64,000 nucleotides of DNA from a virus (lineage: Duplodnaviria; Caudoviricetes), in the IMG/VR virus record IMGVR_UViG_3300033153_007660, positions 1,071-65,070 of that record; one strand, 5' to 3'. Under the pieces are notes generated by a model. That model was given only the letters and a program-made list of their open reading frames with translations, did not search any database and was not told the origin of the DNA. Below are positions 1 to 64,000 of this stretch, one piece after another; position 1 is the first letter of the stretch, and each line of letters starts with the position of its first letter. Position numbers and translations under genes: made by a program.

Positions 1-105
1 AACGGTACTGATGTCGACGGTGTAGCTATTATGAGCTACCATCTTCTCAGAGAAGTAGAACAAGAGCCTGAAACAAGTAACGAAGAAATCAGAATGATTG
101 AATAG
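1..105 (+). CDS. partial hypothetical protein (3' end)
   Basis: Frame 1 is open from the window edge to TAG at 103-105 and is followed by a terminator-like hairpin. Confidence 0.5.
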   Translation, partial: NGTDVDGVAIMSYHLLREVEQEPETSNEEIRMIE

Positions 106-125
106 TCCCTATAGGGCTTTTTTTT
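104..125 (+). terminator. intrinsic terminator
   Basis: AGTCCC-TATA-GGGCT hairpin followed by a T run. Confidence 0.6.
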
Positions 126-146
126 GGATTATTTTTTGAAGGCAGG

Positions 147-371
147 ATGACAGATATGGCTCCCGGAAAAGGAATGAGGAAAATAGCAGTTGCCAATGAA
201 CAATGGTACTGGAAAGTTGTTACATCTGTGGCCGAAAGCGGTTATGAGACAGAAAACATCTTAGTTATCTGTCGGGATAGACCACCATTTTATAAGAGAA
301 TCAATGGTGGAATCGGGAGAATCTGGACACCACACGAGGTAGCCGCTATAATCCAAAATACGCGGGAGTGA
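147..371 (+). CDS. hypothetical protein
   Basis: 74-aa ORF with AGG-rich RBS; ends at the start of a tRNA. Confidence 0.6.
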   Translation: MTDMAPGKGMRKIAVANEQWYWKVVTSVAESGYETENILVICRDRPPFYKRINGGIGRIWTPHEVAAIIQNTRE

Positions 372-437
372 AGGGAATCTGGTATACCTGGTTGACTTAA
401 AATCAACTGCTTGTCGGTTCGAGTCCGACCTTCCGCA
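362..437 (+). tRNA. tRNA-Leu(TAA), short variable loop
   Basis: Acceptor GCGGGAG/CTTCCGC; anticodon arm GTTGA-CTTAAAA-TCAAC; T arm GTCGG-TTCGAGT-CCGAC. Confidence 0.85.
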
Positions 438-458
438 CAAACAAAGAAAGAAAAGAAG

Positions 459-794
459 ATGGCACAACACATACCAATAGATGACATTGAGGAGATAGGG
501 GTACGAGTGACCTGGGACTTTGGAGTAATCACGTCACGGTTCAATTATGCCAAAGAAGAAACAGTCGAGAATCTAGTAGCAGAAGGACTGATTTCTGAAG
601 AAGTAGGCAAGGAGTTCTGTGAAACACATACCTTCATAATTCACAAGAGGGGTTGGTTTGGAGAACTTGCAGAGAAGATATTCGGCGCGAGCGCAGGTGG
701 TTGGGAATATAAGCTCGTCAAGATTCTTGACCCAAAGAAAAGAAAAGCTCCAGCTGAACCTCAAGCAGATAGTCGATTCGACAACGTAGAATAA
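459..794 (+). CDS. hypothetical protein with C-terminal RFDNVE tail
   Basis: ATG after a purine-rich RBS downstream of the tRNA. Confidence 0.7.
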   Translation: MAQHIPIDDIEEIGVRVTWDFGVITSRFNYAKEETVENLVAEGLISEEVGKEFCETHTFIIHKRGWFGELAEKIFGASAGGWEYKLVKILDPKKRKAPAEPQADSRFDNVE

Positions 795-878
795 GCCGGT
801 GTGGCTGGAATGGTATACACAGGGGACTCAAAATCCCCGGTTCTTCGGGACATGAGAGTTCGAATCTCTCCACCGGTA
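795..878 (+). tRNA. tRNA-Leu(CAA)
   Basis: GGGGA-CTCAAAA-TCCCC anticodon arm, long variable arm, TTCGAAT T loop. Confidence 0.93.
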
Positions 879-881
879 CAA

Positions 882-982
882 TGTAGTGTGTTGACAATGG
901 GTCAGTGGCGACGGCCATCAGAGGTTCGACTCCTCAATTTGTCCTGGGCAGGGAAACGGGTTCGAGTCCCGGGCACACTACA
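882..982 (+). ncRNA. tRNA-like RNA with two T arms and no anticodon arm
   Basis: Closing stem TGTAGTGTGT/GCACACTACA; GAGG-TTCGACT-CCTC and CGGG-TTCGAGT-CCCG arms. Confidence 0.55.
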
Positions 983-985
983 GTA

Positions 986-1057
986 GCTCCCGTCGTCTAC
1001 TGGCTAGGATAGTAGATTCTCAATCTACAGAAGAGAGATCGATACTCTCCGGGAGCA
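986..1057 (+). tRNA. tRNA-Glu(CTC)
   Basis: GCTCCCG/CGGGAGC acceptor; GTAGA-TTCTCAA-TCTAC; variant T loop ATCGATA. Confidence 0.85.
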
Positions 1058-1072
1058 CAAAGAGAGAAAGAT

Positions 1073-1561
1073 ATGATTATATTTCCGATACTTGCTATCA
1101 TTCCTACCTTCCTCTTCTGGGCATGGGCCCATGAGTTCTGTCATCTGTTAGCGCATAAAGTATGTGGAGCAGATGGGACCTATGTCATCAAGGTTCTCCC
1201 TCATAAGTGGAGAGACAAGTGGTATTTCGCCCGACTTCACTGGGTTCAGTACTTCATTCCTCCTGGAGGACTCACTCCAACTCAACGAGGGTTCATAGAA
1301 ATCGCTCCAAGATTTGTTGATCTTCTAGCAGTCATCGCTCTCCCCTTCGCTATACTTTTCCCTGGTGTCCTATGCTGGATGTGGATAGTATTCTGGGGAG
1401 GAGGCATCATTGACCTCATCGTCGGTTCGATTGGATGGTCAGAGAGGTCAGACTTGAGACAAGGAGCTTCCTGGTTCGAGATCAGCCCATGGATACTTCG
1501 GACAGTAGGCTTCACCCTAGCTATACTATCGACAGCCACTATGATTGCATGGATAGTGTAA
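1073..1561 (+). CDS. membrane protein with HExxH (putative zincin metalloprotease)
   Basis: Several hydrophobic segments; WAHEFCH motif. Confidence 0.55.
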   Translation: MIIFPILAIIPTFLFWAWAHEFCHLLAHKVCGADGTYVIKVLPHKWRDKWYFARLHWVQYFIPPGGLTPTQRGFIEIAPRFVDLLAVIALPFAILFPGVLCWMWIVFWGGGIIDLIVGSIGWSERSDLRQGASWFEISPWILRTVGFTLAILSTATMIAWIV

Positions 1562-1714
1562 CATGAAGAAAGTAACCAAAGAACAGCGTGCAATGTGGCT
1601 AAGAAATCTTCCTAAAAAAGATGACAAAGTAGCCAGAAAGCTTTTTCAACAGGCAATCAATAGACCCGATGTCCAAGCAGCACTCAAGACTGCTCGCAAT
1701 AACGACGCAACATA

Positions 1715-1990
1715 ATGTTCTTCTACGTCTACTCGGGGCTCATCATTACCACTATCCTGATGTCCCTAGCAAACAAGTGGTTGCTAGCTAAGGGCTCACT
1801 AAAGCCAGTCTATTGGATTGAGATAGTACTGAGCATCACCTACATCGCGACCAACTGCCTAGCTACTATCTGGCAGTCAGAGCTCGCTGCATTGCTCCTC
1901 TACATTCCACTAAATCTCTGGACCATGGCGATGGCAGTCAAAGGTCTAAGAAGAATGAAGTGTGAGGCCTTGTCCAATAGTATCAAATAA
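1715..1990 (+). CDS. small membrane protein
   Basis: Three hydrophobic segments; TAATG coupling with the upstream ORF. Confidence 0.6.
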   Translation: MFFYVYSGLIITTILMSLANKWLLAKGSLKPVYWIEIVLSITYIATNCLATIWQSELAALLLYIPLNLWTMAMAVKGLRRMKCEALSNSIK

Positions 1991-2177
1991 GGTATAAGGA
2001 CATGACAGAGAAGATACTCCGACTCAAGGCGTTAGCAAAAGACAAAGAGTACGATCCTGAGTTCTGCGCTGTTGCTCGATGCAGAAATAGGAGTATGGTA
2101 ATAGATGGGACGCACAAGCTGAGCAAAGAAAAGGTTCCGCTATGTGAAACTCATTGGGTAATCAGAGCAGATATGTA

Positions 2178-2250
2178 GGGTCAGTCGCCAACGGCAGGCA
2201 CTCGGTCTCCAAAACCGACGATGGGAGTTCGAATCTCTCCTGGCCCGCCA
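2178..2250 (+). tRNA. tRNA-Trp(CCA)
   Basis: TCGGT-CTCCAAA-ACCGA anticodon arm; encoded CCA end. Confidence 0.9.
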
Positions 2251-2271
2251 ATAAAATAGAAGGAGAGAGCA

Positions 2272-2367
2272 GTGACTAAGAAGCCAGCGCGCAAGACCAA
2301 GAGATGGCTACGAGCCATGGGCAAGCGCAAGAGTCCTCGCAAGAAGATCAAAAAGAAAGGCAGGTAG
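2272..2367 (+). CDS. 31-aa highly basic peptide (not in ORF track)
   Basis: AGGAG RBS, GTG start, MTKKPARKTKRWLRAMGKRKSPRKKIKKKGR, stop 3 nt before the def ATG. Confidence 0.5.
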   Translation: MTKKPARKTKRWLRAMGKRKSPRKKIKKKGR

Positions 2368-2370
2368 CTA

Positions 2371-3036
2371 ATGAACCCAGAGACTACTGTCCTGGATAAG
2401 CAACCTCTCGCCCCACCTATCGACAAGATAGCTGTGTGGCCTGCTCAGATCCTTCGCAAGAAAGCTGAAGTAGTATCTGAGATCAACTCATCAACCGTGC
2501 AACTCATCATTGACATGTTTGTAACACTGAAGCAACTAGGCGGAATAGGTCTAGCTGCACCTCAGATGAAAGAGAACAAGGCCATCCTAGTCTACAGAGT
2601 AGGAGATGAACAAGGATGTATGATCAACCCAGTCATCTCCGACCAGAGTGAGAAGACAGAGATAGGACAAGAAGGATGTCTCTCATTCCCTGGCCTATTC
2701 ATCAACGTTCCTCGAGCAATGGAAATTGACGTAGAGTTCACTGACCTCGAAGGAGAGCGCAAGGTCGAGAAGTATCAAGGAAGAATGGCTCGTGTCATTC
2801 AGCATGAGGTCGATCACTTAGAAGGACGAGTAATCATCAATCACTTGTCTAAGCTTAAGCGCGACAGGATTATGAAGAAGGTCAGCCAAGCTCACAAGCA
2901 GCTGAAGTCTATACATGTGAAAGAAAAGTCTCATGACAGTGACAGGAAGCAACGGAGGGAAGAAGAAAAGAAGACAAGAAGAACCAAAGAGAAAGCTAAG
3001 CGAAAGCAGGCCCGTAAATCCCGACGTAAACGGTAG
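2371..3036 (+). CDS. def: peptide deformylase with basic C-terminal extension
   Basis: GIGLAAPQ, EGCLS and QHEVDH motifs. Confidence 0.95.
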   Translation: MNPETTVLDKQPLAPPIDKIAVWPAQILRKKAEVVSEINSSTVQLIIDMFVTLKQLGGIGLAAPQMKENKAILVYRVGDEQGCMINPVISDQSEKTEIGQEGCLSFPGLFINVPRAMEIDVEFTDLEGERKVEKYQGRMARVIQHEVDHLEGRVIINHLSKLKRDRIMKKVSQAHKQLKSIHVKEKSHDSDRKQRREEEKKTRRTKEKAKRKQARKSRRKR

Positions 3037-3481
3037 ACTCGACAGCTACAACTACAGTACCAACGAGTTCGTCAAGGACGAAGAGACTCTCAACTATTGG
3101 AAAGAGACCAGACTTGTCCAAAGAAGACTGTCTGACAAAGGTTTCGATATAAGTACAGACTCCTTTCTCGAGGCAGCTACTCTCCTAATAAGAGAGGGGG
3201 ATAGGGCTGATCATGTAGAGCGAGAGGCAGCCTCCAAAAAGGACGAGGAGAGTATAAAGGTTCGTCTTCTCCAAAGCCAAATCAATCAAAAAGACAAAGA
3301 GCTGCGAGGATCTGAGCAAGAGATAAATACCTGGAAAGAAAGAATCAAGACATTTGGTGAACATCAGGACGAATGCCTATACTTACAAGCTGATAGCTGC
3401 ATTAGATTAGACATAGAAGAGACCCTCGAAGAAAAAGACTTGTGTAACTGTGGCTGGCATGAGATAAAGACTAAGCTTTAG
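2933..3481 (+). CDS. hypothetical coiled-coil protein
   Basis: 182-aa ORF filling the gap before tRNA-Leu; start uncertain. Confidence 0.55.
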   Translation: MTVTGSNGGKKKRRQEEPKRKLSESRPVNPDVNGRLDSYNYSTNEFVKDEETLNYWKETRLVQRRLSDKGFDISTDSFLEAATLLIREGDRADHVEREAASKKDEESIKVRLLQSQINQKDKELRGSEQEINTWKERIKTFGEHQDECLYLQADSCIRLDIEETLEEKDLCNCGWHEIKTKL

Positions 3482-3563
3482 CGAACGTGGTGGAATCTGG
3501 TATACACGCTGGTCTTAGAAGCCAGTGCCTTCGGGATTGAGAGTTCGAATCTCTCCGTTCGCA
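3481..3563 (+). tRNA. tRNA-Leu(TAG)
   Basis: CTGGT-CTTAGAA-GCCAG, long variable arm, canonical T arm. Confidence 0.93.
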
Positions 3564-3669
3564 CAACCCCACAATTTAATCGATCCAAGGACTGAATCTG
3601 TCAGACCTATGGATTAGTATAATCAGGTCCCATTGGGACCACAAACCCTAACAGGAGAAACCTAAGAAA

Positions 3670-4734
3670 ATGAGTAGCGCAAACGTAACCCCACAGAAGA
3701 ACACGAAGGCTGAGATCTTCAGTGCCTATCAGATCAAGTGCCAGGAGCTAAGGTCACTCAAGGCCACCAAGCTGAACCCTGAGAAGATCAAGGTCGGCAA
3801 GCGAAAGGCAGCCACAGCGGAGAAGGTCAAAGGCCTGTCAATCGCTGGCATCTCCAAGAGTATCGAGACTCTGGAAACCAGAGCCACTGGCTTCCTCAGT
3901 GGGCTCAGAGATGAGTACGAGGGTGAGCTCGAGAAGCTCAACGACGTCAAGCAGGCCATCACCGATGCAGATGCTGAGCTCCAAGAGATCTTCGGCATCT
4001 CACGCGAGGCTGAGACCATGGCAGCTCTCGTTCAGGCCCAGAAGGAGCTGGCCGAGAAGGAAGCTGAAGCACGCGATTACCGCAGGGAGCAGTTCGAAGA
4101 GGACATGCGCCAGGCCAAGAAGAATTGGCAAGAGAGCAAGACTGACTACGAGAAGTCAGTCAAGCGCGAGATGACCGAGTCCACCGTCAAGCGTGAGCAA
4201 GAGCTCGCAGATGCTGAGTATGCCTTCGCTCGTCAGGTCAAAGAGAAGACTGATTCGCTGACCGATCAGCTCGACACCGAGAGAAAGAAGTTCAACGAGT
4301 GGAAGGAGCTCGAGACGAAGGGTCTGAACGGTCAGCGTGAGTCCTTCTTCAAAGATCGCTCAGCTCAGACCGTGCTCGAGACAGAGATCAAGGGCTTCGA
4401 GACTCGCATCAGTGAGTTCGAGACCGAGAAGGAGACCGCAGTCGCGACCGCGATTACGGCAGCCAAGAGTTCAGCTCAGAAAAGCTTTGGCATCGAAGTC
4501 AACGCTATCAAGAGGAACTACGAAGCAGATCTCAAGGTCAAGGATGGCGAAGTCACCAGCCTGACAAGCTTCAAGAACAGCTTGGATGCACGGGTCCAGG
4601 ACCTCAGTGCCAAGCTAGAAGTGGCCTACGAGAAGGTCCAGGCCGTCGCAGTCCAGGCCCTCCAGGCTCAGGGCAGCGTCAACACCGTCGCTCAGGTGCA
4701 GGCAGCTGTCGCTAACCGCGACTCGAAGCGCTAA
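3670..4734 (+). CDS. long coiled-coil protein
   Basis: 354 aa, E/K/A-rich heptads, AGGAG RBS, strong codon bias. Confidence 0.85.
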   Translation: MSSANVTPQKNTKAEIFSAYQIKCQELRSLKATKLNPEKIKVGKRKAATAEKVKGLSIAGISKSIETLETRATGFLSGLRDEYEGELEKLNDVKQAITDADAELQEIFGISREAETMAALVQAQKELAEKEAEARDYRREQFEEDMRQAKKNWQESKTDYEKSVKREMTESTVKREQELADAEYAFARQVKEKTDSLTDQLDTERKKFNEWKELETKGLNGQRESFFKDRSAQTVLETEIKGFETRISEFETEKETAVATAITAAKSSAQKSFGIEVNAIKRNYEADLKVKDGEVTSLTSFKNSLDARVQDLSAKLEVAYEKVQAVAVQALQAQGSVNTVAQVQAAVANRDSKR

Positions 4735-4742
4735 GCTTCACA

Positions 4743-4771
4743 GACATGGGTCAGGTTTCCTGACCCGTGTC
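4743..4771 (+). terminator. strong 13-bp hairpin (terminator or mRNA-stabilising stem)
   Basis: GACATGGGTCAGG-TTT-CCTGACCCGTGTC right after the stop; no U tract. Confidence 0.45.
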
Positions 4772-4970
4772 ACAATATGGCAGAGTGGGAATCCAACCAG
4801 ACCTGCGATATCTGTAAGAAAGATATCGGCGACGGAGATTACTGGTATGCCATCAGACAAGACGGTAAGAAAGTAGCTATTTGTAAGCCTTGCCAAGAAG
4901 GACTCACTGAGGTTGAGGAAGCTGATGCTCCTCCCTTTCCCGACAAAACCTGGTCACCAGAGGACAACTA

Positions 4971-5225
4971 ATGTTCACCGATGCACGTTCAGCTAAAGCA
5001 AACGCCAAAGCAAACAAGAAGCCTACTAAAAAACTAGACTATGCAGAGACTGCCGGTGACTGGAGCTGTTTTATTTTAGTCACTCTTTGTTGTGCCGCCG
5101 TCATTGCTGGAACTGTTGCCTTTTGTCTAAAATTCCCCATCGTAGCTGCAGGCATCGCTGGTCTCGTTCTCCTCTTCACGATCCCGCCTAAACTCTACTG
5201 TATGTGGAAAAACAGGGAGAGATAA
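4971..5225 (+). CDS. small membrane protein starting MFTDARSAK
   Basis: Two hydrophobic helices; TAATG coupling. Confidence 0.65.
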   Translation: MFTDARSAKANAKANKKPTKKLDYAETAGDWSCFILVTLCCAAVIAGTVAFCLKFPIVAAGIAGLVLLFTIPPKLYCMWKNRER

Positions 5226-5569
5226 TGTTTACTGATGCAAGAGCAGCTAAGCAAGAGGCAGAAAAGTTCATTGCTACAAATGGTGATGCAATATTTGAGG
5301 CTGCTTGTAGACTTGTCCAGAAAAAGATTAGTGATGCCATCAAAAATGGCAAAACATCTGTTCGTCTCCGTCGCGAACTCGAAAGCTTCGATGTTCGAGG
5401 CAAGTTAGAGTGGACGTGGTGCTGTTCAAAAGAAGTAGCAGGAACAGTAGCTAAGTATCTGAGAGCAGACGGATACAAGGTCAAGGTCTACTTCTTTGGC
5501 GGCCTCAAAATAGACTTTGACAATGCCACCGAAATGGTGCAACCTTCCAGGCTCGAGAAGAAACTCTAG
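5225..5569 (+). CDS. hypothetical protein starting MFTDARAAK
   Basis: TAATG coupling, GGAG RBS. Confidence 0.65.
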   Translation: MFTDARAAKQEAEKFIATNGDAIFEAACRLVQKKISDAIKNGKTSVRLRRELESFDVRGKLEWTWCCSKEVAGTVAKYLRADGYKVKVYFFGGLKIDFDNATEMVQPSRLEKKL

Positions 5570-5644
5570 TGGGAGTGAAGGGAACCAGGTATACCTTGTT
5601 GGTCGAGAGCCAACAGTTTGGGAGTTCGACTCTCCCCTCCCACA
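5569..5644 (+). tRNA. tRNA-Leu(GAG), atypical (C33, short variable loop)
   Basis: GTGGGAG/CTCCCAC acceptor; GTTGG-TCGAGAG-CCAAC; D arm resembles that of the Leu(TAA) gene. Confidence 0.7.
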
Positions 5645-5662
5645 CAAGGCAAAGGAGAACAC

Positions 5663-6490
5663 ATGCCCGAAGAGCAAATGCATGACAACGAAGTAGAAGC
5701 AAAGAAGGCTAAGCATTACGTAGCGTTCATCATGGACCGCTCGAGTTCCATGCGAAGCTTCGGAGCGGAGGCAGTAGATGCCTTCAACCAACAGATCGAG
5801 ACGACCAAGAAGACACTCGAAGACAAGGATACGATCGAGGCAGAGGTCTGCCTAGTTACCTTCTCTTCTACAGTCGACGCACCAGAGCTCTGGTGTAGAC
5901 CACTAGAGGAAGTGCAGCCCTGGAATCAGGAAGACTATCAGCCCTCAGGGATGACAGCTATGTTCGATGCCATGGGCTTTACAATCCAGAAGCTGAAGCA
6001 ACAGCCAGACATCGATGATCCAACTACTTCTGTACTCATAATCGTCATCACTGATGGGAATGAGAACAGCAGCAGAGAGTACCAGGCAAGCAGGATCCGC
6101 CAGCTAGTCAGCGAAGCAGAGGCTACCAATCGCTGGACGATCACCTATGAAGGTGCTAACGTGGACCTCAATGAAGTCCAGGATCAGATCCATGTGGCAG
6201 CTGGGAACATGCTGTCCTTCAACGCTAGTGCCCAAGGATTCTCAACCTCTACAGTAACAAGAGGAACAGCAGCAGGTGCCTATTACTCCACCGTTGACGA
6301 GGGAGTAGATAGATTCAGAGTAAGTGGATGTGCCGGAGACCTATCAACTAAGAGCTTCTACGGAGGAACTGATGATGGATCAATCTCTAGAGCAGGATCA
6401 AGCGCAGATACAAGCCCTGACTCTGTTGTTCAGACTACCTCTGATGGTACCGAAGGTACCGACGATACGAGCGAGGCTTCTCAGGACTAA
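5663..6490 (+). CDS. von Willebrand factor A (vWA) domain protein
   Basis: MIDAS-like DRSSSM, GMTAMFDA and VITDGNENSS. Confidence 0.85.
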   Translation: MPEEQMHDNEVEAKKAKHYVAFIMDRSSSMRSFGAEAVDAFNQQIETTKKTLEDKDTIEAEVCLVTFSSTVDAPELWCRPLEEVQPWNQEDYQPSGMTAMFDAMGFTIQKLKQQPDIDDPTTSVLIIVITDGNENSSREYQASRIRQLVSEAEATNRWTITYEGANVDLNEVQDQIHVAAGNMLSFNASAQGFSTSTVTRGTAAGAYYSTVDEGVDRFRVSGCAGDLSTKSFYGGTDDGSISRAGSSADTSPDSVVQTTSDGTEGTDDTSEASQD

Positions 6491-6681
6491 TGTCCATGAG
6501 ATACTGTAAGAACTGTGCAATGCACACCTCCCTCCCTCAGGTAGAGAACCTGGAGGAGGGGGAGTGTGAAGTCTGCGGGGACACCAAGCCCTGTATGGAT
6601 CTACCCGCAATCAGTCTATCTAAGAGTAAGATGAAGGAAGTACGACATAAAATGACCCTTAAGAAGGCAATTTCCAAATAA
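6490..6681 (+). CDS. small Zn-ribbon protein
   Basis: CKNC...CEVC. Confidence 0.55.
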   Translation: MSMRYCKNCAMHTSLPQVENLEEGECEVCGDTKPCMDLPAISLSKSKMKEVRHKMTLKKAISK

Positions 6682-6720
6682 TTTTTTAGAGCGGACTATG
6701 GTTCTAGAAAAATGAGAAAA

Positions 6721-6794
6721 CGGTGCGTAGCTCAGTTGCGAAGAGCATCTGGCTTTTAACCAGATTGTCGAGGGTTCGATCCCCTCCGCACCGA
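6721..6794 (+). tRNA. tRNA-Lys(TTT)
   Basis: TCTGG-CTTTTAA-CCAGA; canonical D and T arms. Confidence 0.92.
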
Positions 6795-6803
6795 CAACAA
6801 GAA

Positions 6804-6991
6804 CTCTCGCAAGAGAGGGTACCGAAAGGTGCACACCGAGGTAGTCGAGCTCAACCCTCGCTACCTCAAAAGAGGGAGTCCGGGCAAAACACAGGCTCTA
6901 GATGTTCTCTAGGCTTAGTGGGTCTGGCTGGTCCGCAAGGGATCCTAACGCGGCTAAGCTGGTAGTAGGTTCGAATCCTACACTCTCGCCA
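6804..6991 (+). ncRNA. structured RNA with GNRA hairpins ending in T arm + CCA
   Basis: CTCTC-GCAA-GAGAG, GTACC-GAAA-GGTGC, GAGGTAG/CTACCTC, GTAGG-TTCGAAT-CCTAC-ACTCTCGCCA. Confidence 0.5.
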
Positions 6992-6998
6992 AAAAAAC

Positions 6999-7070
6999 TG
7001 AGGGGTAGTTCAGTGGGAGAACGCCAGGTTTTGGACCTGGATGTCGAGAGTTCAATCCTCTCCCCCTCAA
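6999..7070 (+). tRNA. tRNA-Gln(TTG)
   Basis: T1-A72 acceptor TGAGGGG/CCCCTCA; CCAGG-TTTTGGA-CCTGG. Confidence 0.85.
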
Positions 7071-7083
7071 CAAGGAGATAGAG

Positions 7084-7344
7084 ATGGCAGTCAAGACAGA
7101 GAATTCATTCACGGCAGCACAAGAGAAGGCTTTTCGGAAAGCTGTACAAGAGAACATGTCTGTGTTCATTCGTGACGAGGCAAGAAGACTCGCCCACCTC
7201 GCAGTCAAAAGATACATTAAAGAGAAGAAGAAAGAACTCGACGTTGAGCTACGTAAACTAGTCAAGAAAGAGCTAGACGGCAAGCTTCCTGAGCTAGTAA
7301 AAGATTATCTCGACAAGACAGTTCTTGGGAGCTATGACTACTAA
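7084..7344 (+). CDS. hypothetical protein
   Basis: AGGAG RBS; lies between two tRNAs. Confidence 0.7.
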   Translation: MAVKTENSFTAAQEKAFRKAVQENMSVFIRDEARRLAHLAVKRYIKEKKKELDVELRKLVKKELDGKLPELVKDYLDKTVLGSYDY

Positions 7345-7347
7345 CAC

Positions 7348-7418
7348 TGGGGTATAAGCTAACGGTAAACTGACGGCCTCTGAAGTCGTTCTTCGGGGTT
7401 CAAATCCCTGTGCCCCAA
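7348..7418 (+). tRNA. tRNA-Gln(CTG)
   Basis: ACGGC-CTCTGAA-GTCGT; TGGGGTA acceptor. Confidence 0.88.
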
Positions 7419-7435
7419 CAAAGAAAGAAGAAGAG

Positions 7436-8398
7436 ATGTTCACTCCCAGCTATTCCTACGATGACATTGGTCTGGTTCCTCAGATGATGTCAACCATCGA
7501 CTCGAGAGACGAGTGCGATGTCACCCAGAGCTTCCTGGGCCTACGAAAGAAGCTCCCAATCCTGATCGCCCCCATGGAATCAGCTGTTGATATCGCTATG
7601 GTGAAGGAGGCAGCCAGACATGGAGTGAGTGCCTGCAGTCCCAGAGGACTACGACGGGGCAATAGTATTCCTACCGTATCAGTAAAGAACACGGCTCAAG
7701 AGTATGACATCAACGATAATCCAGACCTTGTCTGTCTGGACACGGCCAATGGGTATGCTGCTAACGTAGAGAAGGCAATCCAAACACTCAGGGACCTCAA
7801 CAAAAAGGTCAGAATCATTACGGGGAACGTAGGATCTCTAGCCGGATTTACATTTCTCAATGGGCTCGAGGTCAACGCTGTCCGAGTAGGCATAGGTAAC
7901 GGGTCTGTCTGCTCTACCTCTATCGCTACTGGAGTAGGGATGGGGCAAGCTACTCTAGTCAGACAGATAGCCAAGTGGAGAGAGGTAGCACAACCTAGCC
8001 ACAAGACAGCTATCATAGCTGACGGTGGTATCTGGACAGCAGGTCATGTCTCTAAAGCTATTGCACTAGGTGCCGACGTTGTTATGGCTGGCAGATTGTT
8101 CGCAGCTACCAAAGAGAGTCCCGGCGACGTTGTTAAGTTCCAAGGCAGACTTTACAAGCAGCACAAAGGACAAGCCTCCTTCGCAGTCAAAAGGTCTCAA
8201 CATTACGTAGAAGGGGATGACACACTGGTTCCTCTGATGGGGACAGTAGAAGAGGTCCTCGAGAGGATCAAAGATGGACTGAGGTCAGCCATGGCTTACA
8301 TGAACGCGCGCGATCTCAATGAGTTCCGCTATTATCCTGACCACTACTTCACTCTCCTATCAGGAGCAGCACACAGAGAACGAGGAATCTATGCCTGA
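7436..8398 (+). CDS. IMP dehydrogenase / GMP reductase family protein (no CBS domain)
   Basis: YDDIGLVP, APME, DTANG, GNV, RVGIGNGSVCST (catalytic Cys), IADGG, KAIALGADVVM. Confidence 0.88.
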   Translation: MFTPSYSYDDIGLVPQMMSTIDSRDECDVTQSFLGLRKKLPILIAPMESAVDIAMVKEAARHGVSACSPRGLRRGNSIPTVSVKNTAQEYDINDNPDLVCLDTANGYAANVEKAIQTLRDLNKKVRIITGNVGSLAGFTFLNGLEVNAVRVGIGNGSVCSTSIATGVGMGQATLVRQIAKWREVAQPSHKTAIIADGGIWTAGHVSKAIALGADVVMAGRLFAATKESPGDVVKFQGRLYKQHKGQASFAVKRSQHYVEGDDTLVPLMGTVEEVLERIKDGLRSAMAYMNARDLNEFRYYPDHYFTLLSGAAHRERGIYA

Positions 8399-8636
8399 CA
8401 GACAAGAAGAGATCCTGAAGACCCTCGAGGAGATTGAGGAAGGCAAAGGACAAACCCTTTCTGGTACATTCTGGAGGGCTAAGTACGAGCAGGACGTTAA
8501 GTGGCTGATGAAGGATAGATTAGCTAAACTAGACCAGCTGCTCAAGTTCAGAGAAGAGATCAAAAAGATCTGGACAATCGTAGAAGAACAGGGTAAAACA
8601 TTGAAAGAAGTACAGAAGAAACTATTGGGCTCGTAA
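8391..8636 (+). CDS. hypothetical protein
   Basis: GAGG RBS; overlaps the upstream stop. Confidence 0.55.
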   Translation: MPDRQEEILKTLEEIEEGKGQTLSGTFWRAKYEQDVKWLMKDRLAKLDQLLKFREEIKKIWTIVEEQGKTLKEVQKKLLGS

Positions 8637-8699
8637 CTCAACTGGTAGAGTTCCTGGTTTGCAACCAGGATGTAGCAGGTTCAACTCCTGTCGGGTCCA
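8627..8699 (+). tRNA. tRNA-Ala(TGC)
   Basis: CCTGG-TTTGCAA-CCAGG; G3-U70 pair in GGGCTCG/CGGGTCC. Confidence 0.92.
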
Positions 8700-8702
8700 C
8701 AA

Positions 8703-8833
8703 TCACGTGGTGAAGTAGAGAGATACTTCGAGGTTCAATCCCTTGTTCTCCCGCAACTATGGGAGAAGCCGATGACTTGGTCTCCTAAACCTTGTTTGAG
8801 GTGGTTAAAAGCTCTCCACGATTTTTCCCGTGA
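8703..8833 (+). ncRNA. YrlA/Y-RNA-like element 1
   Basis: Terminal stem TCACG/CGTGA; GTGAAG...GATACTTC motif; internal T arm GAGG-TTCAATC-CCTT followed by closed acceptor-like stem TTCTCCC/GGGAGAA. Confidence 0.6.
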
Positions 8834-8835
8834 CT

Positions 8836-8960
8836 AAGAAGAAGGCGCAGTGAAGGCTGTCGGATACTTCGGCTAATGGTTAGCCATCAAACTTATTCTT
8901 TGACTACGCAGGTTCAATTCCTGCAGTACAACCCGTCGCCGACTTTCCTCGCCTCTTCTT
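8836..8960 (+). ncRNA. YrlA/Y-RNA-like element 2
   Basis: Terminal stem AAGAAGAAGGCG/CGCCTCTTCTT; GCAGTGAAG...GGATACTTC; T arm GCAGG-TTCAATT-CCTGC. Confidence 0.6.
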
Positions 8961-8962
8961 TT

Positions 8963-9038
8963 GCTCCTGTGGTCCAACTGGATGGGCACTCGACTACGAA
9001 TTGAGTATATGCGGGTTCGAATCCTGTCAGGAGCTCCA
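8963..9038 (+). tRNA. tRNA-Arg(ACG)
   Basis: CTCGA-CTACGAA-TTGAG; encoded CCA. Confidence 0.88.
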
Positions 9039-9263
9039 AATGACAGACAAAGAACGACTCCTCTGGAAGCTACTCGATAGAGTACAAACAAATAGGATTA
9101 GGATGTTAAAGGCGGAGCTCAAGAGAGAAAGGGAGCGCCACCTAGAAACAGTGGAAAAATGTCCGTAGGCAGTCACTTTGCACCTCTAGGTACCCGCGAG
9201 GCTGTATCGAAGCGGAACGGTGCTGTAAGAAAGAAAAGAACAGATCACATAGAGAGAGAAGAA

Positions 9264-10433
9264 ATGACAGATATCATCAGCAAAAGCCTTGATAGAGACG
9301 GAGTCCAGGCTCTTTATGAGAGCAGTCTCTCAATGTCTACCATGCTCTACCAAGAAGCCCTCAGAACAGGAGAGACCTACCTTCATGGCAGCTTTCATGG
9401 CTGCTCACCAAAAAGTCCCAATGAGATGCTTATGGAGTGGTTCCAGGAGTATCGATGCTGGGCAAGACATGTCAAAATGTTCACGCCCGAGCAGCTGGAA
9501 GAAAAACCTGAGAACCTGATCCTAGACAAGAAGTCAGGAAACTTTGCTCTAGTCGCTAGAAATCAACGAAGTTCGGTAGACTTTAGGGGGATATGTCGTC
9601 ATGACAGGGACCCAAGTCTCAAATGGGAATATCACATTGCCTTCTCTACTCTCGAGGAGAAAGAGATGCTTCGCCTTGCTGATATTAAAGAGGCATTGGC
9701 ACATGACAAAGAGAGTATACAAGGAGAAATATATAGCCTGGTAGTAAGACAGGGAGGTCTGAAAACCGAGACACTCCACTTCTTTGAAGAAGAGATCATC
9801 GAAGAGAACTATAGCGAGAGCGTAGTTAAAGGCTATCGTGATGTGATCGAAGAGATGAAGCTCGAGATTCCTTTCGGTCGACTAGTGATCTTCTCTGGTG
9901 CACCAGGAGTAGGGAAGAGTTTTCTTCTGAGGTCTATGATCTCAGAGATAGATAACTCAGTGAACATCCTTGTTCCATCCAAGATGGCAAGTACACTAGA
10001 CAACCCAGAACTACTGAGCCTGCTACTTGGATTCAGGACCCGACAGAATGCTAACGAGTGCATCACCTTCTTCATCGAAGATGCTGATGCTTGCCTGGCC
10101 CCAAGAATGTCAGACAATATCTCAGTAGTGAGCTCACTACTCAACCTGACAGACGGGCTCTTTGGTACAGCTCTGAACCTCAGAATAATAACAACAACCA
10201 ACGCAGAGAAGCCTGACTTCGATCCGGCTATGGTAAGGGCAGGTAGATTACTCAAGCATATCGAGGTCCCACACCTCAGCCCAGGGGAGGCAGAGAGAGC
10301 CTATAAGAGAATGACTGGGAAGGACACAGTGTTCATAGGCAAGACCACGTTAGCTGAAGTCTATGCTCGGTCCTATGACAAAGAGCAAGAGAAGACAGAG
10401 AAGAAAGCTGTCGGCTTTGGGCAGGCAGATTAG
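9264..10433 (+). CDS. AAA+ ATPase
   Basis: Walker A GAPGVGKS, Walker B FIEDAD, LLNLTDG, TTN...DPAMVRAGR. Confidence 0.88.
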   Translation: MTDIISKSLDRDGVQALYESSLSMSTMLYQEALRTGETYLHGSFHGCSPKSPNEMLMEWFQEYRCWARHVKMFTPEQLEEKPENLILDKKSGNFALVARNQRSSVDFRGICRHDRDPSLKWEYHIAFSTLEEKEMLRLADIKEALAHDKESIQGEIYSLVVRQGGLKTETLHFFEEEIIEENYSESVVKGYRDVIEEMKLEIPFGRLVIFSGAPGVGKSFLLRSMISEIDNSVNILVPSKMASTLDNPELLSLLLGFRTRQNANECITFFIEDADACLAPRMSDNISVVSSLLNLTDGLFGTALNLRIITTTNAEKPDFDPAMVRAGRLLKHIEVPHLSPGEAERAYKRMTGKDTVFIGKTTLAEVYARSYDKEQEKTEKKAVGFGQAD

Positions 10434-10473
10434 GGTTGAAATAATCTCATAAGGAGTGTATCTTGTGAGTTCT

Positions 10474-10546
10474 GGGGCGATAGCTCAGTTGGTAGAGCAC
10501 TTGATTGAAGCTCAAGGTGTCGGGGGATCGTGACCCTCTCGTCCCA
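10474..10546 (+). tRNA. tRNA-Phe(GAA)
   Basis: TAGCTCAGTTGGTAGAGC D arm; CTTGA-TTGAAGC-TCAAG; variant T loop. Confidence 0.88.
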
Positions 10547-10549
10547 CAA

Positions 10550-10622
10550 CCACCCATAGTGTAACGTAGCACGCATGGCTGATTACCGTGTAGCAAGGGT
10601 TCAAGTCCTTTTGGGTGGACCA
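10550..10622 (+). tRNA. tRNA with GAT anticodon (Ile, atypical U37)
   Basis: CCACCCA/TGGGTGG-ACCA; CATGG-CTGATTA-CCGTG. Confidence 0.7.
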
Positions 10623-10755
10623 ATAGCACAGTTCAAATGTAGCTGTGGGTATCGATGGACTGTGCCTATCTCAGTCTACAAGAAGCAGAAAGAGCCATGT
10701 CCCATGTGCGATAGCCTCTACTACACATGGCTAAACTGGGAAGAGATAGTAAAAC

Positions 10756-10829
10756 GCTCCCGTCTTCCAAAGGAATAGGATGTCGGTCTTTCACATCGAT
10801 GATGTCGGGTTCAAGTCCCACCGGGAGCA
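10756..10829 (+). tRNA. tRNA-Glu(TTC)
   Basis: TCGGT-CTTTCAC-ATCGA; GCTCCCG/CGGGAGC. Confidence 0.88.
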
Positions 10830-10832
10830 CAA

Positions 10833-10905
10833 GCGGGTATAACTCAATTGGCAGAGTGCTAGCCTTCCAAGCTAGATGTCGCAGGTTCGACTCCTGTTGC
10901 CCGCA
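10833..10905 (+). tRNA. tRNA-Gly(TCC)
   Basis: CTAGC-CTTCCAA-GCTAG; GCGGGTA acceptor. Confidence 0.93.
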
Positions 10906-10946
10906 CAAACAGTACCCAAGGGGTACTTGTAACACATGAGAGAACA

Positions 10947-11207
10947 ATGCAAAGAAAGAAGAAAGTAACCAAAAAGAAGAAGGTAGTGAAGAAGAAGGCG
11001 ACTAAGACCCTTCCTAAGTTTGTCAGAAAGATCGTCGAGACACCACGTCTATCTATCGAGACCAAACCAGGACGATTTTGGACTCTAGATCAGACAGATC
11101 CTGATGAGATCTCAATCACCGTACCCTGTGGAGATGAAGCCGCAGTAACGAAAGAAGACTGGGTCGCCCTCCGTGAAGGATTCGATCGTCTCTTCGGAAC
11201 CAAGTAA
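10947..11207 (+). CDS. hypothetical protein with Lys-rich N-terminus
   Basis: ORF track, co-oriented with neighbours. Confidence 0.65.
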   Translation: MQRKKKVTKKKKVVKKKATKTLPKFVRKIVETPRLSIETKPGRFWTLDQTDPDEISITVPCGDEAAVTKEDWVALREGFDRLFGTK

Positions 11208-11209
11208 TC

Positions 11210-11635
11210 ATGCGATTCCTACTCCACTTCCTAGGTGCCCTCTGGTGCCTGCCTGCCACTATCATAGTCTGGCTAGTCTATATCCTCCCAATGTGGTTAG
11301 TCTTCAATGACCTTACCTTCGAAAGATGGGATGGTCCATTCATAGCTAGGTTCTCAGTCAACACAAGAAACCCAAGGATGATTGGATGGCACAGAAGCCA
11401 ATGGAATTCCTGGGGCGGAGTAGGGCTACCATGTGCATATGTCTACCGAGACGAGCCCTGGCTTTCAGCATGGAAAGAAACATTTTGTCGCCATGAGAAG
11501 AGACATTGTATGCAATGGTTTGTCCTAGGCATACTCTTCCCTCTTGTCTATGGTATAGGAATGCTCATAGGATTAGCTCGAGGAGATACTCATGGCGAGA
11601 ATCCTCTCGAGATAGATGCAGAGAGAGCAGAATAG
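11210..11635 (+). CDS. membrane protein with HExxH
   Basis: HEKRH followed by a TM helix and NPLEIDAE. Confidence 0.65.
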   Translation: MRFLLHFLGALWCLPATIIVWLVYILPMWLVFNDLTFERWDGPFIARFSVNTRNPRMIGWHRSQWNSWGGVGLPCAYVYRDEPWLSAWKETFCRHEKRHCMQWFVLGILFPLVYGIGMLIGLARGDTHGENPLEIDAERAE

Positions 11636-11641
11636 GAGACC

Positions 11642-11911
11642 GTGATGAGACACAAAGGTGGAAAGAAGCGTGACAAGCCAGCTGGCAGTTGTCGTAGAAA
11701 AGGTAGTCCAACGTCGATAAAGCTCGCCAGTGGTCTGTGTAATACAATCCAGGGTGTCTGGAAGCCTATCAATGACTGCAATGAGCTCGATATGCAGATG
11801 AAGACTTACTATCAGCGTCAGGCAGAAAGAGCTCAGTGGAATCAAGAGAGAAACAAGATCGCTCGAGCTAACAGAGGTAGTCGCGGCGGTAAGAAGAACT
11901 GGGCGGCATAA
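11642..11911 (+). CDS. basic hypothetical protein
   Basis: AGGAG RBS. Confidence 0.6.
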   Translation: MMRHKGGKKRDKPAGSCRRKGSPTSIKLASGLCNTIQGVWKPINDCNELDMQMKTYYQRQAERAQWNQERNKIARANRGSRGGKKNWAA

Positions 11912-11913
11912 TC

Positions 11914-12111
11914 ATGGCACTAATACTAATGATCTTCATTCTGATGGCACTGGCAGCTCCAGCTGTCATAATCTGGGCAGTCAATGTCCTACTTCTAGCC
12001 GCTGGCTCAGCCCTGGTGATCCCTATCACGATTAAGACATGGTTCGCCACGCTCCTTATCATAGTCTTCTTTGGTGGCGCTGCAGGTACTGCTAGCAATT
12101 CAAAAAGGTAA
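11914..12111 (+). CDS. small membrane protein
   Basis: Almost entirely hydrophobic, 65 aa. Confidence 0.6.
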   Translation: MALILMIFILMALAAPAVIIWAVNVLLLAAGSALVIPITIKTWFATLLIIVFFGGAAGTASNSKR

Positions 12112-12130
12112 GTGGTAAACTGCCGCCATT

Positions 12131-12204
12131 GGACTCGTAGCTCAATTAGGCAGAGCATCCGGTTCTTACCCGGAAGGCTGAGGGTTCGATGCCCCCCGAG
12201 TCCA
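12131..12204 (+). tRNA. tRNA-Lys(CTT)
   Basis: TCCGG-TTCTTAC-CCGGA. Confidence 0.9.
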
Positions 12205-12216
12205 CAAGGAGAAACA

Positions 12217-12564
12217 ATGGTCAAGATAGTCACGATGTGTAGACAAGGGCTCTGTAGATCTGTAGCCTTAGCAGACGTACTCAAGCTCCACTTCGAACCA
12301 GTCGACGTCATTCCAATCGGTCACTTCGGAAACACCAAAGAGACTAGAGATATGCTCATTGACTGGGCTGACAAAGTCGTTGTCATGGAAGCAAACTACG
12401 CAAAGTATGTGGCTGACCGAGACAAGCACAAGGTCCTCATCTGTGATGTAGGACCTGACATCTTTGGCAACTCTAAGAACCGGAAACTCATCGACACAGT
12501 ATGGTGTTGGACCAGGAACAATGCGAAAGAGCTCGGGATAACTGAGCACAAGAAAAGACTATAA
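12217..12564 (+). CDS. low-molecular-weight protein-tyrosine-phosphatase-like protein
   Basis: N-terminal CX5R P-loop CRQGLCRS and WADKVVVM. Confidence 0.75.
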   Translation: MVKIVTMCRQGLCRSVALADVLKLHFEPVDVIPIGHFGNTKETRDMLIDWADKVVVMEANYAKYVADRDKHKVLICDVGPDIFGNSKNRKLIDTVWCWTRNNAKELGITEHKKRL

Positions 12565-13170
12565 ATGAATACCAGAGCTAAGTTAGTAGACTACCTTACT
12601 TTCATTGGTATCCCTGCTGTTGGTACAGCATTAGCTATTGGAGCAGTGCTTACCCCACAAACCTGGTCAGTAGCAGGAACAGTCATCCTCATCACCTCAC
12701 TAGTAGCGATGTGGAGTCTCAGTGTTGCTATTCTCCTTCGCCTCCGTAGTTTCAAGCCCGACTTTATCTCTCATGGCTGTGCCTTCTGGTTAGACATGAA
12801 GATCAAGGTTCCAAAGAGAGTAGTCGATGCTGCTATGGAGCACTTCAAAAAGCACATAGTAACAAGTAGGCTAGCTACTGTAGCTCAGGTAAACGACCTG
12901 TTCAGCAAAGCTAGCTTCACTATCTCTGATAATCCTGTCCACTATAAGGGTAAGGACTACAATGGGCTATCAAATGGCAGATCATTAGCCCTTCGCTGGA
13001 TGAAAGGATTCAAACAAAATGCATTCTTTCATGAGTGGATGCACTCCTTCCAAGAGATAGTCTTGAAGATAAGAGATAAAAATGGTAGACCAGACAGAGA
13101 CTATCAGCACCTAAGACGTTCACATTGGGAGCTGGTAGCTAGGATGAAAAACTCATTCATTGCCCCCTAG
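12565..13170 (+). CDS. membrane-anchored protein with HExxH
   Basis: Two TM helices; FFHEWMH. Confidence 0.6.
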   Translation: MNTRAKLVDYLTFIGIPAVGTALAIGAVLTPQTWSVAGTVILITSLVAMWSLSVAILLRLRSFKPDFISHGCAFWLDMKIKVPKRVVDAAMEHFKKHIVTSRLATVAQVNDLFSKASFTISDNPVHYKGKDYNGLSNGRSLALRWMKGFKQNAFFHEWMHSFQEIVLKIRDKNGRPDRDYQHLRRSHWELVARMKNSFIAP

Positions 13171-13238
13171 GTGACCGTGGTCGGCACACTCCCTTGGTAC
13201 GGGAGAAGGCTTGGGTTCAATTCCCAGAGGGGGCTCCA
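13162..13238 (+). tRNA. tRNA-Thr(GGT)
   Basis: CTCCC-TTGGTAC-GGGAG; encoded CCA. Confidence 0.88.
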
Positions 13239-13256
13239 ACAGAAAGGTAATAGAAG

Positions 13257-14117
13257 ATGGGTTACGGCGCATATTCATACTCGGATCGCATGACAAGAGC
13301 CACGACTGATGGCCTCACCACTCGTCCTGCAAGTGAGATCTTCAGTAGAACTTTCAATAGTTCCATGAATCCCAACGGAGTAACAATCCGTGAGTCCAGA
13401 GACTGTGTGGAGCACCCAGAATCAGTCCCGATTATCCTAGGACTGGACGTGACTGGTTCAATGGGACGGATCCCTCACTTCCTAGTGAGAGAAGGCCTTC
13501 CAAGCATAGTCGACCAGATCATCAGAGAAGGCATAGCCGATCCACAGGTCCTCTTCATGGGTATTGGGGACCATGAGTGCGACAGAGCTCCTCTACAGAT
13601 CGGCCAGTTCGAGTCCAGTGATTCACTCATGGACAGATGGCTCACCGAGCTCTGGATTGAGTCCGGTGGCGGTGGTAACTACGGAGAAAGTTATCTCCTA
13701 GCCTGGCTCTTCGCCAGCAGATACACCCAGACCGATCACTTCGACCAAAGAGAACAGAAGGGTCTACTCTTCACTGTCGGTGATGAGCCTACTCTCAGAG
13801 ATCTCCCAGTTGCTGCTCAGCAAGCAATCTTTGGCCCTGGTCAGTACGAAGCTCAGACAGCTGCGAGTCTTCTTGCTGCTGCCAGAGAGAAGTTCGAAGT
13901 CTTCCACCTCCACATGCTCCAAGGTCACAACGGGGGCAGAGGGAATGTGCAAGAGGGCTGGAGAGAGCTGATGGGAGAAGACAACGTGCTGCTGGTCCAG
14001 AATCAAGACCAAGTTGTAAGTCTCATCACAAGCAAGGTCCTCGAGATCGCTGAAGCACAGGGAGTTGGAACAGCTCCTCCAGAGAGCGACACTCGCTTCG
14101 ATCACCTCGACGAGTAA
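13257..14117 (+). CDS. vWA domain protein
   Basis: LDVTGSM MIDAS, GGGGNYGESY, FTVGDE. Confidence 0.85.
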   Translation: MGYGAYSYSDRMTRATTDGLTTRPASEIFSRTFNSSMNPNGVTIRESRDCVEHPESVPIILGLDVTGSMGRIPHFLVREGLPSIVDQIIREGIADPQVLFMGIGDHECDRAPLQIGQFESSDSLMDRWLTELWIESGGGGNYGESYLLAWLFASRYTQTDHFDQREQKGLLFTVGDEPTLRDLPVAAQQAIFGPGQYEAQTAASLLAAAREKFEVFHLHMLQGHNGGRGNVQEGWRELMGEDNVLLVQNQDQVVSLITSKVLEIAEAQGVGTAPPESDTRFDHLDE

Positions 14118-14120
14118 GCC

Positions 14121-15251
14121 ATGAGCCACCGAGCTGTAATCGGTCTTGGGTTTGGGGACGAAGGGAAAGGTGTGACCACCGAGTACCTCTGTTCCCAGAA
14201 CCCAGAGGACACTCTTGTCGTTCGTTTCTCTGGTGGTCAGCAAGCTGGCCACAAAGTAATCAAAGGCACCACCGAACATATCTTCTCCCACTTCGGCTCA
14301 GGTACACTGAGCGGGTGTCCCACCTACTGGAGCCACCACTGCACCTTCGATCCAGTCACTCTATGGAACGAGTATGACTTACTCCACCAGAAGGGTGTCA
14401 GACCGCTGATCTATATTCATCCCGACTGTCCAGTGACTACCCCTTATGAAGTCTTCAAGAACCGAGCTCCTGGCAGAGAGAAGGAGCATGGGACCTGTGG
14501 ATCAGGCTTCTTTAGAACAAAAGAACGCCATACTCATGGACCTAGACTGACTGCCGGAATACTGCTTCATGTCGGAGAGCCTGAGGTAAGCCTACTCCTC
14601 GAAAAAACCAGGAACTACCATGAGCTAAACAATAGTCCAGAGCTAGACAACATGGTCAGAGAGTTCAACTCAGCAATAGCTAACATGCATGTCTATTTAG
14701 GGAGACACTTCGTTATCACAGACACTATCCCTAACTACCAGTACAAAGTCTTCGAGGGTAGCCAAGGGCTCATGCTGATGGAAGGTATCGGAACGATGCC
14801 TCACTGTACTCCTTCTGATCTAACTCCAAGAAATATTCTGAAGGAGACATACCTAGACGAGATTTTTCTAGTCACCCGGGCTTACCAAACACGTCATGGT
14901 AAAGGCCCAATGACCAATAGAGAATATCCAATAGATCTCAAGAACACAGAGAAAGAGACCAATGTTTGTAATACTTACCAAGGAGAGTTTAGAACATCGG
15001 TACTAGACCTAGACCAACTGATCCACGCAAAGAAAAAGGGGATCGATAATCAGGTTGGAAGAGAAACTAGCGTCTATTTAGTAGTGACTTGTCTAGACCA
15101 GCTAGATGAATACAAGGTTACTTATCAAGGGACAATGCATACCTTTGAATACCTAACCAATTTCGTAGACTTCCTAGCTTATGGACTAGGACTTTGGGGG
15201 ACTGTCTACGTAAATGACAGCCCTGAGTCAAAGCTTAGGAGAATACCATGA
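14121..15251 (+). CDS. purA: adenylosuccinate synthetase-like protein
   Basis: GFGDEGKG, RFSGGQQAGH, HGTCGSG, FEGSQG, YQTRHGKGP. Confidence 0.82.
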   Translation: MSHRAVIGLGFGDEGKGVTTEYLCSQNPEDTLVVRFSGGQQAGHKVIKGTTEHIFSHFGSGTLSGCPTYWSHHCTFDPVTLWNEYDLLHQKGVRPLIYIHPDCPVTTPYEVFKNRAPGREKEHGTCGSGFFRTKERHTHGPRLTAGILLHVGEPEVSLLLEKTRNYHELNNSPELDNMVREFNSAIANMHVYLGRHFVITDTIPNYQYKVFEGSQGLMLMEGIGTMPHCTPSDLTPRNILKETYLDEIFLVTRAYQTRHGKGPMTNREYPIDLKNTEKETNVCNTYQGEFRTSVLDLDQLIHAKKKGIDNQVGRETSVYLVVTCLDQLDEYKVTYQGTMHTFEYLTNFVDFLAYGLGLWGTVYVNDSPESKLRRIP

Positions 15252-15452
15252 GGCCTTTCAGATTCAGACATTGTGAGATCAATCTCTACCAGTTCTATGA
15301 GCACTCAAGTTCAGCTGGTAAGTGGACATGGTCCATAACCTATCCAGAGAGCCAAGACCCAGACAAGATTCGCAGGCATGGCAGTCCTGATGGTCATCCC
15401 GACCTTGCAGGTGCTTTGAGAAGTCTCTTTACCATACTTGGAAAGATAGCCA

Positions 15453-16181
15453 ATGCAGATCCCAGTAAGATCGATACTCTTTAGTGTCCTGATTAGTTGC
15501 TCTGCCGCGCCAAGCAGTAGCCCTATCTATCCAGGCAAATTCACCAATGAAATAGAACAGATGTCCGGGGAAGAAGAGACACAAGCCCTTCTCTCCAAAG
15601 GATTGTTCCACTTCGAAACAGGGAATGCTCTCGGAACAATCCAGAGCTTCCAAAAAGCGCTCGATACTGACTCCCTGAACGAAGCAGGGATGGCACTGGC
15701 CTACTGGCATATCGGACAGTCTCTCGATGCTCTGAGCCGAACCTCAGAGGCCTGCGAGGCATTCCTCGCCTTCATCGAACATGCAGAGACCATGCATGAG
15801 TCTCCTGTCAAACAAATGATGATGATTCTAGAGATGGATCTACGGGGCAAGCTAGACCATGCCAGAGCATACTTAATAGCTGCCTGGTATGCTTACAGTG
15901 GAACAGATTATGCTCAGACAGATGAGAATCCTGCCATTTGTCACACTAACCAGGAGCTCAAGAACTTTGTCTACATGGTGTGGAACTGTTCCGATGACAT
16001 CATCCTTCCAAACAGAATCCTCCTCACTATGAACGGGATACCGATAGAGCCATGGACAGAGAGGCTTACTCTAGTCTGTCCCAGCACAGGGAAAAGACTG
16101 GTATTATTCGCAACCATATTGTATCCTAGCGACGAGATGCTGAGAGTTAAAGAAGAAGCAATGCAGCTCAATGCTCCGTAA
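15453..16181 (+). CDS. TPR-like putative lipoprotein
   Basis: Hydrophobic N-terminus ending in LISC; TPR-like helices. Confidence 0.5.
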   Translation: MQIPVRSILFSVLISCSAAPSSSPIYPGKFTNEIEQMSGEEETQALLSKGLFHFETGNALGTIQSFQKALDTDSLNEAGMALAYWHIGQSLDALSRTSEACEAFLAFIEHAETMHESPVKQMMMILEMDLRGKLDHARAYLIAAWYAYSGTDYAQTDENPAICHTNQELKNFVYMVWNCSDDIILPNRILLTMNGIPIEPWTERLTLVCPSTGKRLVLFATILYPSDEMLRVKEEAMQLNAP

Positions 16182-16245
16182 GCTTTGATTGATGAAGCCC
16201 TGCTTCGTAAGCGGGAAGAAGGTGGTTCGAATCCACTGCGGAGCT
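16173..16245 (+). tRNA. tRNA-Thr(CGT)
   Basis: CCTGC-TTCGTAA-GCGGG. Confidence 0.82.
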
Positions 16246-16247
16246 CC

Positions 16248-16318
16248 GCCCCCTAAGCATTGTGCTGATGCAGGGCTCTTGTAAAGCTCAGAGATCGGTT
16301 GGATTCCGGTAGGGGGCT
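16248..16318 (+). tRNA. tRNA-Thr(TGT)
   Basis: GGGCT-CTTGTAA-AGCTC; variant T loop TTGGATT. Confidence 0.8.
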
Positions 16319-16329
16319 CAAACAATCAC

Positions 16330-16403
16330 GCGCCTATAACTCAGTTGGCTAGAGTGTTACCGTGACATGGTAGAAGCCGTTGGTTCAAGTCCATCTAGGC
16401 GCA
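16330..16403 (+). tRNA. tRNA-Val(GAC)
   Basis: TTACC-GTGACAT-GGTAG. Confidence 0.9.
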
Positions 16404-16414
16404 CAAGGACAAAC

Positions 16415-16699
16415 ATGAAATTCAATGAGTTCATACAGAAATTACAAACAATCGGACAGATCCATGGTGACAAAGACATGGACGTTAGGGTTTCAGTCAC
16501 CAGTTCTTCTTCTACTATACTGAGTTTTGAGAAGTGGAAAGCGAAGTGGGAGAAGGAAGCAACTATTAATCTCTCAACTGGAGAGACCTGGATCCGGACA
16601 GACAGTATCGACTACGAAAGAATGCAACAAAAAATACTCAAGGTAGAGAAGAAAGGACCAGATGATAATGGTCGCTTCGATAACCTAGAGGAAGATTAA
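16415..16699 (+). CDS. hypothetical protein with RFDNLEED tail
   Basis: AGGA RBS after the tRNA. Confidence 0.7.
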   Translation: MKFNEFIQKLQTIGQIHGDKDMDVRVSVTSSSSTILSFEKWKAKWEKEATINLSTGETWIRTDSIDYERMQQKILKVEKKGPDDNGRFDNLEED

Positions 16700-16910
16700 A
16701 CATGCCTAAATGGACATTTCAAGCTGTGGCCTACAAGGTTCTCAAGCACACAGTAGAAGCTGAAACCTTCAAGGAAGCAGAAGAAAAAGCCGAAGCGGTC
16801 TTCGAGAAGCACGTTGAAGACGAAGACTATAGAAGATGGGAACGAGACAAGTTCTATATACACGGCCATCCTGATGACTACCCAACTCCTGGGGCCTGGA
16901 ACAGAAGTTA

Positions 16911-17168
16911 ATGCCCTGCGTAACCTGCAATAGACCCCTGAGACAGGGAGAGAAGGACACTGAAAAGTTCTTGTGTTGGTACTGTAGGGCAGCGAGGGTT
17001 GGGTCCTCAGCAAAGCTACTACTAGATATCCTAGACAAAGAAGAGTATGATCCAGCCGAACTAGAGATGGGCGTTGATCAACTAAGAAAAGAGCTAGGAA
17101 ACTTTGACTATGCAGGGATGACTCTCCGTCAACTCGAGAAGCAACTCAAAGGACTAGAAAACATCTGA
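16911..17168 (+). CDS. small Zn-finger protein
   Basis: CVTC...CWYC. Confidence 0.55.
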   Translation: MPCVTCNRPLRQGEKDTEKFLCWYCRAARVGSSAKLLLDILDKEEYDPAELEMGVDQLRKELGNFDYAGMTLRQLEKQLKGLENI

Positions 17169-17240
17169 GCACGTGACCCGAGTGGCTAAGGGCCTCGGTT
17201 GCAACCCGAGAATTCGTCAGTTCAAATCTGACCGTGCTCT
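17167..17240 (+). tRNA. tRNA-Cys(GCA)
   Basis: CTCGG-TTGCAAC-CCGAG; U73 discriminator. Confidence 0.92.
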
Positions 17241-17266
17241 CAACCTTAACAAAGGAAAGAAAGAAG

Positions 17267-17995
17267 ATGAAACTAAACCAAGTAATCGCAGTAGAGAAGG
17301 GCATCAAGTCACGGTCTCACAAGCTTCTGACGGACATGTACCAGACATTGTCCAAGAAGACACTCTTCGATGGTCTCTCGAAGACCTATCAGAAGAAGGA
17401 AGAGGACTCACAGGACTACCCGGCAGAGTCTACCAGGGTACAGAAGAATGCTTCTGACATGGTACGCGAGGCAGGAAACCTCCTCACTGAGTACTTCGAC
17501 ACCACACTCACCAAGGACGCTGCCAACTGCTCAGCCAAGGCTGATGTCAAGGTAGGAGAGACGGTACTCCTCGCTGATGTTCCCATCACGACGTTGCTCT
17601 TCCTCGAGAAGCAACTGGCCGAGATCACTACGTTCATCGGGGCCATCCCAGTACTCGATCCAGCGTACAACTGGAAGATGGACCAGAACAACAACCTGTT
17701 CAAGACAGACACTCATGCTACGGCCAAGACCAGGAAGGTCACCAAGCCTCTGGTCCTGTACCCAGCAACTGAAGAGCACCCAGCCCAGACCGACAAGATC
17801 ACCGAGGATGTGATCACTGGCTACTGGAACCAGATCAAGATGTCAGGAGCTATGCCTGAGAGTCGGAAGGCAAGCCTACTCAAGAAGGTAGAGCTTCTGC
17901 AGAAGGCAGTGAAGTTCGCACGCGAAGAAGCAAACAGTACGGAAATCGAACAGCAAGCCATGGGCGAGAAAGTCTTTGGCTGGTTGTTTTCCTAA
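17267..17995 (+). CDS. conserved hypothetical protein (MKLNQVIAVEKG family)
   Basis: Strong codon bias; KLNQxIAVEKG, LLFLEKQL, HPAQ and AVKFAREEAN resemble a widespread uncharacterised family (recalled, not searched). Confidence 0.85.
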   Translation: MKLNQVIAVEKGIKSRSHKLLTDMYQTLSKKTLFDGLSKTYQKKEEDSQDYPAESTRVQKNASDMVREAGNLLTEYFDTTLTKDAANCSAKADVKVGETVLLADVPITTLLFLEKQLAEITTFIGAIPVLDPAYNWKMDQNNNLFKTDTHATAKTRKVTKPLVLYPATEEHPAQTDKITEDVITGYWNQIKMSGAMPESRKASLLKKVELLQKAVKFAREEANSTEIEQQAMGEKVFGWLFS

Positions 17996-18000
17996 GATAT

Positions 18001-18456
18001 GGAGCCAAGCTCAAACTCAAAGTAAATAGGGACAAAGCTATCTAAGATCCTGGGTACTTAGTACCCGTGGAGGTTCGAGTCCTTCCCCCTTGACCATTTT
18101 TGACAAGGGGTGGCGGAATTGGCAGACGCGGGGTCGCTAAAGGATAGCTGTTTAACATCCCGGAAACTAAGAGTCAAATTGTAGCTCCCAGTCTGAGCAT
18201 TGCTGTGGTTCTCGGATCAAATGCAGGATGAATTTTTAGCAGAGACGTCGGTTCAAATCCGACCTGGAGCACAACACTTATGCTCCGGTAGGGTAGCGGA
18301 AACCCGCTGTTACTCAGATCTAAATGACCTGCTTAAACGTCATCGAGAACATGAAGTCGCAGCACTAAGCGATTAACAATCAACCTGGTTATGAACCAGG
18401 ATAAGTTATGAACTTATACTCAGACGGGGCGGGATGGTCAAGAGCCCGCCTCGTCT
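18001..18456 (+). ncRNA. large structured RNA with two circularly permuted tRNA-like domains
   Basis: ORF-free gap; permuted domains at 18046-18135 and 18237-18312; long-range stems; 3' hairpin AGACGGGGCGGG/CCCGCCTCGTCT. Confidence 0.7.
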
Positions 18457-18471
18457 ACAAAGAAGAGACAA

Positions 18472-19020
18472 ATGGGTGACCCAAGAAATCCAGCTAGAGT
18501 AGAAGAGGAGTGGAACCCTCGGCGCCTAGAGATCATAGACCTTGAGATCCAGACCTTCCTAACACCCAAGTGTGCCCTATCAGGTGGATGGGCCTGGCAT
18601 TACATGTCACCCCGTCCACACCGTGAGCTCAAGCTCCTCCATGATCACAAAGACGTTGATCTTTTTATAGAACCATATGCAGCACCTAAAGTCATCTGGG
18701 ACCTGAAAGACGCAGGCTATCGGAAGATCAGCACTATCTATGACAACCCTAGCGGAAACTTTGTACGTTTTCAGAAGCATGAGGAAGACGTCAAGATTCT
18801 GATAGACCTCTTCATCCAAGACGTACTTACTACTACTGTCTTCAATGCTATCAGGATACTAGAACCTCAGACATTGCTCTCTTTCTACAGCCTAAAGAAG
18901 CACACAACAGATGATTGCATAGCAGTACAGGCAGCACGAAAGCTAGTGGCTAAGGGGATCAACCCCATAGGTAGACAGGAGCTGATTGGTGGACAAGAAC
19001 AAGCTAGCGAAGCTGAATGA
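18472..19020 (+). CDS. nucleotidyltransferase-fold protein (putative)
   Basis: LSGGWAW...HKDVDLF (G-G...DxD) with a later IDLF aspartate. Confidence 0.55.
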   Translation: MGDPRNPARVEEEWNPRRLEIIDLEIQTFLTPKCALSGGWAWHYMSPRPHRELKLLHDHKDVDLFIEPYAAPKVIWDLKDAGYRKISTIYDNPSGNFVRFQKHEEDVKILIDLFIQDVLTTTVFNAIRILEPQTLLSFYSLKKHTTDDCIAVQAARKLVAKGINPIGRQELIGGQEQASEAE

Positions 19021-19258
19021 AGTAGGCTATAAGATCAGAGGGACGTGTGCCAATTGTAAATACAGTACATTAAGGTTCGAGAACCGGACCTTTAAACTCT
19101 GGGGCACATGCCTCAAACATCTCTACAAACATGAAAAGCATACTGATACTGACAGAGAGATGTCAGTCAACCACTCAGGAAACTGCGGCGATCATGAGTG
19201 GGACAGTTTTGCTACTAGTCAACTAGGAGACTCTTGGCAACAATTCAGGGAGAAATAA
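18986..19258 (+). CDS. Cys-rich hypothetical protein
   Basis: CANC...C...C; abuts rtcB. Confidence 0.6.
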   Translation: MVDKNKLAKLNEVGYKIRGTCANCKYSTLRFENRTFKLWGTCLKHLYKHEKHTDTDREMSVNHSGNCGDHEWDSFATSQLGDSWQQFREK

Positions 19259-20434
19259 ATGATTGGCGAACTAAAAGCACGCAAGAATGTGCCAGTAAAG
19301 CTATGGATACCAGCACATGAGGTAGAGAGCTCTGCTCTTGACCAGCTAAAGAATGTCGCCGACCTCCCTAATGTCTTCAGTCACGTAGCTGCTATGCCAG
19401 ACGTACATGCTGGAGCAGGAGCTACCATCGGTACTGTCTTTGCTATGGAAGGGGCAATCATACCTGCTGCAGTAGGTGTAGATATCGGCTGTGGAATGGA
19501 AGCAGTACGTACCAACCTGCAGATAAAGAAGCTTCGAACCAAGAGGCTAGAAGAAATCAGAGACACCATCTTGGAGAAGGTTCCAGTTGGCGTAGGAATG
19601 AACCACAAGGAACTCCGCAGAGATCTGCGTCATGACCCAGTGTGGGACGGCTTTGAAAATCTTCACAAAGAAGTCCAAGGCCTCCTGTCTATGGCACAGT
19701 CCCAGCTAGGTACACTAGGTGGAGGGAATCACTTCATCGAGCTTTCAATAGGATCTGATGGAGCTGTGTGGGTAATGCTACACACTGGCTCTCGAGGTAT
19801 CGGAAACAAGATTGCGATACAACACATCAGAGCTGCCAAATCCTTGGAACACAACCAGACAGGTCTCCCAGACAAGGCACTGAGCTCATTCCTAGAAGGA
19901 ACTCCAGAGTTCAACTCCTATGTCCATGACCTTGGCTGGGCACAGCGGTATGCTGCACGTAACAGATCATACATGCTAGAGCTAGTACTAGATGCCATCA
20001 GCGATGTGTTCTCCTCACTCCAGCATGAAGAGCCAATCTCCTGCCATCACAACTTTGCTCAACAGGAGACACACTATGGCAAAGACGTCTGGATAATCCG
20101 CAAGGGAGCTATCGAGGCAAGAGAAGACCAGTGGGGCATCGTCCCAGGAGCTATGGGTGCCAAATCATACATAGTGCAGGGCAAGGGAGACCCAGACTCG
20201 TTCAATAGTGCACCTCATGGTGCAGGACGGAAAATGTCCAGGTCCCAGGCCAAGAAGAGATTTGGATATGATGACCTAAAGAAGTCCATGGGAACGATCG
20301 TTAACAATGCTACACGAAGCACTGTAGACGAGATCATGCATTCTTACAAGGACATAGATACTGTAATAGAATATGCTTCTGATCTAGTTACCCCTGTACA
20401 TGAGCTAGAACAGTTACTAAACATCAAAGGATAG
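19259..20434 (+). CDS. rtcB: RNA ligase RtcB
   Basis: MPDVH, VGVDIGCG, LGTLGGGNHFIE, HTGSRG, CHHN, RKGA, PGAMG, SAPHGAGR, YKDI. Confidence 0.96.
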   Translation: MIGELKARKNVPVKLWIPAHEVESSALDQLKNVADLPNVFSHVAAMPDVHAGAGATIGTVFAMEGAIIPAAVGVDIGCGMEAVRTNLQIKKLRTKRLEEIRDTILEKVPVGVGMNHKELRRDLRHDPVWDGFENLHKEVQGLLSMAQSQLGTLGGGNHFIELSIGSDGAVWVMLHTGSRGIGNKIAIQHIRAAKSLEHNQTGLPDKALSSFLEGTPEFNSYVHDLGWAQRYAARNRSYMLELVLDAISDVFSSLQHEEPISCHHNFAQQETHYGKDVWIIRKGAIEAREDQWGIVPGAMGAKSYIVQGKGDPDSFNSAPHGAGRKMSRSQAKKRFGYDDLKKSMGTIVNNATRSTVDEIMHSYKDIDTVIEYASDLVTPVHELEQLLNIKG

Positions 20435-20504
20435 CACCCATAGCATAATGGCAATGCCCACGACTGATAATCGTGTGATGTTAGTTCAATTCTAGCTGGG
20501 TGCA
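20434..20504 (+). tRNA. tRNA-Ile(GAT)
   Basis: CACGA-CTGATAA-TCGTG. Confidence 0.88.
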
Positions 20505-20507
20505 CAA

Positions 20508-20533
20508 TGGTTCGACTCCAGGTGAGCGCACAA
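20508..20533 (+). pseudogene. tRNA 3' remnant (T arm + acceptor strand)
   Basis: TGG-TTCGACT-CCA-GGTGAGCGCA-CAA with no matching 5' half. Confidence 0.45.
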
Positions 20534-20742
20534 TGACCTACTATAGACAATGCATACTGATCAAGGACAGGACTACTCAGACAGCCTGGATACCAGAGAA
20601 GTATGCCAAGCGTGGTAAGTACATCAAGATAAAGGAAGACGATGGGTGGCTCGTGGTAACAGTAGGGGAGAGAGCAGCCGAAGAGCAGGTTTTCGAAAGG
20701 TCTCAAGACTACAAGAGAACAAGGAAGGCAAGCGACATATGA
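20533..20742 (+). CDS. hypothetical protein
   Basis: AWIPEKYA motif; GGTGAG RBS. Confidence 0.6.
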   Translation: MTYYRQCILIKDRTTQTAWIPEKYAKRGKYIKIKEDDGWLVVTVGERAAEEQVFERSQDYKRTRKASDI

Positions 20743-20996
20743 AACTTCCAACAATAGGAGAACTAGTCAAAGGTGGCAAGTGGGCTGAGTTCCAACGGTT
20801 TGACTACGAAGGCAACCTCTGGTACTCAGTCGATGACTTCGATTTTCCTATCCCTCCCGCCGAGTCCAAGGGTGGGGTCTTCAAGAGGAACGAAAAGGCT
20901 ATCAATCTAATGAGATGGATCCGTAAACACCTAGAGTATCTCGAGGAAGCTATTAAGGAAGCAAGAGAACATGAAAAAGAAGAGGGAAAGAGGTGA
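20739..20996 (+). CDS. hypothetical protein
   Basis: ATGA overlap; LWY...FPIP...MRWIRK. Confidence 0.65.
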   Translation: MKLPTIGELVKGGKWAEFQRFDYEGNLWYSVDDFDFPIPPAESKGGVFKRNEKAINLMRWIRKHLEYLEEAIKEAREHEKEEGKR

Positions 20997-21136
20997 GATC
21001 GACTTACTCGATCTCATAATCGTCGCCCTAATAGTTATTGGTCTAATCTTTGGTATAGGACCATGCGGAACATGCTTCTATGATAATGCTAAGGACGCCC
21101 CAATGATGAGACTAATCGACACGGAGCTAAAGAAAC

Positions 21137-21460
21137 ATGAGCAAGAAGAGCAAAGCAACAGGGAAAGCCAAGCGACTCAAAGAGAAGAGAGCCACGAAAG
21201 CAGCGCAGAAGGCTCTCTACCAGAAGTACGCTGAGATGGGGCAGAATACTAAGTCCAGGCGATCTCGCCAGAGACTGAAGAAGAAGACTGCTCGTATGAC
21301 TGACCATCCTAATGGCAGATGTGGTAATCCTGCTTGCATCAAGTGCTTTGGTGTGAGATTCTCTAGGTTCCTAGAAGAAGGACTCCCAAAGAACATGCCA
21401 CAATGGGTATGGATGAGGTGGAGAGATGAGCACGTCAAAACCGAAACAAGAGTTGGATAA
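21137..21460 (+). CDS. basic Cys-containing hypothetical protein
   Basis: K/R-rich; H...CGNPACIKC. Confidence 0.55.
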   Translation: MSKKSKATGKAKRLKEKRATKAAQKALYQKYAEMGQNTKSRRSRQRLKKKTARMTDHPNGRCGNPACIKCFGVRFSRFLEEGLPKNMPQWVWMRWRDEHVKTETRVG

Positions 21461-21509
21461 GAAGAATACATGGCCATGGTCTCTCTTCCTAGAGACAGGA
21501 CCAAGCAAA

Positions 21510-21599
21510 GGATAGGTAAGCCGAGTGGGTCTATCGGCAGCGGGTTGCTAACCCGTAAGTCATTTAAAGGGCGTGTGGGTTCAAGTCCCACCCTATCCG
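21510..21599 (+). tRNA. tRNA-Ser(GCT)
   Basis: GCGGG-TTGCTAA-CCCGT, long variable arm, G73. Confidence 0.9.
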
Positions 21600-21610
21600 C
21601 AAAGAAAGAG

Positions 21611-21941
21611 TCTCTGGTGATTACACCGAGACAAGGACAGATTAGTCAAAGAAGCCGACAATAAAAGGTTAAGAAAGAGACAAGAAGAAACTTCTTTGAC
21701 TAGAAGAAGCTTACGACTGAACACTCGAAGCCTCGAGCTCATACATGCAACAAGTGTAAGGGGCGGAATGCTGCAGGTGAACTACGTTGCAGTAGTGTTT
21801 ACTATGTAAGCTATAGGGCTTAGAAGTAGGCCCGCGCTGGAAGGAGAGAGTAGAAGACAAGGTGCAGTCGGACCAACCTGTTCTAATGGTCCAAGAATGG
21901 GAAAATTTGCATGTTGACACCCATAGCTTTCATCGGCCAGA
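21611..21941 (+). ncRNA. structured intergenic region upstream of the RT operon (candidate retron ncRNA)
   Basis: 12-bp inverted repeat TAGTCAAAGAAG/CTTCTTTGACTA; AGCTTAC/GTAAGCT-closed multibranch; further hairpins. Confidence 0.4.
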
Positions 21942-21960
21942 AATAGAAAGAGAGATAAAG

Positions 21961-22362
21961 ATGTTCAAGTGTCAAAATAAAGGGTGCCACAGGTTGGTAC
22001 CAAGATATCAACCAGTCAATCGAGTAGTCCTCGAGACTCGCTCCAAGAATTATGTGAACCACATAAAGAAGGGGCGGAATGAAATGACAGTTGAGACTTC
22101 AGGAGAAGAGATTGTTAGAGAGATCGATGTCTGTCCGGAGTGTTACACTAACATTACCGGAGAGCAGCCAGCACGATCAGCTCAACCTGCTCCTCCAGTC
22201 CAAAAGCATCGTCCCCAAAGAAAGATGAGGGATGACAGAGGAACCTGGAGAAACCCAAGGCGAGGCCGTGGCCCAGAGAAAGAAAAGGAAGTCAAAAGAA
22301 AGCCGGTAGTTGAGAAGGTTAACCAACTACAAAGGCCACGGAATGACCAACAAGGTAATTAG
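21961..22362 (+). CDS. Zn-finger protein with basic disordered tail
   Basis: CQNKGC...CPEC; overlaps the RT start. Confidence 0.7.
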   Translation: MFKCQNKGCHRLVPRYQPVNRVVLETRSKNYVNHIKKGRNEMTVETSGEEIVREIDVCPECYTNITGEQPARSAQPAPPVQKHRPQRKMRDDRGTWRNPRRGRGPEKEKEVKRKPVVEKVNQLQRPRNDQQGN

Positions 22363-23245
22363 ACTACTCGAGCAGGAATCAGGGATAGAGACAGACAGAA
22401 TCCGCGAGATCCTCCGTAACCCCACTCCATTCTACAAACGCTACAGAATCAAACAGGGCACGAAGTCCAGGCAAATCGAAGAACCATTCGGGGATCTCAA
22501 AGAGCTCCAGTATGCCATCTTCCCTCACTTGCTAGGCTACCCTCTTCACAAAGCAAGTATGTCTTGTCAAGGAAGAGGAACCAAAGCTAACGCAGAGGTA
22601 CACACAGGAGCAAGGCATGTTCTCCGAGTAGACATCAAGGGCTGCTACCAAGCACTCACGAAAGAAATCCTCGACCGTGCATGGCTAGCTACTCCTGACT
22701 GGAGAATACTATGGGAAGGCGTAGATCTCTGCCTAGTACGACACAAAGGAAAACTAATCCTCCCCACTGGTGCTCCTACTAGCCCGATATTGTGTAACAT
22801 TGCCTTGACTCCCTTGGACCACCAAGTGGATAGGCTAGCAGAACTAGAGGGTTACCGCTATACTAGATACCTAGACGATCTCATCCTGTCCACTACCAAT
22901 CCAAAAAGAAGATGGGACCTAATAGATGAAGTGTCTGATCTCATTGAAGATATGGGGATACAGACAAACAAAAAGAAATGTCGATGGGCACAGAAAGATG
23001 TAGATACCCTCTGTGTGACAGGAGTCACAGTAGGAGAGGTAAACTCAGCCGGCCGGGTCCTAAGAAAGAGACTCAGAGGCAGGCTGAACAATCTAGCAAG
23101 AGCTCAGCTACCACTAGACCAAGTCACCTCTGGATATCTAGCCTACATCAAGTCTATCGACGAGACCGCATACATCAAACTCATGAACTACTACCAGAAG
23201 AGACGTGCATATGTCCCTCCTAAACGAATCAGTCCTCATCCTTAA
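22343..23245 (+). CDS. retron-type reverse transcriptase
   Basis: RQIEEP..LKELQ, NAEVH (region X), DIKGCY, LPTGAPTSPILCN, YTRYLDD, VTG (region Y). Confidence 0.9.
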   Translation: MTNKVIRLLEQESGIETDRIREILRNPTPFYKRYRIKQGTKSRQIEEPFGDLKELQYAIFPHLLGYPLHKASMSCQGRGTKANAEVHTGARHVLRVDIKGCYQALTKEILDRAWLATPDWRILWEGVDLCLVRHKGKLILPTGAPTSPILCNIALTPLDHQVDRLAELEGYRYTRYLDDLILSTTNPKRRWDLIDEVSDLIEDMGIQTNKKKCRWAQKDVDTLCVTGVTVGEVNSAGRVLRKRLRGRLNNLARAQLPLDQVTSGYLAYIKSIDETAYIKLMNYYQKRRAYVPPKRISPHP

Positions 23246-23807
23246 CAAATACCTCCTTGCTATCAAGGTAACAAGAGCACGTGATGCTATTGTTGCTATC
23301 ACTGCAGGAAGAGCTAAGGTCATTGACCAATCCTATTCCCAATATACATGGGATGAATGGGTAGACGTTACCAAAATTATTTTTGAGGATGAGGAAGAGA
23401 CCAAGAAGTATGCAGGTGTCCTCAGATCTCCCTCAATTAAAGTCCTCGTTCCCGAAGTCATAGTAGCTATTGATTGTGAGTTCAATGATCCAGCTATCAG
23501 GACAATCAGGTACTCGAGAAAGAATGTGTATCAAAGAGATGACAATACGTGTCAGTACTGTGGGAACAAGTGTCAGAAGAAATATCTCACACTAGACCAC
23601 GTGATACCAAAGAGTAAGGGTGGAAGAAGCTCATGGAACAACGTCGTAACATGCTGCAATCCCTGTAACTCTAAGAAAAAAGATAGGCTAATCAAGGAGC
23701 TAGGATGGAAATTATTCAAGGAACCCAAGAGACCACGGTGGAAGTCCCACGTGGGGGTACCGTTCAACAAAGCAAAGAAGGAGTACTGGAATCAGTTCCT
23801 AACGTAA
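23211..23807 (+). CDS. HNH endonuclease (McrA-like)
   Basis: VLILN N-terminus, SRKNVYQRD, CQYCG, TLDHVIPKSKGG, WNNVVTCCNPCNSKK. Confidence 0.92.
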   Translation: MSLLNESVLILNKYLLAIKVTRARDAIVAITAGRAKVIDQSYSQYTWDEWVDVTKIIFEDEEETKKYAGVLRSPSIKVLVPEVIVAIDCEFNDPAIRTIRYSRKNVYQRDDNTCQYCGNKCQKKYLTLDHVIPKSKGGRSSWNNVVTCCNPCNSKKKDRLIKELGWKLFKEPKRPRWKSHVGVPFNKAKKEYWNQFLT

Positions 23808-23809
23808 AG

Positions 23810-24112
23810 ATGTCAGAGAACAAGAAACAATCCAGGAGACCTCCATTTAGTGTTGGAGACACTGTCTACTTCACAGCATTCCTCAAAGAGGACCCCGATC
23901 TGTTCTACATCTGCCAGGGAGAAATCACCAAGACTCCAGGCGGAGAGAGAAACAGCTTCAGGGTCAGAGTCAAAGCCATAGGTAATCATGCCATTGGAAA
24001 AGACAAGAGTGAATGTCAGAAGGTCTTAATTGGTCGTGCTATGAATAAAAAGGGTAAGGAGCTTTCAAAGGCCCTTAGCCCATTCATGGTCCCCAAAACC
24101 TGGTTAAAATAG
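23810..24112 (+). CDS. hypothetical protein (KOW/SH3-like start)
   Basis: FSVGDTVYF. Confidence 0.55.
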   Translation: MSENKKQSRRPPFSVGDTVYFTAFLKEDPDLFYICQGEITKTPGGERNSFRVRVKAIGNHAIGKDKSECQKVLIGRAMNKKGKELSKALSPFMVPKTWLK

Positions 24113-24121
24113 GGCGCTCAA

Positions 24122-24496
24122 ATGGCAAAGCTTAGGGAGGTTGATAAGCGACCTAAGCATCAGTTCTCTCCAGGAGACATCGTTTCCTGGAAGAAGGGCC
24201 CTGGTGCGGGTAGAGAGGGACTACTTATCAAGATACGAGAACAGGAGGGAAGACGAGGACTCCATGGATACCAGCGCTGCTGGGTAGTCTTTGCTCCACG
24301 AGAGTTCGAACTGTACCAGGCTGCCAGAAAGTATGTCTCTGGGCTTGAGGAACATGCAGAAGATGAAGTCATAGGTGTTGAGATATCTAACACCCAGATA
24401 GAGTTCCTCAGAAAGTGTCCAGATAACTGGTTAGCCAGCATATCTGCCTCGGAAGTGATGTTGCTAAGATTTTCTTACATCGCTGAAGAGGACTAA
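24122..24496 (+). CDS. hypothetical protein (KOW-like)
   Basis: FSPGDIVSWKKGPGAGREG. Confidence 0.55.
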   Translation: MAKLREVDKRPKHQFSPGDIVSWKKGPGAGREGLLIKIREQEGRRGLHGYQRCWVVFAPREFELYQAARKYVSGLEEHAEDEVIGVEISNTQIEFLRKCPDNWLASISASEVMLLRFSYIAEED

Positions 24497-25033
24497 CATA
24501 TAGGAGATAGAAATGGACCCCAACCTCGAGAAGATCCGCGATGCAAACCTACACCTCGTAAAACGCGGACAGTTAGGTAGCCTCATAATCCAAGCAAAAA
24601 ACTATCTGTCATACATTCTGGGTGACCAGGAGACAAAGCAGGTAGATAAAGAGATGGATGAGTACGTTGCTCATCTACAAGACCTAGCAAAGCAGTACAA
24701 AAAAGATAGAAAGAACAGAAAGAGAAGGAGAGAAGACGATGCCCGCCCAAGACAAATGCAAGAAGAGAAGACGCAACAGCAAGACCAGTAAGGGCTTGAC
24801 CCGAGCACAGCGAGCTCGACAGGCACTGAGAAAAGTCCTTCAGAAGATCAAGCGCTGGGATGTCAACCGACAGAACCAGAACAAGAAGTCCACATGGGAC
24901 AAGGATCAGAAGCCACATCTCCGCTCGAGACACAACTCTTGGGACACCTCCGGCCTCATGCGCCATGTTGATCTCCTCCGTGAGATCATCAAGAGAGGTA
25001 AGACCAAGAAGAAGTAACGAGCCCAGGTAAATA

Positions 25034-25528
25034 GTGTTCAAGAAAATATGGGCTGCTATAAAGAGAGGCTTTGAGTTTATTTTTAACGGGAGCTTTCTGG
25101 ATAGAGGGGGACCAATAACGGCAAACTGGCCACCTCCCCCTCTTCCAGTCCCAGCCACTCGAGAGACCGCTCCTCTCTATACGATGACGATGGGGGTTCA
25201 AACAGTTGAGCCCTATCCCGTCTCAGTACCTGAGGTAAATGTTCCATGGCCATATGATCCAGACCCATCTGGTGACATAATCATCGACACTGGTGGAGAC
25301 ACAAGTCAGGACATTCTTCTAGCAAGATCGCCGGAACCAAACAACTATCTATTAATGTTCAACGACTGGGGCATAAAGATAGAAGAGAATAACCTAATCT
25401 TTGAGTATCAAGGCAGAGAAGCATGCAGGATCATAGCTCCTCCAGGAGAGCCAGTTGAATTTCCACCTGTCTCACCACCGGGAACACCACTGTCCCTTGA
25501 CAGGTTCAATGATCTCGACTTAGAATAG
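25034..25528 (+). CDS. Pro-rich hypothetical protein with RFNDLDLE tail
   Basis: ORF track; AGGT RBS. Confidence 0.6.
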   Translation: MFKKIWAAIKRGFEFIFNGSFLDRGGPITANWPPPPLPVPATRETAPLYTMTMGVQTVEPYPVSVPEVNVPWPYDPDPSGDIIIDTGGDTSQDILLARSPEPNNYLLMFNDWGIKIEENNLIFEYQGREACRIIAPPGEPVEFPPVSPPGTPLSLDRFNDLDLE

Positions 25529-26368
25529 GCAAGAGATGGACAAGAGAAAGTTCATAACGGTCGACAGAGTAGGAACCAGGGTCTACTGGGACTGCCCTGG
25601 CAAATGTGGTGGCTATAAGGACATCCCCGAGAGTATGAATCTTCCACTAACTATCCACTGTAACTGTGGACATACCTACATTGTCCGACATATACTTCCA
25701 ACCTCGCAGTTCATAGCGAGAGTTCTAATAGAGGTGAAAGATGAAACTAAAACATGATGATTCAGATGCTAGCAAAGTCCAGACAATCTTGCTAGATGGA
25801 AAAAGACTAGTAAAATCAGTAGTGAAAGAGCTGGATACAGATGAAGGCTGGATAGACTGCCTTCACATGATCATTCCCAAGACCTCAAAAGATGAACAAG
25901 TCCAGCACTCTAGCGTAGTTGACACTACAAAGAAGGAAATCCCAGCAGCTGCAGGAGAGTGGGAAACAAGGCGGCTTCATGGTAAGGTGGAGGTGATCTG
26001 GAATGACGGAACCACGACCAGAAATGATAGCGTTCCTGAAGAAGGAACGGGAGAAGAGAGCAGGTAGGGAAGATACCCGGCCCAGGATCTATATCGAAGA
26101 GGATGAAGGAGGCATTGATCAGGATGATCGACCTCGAGGAACACCAGGAGAGAATAAGTCGGCTGAAAGAATTGATCTACGAACGGATTGAGGCTGAACT
26201 AGATAGTTGGGTAGTAAATCGTCAGATCATGAGTCAGATTGAGAAGTTAGCTGAAGATAGTGTAGAAAACTTCCTAGCTTCTGGTGGTTGGTTTGATCCT
26301 GAGAAAGAAGACTTTGAGTTCGACGATGACCTGATTGAGGAGAACGAGGACGAGATAGGAGTCGCTTA

Positions 26369-27121
26369 ATGTTCAAGGATCCAAAGCCCAAGAAAAAGTC
26401 ACGCATCATCCATCCAAATCCCAGTAAATCACTCGAGTCTGATGAAGACGAAGACGACGACGATGAAGATGATGCTGTTCCAGCAGAAATTATAGCTAGT
26501 CTACTCAGTAAAGATAATGAGAGACTAGAGAATAGAGGGATCATTGTCGTTGGAACAGAGATTTCTAAGCTTGCTCTAGCTAGAGCTACCAAGAAGCTCC
26601 TGTCTCTTCATTTTGACAAAGACTTTGTCGACGATGTTCAGATCATCATCAATAGTCCTGGTGGCTATACTGATGCTGGCTGGGCCTTTGTAGACCTAAT
26701 GGCATTCGTTCGAATGCCTATCCGCACTATCGCCATGGGAGAAATCTGCTCCATGGCCACCCACATCTTCGTAGCTGGAGACCACAGAATAATGGCACCG
26801 AACTCTTGTGCCATGATCCATCAATTCTCTTGGACCTCAGGCGGAAACTACAGTGACCTGGTAGCAAACCGCAAGTCAGAGGACATGGAATACAAGAAAG
26901 AAATCCGCCACCTCATCAACAACAGTAAGTACTCTACCGAAGCAGAAATCAGGAAGAACGTTCTTCTAGACAAGGACCACTGGCTTACTCCAGAAGAGAT
27001 GGAGAAGCATGGACTATGTGATGAGGTCTACAAGCCTAAGAAGCAAAAGAAAACTCGATCTAGAAAAGTGGCAGCCAAGAAGAAGGTAGCCAAGAAGAGA
27101 ACAAAGAGAAAGCGAAAGTAA
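26369..27121 (+). CDS. clpP: ClpP-like protease subunit
   Basis: IINSPGG, GEICSMA (Ser), MIHQ (His), DHWLTPEE..GLCDEV. Confidence 0.88.
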   Translation: MFKDPKPKKKSRIIHPNPSKSLESDEDEDDDDEDDAVPAEIIASLLSKDNERLENRGIIVVGTEISKLALARATKKLLSLHFDKDFVDDVQIIINSPGGYTDAGWAFVDLMAFVRMPIRTIAMGEICSMATHIFVAGDHRIMAPNSCAMIHQFSWTSGGNYSDLVANRKSEDMEYKKEIRHLINNSKYSTEAEIRKNVLLDKDHWLTPEEMEKHGLCDEVYKPKKQKKTRSRKVAAKKKVAKKRTKRKRK

Positions 27122-27529
27122 GTGAGCGATATAGAACGATTTCGAGAGATGCTTGAAAGAGCTGCCCGAAGTCTAAGACCTGGTCACGGAAAGACAGTTG
27201 TCAATACCCTCTGGCAAGACTTCAACTACATGTTCCCCCAAGATGTCTGGAACTCTGAAAAGGGAGACGCTTTTCAGAAGCTGATAGCACGGTTCTGTCA
27301 TCATGGAGAGAAGGACTGTCCCATCTGTGGGAGTGACACCGAGCCAAGAGATGGGAAGTACGGGAAGTTCCATGGCTGCTCAAAGTATCCAGATTGTAAA
27401 GGAGTACGAAAAGAAAACGGAGACCCCTCCATCAACCAGGCACTTAGAGAGTATCTCAGTGGCCAGATAAGACTCCATGGTGTCGAGGAACACGAGGTCC
27501 CTGATCGCTTTACAGACCTAGAGTTATGA
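27122..27529 (+). CDS. topoisomerase-type C4 Zn-finger protein
   Basis: CPICG...GKYGKFHGCSKYPDC. Confidence 0.75.
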   Translation: MSDIERFREMLERAARSLRPGHGKTVVNTLWQDFNYMFPQDVWNSEKGDAFQKLIARFCHHGEKDCPICGSDTEPRDGKYGKFHGCSKYPDCKGVRKENGDPSINQALREYLSGQIRLHGVEEHEVPDRFTDLEL

Positions 27530-27722
27530 GCCCAGAAGACCGTATGAGAAAAGTGATGCTCGAAGCAGAGGGAATCTGTTACACCTGTCCTAAATGTGAC
27601 ACTCCACTAGAGAAAGTCGACCTCACCAGACTTGGAATGGGAGACAATGCTACTCTCCCTATGCTACACTGCCCCGATTGTGACCAGTATTATACCCATT
27701 GGGTGCGTTTAGGAGCAGAATA

Positions 27723-28073
27723 ATGTCCATTGAAGATATCCCAAGACTAGCCTTTGACGAAGAGAAAGTGTCAGACACCTATGGGAAGATAGTAGAAGTG
27801 TTCCAGGAAGCTGGCCTTACTACTGGTGAGATACTAGTGACCCTCAGCAACCTGGGATACACATTGGGAGCCTCAATAGCAGGATACACAGGTAAGGGGC
27901 CCTCACATGCAGATTTACAGAAGCTCTATGCCACAATGAGTCAAGACTCAGGCGACCCACATGAGAAGATGGGAATCGCTCTGATGCTACAAAGTATGAC
28001 AGTTGCATCTTGGTACGAAGACTACGAGCAATTAGTACTAGACATCAAAGATACCAAGGAGAAAAAGGTATAA
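27723..28073 (+). CDS. hypothetical protein
   Basis: TAATG coupling, AGGAG RBS. Confidence 0.6.
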   Translation: MSIEDIPRLAFDEEKVSDTYGKIVEVFQEAGLTTGEILVTLSNLGYTLGASIAGYTGKGPSHADLQKLYATMSQDSGDPHEKMGIALMLQSMTVASWYEDYEQLVLDIKDTKEKKV

Positions 28074-28615
28074 TGAATCCACTACAATACGCAGTATACA
28101 AGGGAATGGGAGGAAAGTGGGGAGCCGTACAACTCGGCTTTCAGCCACCGCACTTCTATAAAGATAAGGAAAAGGATTTCAAAGGAACTGCCGCTCTCGG
28201 CACTGACGGTCGTCTCAAGAGAGATGACGGATGGAAGGAAAGAGAGGGAGCAGTCTTCGTGAATATCACTAGCGCCAAGGGCAAGAACATCTATGATTGG
28301 GAGAACAAGGTCGTCATGGCCCTCTCCGTCACAGATATGTCTCAGATCATCTACTTCCTAGAAGCAGGAAAGGACTCTAAGGGAAATGATTCTCTTAGCC
28401 TAGTCCATGATCCTGGAGCTAAGACTCAGAGCCAGGGAGCTGTCAAGAAGTTCCTCCGGTTCAACTCACAAGACCTCGCAAGAGGAGCAATGCTTACCGT
28501 AGTACAACAGTCTGGTAATGAGAAGAAAGAGCATACCGTCCCATTGGATGGCGCTGAACTTCTAACTATCACCACCCTGCTACGTCAGGCTATCACCAAG
28601 GCCATGGCCTGGTAA
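28073..28615 (+). CDS. Whirly-like ssDNA-binding protein (putative)
   Basis: YAVYKG, REGAVFV, YDWENKVVMALSVTD and HDP match the recalled Whirly signature. Confidence 0.6.
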   Translation: MNPLQYAVYKGMGGKWGAVQLGFQPPHFYKDKEKDFKGTAALGTDGRLKRDDGWKEREGAVFVNITSAKGKNIYDWENKVVMALSVTDMSQIIYFLEAGKDSKGNDSLSLVHDPGAKTQSQGAVKKFLRFNSQDLARGAMLTVVQQSGNEKKEHTVPLDGAELLTITTLLRQAITKAMAW

Positions 28616-28657
28616 GTACTTGCTAAGTAGTCTTCGTGCCATCCAGGAGAAAGATAA

Positions 28658-29266
28658 ATGTTTGAAGATAAAGAAGCCAACACTCGGCTAGAAGCAATAG
28701 CAGAGATGTGTGAGAACGAGATGAAAACTACGGACATGCTAGTTAGTACAGCAGCATGTCTTAGAGCCATCAGAGGTGTCGCAGTGGGAGAAGATGATTA
28801 TCTAGACGAAGACCAGTCTCCTCCTCTCCAAGAGAAAGAAGAGAGAGTTATCATCTCCTGTGATGCTTCAGTCAAAAACAATCCGGGTGGACCATCAGCT
28901 GTCGGTGTCGTTATTGTCATGCCAAACGGAAAAAGGTTGTCCATAAGTAAACAAGCACGAGCAACTACCTGCAACCAAGCTGAATACGAGGCGATCTACT
29001 TCGGTCTCATTTCCTTGATGAACCTCAACAACAATCCTGGAGTTCTATTGGAGGTTAGGTCAGATAGTAAGCTAGTTGTTTATCAGCTAAATGGAGATCA
29101 AGAATGCCACGACGAAAAACTTCAAGCAAAAAGAGACCACATACGAGAGTTCATCGCAGGACTACCAGTTCCCGTAAAGTTTGTGTGGAGACCAAGAAAC
29201 AGCACGCCAGAGCTAAGGGAGGCAAACTTCCTAGCACAGGACGAGCTCGGGGTCCGAAGACATTAA
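28658..29266 (+). CDS. rnhA: ribonuclease HI
   Basis: CDASVKNNPGG, NQAEYEA, SDSKLVV, WRPRN. Confidence 0.82.
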   Translation: MFEDKEANTRLEAIAEMCENEMKTTDMLVSTAACLRAIRGVAVGEDDYLDEDQSPPLQEKEERVIISCDASVKNNPGGPSAVGVVIVMPNGKRLSISKQARATTCNQAEYEAIYFGLISLMNLNNNPGVLLEVRSDSKLVVYQLNGDQECHDEKLQAKRDHIREFIAGLPVPVKFVWRPRNSTPELREANFLAQDELGVRRH

Positions 29267-29949
29267 CAATCCTCGAGCAGGACATCACCAAAGAGATCTA
29301 CCACAAGCTAGTAATACAAGATCAGCTTGCTATCGACACAGAGACAGATGGACTTGACTGGACCAAAGACAAGCTACGTATCGTCCAGATAGGAACTAAA
29401 CAGGGTCACTGCTATGCTATCCGAGAGCCTGAGCTCAAGAGCTACTGGCTAAGCGGGCTCCTCTATCATCCTTTTGCAGCTAAGCTTTTTCATCATGCTC
29501 TCTTTGACCTGCGTGTCATCAAGAGATGGATGGGAGTAGATGTACAAGGTCCTATCGAGTGCACTAAGGCACTGAGTAAGATGATCCAGCCAGGTCTACC
29601 ATCAGGACTAGCTCCTCTAGTCAAGAGAACCCTTGGGATTACCATGCCCTATATGAAGGGGTTCAATTGGGACGGAAAGCTCACTCCTCTACAAAAGGAC
29701 TACATCGCAGGAGATGTACTCTATTTACATAGACTGGTAGTTGAGCTCAAGAGAAGAGCTCCTCATGGCATGTTACTAAGGTACCCTGTAGTCATACAAG
29801 CAATCAGAAACAAGGCGATCCTAGAAGTCGAAGGATTTGAAGACGTTCTAGACTATGGACAGTCTGAAGGACAAAAGCTTGCGACTATTAGGGATGAGTG
29901 GGCGCGCATTTTATACGCGTCTACTCTTTGGAGACAAAGAGAACCATAA
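29104..29949 (+). CDS. RNase D-like DEDDy 3'-5' exonuclease (start uncertain)
   Basis: AIDTETDGL, HHALFDL, YIAGDV. Confidence 0.8.
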   Translation: MPRRKTSSKKRPHTRVHRRTTSSRKVCVETKKQHARAKGGKLPSTGRARGPKTLTILEQDITKEIYHKLVIQDQLAIDTETDGLDWTKDKLRIVQIGTKQGHCYAIREPELKSYWLSGLLYHPFAAKLFHHALFDLRVIKRWMGVDVQGPIECTKALSKMIQPGLPSGLAPLVKRTLGITMPYMKGFNWDGKLTPLQKDYIAGDVLYLHRLVVELKRRAPHGMLLRYPVVIQAIRNKAILEVEGFEDVLDYGQSEGQKLATIRDEWARILYASTLWRQREP

Positions 29950-29960
29950 AGGAGATAAAG

Positions 29961-30587
29961 ATGGATGAAGATTATGATGAGATGTTCGACCAAGAAGATC
30001 TAGAAGAATTGTACGAAGGGGCAGAAGAGGGAATCGAACCCGAAGACGTATTCAATATGGTCCTGATCAACAAGATCAAGAAGACCAGGATACAGATCGA
30101 GCTCGAGGATGAGGATGGAGACATCGTCCCATTAAAGGACGTGATCCAGCAGCTCCTAGGCTACATCAAGGACCAACTCAAGGACGAGGATGGAAATCAG
30201 TTTGCCGACCAGATCATGCCACTGATGGCTCACTCTGTAGTATCAGGGTTGGGAAGGATGATCGGTCTTCGGGCCACTGCGTTCCACCTCGCCAACGACA
30301 CCACCCGGCTGTCACTCATTCACATGATGTGCTTGGGTCTACTCCTATTGAAGTTTGTCCAACAAAAGAACCTCCATATCATAACTCACGAAGAAGATGT
30401 TACTGATGAGGAGATCGAAGAAGTCGAGCGCAGGACAGAAGCCAACAAGGCCGCCGTCCTCGCCTCCCTAGCAGGAGAGGACCCCAAGGCAACCTTGAGA
30501 GAGCTCAGACGCCAAGGACATATCACAGAGGAAGACCTAAGTAATCTGTTAGGAGAGAGTGATGATGACGAAGAAGAAGACGTTTAG
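29961..30587 (+). CDS. acidic hypothetical protein
   Basis: AGGAG RBS. Confidence 0.75.
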   Translation: MDEDYDEMFDQEDLEELYEGAEEGIEPEDVFNMVLINKIKKTRIQIELEDEDGDIVPLKDVIQQLLGYIKDQLKDEDGNQFADQIMPLMAHSVVSGLGRMIGLRATAFHLANDTTRLSLIHMMCLGLLLLKFVQQKNLHIITHEEDVTDEEIEEVERRTEANKAAVLASLAGEDPKATLRELRRQGHITEEDLSNLLGESDDDEEEDV

Positions 30588-31116
30588 TCTACTAGGATCA
30601 GACTCCGCCAGATATGATGAGTTCTGTCCTCGTACGGGACACATCATTGATGAACCTGAGAATGGCCGCCTCATCATGAGGCCTGCCGGGTTCACCAAGC
30701 AAGACGATCTCTATGCCCCTAGGCAAGTCTACTTCAAAAGTCTCTATGATCAAGCGGTAGCAAGAGGAACAGTAGATGAATGCTTTCCTGTACTCGATAC
30801 TCTCCGTACCATCACGTTGTCCCATGAGAGAAACAACAAACACGATTGTAATGCTCTCCGTATCCTGATGCAAACGACTTTCAGGAATCAGTGGGGCGAT
30901 AATACATGTAAAACTAGCGACCTTGGATATGTTCCAAAGAGAATTAACATCAGGGTCCTTAGGCAGATACACAAGATCCGTAAGATCCTGATCTACTCAG
31001 TAGAGAAAGAAGTACATGGTAAGTACTTCGTAGCAAACCTATGCCTGGTCTATGGAGAGCCTGTAGAGTCTCCAGAACAAATCGTGATAGACAGAATGGC
31101 TGCTGTGATGGAGTAA
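30559..31116 (+). CDS. hypothetical protein
   Basis: ORF track. Confidence 0.65.
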   Translation: MMMTKKKTFSLLGSDSARYDEFCPRTGHIIDEPENGRLIMRPAGFTKQDDLYAPRQVYFKSLYDQAVARGTVDECFPVLDTLRTITLSHERNNKHDCNALRILMQTTFRNQWGDNTCKTSDLGYVPKRINIRVLRQIHKIRKILIYSVEKEVHGKYFVANLCLVYGEPVESPEQIVIDRMAAVME

Positions 31117-31119
31117 GAG

Positions 31120-31752
31120 ATGGGGTTTGTTGCTTTTGGATACAACTTGAGAGAAGAAGACTACGACCTAATACGTAAGATGTTTCAGGTTGTTACTGAT
31201 GGACCAGCGGACGTCTATGACCTGCAATCATATGACCCATGCGCAACTTCACAAGACATTGTCTTCTTCTTTGGTAGTAATAGAGCTATCAATGCAGCAA
31301 AAGAGAACGATTACAAGCTCAAGATAGAGTTCCCAGACCCGATAGAATTGGACGCGACCCTTGGTGACGATGACCTCAGGGACATAGCCTGGAAGAAGTT
31401 GAAAAAGCTCAAAGAATTTCTCGAAGAAGAGACTGACACACAGCTAGAGCGTAAAGCTGAGACACAGAATCCAGAGATCAATGACCTCCCAGCTATAAGC
31501 ACAGACAAAATACTACAGCAACTCAAAGTGGCGATGGCACAGCGAGGGATTCAGTCTTTCAAGTGTATGACACAAGACGGACGCGAAATCGTGTTGACAG
31601 TAGAGCCGCAAAAGTGCGATGCTGACTTCTGCATGACCTTCGCTGAGCTCTTCGCATTGAAGATGGCTCAGGAGGTACTCCATGTAAAGGAGTTCGAGCT
31701 TGTACCCAAACCTGGTTCTAGTTGGACGACTAACCCTTGGAGAGATCGCTAG
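31120..31752 (+). CDS. hypothetical protein
   Basis: ORF track, GGAG RBS. Confidence 0.65.
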   Translation: MGFVAFGYNLREEDYDLIRKMFQVVTDGPADVYDLQSYDPCATSQDIVFFFGSNRAINAAKENDYKLKIEFPDPIELDATLGDDDLRDIAWKKLKKLKEFLEEETDTQLERKAETQNPEINDLPAISTDKILQQLKVAMAQRGIQSFKCMTQDGREIVLTVEPQKCDADFCMTFAELFALKMAQEVLHVKEFELVPKPGSSWTTNPWRDR

Positions 31753-31838
31753 AACAGCGGTCGAAGAAGGAATCAGAAAAATTGACATTAGATTAGAACA
31801 ATACGTTCAGTCTATTAGAGAGAGTAGGAGAGAGAGAA

Positions 31839-33632
31839 ATGTCAGAGAAGAATACTTCAGCCCAGGTTCCTCAGCGAATCCACTACAAAGATTCGATTGA
31901 GGAAATTGCAGCCCTCATCAAGGGTCGTGTTCCAATCATCTGGGTAGTCACTCACGAAGAAGGTCGCTTCATCGAAGACTTCGTGGAGCAGATTGCTAAG
32001 CCTCACGACAGGAAAGTCTGGCTATGGTCTGCTTACCAGGGCCTCATCCCACAAGACCAGCAGATGTCGAACCCAGGAGCACGTGCCTCTGGGTCAGAGG
32101 AAGGAACCTGGAACCCTCAGAAGGGTCTCGAGCGCATCTCCAAGATGGAGAAGCCTTCGAAGGAGTGTGGTGGCCTTGCGTTCCTCATGAGAGACATGCA
32201 TATCGCCCTGGCGGAGCCAGTGGTTCGTCAGATCAGAGATATGTATGAGTCGCTGATCAAATCAGGAAAGACTCTCGTCATCGTTGCTCCTGTCCTGGCA
32301 GGTGGAGGCGGAGGATCTGTCCCTGGCATCCCGGTAATGCTAGAGAAGCAGGTCACGGTCGTCGAGTATGAGCTACCAACCGCTGAGGGTGTCAGAAACC
32401 GGATCGAATTGCTACTACAGCATGCTAAGAAGACTCCAGTCAAGAGCAAGAAAAGCACCAAGAAGAAGACCGACTACACTGACCCTGAGATGGAAGAGTT
32501 CACCCGAGCTCTACAGGGCCTGACCCGCACCGAGATCGATGATGCCATTGCTACCTGCATGGGCTTCCTTAAGATGTTGGACTCTAAGAAGCTGATCCAG
32601 GCTAAGCGACAGATCATCAAGAAGAACGAGATCCTGGAGTTCGTAGATGCTCCAACCTCCATGGCAGACGTAGGAGGAATGGACAGAGCTAAGCCCTACT
32701 TCAAGAAGTACAGCAAGCAGTGGTCCAAAGAGGCCAGAGCCTTTGGTGTCGAGCCACTCAAGGGTGTCCTGCTGACAGGAGTACCAGGTACTGGTAAGTC
32801 TCTATTGGCTAAGGCCATCATGTCAGAGTGGAAGCTCCCTGGTCTACGTCTCGACGTAGGCAAGGTGATGACCGGTCTGGTCGGTGGATCAGAAGAGAAG
32901 ATGCGGCGCGTCATCAAGCAGCTCGAAGCTATGGCTCCATGCATCGCCTGGATTGATGAAGTAGAGAAAGCACTGAGTGGAACCAAGAGCTCCAACTTCA
33001 GTGATGGTGGTACCCTATCTCGTGTCTTCGGAACTCTACTCACATCCATGGAAGAGGGCCTGAAGGGAGTCACCCTGGTAGCTACAGCAAATGATATCTC
33101 GGCCCTTCCTCCTGAGTTTATCCGTCGGTTCAATGAGGTCTTCTTCGTTGACCTACCAGGACCAGACGAGCGCTGGGAGATCTTCGCTATCCATCTTCAC
33201 AAGAGAGGACGCGACATCAAGAACTTCGAGAAGAGCAAGGAAGAGTTACTCAAGCTCACAGATGGCTTCACAGGAGCAGAGATCGAGAAGGCAGTCAAAG
33301 ATGCCATTGCTGGAGCATTCCACGCAGGCAAGAAGGACGTTGACTTCGAGGATCTCGAGACCGCAGTCAGTGAGACCAAGCCAATCTGTAAGGTCATGGG
33401 CACCAAGGTTCAGAAGCTCAGAGACAAGGCACGTGGCCAGTTCAGGTACGCTAGCTCGTGGGCAGAGGTCACAGCAGGACAGAGAGACGTAAAGACAAAG
33501 AGTGGAAAGAAGTTGAATGTCAACGACGCCCTTGATAATATGGACGAAATCGCAGGGACGCCAAAGCAAAGACATAAGAAAGCAAAAGACCAACTCGGTG
33601 ACCGCATGGCAGATGTGGCCAACGACGAATAA
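31839..33632 (+). CDS. Ycf46-like AAA+ ATPase
   Basis: IIWVVTHEE, KRQIIKK..LEF, GVPGTGKS, WIDEVEK, TANDISALPPE, RFNEVFFVDLP. Confidence 0.9.
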   Translation: MSEKNTSAQVPQRIHYKDSIEEIAALIKGRVPIIWVVTHEEGRFIEDFVEQIAKPHDRKVWLWSAYQGLIPQDQQMSNPGARASGSEEGTWNPQKGLERISKMEKPSKECGGLAFLMRDMHIALAEPVVRQIRDMYESLIKSGKTLVIVAPVLAGGGGGSVPGIPVMLEKQVTVVEYELPTAEGVRNRIELLLQHAKKTPVKSKKSTKKKTDYTDPEMEEFTRALQGLTRTEIDDAIATCMGFLKMLDSKKLIQAKRQIIKKNEILEFVDAPTSMADVGGMDRAKPYFKKYSKQWSKEARAFGVEPLKGVLLTGVPGTGKSLLAKAIMSEWKLPGLRLDVGKVMTGLVGGSEEKMRRVIKQLEAMAPCIAWIDEVEKALSGTKSSNFSDGGTLSRVFGTLLTSMEEGLKGVTLVATANDISALPPEFIRRFNEVFFVDLPGPDERWEIFAIHLHKRGRDIKNFEKSKEELLKLTDGFTGAEIEKAVKDAIAGAFHAGKKDVDFEDLETAVSETKPICKVMGTKVQKLRDKARGQFRYASSWAEVTAGQRDVKTKSGKKLNVNDALDNMDEIAGTPKQRHKKAKDQLGDRMADVANDE

Positions 33633-33641
33633 GGAGAAGAG

Positions 33642-34037
33642 ATGAGTCATTGGACAAAAATCAAGACAAAGATCAACAGTTCTGAGAACCTCAAGAAGGC
33701 TCTCGGACGGATGGGAATCGCCTTCGAAGAGGGCGAGTTCAACATTCAGCAGTACGAAGGTTCTGAGAAGTGCCAGCTCAAGGTAGATAGTGCCGTTGGT
33801 TTCTCTCGTCAAGAGGACGGGAGCTTCGCCATGGTAGGTGACTTCTATCACAGTAGCAAGCTTCGTCGTTTCTACGGTGGACGTGGGAACGAGAACTTCA
33901 CTGAAGAGTTGAATACCGCTTATGCCGTAGCTCAGACCACGGATGAGCTCGAGTCACAGGGATTCGCCTGCACAAGCAATTCTGAGGCCAAGGTCGGACA
34001 AGACGGTCTCATTCGTATGACCTACGAAAGATACTAA
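33642..34037 (+). CDS. Ycf35/DUF1257-like protein
   Basis: MSHWTKIKTKI...LKKAL..MG, VGF...DG; adjacent to the Ycf46-like ATPase. Confidence 0.75.
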   Translation: MSHWTKIKTKINSSENLKKALGRMGIAFEEGEFNIQQYEGSEKCQLKVDSAVGFSRQEDGSFAMVGDFYHSSKLRRFYGGRGNENFTEELNTAYAVAQTTDELESQGFACTSNSEAKVGQDGLIRMTYERY

Positions 34038-34203
34038 TATGAGCAAGGGATTCGGACTCTGGTTCGCATTCTGCGGGCTCATGAGTATGGCCTTAGTAGG
34101 TACACTGATCTTTGGCATCGTCAAAGGATGCAACTACATCACCTCTGGTCAAGCTGCGCAACACGCACAGCAAGTAGTACAACCAGCGGAATAAGGAGAG
34201 AAA

Positions 34204-34401
34204 ATGTCACAGAAAGTAGAAGTAATCATCAATCCCAAGACTGGGGAAGTCGAGTATGGGGTTGAGGGAGTCGTCGGGGGACGCTGCACTGATATCACAG
34301 ATGCTCTGGTAAGTTCTAACCAGCACCAAGATACTCAGTATACACATGAGTATGAGGTACCAGACGTTCTACCAGACTTCATTAATGAAGGTGGAGAATA
34401 A
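34204..34401 (+). CDS. DUF2997-like protein
   Basis: I.P.TGEV...VEGV.G.RC..IT..L. Confidence 0.7.
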   Translation: MSQKVEVIINPKTGEVEYGVEGVVGGRCTDITDALVSSNQHQDTQYTHEYEVPDVLPDFINEGGE

Positions 34402-34402
34402 G

Positions 34403-34666
34403 ATGAGTGACGACAGTCGTGACGAACTAGACGAGCTCTATGGAACAACGGATTTCTACACGACTGCAGTCCTAATTGCCAATGAGTTTGAGCTCAAACA
34501 CATCAAGAGTGAGGGCCCAAAAAACAAGGTAAAGAGATTTTACTTCGAGGACACCACAGAACTAAGAGCTATCGTTCTAGAATACATGAACAGTAAACTC
34601 GAAGGTAACCTCAGGCAGTTTAGGAACGCAATCGACACCGTCAAGGACATGGTGCATTCAGGATAG
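34403..34666 (+). CDS. small hypothetical protein (DUF5659-like)
   Basis: TTDFYTTAVL...RFYFE. Confidence 0.5.
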   Translation: MSDDSRDELDELYGTTDFYTTAVLIANEFELKHIKSEGPKNKVKRFYFEDTTELRAIVLEYMNSKLEGNLRQFRNAIDTVKDMVHSG

Positions 34667-34669
34667 GCA

Positions 34670-35545
34670 ATGAGACCCCAGACACGCCCGGCTAATCCCA
34701 CTAAGCTTCCTACTGAAGCAACAGTTCAAGAGATGCTGGAGGAATTTAGGAGTTTTCCTAGAAATCTCCAGCTCTCTACTGATATCTTTCCTACCTATGC
34801 TACAAGAAAAGTTTGGCTGGAGGCATTAGCCCAGCAAGACTTCGGCCGCTTCCGCGATGAACGACAAGCAATTCCTGCCTTAAGAGAGCTCTGTATAGCA
34901 AATCAGTTCATGGACGAGAGTCTTTCTCCTGTATTTCTCAAACTAGGAGATGATCACAGTGGTCCTAGCCTCCCAATATGGGCGAATTCAAAAGCCAAGA
35001 CTGCATACTCTCGATCTGCTTGGGGAACAAGACTACTTGTAACAGAACGGAAAGCCCGAAACGCAGAAGATCTATATATCACAATAGAAAATTGTTGGGA
35101 ACAAATCTTAAAGAGAACCATTCAAGCACAAAATGAACACTTTCTAGAATATCTTTTCAACGCAGGTTACCTCCAGCAGTTCAGCGAGAGAGAACTTGTA
35201 GAGCAAATAGCCCAGAGAAAAGACCGCTTCAACGGACCATTCTTTATACTTGCGACCACCGACCTCCAAGATTTCTGGGAGGAAACCACTGGGACAGGAA
35301 GACAGTTCGAGAACAATGATGTTATATCCCTTGGCTCCGAAGTAGGAGAGAGCTACTTTGTCTCAGGAGTTATAGCCCAGGACCAATTCAAGGTTAACCA
35401 TAACTTCGAGATCTGGACAAACCATGAGAGAATCCCACGATATTGGAAAGTAGGAGCCATGGCTATTCTTAAGTATCGTTTCCAAGAGCAAATACAGGGA
35501 CAAGAAAACAGAGAACCTTTCCATCGTTTCAACCTAGACGAGTAA
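34670..35545 (+). CDS. hypothetical protein with RFNLDE tail
   Basis: 291-aa ORF. Confidence 0.65.
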   Translation: MRPQTRPANPTKLPTEATVQEMLEEFRSFPRNLQLSTDIFPTYATRKVWLEALAQQDFGRFRDERQAIPALRELCIANQFMDESLSPVFLKLGDDHSGPSLPIWANSKAKTAYSRSAWGTRLLVTERKARNAEDLYITIENCWEQILKRTIQAQNEHFLEYLFNAGYLQQFSERELVEQIAQRKDRFNGPFFILATTDLQDFWEETTGTGRQFENNDVISLGSEVGESYFVSGVIAQDQFKVNHNFEIWTNHERIPRYWKVGAMAILKYRFQEQIQGQENREPFHRFNLDE

Positions 35546-36507
35546 TGCTACCAATCCTCAGCAAAAGTAGTAGGAGAGTAGAGATTAATGCTCTCTTCAT
35601 CCAACCTTCATATGCTTGTGTAGGAAACTGTCGCAACTGCTACTTAAAGCAGCATGTACCCGCAGGTCCTCGCATAGTAATGAAGAAAGAAGAAGCTGCG
35701 CTACTCTTTGGTTACATTCAGAGTGCACAAGCAATTACAGTTAACCAGATCACTCTCTCTGTTAACAAACCTACCCACGAAACCATGCCGTCAGAGACGG
35801 CAATATTAACAGACTTTGTCTGGATGGCTCCGGGCGGTGAGAACCACATCACGATACAAAATCCAAGAGAGTTAGCATTTGCATTGACCAACGAGAGCTG
35901 TAAGAAAATGGTCGAGAACAGGATAGTAGCCTCATTCTCTGTAACCTGGCCACTTAGATCGATTCATTCGCTAAGAACGAACTTCAACCATATGGCCCCT
36001 ATGATAAAGCAGGTGAGAGAAGATGAGATCAAAAAGATCTCCACAATACTAGAGACAGTTGATACCATGTATCTAGTATTGAAAAAGAAGCCAAAAGGAT
36101 CTCCGCGCACTCTAAGCAGTCACAGAGAAGAGATAGAGTGGATGTCCGACTACATAGATTTCGTGGAATACCTTAAGAAGGGACTGTCCCCAGAACTATG
36201 GAGAAAGATTCACCTTGACGACTGCCTCCTAAGTGTAATAAAGTCCAGGGACACTGGCTATGGATGCTCTTCAGGAGTCTCTCGCTTCCAGCTGTGGCCT
36301 GACGGAGCAGTAAGCGGCTGTCCTTATGCATGGAAAGCACAGACAGGACCAGCAGATACAGCCAAGGAGATGATAGCTAACATCAAAGAGGCTAGAGACG
36401 AACACCCATATGACTTCCATACCTGCCAATTACCCTCGGTCTATGAGCGAGTTCTTCAACAAAGAGGGACAAAGAATCTCGCTCGAGGACTGGATGGAAT
36501 TATTTGA
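35545..36507 (+). CDS. radical SAM protein with SPASM/twitch-like C-terminus
   Basis: CVGNCRNCY (CX3CX2C); C.SG...PDGAVSGC. Confidence 0.75.
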   Translation: MLPILSKSSRRVEINALFIQPSYACVGNCRNCYLKQHVPAGPRIVMKKEEAALLFGYIQSAQAITVNQITLSVNKPTHETMPSETAILTDFVWMAPGGENHITIQNPRELAFALTNESCKKMVENRIVASFSVTWPLRSIHSLRTNFNHMAPMIKQVREDEIKKISTILETVDTMYLVLKKKPKGSPRTLSSHREEIEWMSDYIDFVEYLKKGLSPELWRKIHLDDCLLSVIKSRDTGYGCSSGVSRFQLWPDGAVSGCPYAWKAQTGPADTAKEMIANIKEARDEHPYDFHTCQLPSVYERVLQQRGTKNLARGLDGII

Positions 36508-36778
36508 GGACAACGAGTATCGTAGAGTAGCTTACTACTCTAACGAGGCAGAAGACTTCATAATCTCCACAGTTTGGCTAGGAATACCACATGGCTACGG
36601 TCCCAGCGGACCAATGATCTTTGAGACAATGGTCTGGAAACCAGACGAAGACGAAGAGACCTACCGTTACGGTACGTTAGCTGAGGCTTTACGAAGCCAC
36701 GAAAGACTTTGTGACGTAACTGATGACAATGTGGAAGATCCCACGAGAATGTCACAAGTACTAGAAGAGGACGACTAA
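36443..36778 (+). CDS. hypothetical protein
   Basis: ISTVWLG...PMIFETMV. Confidence 0.65.
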   Translation: MSEFFNKEGQRISLEDWMELFEDNEYRRVAYYSNEAEDFIISTVWLGIPHGYGPSGPMIFETMVWKPDEDEETYRYGTLAEALRSHERLCDVTDDNVEDPTRMSQVLEEDD

Positions 36779-37386
36779 TGAGCGAGAAGCAAGAGCAGTT
36801 AAAGCTGGAAAATCAGATGACTCCGAAGGCCAAGGCAGACTTGCTAATTGGCAAGATGCTCAAAGGAAAAACTGTTGCAGATATGTTCGAGACAAACTTC
36901 CGCAGTCAGTGGACCCTGTCAGGGCAGCCGATCTCCCATTGGGAGAAACGATTCAAGATCAAGATCCCCTCAGATAACTTGACCCCTCAGATATGTAAGG
37001 AGCTAGACGCCAAGCTCATTGAGCTCAATCAAGAGGCTGCCTTCTTCCATGCAGTAGCCCAGGCCAAGTCTCAGTTCCTAAAGAGAGGATCAGAAGCAAA
37101 CTACTACAGCCGTTTTTATACGATTGTAGAAGACTTCAAGAGCAAGGGAGCTAGAGTCCCAGCAGCCTCCACACTCGAAGTACTCGCTCGCATCAACAAC
37201 GAGGAGCTTGATGCAGCAGCTGAGTACGCTAATGTCGAAACAAAATTCTGGAAGAATATCCTCGATGACCTAGCGACGTGTAGACGTCTGGTTGAGAATG
37301 CAAGCCTTAACATTTCAGTAGAGATGAAGGCTGAAGCCAACACAGCGATGCTCGATCGACTCAATAATCAGAACAATGGGAGATAA
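36778..37386 (+). CDS. hypothetical helical protein
   Basis: TAATG coupling. Confidence 0.7.
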   Translation: MSEKQEQLKLENQMTPKAKADLLIGKMLKGKTVADMFETNFRSQWTLSGQPISHWEKRFKIKIPSDNLTPQICKELDAKLIELNQEAAFFHAVAQAKSQFLKRGSEANYYSRFYTIVEDFKSKGARVPAASTLEVLARINNEELDAAAEYANVETKFWKNILDDLATCRRLVENASLNISVEMKAEANTAMLDRLNNQNNGR

Positions 37387-37388
37387 CT

Positions 37389-37775
37389 ATGGTAGATACC
37401 ACAGTACAAGACCTCGTAGAAGAGGTAGCAACAAACAGAGAAGAACCAGACGTACAGCAAGAAGTTCTAGATGATTCACAGCCTAAGGTAATCCGACTGG
37501 ATGACGCCAAGGCTGGTTTTGTAGTAGGCATAGCTGAAGACGGAGAATGGATCTGGCAAACATTCGGTAAGGACGCATCACTAGATCGCCTACTCGGCTG
37601 TCTTAAACATGCTGATCGTCAGCTCAGTCTCATCTATGATACCAACACAGGACGTGGAGAGAAGAGACTTCACGAAGTAGGACTAGCGGTCCTCCAAGTA
37701 GGAGAGACACTAGCTAACAAGATGGACCAACTTCTACAAGCAGCTGGCGTCAGGAGAAAAGGGACTGACGTCTAA
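37389..37775 (+). CDS. hypothetical protein
   Basis: GGAG RBS; coupled to the RNR gene. Confidence 0.65.
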   Translation: MVDTTVQDLVEEVATNREEPDVQQEVLDDSQPKVIRLDDAKAGFVVGIAEDGEWIWQTFGKDASLDRLLGCLKHADRQLSLIYDTNTGRGEKRLHEVGLAVLQVGETLANKMDQLLQAAGVRRKGTDV

Positions 37776-40678
37776 TGAGCGAGTTCAAGCTCCAGGAATC
37801 TTTCCTGGAAGAGTTCAAGGGAAAGCAGCCTAGCTGGGGACCGCTTGGGTACATTACATTCAAGCGTACCTATGCTAGGCCTGTCCCTGGAAAAGATCGT
37901 ACCGAAGAGTTTTGGGAGACAATCTCTCGTGTAGTCGAAGGAACCTATGAGGTTCAGAAAGTCTACTGCGAGGGACTTAAGCTCCCATGGAACGGGTTGA
38001 AGGCCCAGTACTCAGCACAGGAGATGTTCCGGCTCATGTGGGAGATGAAGTTTCTCCCACCAGGCCGAGGTCTCTGGATGATGGGGACAGACTTCGTCAA
38101 GAAGAAGGGCTCAGCTGCGTTGAACAACTGTTTTAGTGGTGACACAAAATTCTTTGGTCACGATGCACTAATGACTCTAAGAGATGCTGCTGAAGCAGGT
38201 GAAATCAAAGTTCGTACTTATGATGGCAGGCTGAAGTCTGCTACTGTACAAAGCTTTGGTAAGCAACCTACTCAGGCAATAGTCTTTAAGCCTTGCGGGC
38301 GACGCAGTAACTTTAATCTGGAATATGTAGCTACACCAAATCATAACTGGATCCTCTCAGATGGGTCAAGAACAACGTCACTACAAGTAGGAGACAAAGT
38401 AACGATTACTCCCTATAAGAGTAAACCAGATCCATCCAAGGACGTATTCTATTCTTGGAGTGAAGAATACCAGCATGGTTTTGTACATGGTTTAATATTC
38501 GGCGATGGAACACGACATACCTACTACCCTGACAGACACTTTATTAGACTCTGTGGAGAAAAAAATAAGAAATATACTCGTATCCTTGAAAGAATCACGG
38601 GTTATATCTCTACCACATCACCCCCTAGTTATAATGGAGATCAGGTAGTTACAATAAAATCAGCCAAAAACCTAAAGAGATTACCAGAAGATACCGACAC
38701 TCTAGAATATAGACAAGGGTTTCTAGACGGCTGGATAGCTGCTGATGGTCATACCAAAGAGAATGGAGGGAGTGTAGGACTAGACTCACAAAACCATGAG
38801 GCTATCGACTGGGCCATCGAAAGAGCCCCACTACTAGGCTATTGTGTCACGGGAGACTACTACAGTCCAGTAATGGAAACAAATCTCGGAATAAGATCAG
38901 CTCCTATCAGAAGACTATCTTTATCTCGCAAAGCGATTACATACATAGTGAAGGAAATTCACGAGCTAGAAGAGAAAGAAGTCTTCTGTGTAACAGAGCC
39001 AGATTCATCCAGTTTCACGTTAGAAGGAGGCATGCCTACTGGAAACTGTAGCTTTGTCTCTACTAAGAACATCAACATAGAGTACTCAGAACCGTTCTGT
39101 TTCCTCATGGACATGAGCATGCTCGGAGTAGGAGTAGGTTCAGATACCAAGGGAGCAGGAAAGATAAAGATCAAGGAGCCCAGGTATAGTGATTGTACGA
39201 TGGTTGTGGATGACTCGAGAGAAGGATGGGTCGAGCTCGCTAGAGTCTACATCGATGCTTACTTCGGAAGAGGAAGTATCCCCAAGACAATTGACTATTC
39301 CGGGGTTCGTCCCTACGGAGCCTCTATCAATGGCTTCGGAGGAACAGCCAGTGGCCCTGCGCCACTTGAGCAACTCACCAAAGACATCCCAGATATTCTC
39401 AGCCCTCTCATCGACGACCATATCAGTAGTCAGGCAATCGTAGATCTGTTCAATGCTATAGGGAGATGTGTTGTCTCAGGGAACGTCCGTCGTTCAGCAG
39501 AGATAATGCTGGGAGATCCAGAAGATGAAAACTATCTCGACCTCAAAGATCCCGAGAAGAATCAAGAGTACATCGACAAATGGAGATGGACTAGTAACAA
39601 CAGTGTCTATGCCGAAGTAGGTATGGAGTATGGTGGCCTAGCTAAGAGAACAGCTAAGAACGGTGAGCCTGGATACTTCTGGCTCGACACAGCACGTCGG
39701 TATGGCCGGCTATGTGATCCACCGAACAAGAAGGATCGTTTGGCCGAAGGCTGCAACCCCTGCAGCGAACAGACACTCGAATCCTACGAGCTCTGTTGCC
39801 TAGTCGAAACCTTCCCCGCCAGACACGAAGACCTAGAGAGCTATAAGCGTACACTGAAGTTTGCATATCTCTATGCAAAAACAGTCACCTTACTACCGAC
39901 TCACAACGGCCGTACCAATGCCGTCATGCTGCGCAACAGACGCATCGGGACCTCCCAGTCTGGAATTGCTCAGGCAATCACTCTCAGGGGCATCAGGGAG
40001 CACCTGAGGTGGTGTGACGAAGGGTACCACTTCATCAAAGACCTCGACGAAGACTACTCCGGCTGGCTCTGTGTTCCTAGGTCGATTAAGGTAACAAGCG
40101 TCAAGCCATCAGGAACAGTCAGTATGTTACCAGGAGCAACCCCTGGTATTCACTTCCCTTACGCAGAATACTACTGGAGAACTATCCGCATGGATAGAGG
40201 TTCACAGTTAGTAGAAGCATTGCAGCGATCAGGATATAGAATAGAAGACAGTGACGGTGAAGGGGTCAACACCGTGATTATCTACTTCCCTGTAAAAGAG
40301 GATAATTTTTTCAAGAGTAGAGCAGACCTAACAATTTGGGAGCAACTAGAGTTAGTTGCACAGATGCAGTACTACTGGGCAGACAACCAGGTATCAGTCA
40401 CAGTCACCTTCAAACCAGAAGAAGCAGAACAAATACAGAGAGCTCTTTCGCTCTATGAAACACGACTGAAAGCAGTCAGCTTCCTTCCTCTCGAGGGTCA
40501 CGGATTCAAACATGCTCCCTATCAGCCGATTACAAAAGAGGAGTACGAGCGGGCTATTAAGAAGTTGAAGCCATTGAAGCTAAAGAAGGTAAATGAAACA
40601 GACGGGTTCGAGAGCAAGTATTGCGACTCAGACCGATGTGAGCTAGTACCGCCAGAAGGTAATGCAAAGGTACGATAA
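37775..40678 (+). CDS. nrdJ: class II (B12-dependent, RTPR-type) ribonucleotide reductase with intein
   Basis: RTYAR, PPGRGLW, LNNC, GVGVG, GNVRRSA, NPCSE, VKPSGT, C-terminal CDSDRC. Confidence 0.93.
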   Translation: MSEFKLQESFLEEFKGKQPSWGPLGYITFKRTYARPVPGKDRTEEFWETISRVVEGTYEVQKVYCEGLKLPWNGLKAQYSAQEMFRLMWEMKFLPPGRGLWMMGTDFVKKKGSAALNNCFSGDTKFFGHDALMTLRDAAEAGEIKVRTYDGRLKSATVQSFGKQPTQAIVFKPCGRRSNFNLEYVATPNHNWILSDGSRTTSLQVGDKVTITPYKSKPDPSKDVFYSWSEEYQHGFVHGLIFGDGTRHTYYPDRHFIRLCGEKNKKYTRILERITGYISTTSPPSYNGDQVVTIKSAKNLKRLPEDTDTLEYRQGFLDGWIAADGHTKENGGSVGLDSQNHEAIDWAIERAPLLGYCVTGDYYSPVMETNLGIRSAPIRRLSLSRKAITYIVKEIHELEEKEVFCVTEPDSSSFTLEGGMPTGNCSFVSTKNINIEYSEPFCFLMDMSMLGVGVGSDTKGAGKIKIKEPRYSDCTMVVDDSREGWVELARVYIDAYFGRGSIPKTIDYSGVRPYGASINGFGGTASGPAPLEQLTKDIPDILSPLIDDHISSQAIVDLFNAIGRCVVSGNVRRSAEIMLGDPEDENYLDLKDPEKNQEYIDKWRWTSNNSVYAEVGMEYGGLAKRTAKNGEPGYFWLDTARRYGRLCDPPNKKDRLAEGCNPCSEQTLESYELCCLVETFPARHEDLESYKRTLKFAYLYAKTVTLLPTHNGRTNAVMLRNRRIGTSQSGIAQAITLRGIREHLRWCDEGYHFIKDLDEDYSGWLCVPRSIKVTSVKPSGTVSMLPGATPGIHFPYAEYYWRTIRMDRGSQLVEALQRSGYRIEDSDGEGVNTVIIYFPVKEDNFFKSRADLTIWEQLELVAQMQYYWADNQVSVTVTFKPEEAEQIQRALSLYETRLKAVSFLPLEGHGFKHAPYQPITKEEYERAIKKLKPLKLKKVNETDGFESKYCDSDRCELVPPEGNAKVR
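38129..39046 (+). mobile_element. intein with LAGLIDADG homing endonuclease in RNR
   Basis: LNN|CFSGDT ... MPTGN|CSFV; GLIFGDG and GWIAADG blocks; AT-richer than the flanks. Confidence 0.9.
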
Positions 40679-41018
40679 AGTTCACACCCACGGCACCGTC
40701 TCGTTCCTACTGAACACCTACATCCCCAACATAGAGGAATATAGATTCCTTATCCTAAAAGTAGTCGAGCAATCCGTTCGAGACTATCTTCTTCTGTCGC
40801 GCTCTGATCTGCCTAGTGATATCTATCTATGGAAAACGGCTGCCAGTTTCATCTTCGATAGCGAACATAAAATCATGTGGGGTGATCTCGAAATGTCTTT
40901 AGAGGATCTGTTGGATGTGGTAGATATTGATGTCATCTGGTTTCGCGAGAAAGTAGCCAGAAGATACCAACAGAAACACGGAGAAGATCATGGCACAGAA
41001 GAAGAAAGACAAAGATGA
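40662..41018 (+). CDS. hypothetical protein
   Basis: ORF between RNR and recA. Confidence 0.65.
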
Positions 41019-42036
41019 GGCAGCTAAACCCGAGAAGATAGATCCTCAGGAAGCAGCCCTAGAACTAGCACTTAGTGTACTAGATAAAGAACTCGGTAAG
41101 GGAATAATTCAGATGGCAGAGGGGCCGGCTCTTAAGGACGTGCTCTATTTTCCTTCAGGATGCCCTTCTCTCAACAAGGCCCTTAGTGGCAGCTACCACA
41201 ATGGCTATGCAAGAGGCCGAGTGATAGAAGTGTTTGGCCCGGAATCCAGCGGGAAGACTACGCTGGCCCTTCATGCAGCAGCAGAAATCCAGAAGCTAGG
41301 TGAACGAGCTGCCTTCGTTGATGTTGAGCACGCACTAGACATCAGCTATGCGAAAGCTCTAGGAATAGATGCAAACAAGCTATTAATTTCTCAGCCAGAT
41401 TGTGGTGAAGACGCTCTCAATGTGGTCCTCCAACTTGCTAAGAGTGGAGCACTGAGCCTCATGGTAGTAGACTCAGTAGCTGCCCTTACCCCTAGGGCAG
41501 AGCTCGAGGGTGATATTGGTGATACACATGTGGGACGTCAAGCAAGGCTTATGTCCCAAGCTATGAGAATGCTTCACGGAGTCTGCTATAAAACAAAAAC
41601 TAGCATCATGTTCATCAATCAGATCCGCATGAAGATCGGCGTCATGTTCGGCAGCCCTGAGACCACCACTGGTGGCAACGCACTCAAGTTCTACTCAAGC
41701 CAACGTCTAGACATCAGGAGAATCGGCGGAGTAAAAGGGAACGACAAAAACGAGATCAGTGGAGAGAAAGAATATGTGGCCAACGCAACCCGGGTCAAGG
41801 TGGTTAAGAACAAGGTGTCTCCTCCATTCAAAGAGACCGAGTTTGAAATCGAGTACGGTAAGGGGATCAACGTAATGAAAGATCTTCTCAAGATTGGAGT
41901 AGCCAAGGACATCATCGAGAAGAGTGGTGCCTGGTACTCTTATGGGACAGACAGGCTAGGTCAGGGAGAGGCAAACACAGTGGAGACTCTCCGTAACACT
42001 CCAGAGTTAGTAAAGAAAATTAAGGCTGCACTATGA
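40990..42036 (+). CDS. recA: recombinase RecA
   Basis: [59 protein letters not shown]. Confidence 0.97.
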
Positions 42037-42234
42037 AATCATCAAAACAATGGGTAACAGATTGGTTTGGAATTGCGCCGGGGCTCTCCCCTGTTGCTCC
42101 ACCATCAGTTGACATGCTCGTTAACTTTGCGGAGGCTATTCGCAGAGAGTATAGCGGACTACTGTCAGAGGTAGCTGTTAAGCTACGAGAAGATGATGCT
42201 TCGAACAGCTGTGAGAAGTGGGGAGACCTAATTA

Positions 42235-43239
42235 GTGCCATCGACGAAGCCACCAGAGAGTAACTTCTGCCACCTCCATCTGCATACTGAGTACAGTATA
42301 CTAGACGGAGTCAGTAAGGTAGAAGACGTAGCTAAGCAAGCCAAGAAACTTGGGATGAGATACTGTGCCATCACCGACCATGGTGTGCTGCACGGAATCA
42401 TCGAGTTCTACAAGGCCTGCAAGAAGGAGGGCATCAAGCCTATCCTTGGCTGCGAAGCCTATGTCACCGACGATCCAGACTTCCTTACTAAAGAGGAGAT
42501 GACCAGGGACAATCGACACCTGGTCCTCCTAGTACAGAACGAGACAGGGCTCAAGAACCTGATATGGCTGAGCAACAACGCACAGTTCAACAACTTCTAT
42601 TACAAGCCTAGAATCTTTTGGGAGCACCTGAAAGCTAGATCCGAAGGCCTGGTAGCAATGTCCGCCTGCTTAGGAGGAATCCTGGGCAAGGGTGGAGAGT
42701 TCAACGACCAAGGCATCTTCTCTGACCCACTCAAGGGAGCAGAGGTATGGGGCGGCCGGATGATAGAAGCGTTTGGCCAGAACTTTTACATTGAGATCCA
42801 AGACCATGACATCGAGCAACAGCGTTCATTCAACCAGTGGGCTATCAAGCTAGCGAAGAGAATACAGGCTCCACTAGTCATCACCTCTGACTGTCATTAC
42901 CTCACAGAAGAAGACAAGGCAACACATGATCTCATCATGGCACAGCAGATGGGGATGACGTTAGCTGAGCTTAAAGAGATGAATATGCGCGGCAACTATG
43001 AGAGATCAGATCTATCGATGAGGACACCAGATAGTCTATACAGATCAGCAGTCGAGATGGGGGCAGAGGAAGCCTTCGAGAACACTGGAAAGATTGCTGA
43101 TAGTTGTAACGTCGAGCTCAAGCTAGGCAGTTACGAGACACCAGAATTTAAGGTGGAAGACACTAACGACTACGAAGCTTTCCTGCTGTGGCAGAAAGAC
43201 AAGTGTAGTATACTCGATCAACCTGATGAGCCAGCTTAA
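42235..43239 (+). CDS. dnaE: DNA polymerase III alpha, N-terminal PHP part
   Basis: HLHLHTEYSILDG, AITDHG, GIKPILGCE, HLVLL, SACLGG, SDCHY. Confidence 0.9.
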   Translation: MPSTKPPESNFCHLHLHTEYSILDGVSKVEDVAKQAKKLGMRYCAITDHGVLHGIIEFYKACKKEGIKPILGCEAYVTDDPDFLTKEEMTRDNRHLVLLVQNETGLKNLIWLSNNAQFNNFYYKPRIFWEHLKARSEGLVAMSACLGGILGKGGEFNDQGIFSDPLKGAEVWGGRMIEAFGQNFYIEIQDHDIEQQRSFNQWAIKLAKRIQAPLVITSDCHYLTEEDKATHDLIMAQQMGMTLAELKEMNMRGNYERSDLSMRTPDSLYRSAVEMGAEEAFENTGKIADSCNVELKLGSYETPEFKVEDTNDYEAFLLWQKDKCSILDQPDEPA

Positions 43240-46200
43240 CGATTACTTTGCCTACCGATGTGAGAGAGGCCTTTATGACCGAGGCTTCAATGACAATCCT
43301 GAATATACAAGTCGCCTGGAGTTTGAGATGAAGACCATCATCAAGATGGGCTTCGCTGGATACTTCCTCATCGTTCAAGACTTCATCCAATGGGCAAGAG
43401 ACAACGACATCTATGTTGGTCCTGGTCGCGGTAGTGCAGCTGGGAGTCTTGTCTCCTACTGCCTCACCATCACAGACATGGACCCAATCAGGTGGGGGCT
43501 TCTGTTCGAGAGGTTCCTCAATCCATCTCGTATCTCTATGCCTGACATCGATGTGGACTTTGAGAAGGGACCACGCGAGAAGGTAATCCAGTACGTCATA
43601 GAGAAGTACGGGGTCGACAGAGTAGCTCACATTGGTACCTTCAACATGAAGAGAGCCAAGGCCTCTGTCAGAAGCATCGCTAAGATCCTCGGTCATCCCT
43701 ATGCAGTAGGTGATCAGCTAGCCAAGCTCTGTCTTGCTCCTGTCCACGGGAAGGGTGTACCTCTGTCCGATAGCATCAAGAGAGTCCCAGAGCTCAATGC
43801 TTACCGTCGTACAAATTCAACACAAGGGGAGGTCCTTCGATGGGCAGAAAAGGTGGAGGATCATATAAGCAATGTGGGTGTCCACGCCTCCGGTGTGGTA
43901 ATCAGCAATACGGACATGACGAGCAGCGTCCCCCTGTTTCTCGGAAAAGGCGGAGAAAGAACGACCCAATGGGAGATGAACAACATCGAGGAAGTGGGTC
44001 TGATCAAGTTCGACTTTCTGGGGCTGGATGCTCTGACGAAGATTCATGATTGCGTAGATCTAGTTCGCGAACAGCATGATGTGAGAATATGCATCAGAGA
44101 CATAGACATCAAAGATGACGAGGTCTATGAGAAGCTGCGTAGCGGAGACCAGGTAGGCATCTTCCAGCTGGAAGCTAGCGGAGGTATGCAGGACCTATTG
44201 GTACAGATTCGCCCAACATGCCTTGATGATCTCACGGCTCTAGTGGCAATCTACCGGCCAGGTCCGATGACCTCAGCCTACAAGGATACATACTTAGAGG
44301 TACGCGCAGGCAATCGGCTAGCAGAGTATCTGGTTCCAGAACTCGAATCTATCCTTTCCCCAACCAATGGCTGGCTAATCTACCAAGAACAATGTTGTCC
44401 CGAAGGCTCCCCCATCTGGACTGACAAAGGTCCCGTCTCGATAGAAGACATTAAAACAGGGGACAAGGTACAGGTATGTGGATATTATGACGAAGTAACT
44501 GACACAGCCTATACTGGAATGAAAGAATGTTTAGAGATAGAAACTTCTGCTGGAGTCTTCTCGTGTACACCAGACCATAAGGTGCTAGCCTATAATCCTC
44601 TAACTAATTCAGATGAATTCATAGAGGCTTCTTCCCTAAAAGAATCACAGCTTATTCGCAAGGTGAGTATAAACCATATGTGCAATACTTCCCTTGCATT
44701 TGAGGCGGACCAGACAGACCTGATAGGAGAATCTTACCGAGTAGGAGTTCTTCTCGGAGATGGGTGTGTCACCAAAAGCTGTACAATAGCTACAGGGACA
44801 CAAGAATTTGCTGATTATCTAGCTAAGGTTTTCAAACCATGGGGAGAAGTAGTAAAATATTTTCACGAAAGATGCTGGTATATAAGTGTTAAAAGAAAGG
44901 GAGGAAGGGGACCATCAGTTAAAAAAGGAGAATTCCGGTCCCCAGTAATGGAGAAACTAAACGAGTATAGATTGTTAGGAAAAACAGCACAAGAGAAACG
45001 AATTCCTTCTTTTGTAAGACAAAGTAAATCGTTACTGGCGGCTTGTATACGAGGATTGATAGATACTGATGGCTCTGTTCTCCCAGGAAAACCATGGCAT
45101 ATAACCAGCACTTCTCCCCAATTAATCAATGATATTAGTTGGGCCATGAACCAACTAGGGATCAGTCATGTTACTCGAACTAATCGTATATACTTCAGTA
45201 ACCTTGAACAACTCCGTTGGACAGAATATGGTTTCAAGAGTTTACCTTATGAGGGCAGAGAAGATGAATCACAAGTCTATCCGCGCAAACGTATCAACTC
45301 TTTTATAGACCGAAGAAGAAAACAAACAGAGTCAATTAAAGATGCTTGTTTCAGGCAAAACTACAGTTATGACAAATATAACAGCAAGCTTCCCTGGATC
45401 AGGAAAAGCTCTATCCCTAGTCTGATACTGACACAGTTACAAATAGAAGAATCTCCATTTTATACCTATGTAAAAAATATCCAGCACGCTGGAACAAGAA
45501 GAGTATATGACATTACTACCAAGCATTCACACCAGTTCAATGTGTCAGGACATATAGTTCACAACTGCATGCACATCGCTAAGAACCTCTGTGGATACAC
45601 AGGAGCTGAAGCTGATGATCTGCGCAAGGCTATTGGAAAGAAGATCCCAGAGAAGATGGCCAAGCATGAGCCTAAGTTCAAAGAGGGCTGGGTCAAGAAT
45701 GGTCTTCCCAAAGCAGAGGGCAACACTCTATGGGAGGACATGGTTAGCTTCGCCAGCTATGGTTTCAATAAATCACACGCTGCTGCCTATGCCATGATCA
45801 CCTACCAGACTGCCTGGCTAAAGACATACTACCCAACAGAGTACATGTGCGCAGCTATGATCTCTGATGCAGGTGACAAAGATCAGATGATCAAGTACCT
45901 GGCCGAGTGCAAGAGACTAGGCATCAAGGTCCTCCCACCTGACATCAATAACAGCAGGGCCACGTTCCACGTTGACGGGCCAGAGCTAGTCAGGTTCGGG
46001 CTAGGTCCTATCAAGAACCTGGGGGCTGGCTCCCTTGATATCATCAAGGAGAGGACAGAGGGTGGCCTCTTCACAGACATCCGTAACTTCTGTGAGAGAG
46101 TAGACACCAGTGCTGTCAACAGCAAGAAGGTAGACTCCCTCATCAAGGCTGGAGCCTTTGACAGCTTCGGTGTGACTCGTGCAGCTCTGCTTGCTTCCAT

Positions 46201-47035
46201 CCCTCTCATCTGGGAGCACAAGAAGCAACAGAAGGCCTACTCGAGTAAGCTGAACACATATGCAAAGAAGCTGGCAGCATGTGAGCAACGAGAGAAAGAC
46301 ATTGAAGATGGGAAGCTCTCTGAGAAAGGGAAGAAGCTCCGTACTCTCAAGCCTCCTGTGAGACCAGTCCCACCAGCATGGCCAGAGCTATCCGAGCTCG
46401 ACGAGTCTCCCAAAGAAATCATTCAAGCGGATGAGCATGACCTCCTCGGCTTCTACGTCTCGTCCCACCCGTTGGATGGAGTGATGACAGGAGCGTTTGG
46501 CCAGAAGTTCAATGCTATTGAAGACGTCAAGCAAATGAACACTGGGACGAAAGTTTCGTTAGCGGTGGTTATTACCAAGCACAGTGAGATTACAACAGCA
46601 AAGAAGAAGAAACAAATGTCGTTCCCTACGCTAGAAGATATGACAGGGAGCATCGATTCCATTTGTTTCCCCAATGTTTATGATAAGTGTGGTCACCTAC
46701 TAGATGACCCAAGACCAATGGAGATCAATGGGAGAGTAGATGTAACAGAGGCAGATGACGGTAGAATCACTAAGATAATGATCAGCAGAATAGTTCCGCT
46801 GAAAGCAGAGATCACCAGAGATATACCAGAGAGGATAGAGACAACAGTCAAGGCAACAAGAGTCAAAGACTTCTTGGCCCTGATAGAAAAGTACAAAGGA
46901 ACTCTGCACGAGGTGCGAGTAGCATTCCAGACAGAGAGTGGGATGCAAGCAAGATGCCCAGTTGTAGTGAAGATAGGAAACTACAAGGGAGCATTTATGC
47001 GAGAGCTAGCAAAGTTGGACAATGAACACGAATAA
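43226..47035 (+). CDS. dnaE: DNA polymerase III alpha, catalytic part with intein
   Basis: GPGRGSAAGS, FERFLNPSR, MPDIDVDF, KFDFLGL, YQEQ, YGFNKSHA, C-terminal OB fold. Confidence 0.95.
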   Translation: MSQLNDYFAYRCERGLYDRGFNDNPEYTSRLEFEMKTIIKMGFAGYFLIVQDFIQWARDNDIYVGPGRGSAAGSLVSYCLTITDMDPIRWGLLFERFLNPSRISMPDIDVDFEKGPREKVIQYVIEKYGVDRVAHIGTFNMKRAKASVRSIAKILGHPYAVGDQLAKLCLAPVHGKGVPLSDSIKRVPELNAYRRTNSTQGEVLRWAEKVEDHISNVGVHASGVVISNTDMTSSVPLFLGKGGERTTQWEMNNIEEVGLIKFDFLGLDALTKIHDCVDLVREQHDVRICIRDIDIKDDEVYEKLRSGDQVGIFQLEASGGMQDLLVQIRPTCLDDLTALVAIYRPGPMTSAYKDTYLEVRAGNRLAEYLVPELESILSPTNGWLIYQEQCCPEGSPIWTDKGPVSIEDIKTGDKVQVCGYYDEVTDTAYTGMKECLEIETSAGVFSCTPDHKVLAYNPLTNSDEFIEASSLKESQLIRKVSINHMCNTSLAFEADQTDLIGESYRVGVLLGDGCVTKSCTIATGTQEFADYLAKVFKPWGEVVKYFHERCWYISVKRKGGRGPSVKKGEFRSPVMEKLNEYRLLGKTAQEKRIPSFVRQSKSLLAACIRGLIDTDGSVLPGKPWHITSTSPQLINDISWAMNQLGISHVTRTNRIYFSNLEQLRWTEYGFKSLPYEGREDESQVYPRKRINSFIDRRRKQTESIKDACFRQNYSYDKYNSKLPWIRKSSIPSLILTQLQIEESPFYTYVKNIQHAGTRRVYDITTKHSHQFNVSGHIVHNCMHIAKNLCGYTGAEADDLRKAIGKKIPEKMAKHEPKFKEGWVKNGLPKAEGNTLWEDMVSFASYGFNKSHAAAYAMITYQTAWLKTYYPTEYMCAAMISDAGDKDQMIKYLAECKRLGIKVLPPDINNSRATFHVDGPELVRFGLGPIKNLGAGSLDIIKERTEGGLFTDIRNFCERVDTSAVNSKKVDSLIKAGAFDSFGVTRAALLASIPLIWEHKKQQKAYSSKLNTYAKKLAACEQREKDIEDGKLSEKGKKLRTLKPPVRPVPPAWPELSELDESPKEIIQADEHDLLGFYVSSHPLDGVMTGAFGQKFNAIEDVKQMNTGTKVSLAVVITKHSEITTAKKKKQMSFPTLEDMTGSIDSICFPNVYDKCGHLLDDPRPMEINGRVDVTEADDGRITKIMISRIVPLKAEITRDIPERIETTVKATRVKDFLALIEKYKGTLHEVRVAFQTESGMQARCPVVVKIGNYKGAFMRELAKLDNEHE
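44393..45565 (+). mobile_element. intein with LAGLIDADG homing endonuclease in DnaE
   Basis: YQEQ|CCPEG ... TPDH ... HIVHN|CMHIA; GVLLGDG and RGLIDTDG. Confidence 0.92.
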
Positions 47036-47180
47036 CATGCTCGTCCCAATGGGAATCGGTATAGCAATAGGTGGTGGACTGCTGTGGGTACTAGTAGAAC
47101 TATGGCCTCTACTGCTAATTGGTGGTGGACTTCTCCTCGCATTCAAACAGATGATAAACCAGAACACCTAGGAGCCTCCA

Positions 47181-48350
47181 ATGATTTGGAATGATGAACA
47201 GCTGGACTTTTTGAGACAGCACCTAACATTCAATACCAAAGAAATCTATATGCTGTACGAGGAGGAGTATGGATCTGGTCACCGTAGCTACGACTCTGTG
47301 CAGAAGAAGATCAAGGTACTGCGGGACGCCTTTGATCCAGAAGAGATTGAGCACGATGATGACGATGAAGTCAACTCTCGCCTAGCCGCCTTGCTAGGAG
47401 AAGAGAGTCATCTCTATATCCCAGCAGTTACTTCCAAGATGAAGTCGCTCCTCACTATGAGGACCAAGGCCTGGCTCGAGGGAATGATTGAGACCTCAAA
47501 GAAGCTAGACTTCCCTCCTGCAAGAGCTCCAGTAGAAGGCAAGGACAGTACCCTGTGCATACTATTATCTGACCTCCACTTTGGACAACAGACTAAGTGG
47601 TATAACCTAGAGAAGGCAAGAGAGCGCCTACTCTCTATGGCTCCTGAAATCCACCAAAGAATGAGGGGCCACAAGATCGATGAGATCGCTCTAGCGATAG
47701 TAGGAGACACAGTAGAGGGAGAGGACATCTATCCTACTCAGGCTTCCCATGTACTATGTTCTACTATCGACCAGGTGATGGCATGTGCTGAAGCTCTGTG
47801 GGAACTACTGGTCCTTCTCCGTAAGCTATTCAAGGTCCCGGTGAGGGTGATCTGCGTCCCAGGTAATCATGGTCGCGCAGGGAAGACAGTATCAGAGAAG
47901 ACCAACTGGGACAATGTTGTCTACCACAGCATCCGCTTGTTGATGAGGCATTACAAGGACTCTGACCTGTCCCTAGAATGTGACTTCAATCCGTTCAGGA
48001 CCTTTACGGTCAAGGACAAGAAAGGCCTTGCCTATCATGAGGGCGTGAAGCACTCAGGGACACCAGCAATGCAAGTAAAGATTGCAGGCTGGATGTTCAA
48101 CTGGGAGTGTGACTTCATGGTTCATGGGCACTTCCATGAATGGAAGGTGGGCGACTGGAACGGGAAGATCATAGTGTCCAACGGATCCCTAGTGGGTCCC
48201 AATGACCTGTCCGACAGGTTAGCTAAGGATACTCCAGCTAGGCAAGCCTACTGGTTGGTCACTCCCGGTGAACCTCTACACAGCTTCGGCTTCGTAGAAT
48301 GGAAAGAAGAAGATGAAGTACCACATAACGAAGAAGAGCACAAACAGTAA
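47181..48350 (+). CDS. metallophosphoesterase with N-terminal HTH-like domain
   Basis: SDLHFG, GDTVEG, PGNHGR, HGHFH. Confidence 0.85.
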   Translation: MIWNDEQLDFLRQHLTFNTKEIYMLYEEEYGSGHRSYDSVQKKIKVLRDAFDPEEIEHDDDDEVNSRLAALLGEESHLYIPAVTSKMKSLLTMRTKAWLEGMIETSKKLDFPPARAPVEGKDSTLCILLSDLHFGQQTKWYNLEKARERLLSMAPEIHQRMRGHKIDEIALAIVGDTVEGEDIYPTQASHVLCSTIDQVMACAEALWELLVLLRKLFKVPVRVICVPGNHGRAGKTVSEKTNWDNVVYHSIRLLMRHYKDSDLSLECDFNPFRTFTVKDKKGLAYHEGVKHSGTPAMQVKIAGWMFNWECDFMVHGHFHEWKVGDWNGKIIVSNGSLVGPNDLSDRLAKDTPARQAYWLVTPGEPLHSFGFVEWKEEDEVPHNEEEHKQ

Positions 48351-49032
48351 GACAGGCCCTATCCCTGTCACTACCAGCCCTCGAGACACCTGTCCCAAGC
48401 GTTGCCCACTAAAGGATAGTGGCTGCTATGCTGATGGTGGACCTCTGCGCTACCACTGGGACGAAGTAAGCAAGGAAAACAGAGGAGAGGACTGGGCTAC
48501 ATTCATAGCTAAAATCAGGGAGCTTCCTGATGGTCAGCTATGGAGACATAACCAGGCCGGGGATCTAAAAGGAAAGAGCCGATCACTAAGGATTGACAAG
48601 CAAGCGCTAAACCAGCTATGCTCCGCTAACGAGAAGAAGAGAGGGTTCACGTATACCCACTATCAGGTTCTCGAACCTGGACTTACTTCGGAGTGGAACA
48701 AAGATGCCATTAGCAAAGCTAACGCTCGAGGCTTTACTGTCAATCTTTCTGCCGATTCTTTGGGAGAAGCTGATCGATTGGCTGAGCTCAACATCGGACC
48801 GGTTACTACAACGGTACCAAGCACGACAACTAGCACGACTCTACGTACACCTGGTGGCCGCAAAGTCCTAGTCTGTCCTGCTGCACGCAATGACAAGAAG
48901 AGACCTACCTGTGAGGCCTGTGGCCTCTGTGCTACCCAGCGAAAAGCAATCATTGGCTTCCCTGCCCATGGCTTTAGAAAAGCAACCATTGATCAAAGCC
49001 TTGACCGCATGCAAGCGGTGATGGAGGACTAA
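48313..49032 (+). CDS. Cys-rich phage protein (radical-SAM-like)
   Basis: NSKTGPIP, CPKRCPL..GCYA, WRHNQAGD, FTYTH, CPA, CEACGLC. Confidence 0.6.
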   Translation: MKYHITKKSTNSKTGPIPVTTSPRDTCPKRCPLKDSGCYADGGPLRYHWDEVSKENRGEDWATFIAKIRELPDGQLWRHNQAGDLKGKSRSLRIDKQALNQLCSANEKKRGFTYTHYQVLEPGLTSEWNKDAISKANARGFTVNLSADSLGEADRLAELNIGPVTTTVPSTTTSTTLRTPGGRKVLVCPAARNDKKRPTCEACGLCATQRKAIIGFPAHGFRKATIDQSLDRMQAVMED

Positions 49033-49101
49033 GTTCGTGAATGCCTCTATCTGTACAGAACAGTACCAACCGGACAATGCTCCGATAGTAGTGGACATCT
49101 A

Positions 49102-49620
49102 ATGAGAACAGACAGAACAACCTGGGACGACACCAACATGCTCATAGCTATGGTTATGGCAAGACGTAGTCCTGATCCTAATACATGTGTTGGAACCTAT
49201 GTAGTAGGGCCAGACAACAGGCCTCTAGGTATAGGGTACAACGGGACCCCAAAGGGTATCTCTCCTTCTCGTATCCCCTGGAACAGAGATTGGGCAAAGG
49301 GCTCAGATGACCAGCTAAACACCAAGTACCCGTACATAGAGCATGCCGAGAGGAACGCAATAGGTAATTCCAAGGCAGACCTTACTGGCGCAAAGTTATA
49401 TGCTACACTGTACCCATGTGACAGCTGTGCCAAGGCTATCATACAGGCAGGAATCAAAGAAGTAATCTACCTCGACAACAAGTACGAAGACCAATGGTTT
49501 ACCAAAGCGGCAGCATGGATGTTGTCAGAAGTAGATATCCACACGAGGCAACACCAATGGCACCAGTCGATTCTCTCGAACCTGGAAACAATTCAAAACA
49601 CTATTCATTCGATGATCTAG
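49102..49620 (+). CDS. dCMP deaminase
   Basis: RSPDP, GYNG, HAERNA, PCDSC, IIQAGI. Confidence 0.93.
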   Translation: MRTDRTTWDDTNMLIAMVMARRSPDPNTCVGTYVVGPDNRPLGIGYNGTPKGISPSRIPWNRDWAKGSDDQLNTKYPYIEHAERNAIGNSKADLTGAKLYATLYPCDSCAKAIIQAGIKEVIYLDNKYEDQWFTKAAAWMLSEVDIHTRQHQWHQSILSNLETIQNTIHSMI

Positions 49621-49979
49621 TTCTCTGTGGTTACGGAAGACCGAGGGACATAACAGGCTTCTCTCTTCGAGAAGCAGTGCCTCAGTTTGACTGGGCTAAG
49701 GGCAAAAGAGTAGTTGAAATCTCCTTTTCGAGAAAAGAATACTTAGATGGGGGAATGCCTAATGGCCCATATTCAATCATAATTCACTCAGTAACAAACA
49801 GAGAAGTACTACTCTCTGAACTCTACATCGTAGATATAGTTGGAGACACACTAGCCCTGATAGGCGCGGCAGACCAATCACTCATTGCATTCGAAGAGAA
49901 GATAAAAAGGATGGAAGAAGAGGAGCGAAAGCACCCCGGTCTCGTACGAATGAGACTAATGGTGCAGGAGGATGAGTAA
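49494..49979 (+). CDS. hypothetical protein (start uncertain)
   Basis: Fills the gap before phoH. Confidence 0.5.
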   Translation: MVYQSGSMDVVRSRYPHEATPMAPVDSLEPGNNSKHYSFDDLVLCGYGRPRDITGFSLREAVPQFDWAKGKRVVEISFSRKEYLDGGMPNGPYSIIIHSVTNREVLLSELYIVDIVGDTLALIGAADQSLIAFEEKIKRMEEEERKHPGLVRMRLMVQEDE

Positions 49980-50846
49980 GTGGCACAATCTTACACTGGA
50001 GTCAGAGTAATAGAGGTTAGACCAGAAATTATCAGCGAGCTCTACAGTGAGAAGTCCATTAGCGTCAATTTCAACAAGAACTACAAGTTCTTCCAGAACG
50101 AATACATAGTAGTCAAGTCAGGCGGACAGCAGTCAGCTCTCACCAGGGTGGTAGGAGATAAGCTGGCTCTGCTACGCTTTCCAGATAGCTTCGCGGTTAG
50201 TGGAGTCTCTCCACGCAACAAAGAGCAAAAGATGGCCTTCGATGCCCTCATAGATGATCGTATCAAGGTCGTAGTACTAACGGGAAAGGCAGGGACAGGA
50301 AAGACCTTGCTCACCCTTGCAGCAGCACTGCACAAGATAGAAGAGAAACAGAACACCTTCAAGAAGATCATCCTGACCCGCCCAATGTCCTGGGTAGGGA
50401 AGCATGGTCTAGGAGCTCTCCCTGGTGATGTCGACGAGAAGTTCGGTCCATACCTAGAGAACTACATGTGCAACATCTCTCACCTCTTGGGTGATGATGA
50501 ACGTAAGATAGGCATAGCAACTGATGCGTACAACATGGAGTTCGTTCCTCTCCAGCTGATCAGGGGAGCTAGCTGGGCTAACACCTGGATCATAGCTGAC
50601 GAGTGTCAGGTGCTAGACTTCCAGGAGTTCGTTGCCCTGGGGACTAGAGTAGGAGAGGGGTCAAAGATAGTGATCATGGGAGACCTCGGACAAAGAGACG
50701 AGAAGATACCTAAAGAGAAGACGGGTATCTACAGGTTCATCAATGATCGCAACGTACAAGAGAGTCAACTAGTGGCTTCTCTAGAGCTTCTCAAGTGTGA
50801 GCGCAGCGCAGTAGCTGAGCTCTTTGCCTCAGTATTCAATGTCTAA
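49980..50846 (+). CDS. phoH: PhoH-like ATPase
   Basis: PRNKEQ, GKAGTGKT, LGALPGD, RGAS, ADECQ, TRVGEGSK, GDLGQ. Confidence 0.9.
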   Translation: MAQSYTGVRVIEVRPEIISELYSEKSISVNFNKNYKFFQNEYIVVKSGGQQSALTRVVGDKLALLRFPDSFAVSGVSPRNKEQKMAFDALIDDRIKVVVLTGKAGTGKTLLTLAAALHKIEEKQNTFKKIILTRPMSWVGKHGLGALPGDVDEKFGPYLENYMCNISHLLGDDERKIGIATDAYNMEFVPLQLIRGASWANTWIIADECQVLDFQEFVALGTRVGEGSKIVIMGDLGQRDEKIPKEKTGIYRFINDRNVQESQLVASLELLKCERSAVAELFASVFNV

Positions 50847-51086
50847 ATGGCTTTTGATAGTATAGGAAGGTACACAATGCCAAGAGATTTTCCTATCATT
50901 GCTTCAAAGGGAGAGGTGAGGTTCGACACAGAAACTGCAACCTTCTGGATGTATGATGAGGGATGGCAGAACCTTGGACTCACTAAAGAAGAGGCCACTA
51001 CTCTTCAGAGTAAATATAAGGAAAATCTTGCTCAGCTAGAAACCAAGCTCAAGAAGGATTATCTAGACGAGAAGATGAAAGGTTAG
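50847..51086 (+). CDS. small hypothetical protein ending YLDEKMKG
   Basis: ORF track. Confidence 0.6.
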   Translation: MAFDSIGRYTMPRDFPIIASKGEVRFDTETATFWMYDEGWQNLGLTKEEATTLQSKYKENLAQLETKLKKDYLDEKMKG

Positions 51087-51089
51087 CAG

Positions 51090-51311
51090 ATGCTTCCTAA
51101 ATTCCCAGAGCACGGGGATGTCGGTCTCGATGACGAGACGCCCATGTTCTACGACGGATACGCTAAAGAATGGTTACCTATCCTTATCAACAGTAAGGGA
51201 GAAGCGTGGACCAGAAGAGACCTAATCCCTAGAGGATACATCTGTGAGCTGATTCAAGAGGAGATAGTTGTTCCCCAACCAAACTATCTGGATCAGAAAA
51301 TGAAAGGCTAG
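51090..51311 (+). CDS. small hypothetical protein ending YLDQKMKG
   Basis: ORF track. Confidence 0.6.
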   Translation: MLPKFPEHGDVGLDDETPMFYDGYAKEWLPILINSKGEAWTRRDLIPRGYICELIQEEIVVPQPNYLDQKMKG

Positions 51312-51313
51312 TA

Positions 51314-51964
51314 ATGAGACCCATCGAAAACAAGGACGAAGTAGAATTCGTCAGTACAGAGAGTTTGCGCCTGTCCCTAACAAGTAGGGGATGCAGGCTT
51401 TGTGAGCTGGGATTCCAGCCCGAGATCAATGGCTGTTGTGTGGCCAGAGGACCTGACTCTGCGATCAAGATGATCGTAGGTGAGGCCCCTGGAAAAGAGG
51501 AAGACTCTACACGTCAACCCTTCACTGGCCCTGCCGGTAAGCTTCTAGATGAAATCTGGAATGCTGTTGGCATGAAGACCAGTGACTGGTACCTCACCAA
51601 CGTGGTCTTATGTAGACCGGTAGCCAAGAAGGATTCAGGGAAGGAAAACCACACACCTCACGTGGCACAGAGGCGCAACTGTAGACCGTTCCTAGACGCT
51701 CAGATTTCGCTTGTGAAGCCCAAAATCATCGTCACCCTGGGCAAGGTAGCATCAGAGGCCATCCTGGGCCCTGACATGGTCCCTAGGATCGGTGACGTAA
51801 GAGGTAAAATCTTTAGGGAGTTCAAGGCTTTGGTGTTCCCAATGCTACACCCAGCTGCTATACTCCACTCTTCATCTAACCCCAAACAGATGAAGAAGTA
51901 CAAGCAACAAACCTGGGATGATGTACGATCCCTCAAGAGACTAATTGATAAGGAGAACATCTAA
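51314..51964 (+). CDS. uracil-DNA glycosylase family 4
   Basis: CRLC, VGEAPG.EED, PF.G.AG, NVVLCRP, HPAA. Confidence 0.92.
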   Translation: MRPIENKDEVEFVSTESLRLSLTSRGCRLCELGFQPEINGCCVARGPDSAIKMIVGEAPGKEEDSTRQPFTGPAGKLLDEIWNAVGMKTSDWYLTNVVLCRPVAKKDSGKENHTPHVAQRRNCRPFLDAQISLVKPKIIVTLGKVASEAILGPDMVPRIGDVRGKIFREFKALVFPMLHPAAILHSSSNPKQMKKYKQQTWDDVRSLKRLIDKENI

Positions 51965-51965
51965 A

Positions 51966-52493
51966 ATGGATGACAACGTAATCGATCTACCGACCTCGAG
52001 AACAGAGGACAATACAACTGAGCCAGCAGCTCCAGTCGTAGAGAACCTAGAGGATCAGCTAGAGAAGCGGTCCGAGAAGAGTGCAGAGTTCATGGTTGAT
52101 CTCATGGACAAGCAGCGCAAGGAAGGCCTCGAACTACTTCTCAAGAAGCTCGAGGGACTGAGCAGCAGCCGCGAGGTCCTTGACGATGCAAAGGCTGAGA
52201 ATGTTACCAGGTTCCTGGGACAGGGACTAGGGGCTAGCTCTCAGACCCTTCAGGCACTGAGTGCATTGATCGATGTGCTTGTTCATGATGTCGGTGTTAC
52301 CGTCCAGAACATCCATCGCCACGCAATGGGACTAGAGCAGATCTCTACTCATCTCCAAGCGCTAATGAACCTCGCCCTTGAGAAGGGCATCGTTACCGAG
52401 GAAGAGATGAGGGAAGAGGTAGGGAAGGTCCTGAATCCAGAACCTCCTACCAGTCCTGAGAAGGAAGACGAGTCTGTTACAGAGGAGGTGTAA
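51966..52493 (+). CDS. hypothetical protein (last + strand gene)
   Basis: AGGAG RBS. Confidence 0.7.
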   Translation: MDDNVIDLPTSRTEDNTTEPAAPVVENLEDQLEKRSEKSAEFMVDLMDKQRKEGLELLLKKLEGLSSSREVLDDAKAENVTRFLGQGLGASSQTLQALSALIDVLVHDVGVTVQNIHRHAMGLEQISTHLQALMNLALEKGIVTEEEMREEVGKVLNPEPPTSPEKEDESVTEEV

Positions 52494-52716
52494 AGGTCAG
52501 CTCAATATACTGGCCTGCTACATAATGCATCTCTGTAATTAGAGGCTTACTTCGTAGCACATGAGCGAGTGTCTGCGCCACCTCATCGATGGATCGCTTA
52601 TGCAGGTCCTCGATGCCAGGTGGGTAGACACGCTCGGTCTTACTTCCACCACTCTTTCCCTGCTCACTCAACATCTCTCTCACATGATCAGACTGATCTC
52701 TTTTATGCATTACCAT
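52477..52716 (-). CDS. hypothetical protein
   Basis: Last gene of the - strand block; AGGAG RBS. Confidence 0.55.
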   Translation of the reverse strand: MVMHKRDQSDHVREMLSEQGKSGGSKTERVYPPGIEDLHKRSIDEVAQTLAHVLRSKPLITEMHYVAGQYIELTFTPPL

Positions 52717-53233
52717 AATGGCTCCTTAGTTGCCCGAAGATCTCTTCGAGGCGAGTTCTGATAGTCTTTCTATCCTTCTGCAATATCTCTGCTATCTCAT
52801 TTATAGACTTTTCTTGTCCATATTTCAAGTAGATTAGGTACTTCTCCCACTTAGTCAGAGGGAGATCCGTAGTCGTTATCCAAGAGAAATCCCATGAAGA
52901 TGTAGCAGGGTCATAGCGACCTATTTCATCAGTTTCGTGTCCGATACCTTGTAGCCAGTCTCTGAGTCCCCACACTGATCGTCGGAGTAGATAGGATCGA
53001 AGGCGAGAGTTTGGCTTGTTTTGCACATACTGGGCGTAGTAATCGGTCCAAAGCATCGCGAGCTGTTGGCGAAAATCTTCTTCTTCCAACTGTCCATATA
53101 GATCTGCGCTAATACAGCGTCCAATGGCCCTAATGTGCCCCTTGGTGGAGGGAATAGGTCGAGCTGTATAGGCTCGCCAGGCTGCTTCAACCAGATCCTC
53201 ATAGTCGCTCCTATACTCTGTGAAGATGTCCAT
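52703..53233 (-). CDS. sigma-factor-like protein (region 4 HTH)
   Basis: EEEDFRQ, LTKWEK...YGQEKSINEIAEIL...RKTIR. Confidence 0.6.
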   Translation of the reverse strand: MDIFTEYRSDYEDLVEAAWRAYTARPIPSTKGHIRAIGRCISADLYGQLEEEDFRQQLAMLWTDYYAQYVQNKPNSRLRSYLLRRSVWGLRDWLQGIGHETDEIGRYDPATSSWDFSWITTTDLPLTKWEKYLIYLKYGQEKSINEIAEILQKDRKTIRTRLEEIFGQLRSHYGNA

Positions 53234-53234
53234 G

Positions 53235-53810
53235 CTATTCCCAGTGGGGAAGAGTGGTTTTGTGTATCTTATCGAGCTGATTGATATAGGCCATGCGCGG
53301 CACGCCTAGACTTTCGAAGAACTTGTCAGCTTTGGTACCAGGCCGACCAACGATAGCTCTCATCCTAGCGAACTCCAGAGGATAGAACTTCTTAAAGCGC
53401 CTGATGGCTGTCATCCCCTTGGCATCCAACATTCCCTTCACTTCCACCCATAATGCCCCTACCTTGAAGTCTGGACAGTAGCTCACTGTACCTCTCTTGA
53501 TCCCGTGCTCGAGGAACGAGAATACCTGCGGCTCATACTGCCATTGCATTCCCTTAAAGTTGAACCAACGAGCTACGTTAGCTTCCCAGTTAGAGCGGAA
53601 GAACTGCTTGAGATCAGCTCTCTTACCAATGACAGACCTTCTGCCCATCTTCTTGGTGACCTTTTTACCGTCGAGCTCGTCGCACTTCCTGTTCACAGCG
53701 GCCCTGGACTTAGCAAGTGCCAGAGAGAGCTGGTTAATGGACATCGTGGTTCGATTAGCTTTTAGGAAGTCAGTCTCTACAGGAGACCAGACTACTTTAT
53801 GAAATCTCAT
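53235..53810 (-). CDS. PD-(D/E)XK endonuclease
   Basis: FRSNWEAN, YEP, YCPDF, VEVKG. Confidence 0.8.
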   Translation of the reverse strand: MRFHKVVWSPVETDFLKANRTTMSINQLSLALAKSRAAVNRKCDELDGKKVTKKMGRRSVIGKRADLKQFFRSNWEANVARWFNFKGMQWQYEPQVFSFLEHGIKRGTVSYCPDFKVGALWVEVKGMLDAKGMTAIRRFKKFYPLEFARMRAIVGRPGTKADKFFESLGVPRMAYINQLDKIHKTTLPHWE

Positions 53811-53816
53811 GCAATT

Positions 53817-54509
53817 CTATTCCCTTTCTGCTAGATAGCTCTGGAAAGCAGCTTTAGATATGGGTCCCCAAAGACCGTCGATAGAATTATTGTAGTATCT
53901 ATGCATGAGCAGACAGAGCTGTACATACTTGATGACTCTTGACCTGACTTCGTCCATATCTACCCGCAGACCTGGACAAGTCTTCCTTAGCTTCCTGCTC
54001 CCCTTGAACCAGAACCAACCAGTATGCTTGAGCTCTCTGTGTCCCACTATGTTTGTGGGTTCAACACCTAGCTTCAGACAGAGAGAACCACATGCTCGCA
54101 TGAGACTCTTGATCTGCTTTTCCTTAGGAGCATAGTAGTCAGCTCCAAAGCCATCACTGACTCGGAAAACTAAGGCTAGTCCAACTGAACCCGTGTTCCA
54201 AGGGCCAACATGCCAGGCCACTTCCTCATAGGGAAGGGTTTTGTGCCACTCGCTATTAGGCATGATGAGACCATGGTAGGTGATAGCTGGGCAACCAGTG
54301 CTAGAGATATGATTAGGACCAATGTCGTAAGCAGCTAGTTCTTCTGCGGTACAATCCCAGTCGGTAGTATGTACAACGATGCGCTTGATGTCAGAGACAC
54401 TGCGCGTAGCATACTTCTTTTTTGTGTGCCTTGGCAGGCTACCTGAAATATCAACTGGCTGCATATCGCAAGGAAGAACCTCCGCATCAGCAGTATTAAC
54501 GTCCGTCAT
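53817..54509 (-). CDS. N-acetylmuramoyl-L-alanine amidase (endolysin) with PG-binding tail
   Basis: IVVHTT, YHGLI, AWHVG, GHRE, KTCPG, IDGLWGP. Confidence 0.85.
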   Translation of the reverse strand: MTDVNTADAEVLPCDMQPVDISGSLPRHTKKKYATRSVSDIKRIVVHTTDWDCTAEELAAYDIGPNHISSTGCPAITYHGLIMPNSEWHKTLPYEEVAWHVGPWNTGSVGLALVFRVSDGFGADYYAPKEKQIKSLMRACGSLCLKLGVEPTNIVGHRELKHTGWFWFKGSRKLRKTCPGLRVDMDEVRSRVIKYVQLCLLMHRYYNNSIDGLWGPISKAAFQSYLAERE

Positions 54510-55116
54510 CTCTTTCCTTTCGTTCCTTAAGCTCTCTGTATCTATGGCGACGATATTCACGCGCCTTATCGAGCTCCTCTCTATGCTTCTCCGACTCGAG
54601 ATGTTCTTGACGTCTCTTCTTAGCCCTCCGTAGAAGCTCGCTCTTGATCTCCTGTTGTTTCCCATAGTGTTCATCTTTCTGTACATCTTCCTCAACAAGG
54701 CAGATGCCACCAGCTTTTATGATCATATCATAGATATACTGCTCATCTATCAGATTCTCATCTGTATAGGGAATCTCTACGTATGTGAATCCTGCAGCTA
54801 GTGCTGATGCTTTCTTTTGTCTATCTCTAATCTGTCCGTCTCTGAATGCCTGGTCGGCGACCTCATGATCTCCACCAAAGGCAACAGGTTCGTAATGTTG
54901 CTTGCCATGACACTCTATAACTATCTTGAGGCCTGGGATGACCCAATCAAAGTGCTGGCTACCAAAGGGGTAGTCGTTCGCTACCCTACAGACCGGGTAC
55001 TCCTGGTAAATTTGCCAGTTCTTAAAGATCTCGGAGTTTCTCAAAGCATCCCCCACTCTACGGTGAAGTGCCGAAGCATTCTCTCGATAAGAATGCCTAA
55101 ATCTCGAGGTCTTCAT
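54496..55116 (-). CDS. Vsr/DUF559-like endonuclease
   Basis: QEY, FDWVI, IECHGKQHY, RDRQKK, EIPY. Confidence 0.75.
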   Translation of the reverse strand: MKTSRFRHSYRENASALHRRVGDALRNSEIFKNWQIYQEYPVCRVANDYPFGSQHFDWVIPGLKIVIECHGKQHYEPVAFGGDHEVADQAFRDGQIRDRQKKASALAAGFTYVEIPYTDENLIDEQYIYDMIIKAGGICLVEEDVQKDEHYGKQQEIKSELLRRAKKRRQEHLESEKHREELDKAREYRRHRYRELKERKERDDGR

Positions 55117-55314
55117 CTGTTCCTCCTACTGTCTCATCTATGTAATCAGTTATGGACTTGGCGAGCTCACCTGAGAGCTTCTCAATGACCTCCTCTACTG
55201 GGTCAGCTGCTACGCTAGTCATTCTGCACTCAGCAAGAGTTCTTTCGTACCTAAGACCCTTGATAGCCTTGTGCAAGCTTATCCAATGCCTTACCCTCTT
55301 CTCTGCAATATTCA

Positions 55315-55689
55315 TTATGTAGTTGTAAAGTAGTCAACTGGGTTTCGCAAGAACTGCCCTGATGTATCGAGCTGGATCCCAGTCGTCTCTAACTGATTAG
55401 CCCCAGAGATAACCATACCCCAGGGGGCTGGAACAATAGAACCGCGAGGTCGATCATACTCGTCGAGCTCGTACTCCATAAGATCTCGAGCTAGACTAGC
55501 AACCGAACCTCTTATCTCTGTTCGCAGCTTCTCTACCGTCTCCTTGTCAGGATTTTCTGTCCCTTCAAGCTCAGCAGCAATGTCCATGAATCTAGTGGCT
55601 GTTATGTCTTCCTTTTTATCTAGCTCTTCAACTGCCGAGAGAAGCTCACTTGCTTTCTTGATCAGATTCTTTAACGAGCTGGTATCCAT
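55315..55689 (-). CDS. hypothetical protein
   Basis: ORF track. Confidence 0.6.
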   Translation of the reverse strand: MDTSSLKNLIKKASELLSAVEELDKKEDITATRFMDIAAELEGTENPDKETVEKLRTEIRGSVASLARDLMEYELDEYDRPRGSIVPAPWGMVISGANQLETTGIQLDTSGQFLRNPVDYFTTT

Positions 55690-55997
55690 ACTTTCCCCGT
55701 TTCTGCCATTATCCCTGTCACCCTCTCCAGGTCAGTAATCTTCTGATCCTCTGCAAAACGGGCTAGGTCATTGGCTAGATGATCGTCCTTGATGAACTTA
55801 CAGTGGGCATAGACATCATTGCGCCAATCTACTGAGTTCAATACTACTTCCTCTATGTACACCTTTCCCTGGCAGGACCCTGCTCGACAGAGCATCACTA
55901 CGAACTCCCGGAGACCATACTCGATGGTCCCCAGGTGCATCATGTGAGGGTTCCCAGGTAGAGGAAAGATGTTAGAGTTTCTCGTTTTGAACCTCAT
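55671..55997 (-). CDS. hypothetical protein
   Basis: ORF track, GGAG RBS. Confidence 0.6.
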   Translation of the reverse strand: MRFKTRNSNIFPLPGNPHMMHLGTIEYGLREFVVMLCRAGSCQGKVYIEEVVLNSVDWRNDVYAHCKFIKDDHLANDLARFAEDQKITDLERVTGIMAETGKVWIPAR

Positions 55998-56331
55998 CCT
56001 CTCCCTTCCTGGTATCGTCCTTACCCTTCATGGTATCAATGAACTTAGTGTAGTCCTTTGCACCAAGGTCACGCGGGTTATGAAGGATACGAGGCTCAAT
56101 CATCCCACTGCATCTAACACAACGCAACAGAACATAGGGAACTAGGCCCGACTTTGGAGGAACAGACTGTCCTACAATCAGAGGCTGATGGTTAAGTGGA
56201 TACCTGTTGGCCAGTACCTCTTCGAAGAACTGGCTCCCACATTCCTTGCAGGTAATACACTCCAGGTCCTTCTTCTCTTCATGCCTCTCGAGCATCTGTC
56301 GTTGACGTTCGTAATCAGTCCACGTCTGCAT
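55972..56331 (-). CDS. Zn-ribbon protein
   Basis: CKECG...CVRC. Confidence 0.6.
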   Translation of the reverse strand: MQTWTDYERQRQMLERHEEKKDLECITCKECGSQFFEEVLANRYPLNHQPLIVGQSVPPKSGLVPYVLLRCVRCSGMIEPRILHNPRDLGAKDYTKFIDTMKGKDDTRKGEDEVQNEKL

Positions 56332-56475
56332 CTTCTTCTTCTCCTTCTTCCTCTTCTTCGCATTTACACTCATCTTTGGTGCAAGTGCATTCTGACTTTA
56401 CCACCATTAGGGGCTCAGTGTCATCGTCTTTGAGGACACCAACTAGCTTTCCTTTTTGATCCTTGATTTTTAGCA

Positions 56476-57189
56476 TTAGAGTATACACCTCCTAAAATAG
56501 GGACATTTTTGGCACTTCTCAGTCCGAGACGGGTAAGCAATACCAGCTTCAATAGACTTAACTAGCTGTCTGATCACTGTCTCTGTCCGCTTAATACCCT
56601 CACGAGTTACCGTAAAGCGCTTTAGCTCAAATCCTCCACTTGATCCAATACATAGAGCATTCACAGCAACCTGGTGACAGTGTAGATGACTATCTAGTAA
56701 CCAAGCTAACGTCCGTATCTCTAGGTTATTGTACATCTTTCTTTCTGTCTCGTCGATAGCTCTCACTATACTAATAGACACAGGGTTTGTTAGGTGAACA
56801 ACAGGGATCCATCCCTTTATGACGTACTGTCCTTGAAGCTCATACGATATATCCAGGTCGACATAGGCATCATCAGCCATATCCAGGTAGTAGGATTTAT
56901 ACCAACGCTGGAGAGACTTCAGGACATGTTCAGCAAGAAGCCTAGCCTCCTTAAATCTCTCCTCCTGGTCCACCTCAATGCCCGCGAACACTTTCTTGTC
57001 TACCCAACCTACTACTCGACGCCAATCGGCCTTCCAGCCTGTCTCAACGGCTTGTAAGCAGCATTTCTTAACGATATCTTCAACTATCCATTGTCGGACA
57101 GGAGCAGAGCTTCTCAGTGTATCAACACTAAAGCGGTAATATGCAGGGCACTCAGCGAATGCGCGGAGTTGTCTACTTGTTACTTGCAA
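56476..57189 (-). CDS. Cas4/RecB-like protein, nuclease core degenerate
   Basis: N-terminal ECP and C-terminal CQKCPY...C Fe-S-type cysteines. Confidence 0.6.
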   Translation of the reverse strand: MQVTSRQLRAFAECPAYYRFSVDTLRSSAPVRQWIVEDIVKKCCLQAVETGWKADWRRVVGWVDKKVFAGIEVDQEERFKEARLLAEHVLKSLQRWYKSYYLDMADDAYVDLDISYELQGQYVIKGWIPVVHLTNPVSISIVRAIDETERKMYNNLEIRTLAWLLDSHLHCHQVAVNALCIGSSGGFELKRFTVTREGIKRTETVIRQLVKSIEAGIAYPSRTEKCQKCPYFRRCIL

Positions 57190-57667
57190 TGGTAGTCTCT
57201 ACTTCTACCTTTACAAACTGGACTTTCTTCTCCTCGACCAGCTTCTGAAGGGCTTTCTGCTCTGCAGTCAGGCGTTTTCTTCCACCACTCTTGACCTCAA
57301 CGAAGTCAATCGTTCCCTCACGAGACTCAGTAGGTAGTTTGATACAGATAAAGTCAGCGATATTCCCTATCGGGATGATCCGATCATACTCTGCCCTCAA
57401 CTTGAGCACACTAACGAGCTCACCAAGGACTCCCTTGTTCGCGTTCACTGACCCCTGTACAGACTGGAGTACCTTGCTAGGAATACGCTGTACCTCACGT
57501 ACAAACGGAGCCATATCTACCTCTACATTGACTGGCTGAGGAGGAACAATAACTGGGTCACGATAGAGTATTGGCTTAACTATTGCCCTATGGGCAAATA
57601 TTCCTGCAAGCATAAAAAGGACAGCTGTAGAAAAGAGGGAAATAACGAGAACAAGGCTACTTATCAT
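57173..57667 (-). CDS. Holliday-junction-resolvase-like nuclease with N-terminal TM helix
   Basis: KGVLGE, ADFI, FVEVKSG, LTAEQ. Confidence 0.7.
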   Translation of the reverse strand: MISSLVLVISLFSTAVLFMLAGIFAHRAIVKPILYRDPVIVPPQPVNVEVDMAPFVREVQRIPSKVLQSVQGSVNANKGVLGELVSVLKLRAEYDRIIPIGNIADFICIKLPTESREGTIDFVEVKSGGRKRLTAEQKALQKLVEEKKVQFVKVEVETTIASNK

Positions 57668-58650
57668 TAGAGCACCGACCCAACTAGGATACCAATAAAG
57701 GCCTCGTCCTTGAATCCCCATGTGACATGAGGACCTACCCAGAGATCACTGATTAGAGGCAGGTTCTCGCCTAAATTGTACAACACAGGAGTGATACCTA
57801 TTGCAGGTTCCTCTACGTAATCAAAGGACAGGCGCGGATACCTCCAAGAGAGGTCATTCTTGGTATGACCATAGCCCATGAAGGACATCCCAGCTGACCC
57901 ACCCATGCTGAACTCAGCGGTAGTGTGTGCACCAGCTAGAAGTCCGATATCGATATGAGGAGCCCACCACCAGAAGCGTGGCGTCGTCTCATCTCTGACA
58001 ATAAAGGTAAGCTCCTCGAACTCGAGTTGCTTCACCTTCTTACCTTCCCTGTCAACGGCCCAGATCTGGGCGTAGTGGTTGATGCCGCCGTCTGGCAAAC
58101 GGGACTCAACTATCTCTCCTGCTAGTGTAAGTGACAGTTCATAGGTAATAGTCAATGGTAGGACACGGTCACCATATCGAGGCAGATAGCTACACTTGAT
58201 TATGATCTCGTGATTCGCTATTCCTCCCTCAAATTTGGCGACTGGACTCAGCACTTTCTTAGTTATAGCTTCGTACAGCCGGCCTGGAACAAAGTCAGAA
58301 CACTCCAGGCCAAGCTCAATGGTCTCCCCTTCATAGTAAACAATGTCTACCTTAGTCTTTTCCTTGTACAAAGAATTGTACCTAGCCTTCAGTTTTCCGT
58401 ACATGGTAACGACAGCACGACGATCATCGATCTCCTCTTTGATATCGTCACGTAGCCCTGTGTTCTCAATCTCAATCTTCCCCAATCGAGTTTGTGCTCT
58501 CCCAAGCAAGAGATCAGCTTCCATATAGCTCTCTGTAAGAGCCTCGTTGCTTGTCTCAAGCGCACCATTCACCTGTGCAATCTTGACCAGTAGACCAAGA
58601 CAGACAGCTAGAGCTACTCCAAGCAGAATACTAAGTACCATCGACTTCAT
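57667..58650 (-). CDS. membrane-anchored coiled-coil protein
   Basis: N-terminal TM helix, beta-rich C-terminus. Confidence 0.65.
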   Translation of the reverse strand: MKSMVLSILLGVALAVCLGLLVKIAQVNGALETSNEALTESYMEADLLLGRAQTRLGKIEIENTGLRDDIKEEIDDRRAVVTMYGKLKARYNSLYKEKTKVDIVYYEGETIELGLECSDFVPGRLYEAITKKVLSPVAKFEGGIANHEIIIKCSYLPRYGDRVLPLTITYELSLTLAGEIVESRLPDGGINHYAQIWAVDREGKKVKQLEFEELTFIVRDETTPRFWWWAPHIDIGLLAGAHTTAEFSMGGSAGMSFMGYGHTKNDLSWRYPRLSFDYVEEPAIGITPVLYNLGENLPLISDLWVGPHVTWGFKDEAFIGILVGSVL

Positions 58651-58823
58651 GTGTGCCACCTTCCCCAGGTTCCATGTGTTGGATGCGGTGTCAGAAAAAC
58701 TCTCTTGAGCTTCCCTGGCTTAGCTCCACACTTCTCACATGGCTCCTGTGTCGTTTCTTCGTCTAGTTTAACAATCTTTACCTGCTTTTGGCCACACTTT
58801 TGACACTCATATTCGTATTGCAT
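58647..58823 (-). CDS. FmdB-like Zn-ribbon protein (not in ORF track)
   Basis: MQYEYECQKCG...CEKCG...LKRV. Confidence 0.65.
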   Translation of the reverse strand: MQYEYECQKCGQKQVKIVKLDEETTQEPCEKCGAKPGKLKRVFLTPHPTHGTWGRWHT

Positions 58824-58986
58824 TTCTATCCCTAGTCCAATTTGAGTATATTTAGTGAGTTTAGCTCAGGGAAGTAATTCTCAGCAAAACACTCAAAATA
58901 GCCTTCAATCTCAAGAGGAGAGAGCCCGAGTTCTTCGAGCTCCCTCCGGTCTTGTTCCATTTCCAGCGAAATAAGTAGGTATTTCA

Positions 58987-61554
58987 TTACTTTTTCTCGT
59001 CGAATTTAGCTCTCCACTCCCATGGTGGATCTACGTTGAATCTTTCCTTGAAGATGTACATTGCACGTCCGATGGCGTGACCTCTTGGCAGTACTTCCTT
59101 CTCTACTATCTCTTCGTACTTCTCACGGAGGTCCTCGAGCTTCTCCTGCCTGTCCGACTGAATTTTACCTCCATCAGTCCAACAGAAGTCAGAGCTCTCT
59201 GGCCAGAAGTTGAAGTACAGACGGTTCTTGAACGCAGTAATCTTGTTCTTACCTACATTGATCTCAATGATTGGTAGAGGGATAGGCACGCCATCACGCA
59301 TCTCAATGTGAGTAACGCCTGCGTCTTCTCCCTGCTCATGAACCTCGTTGTACAAGTGACCGACGAAGTTAGCATCGTACTCAATCTGTCCAGACTCGGC
59401 GATGTCCTCATTACCAGCACGTTCGCCCTTCTTAATCTTCCGGTACTCTACTGTTGCCATGATCAGACAGTGGTTCTTAGTTGCCACGTTCTTGATCTTC
59501 TTAGACATGTTCTTGAACTGGACTCTTTCGTCCTGCTTAGCAGCATTCTGCTGGTCACTAGACTTATGGAAGTTGTCTAGCACGTAGACGATGTTACGAT
59601 CTGGGTACTTCTTCTTGTAGTACCGAATGACCCTATCAGCATAGGATAGAGAGTTGCCGTTGTTAGCGTCCTTGATGATGAGGCGTCCACGACGCATGAG
59701 ATCACGGATAACAGAGTAACCAGTCTCACGTCGCTCTAGTAACTGCTTCTGCCCAATCTCGTCAACGATGTTGTTCACGTGGTAGTTAGGGTCATTGACC
59801 TGATTTAACGTCAACTTCCTACTACCCTCTGCAACAGCAACAAAACGAGGGATGATCTGCTCAGCTGTGTCATCGATAGAGTGATAGATAACCAGCGCAT
59901 TGTTCTCTTCTCGAGAAGCGATCTCATAGGTCAGCTTACACATAAAGGAGGTCTTGCCTGCATTAGCCTTACCAGCGAAACAGAACCAAACATCCTTCTT
60001 CCACTCACCACAGAGAGCATCTTGCAATGTCTGTAGGTCAGGACCTAGGATATACCCTGAGAATGACCCATCTTTGGCCTCTTCATACTTCTTCTGAGTA
60101 TCAAGCACAGCAATGCAAGAGTCCTCTGAGAAACTGTCCTCGTCATACTGACGAGCAAGGTCAAATAGGTCTGTTTCTGCAGAATACATGGCCTCTTCAG
60201 CAGCAGAAGGATCACGCGTCAGAGCAGTCACCATCCGGTCGATGATGTTCTTCCTGTCTCGAGCCTTCTCTGCCTCTCTGAGGTTCTGAAGACGAGAGAG
60301 CTCGGCTTGAACGGTAGCAATGGTGATACCGGTGGCCTTTGCAAGAATCTTGCACTGCTTCTCTTGCTCAATGTAGGAGGTCTCGTTCACGATGAGAGGG
60401 ATCATCGCCTTACAGACCTCATCATCGTCTGCTTCAGGGTCAAAGTGAGAAAGTCTCCACTCGAACGCTGACCACTTCTTGAGACGCTTGAACTGAGCAG
60501 CTCCCTTCTCTTTGATGAAGTCATCTGGGTCCTGTTTTTCAGGAATATTGATGATGCGTACTGACAGGTCTTTGTGACCTGCAAGAACGGAGTCTAATAG
60601 AGCGGCTGTCCTAGTCTCTCCAGGACCATCTCCATCAAGACAGAGGATGACATCATAGTATCCGAACTGCTTGAGCATCTGTACCTGTTCCAGAGTAAGA
60701 GCTGTTCCTCCAACTGCAACTGTGTTGTTGAGACCGTTCTCAGCAGCTGTAAGTACGTCTGTCTGACCCTCAAAAATGTAGATGGTCTTGTCCTTCTTCT
60801 TGCGAGTAGCAAGCACTTGATCAAAACCAAACAAACGCTCTGATTTGCGGTAAATATTGCACTTCACACCAGTTGTCTTCTGGTTGTTGTACTTAGAGCC
60901 GTTGGTCTTGTCTCCGTTGAACTTCAGGTTCCTCGCAGCAAAGCCAACAGGACGACCATGCTCATCTCTGATGGTAAAAATTAGACTATCTTCACCGAAA
61001 AGACCACTGCGGTTGAGGTCTACGTCATCTTGGAAAGAGGCAGACCAACCTGCCTTCTTGAGTTGGTCGCGGAACGACTGATAAGTCTCTACGGCACCTA
61101 CACCATAGCGAACACAGATCTCTTTGCTCCACTTTCTCTTCTTAATAGCCTTCTCAACGGCTGGGTTCTTGGCATGAGAAATGAGATCTGCTGCAGCCTT
61201 ATACACTCTGTAGGTATCAAGCTCATAAAGCTGTTCTGGGGTCAGAGGGACAGTCTCGACGACTACTCCATACTTCTCTGCCAAGGGAATCAGGTTCTCA
61301 TCAACAAAACCTGGTCCTGATAGAGGCTTGTTCTCTAGCATGTGAGCTGCATCGAAGATATCTCCTACTACACCACAACTAAAACAATGGAACTTGTCCT
61401 TACTTGGGACTATGCCACAAGAGGGGCTCTTGTCTTCGTGGTTAGGAGAGATGCAACGAAACGCTGCGCTAGTATCCATGCCTTTGTCTTCTAGATAGGA
61501 AGGCAAAAATGCCCGAAGTTGCTGAACAACCTCGTCATAGTTCTTAATGTTCAC
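58987..61554 (-). CDS. DnaG-type primase fused to a DnaB-like helicase domain
   Basis: C.SPNHEDKSPS..FHCFSCG Zn finger, GFAAR, KYNN, FEGQTD, LDGDGPG, DPDD; C-terminal GKANAGKT, IAESGQIEYDA. Confidence 0.9.
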   Translation of the reverse strand: MNIKNYDEVVQQLRAFLPSYLEDKGMDTSAAFRCISPNHEDKSPSCGIVPSKDKFHCFSCGVVGDIFDAAHMLENKPLSGPGFVDENLIPLAEKYGVVVETVPLTPEQLYELDTYRVYKAAADLISHAKNPAVEKAIKKRKWSKEICVRYGVGAVETYQSFRDQLKKAGWSASFQDDVDLNRSGLFGEDSLIFTIRDEHGRPVGFAARNLKFNGDKTNGSKYNNQKTTGVKCNIYRKSERLFGFDQVLATRKKKDKTIYIFEGQTDVLTAAENGLNNTVAVGGTALTLEQVQMLKQFGYYDVILCLDGDGPGETRTAALLDSVLAGHKDLSVRIINIPEKQDPDDFIKEKGAAQFKRLKKWSAFEWRLSHFDPEADDDEVCKAMIPLIVNETSYIEQEKQCKILAKATGITIATVQAELSRLQNLREAEKARDRKNIIDRMVTALTRDPSAAEEAMYSAETDLFDLARQYDEDSFSEDSCIAVLDTQKKYEEAKDGSFSGYILGPDLQTLQDALCGEWKKDVWFCFAGKANAGKTSFMCKLTYEIASREENNALVIYHSIDDTAEQIIPRFVAVAEGSRKLTLNQVNDPNYHVNNIVDEIGQKQLLERRETGYSVIRDLMRRGRLIIKDANNGNSLSYADRVIRYYKKKYPDRNIVYVLDNFHKSSDQQNAAKQDERVQFKNMSKKIKNVATKNHCLIMATVEYRKIKKGERAGNEDIAESGQIEYDANFVGHLYNEVHEQGEDAGVTHIEMRDGVPIPLPIIEINVGKNKITAFKNRLYFNFWPESSDFCWTDGGKIQSDRQEKLEDLREKYEEIVEKEVLPRGHAIGRAMYIFKERFNVDPPWEWRAKFDEKK

Positions 61555-61567
61555 GAGAATCTCCTGC

Positions 61568-62467
61568 TTACACTAGCAACTGCTGAGAATTACCCCAGCA
61601 AACTTCTTTGAACTTGCAGTAACTACACTGCCAGTCACCAACGAGCTCATGCTTCTTTAGTTTCCCAGATTGCCACTTCTGGAACTTAGTCTCTGATATT
61701 TTCTTCTTTCCATAAAAATCTCTGATCTTAGCTTCAGGATAATTGAGCTCATAGTCAGGTGGTGGGACAGTCTTGCTCTCAACATGATTACGAAGAGTCT
61801 TGTACCTGTCGATAACATCACCCATGGTGAAGGAGCGAACAACCTCTCCATCTACCTTTGGAAACTTCACCTCTCCCTCTTTCTCAAACTCAATCTTGAA
61901 CGTCTTGCGCTTGACTGAGTCTCGAGCAAAGTAGGCCATCCTGAAGAAGGGGAGCCGATCCTCAAAGTGGTTCAAATACACCAGGGTCTGGAGCAATTGA
62001 GGCATCTTCGGGAAGGCTTTGACCTTACGGTTACCGAATAGTTGAGTCTCTGCAAAGTAGCCATAGAAGCTCTTGACCTCTACGCCATAGAGCTGACCAG
62101 TTGGAGGCTCAACAAGGATTGCGTCGAGCTCGCCGGAAATGTTGTTCTCTTTGTCGATGAACTTCACGCTATTGTCGACCCAAATGCCCATTTCTTTCCA
62201 CTCTCTAATGAGCATCTCTTCAACACCGTCTCCCTGCTTAAAAATCCAACGAGAACGGGCCTCATACGGAGTCCCCTCGAACTCCCCTGAAATACGGAAG
62301 TAACTAGAACGCAAGCATCCCCCGTGGGACGTGAGATCGCCATGTTCGTCCCTAAATTGTACTGATGCTTCAGAGGGATAGAAGCGTCGCTCCCGCTCTG
62401 TCTGGAACCTGGGGCGAATGATGTGATCATCTGTCGCCTTCATCAGGTCGTAACTGTCATATGCCAT
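61568..62467 (-). CDS. Cas4-like PD-(D/E)XK exonuclease
   Basis: YPS...GCLR, GELDA, EVKS, QTLVY, WQCSYCKFKEVC. Confidence 0.8.
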   Translation of the reverse strand: MAYDSYDLMKATDDHIIRPRFQTERERRFYPSEASVQFRDEHGDLTSHGGCLRSSYFRISGEFEGTPYEARSRWIFKQGDGVEEMLIREWKEMGIWVDNSVKFIDKENNISGELDAILVEPPTGQLYGVEVKSFYGYFAETQLFGNRKVKAFPKMPQLLQTLVYLNHFEDRLPFFRMAYFARDSVKRKTFKIEFEKEGEVKFPKVDGEVVRSFTMGDVIDRYKTLRNHVESKTVPPPDYELNYPEAKIRDFYGKKKISETKFQKWQSGKLKKHELVGDWQCSYCKFKEVCWGNSQQLLV

Positions 62468-62569
62468 GAAATTCTCTTTCTGCCGCTCATACACTATACA
62501 GTTGGTCTCGAGTGAAGACAACAACAAACAGCTATCGTTTTACCAATGATTACCAGTGAGCACTAGTTT

Positions 62570-64000
62570 TTATCCAGAGCTCACAGTGAGAACTCCACCA
62601 TTTGACCATAGCTGCCCAGCGACAGCAGGGTCAGAGGTTGGGATTGTCGGTAGCATGATGGCTCCGTCACCAGTGATCTGCATATGAACACTGCTAACCC
62701 CAGAAGTAGCAAAATTGATATCTCCTGGTGTTCCTACACCAGTATAAAGATTCAGATCACCAGAAGCTCCACCGGTCGATGCCCCAGTGTAAACGTTAGT
62801 AGGGCCAGTGTCGTAGTTGCCAGCATGGGTGTTCGCGGCGCTACCAAAGTCCATCGTTCCAGTCGTGTTGTCGTATTCAACATCTTCGCCTTGAACTTTG
62901 ATACCGCCGATCCCCTGCGTACCGATGCGACCGTCGCTGATGTAGAGGGTAGCTGCGTTGAGCAAGGCAACGTCGAAGACGCGCGCATTGCCATCCTCGG
63001 CGCGAAAGTAGGTGACCCCATTGTACGTTGAGTTGTCGAAAATGCATCCGTTGGTGCCCGCAGAGTCGACGATCAAGAGGTTGCCGTCAGTCCCCACGGG
63101 ATCGCCGACAGTATACGGACCAATCGCAGTACCACCAGCAAAGCTGATTACGCCCGAGACCGTGATGTTTTGCGACGCATCAATCGTGAGCGCATCCGTT
63201 CCATCCGTGCCGAGAATCAAGCTGCCCGCAGTGCCTCCCGCCGCACCAGTGTAGATGTTGATTTGTCCGGAGTCGCCCAAGATGTTTGTGGTCCCGGTGT
63301 ACAAAGTGAGGGCGCCGCTATCGAAGTCGCCCACGTTCGTCTGGTTTCCTGTGTGCAGCGTCATCCAACCACCCTGGTTGGTGCCGCCCTCGTTTGCGAC
63401 GCTAATTGGTATGTTGTCGGTGCCTCCCGACGAATTCATGCCCCCGCCCTCAATGAGGAACGTCCCGACGAAGGCGTTCGTCATTGCCATCGTGAGCGCT
63501 GTCCCGTCTTCCTGGGTCATCCAACAAATCCCATTGGTAGTGTCGACATCGAATCGTATGCCCTGCCCAGCCGCGTTCATGATGCGGAAGAATCCGTCGG
63601 CGCTGTCATCAATCAGCGTGCCGTTCTCTAGCTCGATGGCGTCAGTCATCGCGACCGAGCCGTCGCTCTCGAAGTCGCCACCCCCACCTCCAGTAAGGTT
63701 GGTCTCTACACCATCGTGTGCCTTATAGTACAGAGCTCCGTCAGTCTTAGCGTAGAGTGCACCATACCCGGCATCGATGCCCGAAACCTCATAGGCTAGT
63801 TCCTTAGTTGTTATTTGATCAACCTCAAGGCCAGATATAGTTAGAGATCCGGCAGTTACTTCAGCTAGACCGATACCATCTGCAGCAAGCATACTTATCT
63901 CAGTAGATGATGTCCCTCTCAGGACAAATCCTGCAGCGAAATCTGTATCATAAATGCCGAGCGTGCAAGACTGAACACTTGTTGTGAGATATGAGTAGTC
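62570..64000 (-). CDS. Gly/Thr-rich virion fibre-like protein (5' truncated by the window)
   Basis: Frame is open to the window edge; internal duplication; C-terminal PTSDPAVAGQLWSNGGVLTVS motif typical of fibre proteins. Confidence 0.65.
   Translation of the reverse strand, partial: DYSYLTTSVQSCTLGIYDTDFAAGFVLRGTSSTEISMLAADGIGLAEVTAGSLTISGLEVDQITTKELAYEVSGIDAGYGALYAKTDGALYYKAHDGVETNLTGGGGGDFESDGSVAMTDAIELENGTLIDDSADGFFRIMNAAGQGIRFDVDTTNGICWMTQEDGTALTMAMTNAFVGTFLIEGGGMNSSGGTDNIPISVANEGGTNQGGWMTLHTGNQTNVGDFDSGALTLYTGTTNILGDSGQINIYTGAAGGTAGSLILGTDGTDALTIDASQNITVSGVISFAGGTAIGPYTVGDPVGTDGNLLIVDSAGTNGCIFDNSTYNGVTYFRAEDGNARVFDVALLNAATLYISDGRIGTQGIGGIKVQGEDVEYDNTTGTMDFGSAANTHAGNYDTGPTNVYTGASTGGASGDLNLYTGVGTPGDINFATSGVSSVHMQITGDGAIMLPTIPTSDPAVAGQLWSNGGVLTVSSG

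Follow-up and report, generated by a model that had tools for sequence, protein, structure and literature searches.

In the window, a stretch of 64,000 nucleotides of Caudoviricetes DNA that was analysed as a whole, a gene for a p97/Cdc48-like tandem AAA+ ATPase is followed in a row by the genes for a DUF1257 (Ycf35-like) protein and a DUF2997 protein. A short C-terminal peptide is shared by this ATPase and 10–11 unrelated proteins, which are mostly small and of unknown function (Table 1).

Table 1. C-terminal tails and associated genes in the window (positions refer to the whole stretch)
Feature	Position	Strand	Description
Tail RFDNVE	774..791	+	111-aa protein 459-794, no known family
Tail RFDHLDE	14094..14114	+	286-aa protein 13257-14117; phrog_2971, family of unknown function
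Tail RFDNLEED	16673..16696	+	94-aa protein 16415-16699
Tail RFSYIAEED	24467..24493	+	124-aa protein 24122-24496; absent from the earlier list
Tail RFNDLDLE	25502..25525	+	164-aa protein 25034-25528; Pro-rich linker precedes the tail
Phage ClpP	26369..27121	+	Lys/Arg-rich C-terminal extension
Tail RFTDLEL	27506..27526	+	135-aa Zn-ribbon (Top1-type) protein 27122-27529
Tail RMAAVME	31093..31113	+	185-aa protein 30559-31116
p97/Cdc48-like tandem AAA+ ATPase	31839..33632	+	Degenerate D1-like domain, then active D2; without N domain
Tail RMADVANDE	33603-33629	+	The ATPase's own tail, within gene 31839..33632
DUF1257 (Ycf35-like) protein	33642..34037	+	E = 1.2e-7; conserved neighbour of the ATPase
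DUF2997 protein	34204..34401	+	E = 1.6e-6, past cut-off; third of the AAA/DUF1257/DUF2997 set
Tail RFNLDE	35525..35542	+	291-aa protein 34670-35545; spacing one residue shorter
Tail RMSQVLEEDD	36746..36775	+	111-aa protein 36443-36778
Tail RMQAVMED	49006..49029	+	239-aa DUF7227 protein 48313-49032
Tail RMRLMVQEDE	49947..49976	+	ORF 49494-49979

The core of the tail begins with Arg and a large hydrophobic residue (Phe or Met here; Leu or Trp as well in relatives), continues with two residues that vary and closes with an aliphatic one; acidic residues come next in this phage. Position 4 is occupied by N, D, H, A, Q, Y or L and is mostly polar, and the tails end in acidic residues or Leu at a variable distance of 5–9 residues after the Arg. 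The sequence-only reading had listed 11 such C-termini, and all of them were confirmed as written, together with its C4 finger (27122-27529), AAA domain and ClpP gene (26369-27121). Its starts at 459 and 16415 are preferable to those of the longest ORFs (411 and 16367), because the latter overrun tRNA genes. The vWA label that it gave to 13257-14117 found no support: the protein has no Pfam match, matches phrog_2971 only, and does not resemble the real vWA gene (5618-6490). The true start of ORF 49494-49979 is uncertain because of its 127-base overlap with the dCMP deaminase gene.

R-[FM]-x-x-[LVIM] starts inside the final 12 residues (1380 positions) in 11 of the 115 called genes; this count includes 24122-24496 (LLRFSYIAEED) and excludes 34670-35545 (HRFNLDE), in which the spacing is one residue shorter. 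From the internal background of 16 occurrences in 19,488 positions, 1.13 would be expected terminally (binomial P = 3e-8), and when an acidic residue within three residues after the motif was also required, 11 terminal occurrences stood against 8 internal ones (0.57 expected; P = 3e-11), both P values being optimistic because the motif was defined post hoc from the same data. The comparison of C-terminal with internal positions, which had been proposed as a check, thus came out positive (11/115 genes against 1.1 expected). Among off-frame ORFs not belonging to the gene set, the motif was present in 3 of 332, and per-protein shuffling (2000 rounds) gave a mean of 0.80 and a maximum of 5 motif-ended proteins, against 11 observed. 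An unbiased tally of gapped C-terminal patterns placed 'RF..L' and 'RM..V' jointly at the top, with four each. The claim that the carrier bodies are non-homologous held in BLASTP among the bodies with tails removed, which detected no similarity (best E = 0.34), and the tail does follow linkers on these unrelated bodies. The codons vary among the copies (Arg CGA, CGC, AGG or AGA; Phe TTC or TTT; hydrophobic position GTA, CTC, CTA or GTG), so the tail is not a DNA repeat; these varied codons and the unrelated bodies together indicate selection on the peptide.

The loss of the tail in orthologues, named by the sequence-only reading as a refuting outcome, was not seen: the tails are retained in related phages, including distant orthologues, over a range of 24–65% identity. 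In locus L001, the orthologues of 24122-24496, 27122-27529 and 36443-36778 end with RFVQIVEED, NRFSGLEL and SRWWQIMNED, and that of 34670-35545 has the regular spacing (PSRFSMIEI); orthologues of 30559-31116 end with NRFAAIMGE (L001), QRITDILEG (L002) and DRLASVVE (L005). The tail of the DUF7227 protein is confined to the close relatives of the window, since only 1 of 76 homologues from other phages is tailed. The ATPase is encoded in none of five DUF7227 records of other phages (four of them at least 90% complete; a positive control was run), which are the only phages without the ATPase that were examined for tails. RMQAVMED is, as judged from these sequence comparisons, a lineage-specific addition to the widespread DUF7227 family.

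Outside the close relatives, 21 of 279 ORFs are carriers in G007, a complete 195-kb relative, and three phages of 298–548 kb have about 30 genes each ending with ILDL, including 28 in the complete (100%) 548-kb genome G003. The tails of the huge phages are strictly terminal, with the Arg at position -7 in 28 of 33, and in G002, 13 carriers (under the search filter) lie between 286 and 294 kb. The flavour of the tail is uniform inside a genome and different between genomes. The ATPase is the only gene common to the window, G002, G007, G004 and G006, which is partly built in because the ATPase served as bait in finding every related locus; G004 and G006 have no other gene in common with the larger phages. 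In G007 and G004, the ATPase itself is without a tail and other proteins are tailed. The presence of the ATPase is insufficient for tails, since the complete 180-kb genome G011 encodes the ATPase and DUF1257 and its tails are unenriched (3 against 1.0–1.3 expected). The ILDL variant showed no excess in the ATPase-bearing G008, G009, G012 and G019 (G008, 7 against 1 in the control); G020, searched alongside them, is without the ATPase.

The ATPase matched PF00004 (E = 1e-24) and, barely past its cut-off, PF17862 (AAA_lid_3; E = 2.5e-6), and thus has a classic-clade AAA domain with AAA_lid_3. By sequence, it is closest among PDB entries to the D2 domains of VAT, Cdc48 and p97 (E = 1e-60 to 1e-51). 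The AlphaFold model has a mean pLDDT of 89.2 and shows an alpha/beta domain (about residues 19–260) ahead of the AAA domain, and Foldseek aligned about 580–610 columns with p97/Cdc48 chains (E about 1e-21, TM 0.4–0.64); the chain is thus modelled with two stacked AAA-fold domains (D1-D2), of which the first is called degenerate because no AAA model matches it by sequence. From its sequence and model the protein is predicted to be of the unfoldase type. A p97-type double-psi-barrel N domain was not found in the model, where the first alpha/beta domain begins after only some 18 disordered residues, and the 597-residue chain is too short for one. The tail is disordered (pLDDT <50 at residues 587–590 and 594–597) and, in this single-chain model, is not docked on its own protein.

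What is new here is that the tail matches the ending of this ATPase, as far as the motif tells. R[FM]xx[LVIM] was found within the last 14 residues of 54 of 120 close ATPase homologues, and many others have variant ends (RKIEVE, QFDDILEN, ILDD). An R-x(1-3)-Φ-[DE]-Φ ending is present in 33 of 74 ATPase homologues in IMG/VR loci and in 33 of 74 in bacterial genomes, against a background of about 1% among other ORFs (39/2248 in the IMG/VR loci, or 19/2119 without four tail-rich loci; 9/1123 in the bacterial genomes). The bacterial homologues with the same kind of ending show 35–40% identity over the full length, and three cyanobacterial homologues in the sample (two from Fischerella, one from Trichormus) are without it. 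At the level of the motif, the tail is therefore this phage lineage's version of a conserved p97/Cdc48-like AAA+ ATPase ending.

Tails that match the ATPase ending are also found on neighbouring genes. One DUF3150-like family (about 420 aa) gave 13 matches in 11 loci, of which 12 are tailed (11 full-length rows and one 146-aa fragment; the thirteenth match is weak), and its tails pair with those of the adjacent ATPases as SRASMLEL/RAATLDL, TRAGMIEV/GRALEV and SRFSMLD/ARFADL. In bacteria, where DUF2997 adjoins the ATPase too, rhomboid-family neighbours end with RISRLEL beside ATPases ending with RRMEL (by Pfam scan, the L270 member only). The profile of the DUF3150-like alignment A2 had no match in the window, G002 or G007, and 34670-35545, tried as the DUF3150-like partner, has no relation to it.

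The tail is thus probably an address tag for an unstudied machine, because it matches the ending of the Cdc48-like ATPase. As a candidate role, we propose that it is a disordered C-terminal address peptide serving as the docking or recognition tag of the AAA/DUF1257/DUF2997 module, a proposal to which we give an even chance. All carriers would be brought to one docking or recognition site of the ATPase module, or of something working with it, either as cofactors or adaptors recruiting the unfoldase or else as substrates marked for unfolding. The tails exist, are enriched and are conserved among orthologues, and ATPase-adjacent genes with matching tails occur in phages and bacteria; from these we infer a single site reading all tails, its place in the AAA module, and the fate of a carrier once docked. 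The sequence-only reading had suggested a short linear docking or sorting signal, and the linkers, the disorder in the ATPase model, the retention in orthologues and the genome-wise flavour favour such a signal with a shared reader over a structural part. Of its examples, the one naming the phage AAA machinery comes nearest, since the ATPase family itself ends in this tail; its ClpP degron form is weakened by four records that use tails and are without ClpP. Against the AAA module as reader, no reader protein was found, and the ATPase is without the p97-type N domain with which such motifs are read in the known way.

Shared terminal tags that address proteins to machines are familiar in cells (ssrA, PTS1, HbYX and the p97 cofactor motifs); to our knowledge, no address code of this scale has been described for phage-encoded proteins, and our literature search found no published description of the shared tail system. 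The only known case that we can name of a motor and other proteins sharing a tail is HbYX/GQYL, found at the C-termini of the proteasome activators PAN/Rpt, archaeal Cdc48, Blm10, Mpa and Bpa. There too an AAA+ ATPase shares its C-terminal peptide with unrelated proteins, and HbYX tails plug into one set of pockets. However, HbYX is hydrophobic-Tyr-any as the last three residues, whereas a penultimate Tyr is present in 0 of 12 tails here and the distance to the C-terminus is variable; moreover, this system has no known 20S proteasome and can do without ClpP, and its carriers are far more numerous (11–30 per genome). The ssrA tag (LAA-COOH, with its non-polar end) and the SspB XB tail (LRVVK) are likewise C-terminal peptides on unrelated proteins, read by the AAA+ unfoldase ClpX or its N domain, but the sequences and the ATPase clade are different, and the tags here are gene-encoded and conserved. 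For p97, some 30 unrelated proteins have the cofactor motifs VIM (Rx2h3AAx2Rh), VBM (EhRRRRLxhh) or the GxG-containing SHP, which direct them to a few sites on the unfoldase and attach to its N domain; the rhomboid protease RHBDL4 has its VBM on the C-terminal tail (PMC5389986). These motifs resemble the tails in being short, linear and built round conserved Arg and hydrophobic residues, in having unrelated carriers and a double-ring AAA+ unfoldase (here with a predicted D1-D2 fold), and in having a rhomboid carrier, here in bacterial loci, the link between carrier and ATPase being proposed in our case. In contrast, each tail has a single Arg with two hydrophobic residues, placed at the very C-terminus, and none of the Ala-Ala, Arg run or GxG of those consensuses; the N domain on which VIM, VBM and SHP bind is missing from this ATPase, and this ATPase, unlike p97, bears the motif itself. 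The three genes in a row correspond to the Ycf46 (AAA+)/Ycf35 (DUF1257)/DUF2997 set, and unlike its mobile-element form, the DUF3150 partner was not found in the window, G002 or G007. No published function for Ycf46, Ycf35 (DUF1257), DUF2997 or DUF3150 members was found in the literature search.

Alternatively, the tail could mark proteins, the ATPase included, for AAA+ unfolding and degradation by the phage ClpP, so that early proteins would be removed at a set time. The ClpP gene is located some 5 kb upstream of the ATPase gene, in a synteny kept in L001–L006, L008 and L034, with a homologue elsewhere in the G007 genome, and the predicted unfoldase type of the ATPase agrees with this. The carriers are mostly small, without known families and in early or replication-type regions, and the motif is found three times in an N-terminal position in the genes that flank ClpP, a weak signal (4/115 genes against about 1.1 expected). 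However, ClpP (PF00574) is absent from the tail-using records G001, G002, G003 and G004, including the complete G003 with its ILDL endings, and G002 gave no match to a profile built from the ClpP of the window clade. A host ClpP or another protease could take its place. The window endings are acidic, unlike ssrA-like ClpXP/ClpAP degrons, it would be unusual for the ATPase to carry a universal self-degron, and no ClpX-type ClpP-docking loop was seen in this classic-clade AAA protein, whose flexible conserved loop SSNFSDGG lies at what we take to be the position of p97's pore-2 loop. We therefore regard the degron as unlikely.

It is similarly improbable that the docking site of the tailed phage proteins is a conserved host protein (sliding clamp, chaperone, protease or RNA polymerase), the ATPase being just one client. 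No phage-encoded reader was found, the flavours differ by phage group, as they should if matched to different hosts, the same ending on bacterial ATPase homologues makes a cellular reader possible, and the tail-using large phages encode DnaE-type replicases. However, the clamp-binding motif is QL[SD]LF or QLxLxL, and the tails, with no Gln and a polar fourth position here, do not fit it; the DnaE of this phage is without the tail, the DnaE piece of G002 ends with a different, clamp-like ETVDLFA, and G004 and G006 are tailed without having DnaE. The matching tails on ATPase-adjacent bacterial genes point rather to a module-internal reader.

We consider it quite unlikely that the tail is a signal for packaging into the capsid and injection along with the DNA, or for entry into a compartment made by the phage, in the manner of the T4 capsid targeting sequence or the peroxisomal PTS1. 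Small, fast-evolving, unrelated genes with one terminal peptide do form arrays, as in G002, which resemble the hypervariable internal-protein loci of T4-like phages, and the strictly terminal tail of the huge phages looks like a terminus-reading signal. However, a shared capsid receptor is unlikely because no structural protein is common to the tail-using groups; the carriers are among early and replication genes, not structural genes; the T4 sequence is N-terminal, about 10 residues long and cleaved after Glu by the prohead protease, whereas the tag here is C-terminal, in 11–12 proteins; and packaging cannot explain bacterial chromosomal homologues with the same ending beside rhomboid and other cellular genes. 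Finally, chance, composition or a translated DNA-level element (promoter, terminator or coupling signal), for which the often acidic C-termini of this phage and the many tails of AT-rich huge phages ending GATTTATGA, with its overlapping ATG, might speak, is already contradicted by the varying synonymous codons, an invariable reading frame, an enrichment of about 10-fold over internal positions, off-frame ORFs and shuffles, and retention in orthologues of 24–48% body identity.

If the docking tag of the AAA module is the right reading, one peptide would link 10–30 otherwise unannotatable phage proteins to one ATPase and give them a common functional context. More broadly, and only tentatively, phages from about 60 kb to more than 500 kb and many bacteria may use a C-terminal Arg-hydrophobic-x-x-hydrophobic code read by a Ycf46-like AAA+/DUF1257/DUF2997 machine, with 5–10% of the genes in some lineages carrying it (11–12/115 in the window, 21/279 in G007, about 30 per huge phage). 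A single motor would in that case decide what becomes of an entire class of early proteins, whether through unfolding, disassembly, handover or timed removal, and the tag would co-evolve with its reader, so that each lineage would have a private version. The tag offers a starting point for experiments (baits made of tail peptides, swapping of tails among lineages, GFP-tail reporters) and a simple marker for such proteins in metagenomes, and links the widespread, unstudied AAA+/DUF1257/DUF2997(/DUF3150) module of phages, bacteria and plastids with a testable mechanism. If the code is indeed read by this module, the orphan genes ycf46 and ycf35 of plastids and cyanobacteria would gain their first functional entry point.

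Eleven proteins of the window had been listed in the sequence-only reading as sharing a C-terminal tail, R-[FM]-x-x-[LV] followed by acidic residues, and all 11 tails read as stated. The enrichment of the motif at C-termini over internal positions, which that reading had put forward for checking, was borne out in a set of 115 ORFs picked mechanically by taking, region by region, the longest ones of the coding strand and permitting some limited overlap. R[FM]..[LVIM] started within the last 12 residues of 11 of the 115 ORFs and occurred at 16 of 19,488 internal positions, from which 1.13 terminal occurrences would be expected (P = 3e-8, as with all the enrichment P values a generous figure because the motif was chosen post hoc with the data already seen). 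These 11 take in ORF 24122-24496, which was absent from the earlier list, and leave out 34670-35545, in which the spacing is shorter. When an acidic residue was also required after the motif, there were 11 terminal and 8 internal occurrences, with 0.57 expected. As a control, 332 ORFs not belonging to the gene set were examined and 3 had the motif, and 2000 shuffles of the window proteins yielded a mean of 0.80 carriers and a maximum of 5. The patterns 'RF..L' and 'RM..V' shared first place when gapped patterns at the C-termini of the window proteins were counted without bias. The tail codons differ from copy to copy, and the carrier bodies are non-homologous as claimed, with no similarity between them (best E = 0.34). 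Searches of the carriers against Pfam, PHROGs and PDB sequences (12 from the window, 10 each from the larger phage records G002 and G007, and others) gave almost no matches. The motif was also present within the first 16 residues of 4 of the 115 genes (approximately 1.1 expected), a weak signal; three of the genes with an N-terminal motif flank ClpP (table).

The window comprises 64,000 of the 65,070 bases of its record, with its ORFs on the + strand up to approximately 52.5 kb and on the - strand beyond, and it is a piece of a larger uncultured phage. Its genes encode a class II ribonucleotide reductase, RecA, DnaE with an intein, a separate PHP protein and a primase-helicase. Other genes encode RtcB, a PurA-like enzyme, peptide deformylase, PhoH, UDG, dCMP deaminase, a Whirly-type protein, ClpP, a reverse transcriptase with an HNH protein, and two AAA proteins, and no structural genes were recognised in the window. 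PurZ-type homologues of PurA in phages make 2-aminoadenine DNA. The differing lengths of the ribonucleotide reductase suggest insertions, perhaps inteins, that vary among relatives. In G002, DnaE is split into at least three ORFs with small tail-bearing genes in between. A DNA search with the ribonucleotide reductase gene found no close relative among 50,697 deposited phages, and a single-protein IMG/VR search found none either. Among cultured phages, the nearest full-length homologues of the p97/Cdc48-like AAA+ protein (hereafter the ATPase) are in cluster-O-type (Corndog-like) mycobacteriophages, at 28% identity, and metagenomic homologues at 57-60% identity lie on contigs of 159-207 kb.

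Positions of the features discussed, in the window or in loci (L-numbers) that carry an ATPase homologue
Record	Position	Feature	Details
Window	364-21600	23 tRNA genes, + strand	interspersed with small genes, first third of fragment
Window	5618-6490	vWA protein	
Window	14121-15251	adenylosuccinate-synthetase-like gene	PF00709, E = 2e-32; immediately after tail-bearing 13257-14117
Window	16415-16699	carrier	
Window	19259-20434	RtcB tRNA ligase gene	adjoins the tRNA genes
Window	22310-23807	reverse transcriptase (RVT_1, 311 aa) overlapping HNH endonuclease gene (200 aa)	pair kept in L002 and L003
Window	24122-24496	carrier	tail RFSYIAEED
Window	26103-26369; 27122-27529; 27526-27723	ClpP-flanking genes	N-terminal motif IRMIDLEE; ERFREMLE; DRMRKVMLE
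Window	26369-27121	ClpP	long Lys/Arg-rich C-terminal extension (…KKKVAKKRTKRKRK), also in L001 and L002
Window	31839-33632	ATPase	597 residues, tail RMADVANDE
Window	37775-40678	class II ribonucleotide reductase	967 aa; 652-656 aa in L001/L003 (62-76% identity); 1248 aa in L004
Window	42235-47035	PHP protein and DnaE	separate 334-aa PHP protein upstream of 1269-aa DnaE; DnaE intein with LAGLIDADG domain
Window	49494-49979	tail-bearing ORF	overlaps dCMP deaminase gene 49102-49620 by 127 bases in a different frame; candidate in-frame starts 49515, 49557, 49677, 49755
L034	9977-12532	ATPase orthologue, 851 aa	intein suggested by size only
L171	56311-60055	Mycobacterium phage Corndog	
L268	8361-11327	S26-peptidase-like gene, TPR protein, T2SSE-type ATPase	downstream of AAA gene, here and in about 20 other bacterial loci (19-22 loci)
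L270; L279; L307	4039-4929; 4301-4957; 4017-4673	rhomboid-family membrane protease, Verrucomicrobiota	about 1 kb upstream of ATPase

By the sequence-only reading, a lack of the tail in orthologues from related phages would count against a shared signal. In the syntenic relatives L001-L008 and L034, it is kept by orthologues of six window carriers at 24-65% body identity. In syntenic orthologues, the tail of carrier 24122-24496 corresponds to RFVQIVEED, RFTDLEL to RFSGLEL, RFNLDE to RFSMIEI, RMSQVLEEDD to RWWQIMNED, and RMAAVME to RFAAIMGE, RITDILEG and RLASVVE; the sixth carrier is the ATPase. Window proteins that have no tail have likewise tail-less orthologues in syntenic relatives. In remoter relatives the flavour of the tail has drifted, yet it is consistent inside each one, e.g., ERFGHIDLSE, DRLDHIELA and DRLASVVE in L005, LLELEL, DLELN and NLD in L006, and IELDL and IDIDD in L008. 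Among 120 ATPase homologues (48-100% identity), R[FM]xx[LVIM] was found in the last 14 residues of 54, and related endings are common among the others (e.g., NRFSEAV, GRKIEVE, QFDDILEN and GILDD). Intein-splicing Pfam matches, with or without LAGLIDADG, were obtained for the ATPase orthologues P0054, P0067 and P0094, and the intein-bearing orthologues are 749-1019 aa long.

The AAA domain of the ATPase most resembles D2 of VAT, Cdc48 and p97. Its AlphaFold model (mean pLDDT 89.2) consists of an N-terminal alpha/beta domain and the AAA domain and aligns to the D1-D2 chains of p97/Cdc48 over approximately 590 columns; the N domain is absent from it. The ATPase gene is followed by DUF1257 and then DUF2997. 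In 80 IMG/VR loci, the ATPase usually ends in R-x-Φ-[DE]-Φ (GRTLDL, RALDL, RTLEV, RSIDL and others), and a fixed regular expression detected this ending in 33 of 74 IMG/VR ATPases versus 39 of 2248 other ORFs (19 of 2119 once four tail-rich loci are set aside). The same holds for 80 bacterial loci (34-40% identity; Verrucomicrobiota, Planctomycetota, Chloroflexota, Dactylosporangium and others), in which 33 of 74 ATPase homologues (RRMEF, RRKIEL, LRQMEL) and 9 of 1123 other ORFs have the ending.

Where other ORFs have the ATPase-type ending, they often lie beside the ATPase gene. One example is a DUF3150-like family (approximately 420 aa), located upstream of the ATPase wherever it is found; it gave 13 matches in 11 loci, of which 12 are tailed, namely 11 full-length rows and a 146-aa fragment, and the thirteenth is weak. 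Rhomboid-family neighbours of 218-296 aa, of which the L270 member only was scanned against Pfam, end in RISRLEL or RIRRLEL beside ATPases ending in RRMEL, RRMEF or RRVEL. Additional tailed neighbours were found in L294, L261, L303, L311 and L012. The ending of the partner often mirrors that of the ATPase at the same locus (MIEV with ALEV, IDI with LDI, MLEL with TLDL), with L012 and L279 as exceptions. TPR domains are able to read C-terminal peptides. The S26-peptidase-like, TPR and T2SSE-type genes near the AAA gene may reflect lineage synteny only.

The phenomenon is more extensive in some larger phage genomes. In G007 (194,631 bases with terminal repeats, rated complete), RF..[LVIM] was present in the last 10 residues of 21 of 279 ORFs (1.9 expected), in a non-acidic flavour (GRFGSLL, NRFKKLL). 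The huge phages G001, G002 and G003 (351, 298 and 548 kb) gave 33, 36 and 28 DNA matches to ILDL-stop, and reversed-pattern controls gave 2, 4 and 7. The whole G002 record has 31 such ORFs of 58-263 aa, mainly in arrays, and approximately 28 of them end like PIxxR[FL][DE]ILDL. An IMG/VR scan for FEILDL-stop detected mainly G001-G003; elsewhere, more than one match was obtained only in the record of L120 (3). The partial records G004 and G006 (52 and 60 kb) have 3 or 4 tails each, close to the ATPase. In G007 and G004 the ATPase itself has lost the tail, and other proteins are still tailed. The presence of the ATPase alone is a poor predictor of many tails: G011 (180 kb, rated complete) encodes it and showed no enrichment (3 versus 1.0-1.3 expected), and the ILDL variant was not clearly in excess in the ATPase-bearing G008, G009, G012 and G019.

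Complex prediction with residues 1-560 of the ATPase (alignment A1) and the last 40 residues of carrier 16415-16699, run without controls, gave an uninformative score of 0.01 against a mark of 0.32. DUF1257 does not discriminate tail use, as the tail-poor G011 has it too. The vWA protein was considered and rejected as a common reader, whose MIDAS site would bind the acidic residue of the tail by analogy with the binding of LDV by integrins. Homologues of this protein occur in G001, G002, G003 and also G008, and none in the complete, tail-using G007 or in the G004 and G006 records. A degron for the phage ClpP/AAA machinery had been proposed in the sequence-only reading, and its ClpP version cannot be general because G001-G004 are without ClpP, which also removes ClpP as a universal reader. 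Docking of the tail in cis was dropped, since the single-chain model gives no hint of a same-chain site, residues 587-597 being of low confidence (mean pLDDT 47 at 591-597; below 50 at 587-590 and 594-597).

The window and G002 have only peptide deformylase, the vWA protein, the ATPase, RecA, PHP/DnaE, dCMP deaminase and DnaB in common. Just 13 families are common to G007 and G002, without an obvious peptide reader. No reader of the tail was found among the candidates considered. The ATPase is the sole family that G004 and G006 have in common with the large phages, a result partly forced because the ATPase served as bait for the loci. A partial, bait-independent check on the ATPase link comes from the DUF7227 family, which is tailed only in the nearest relatives of the window; 1 of 76 homologues in other IMG/VR phages is tailed, and the ATPase was found in 0 of 5 records of such homologues (four at least 90% complete) with a positive control run.

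Literature searches, supplements excluded, gave no account of such a tag or of DUF3150 or DUF1257 function. HbYX tails are common to proteasomal ATPases and unrelated activators, and they are one of the two closest known logics. The tailed rhomboid upstream of the bacterial ATPase recalls RHBDL4 and Derlin, which recruit p97. The other logic is that of the p97 cofactor motifs, with which approximately 30 proteins vie for few sites, a rhomboid with a C-terminal motif among them (PMC5389986). The phage tails have the defining sequence features of neither system, and the ATPase here is without an N domain, the part of p97 by which its motifs are read.

The data fit a terminal address tag. Its ancestral carriers would be the ATPase and the partners encoded in its operon, with a later expansion to numerous early proteins in certain lineages of phages, and the tag may act in cofactor recruitment, substrate marking or complex assembly. 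In the cultured Mycobacterium phage Corndog, the ATPase gp96 ends in VRVLDL and the nearby small gp92 in HRFSQLEH; this phage is a possible laboratory model for the tail.
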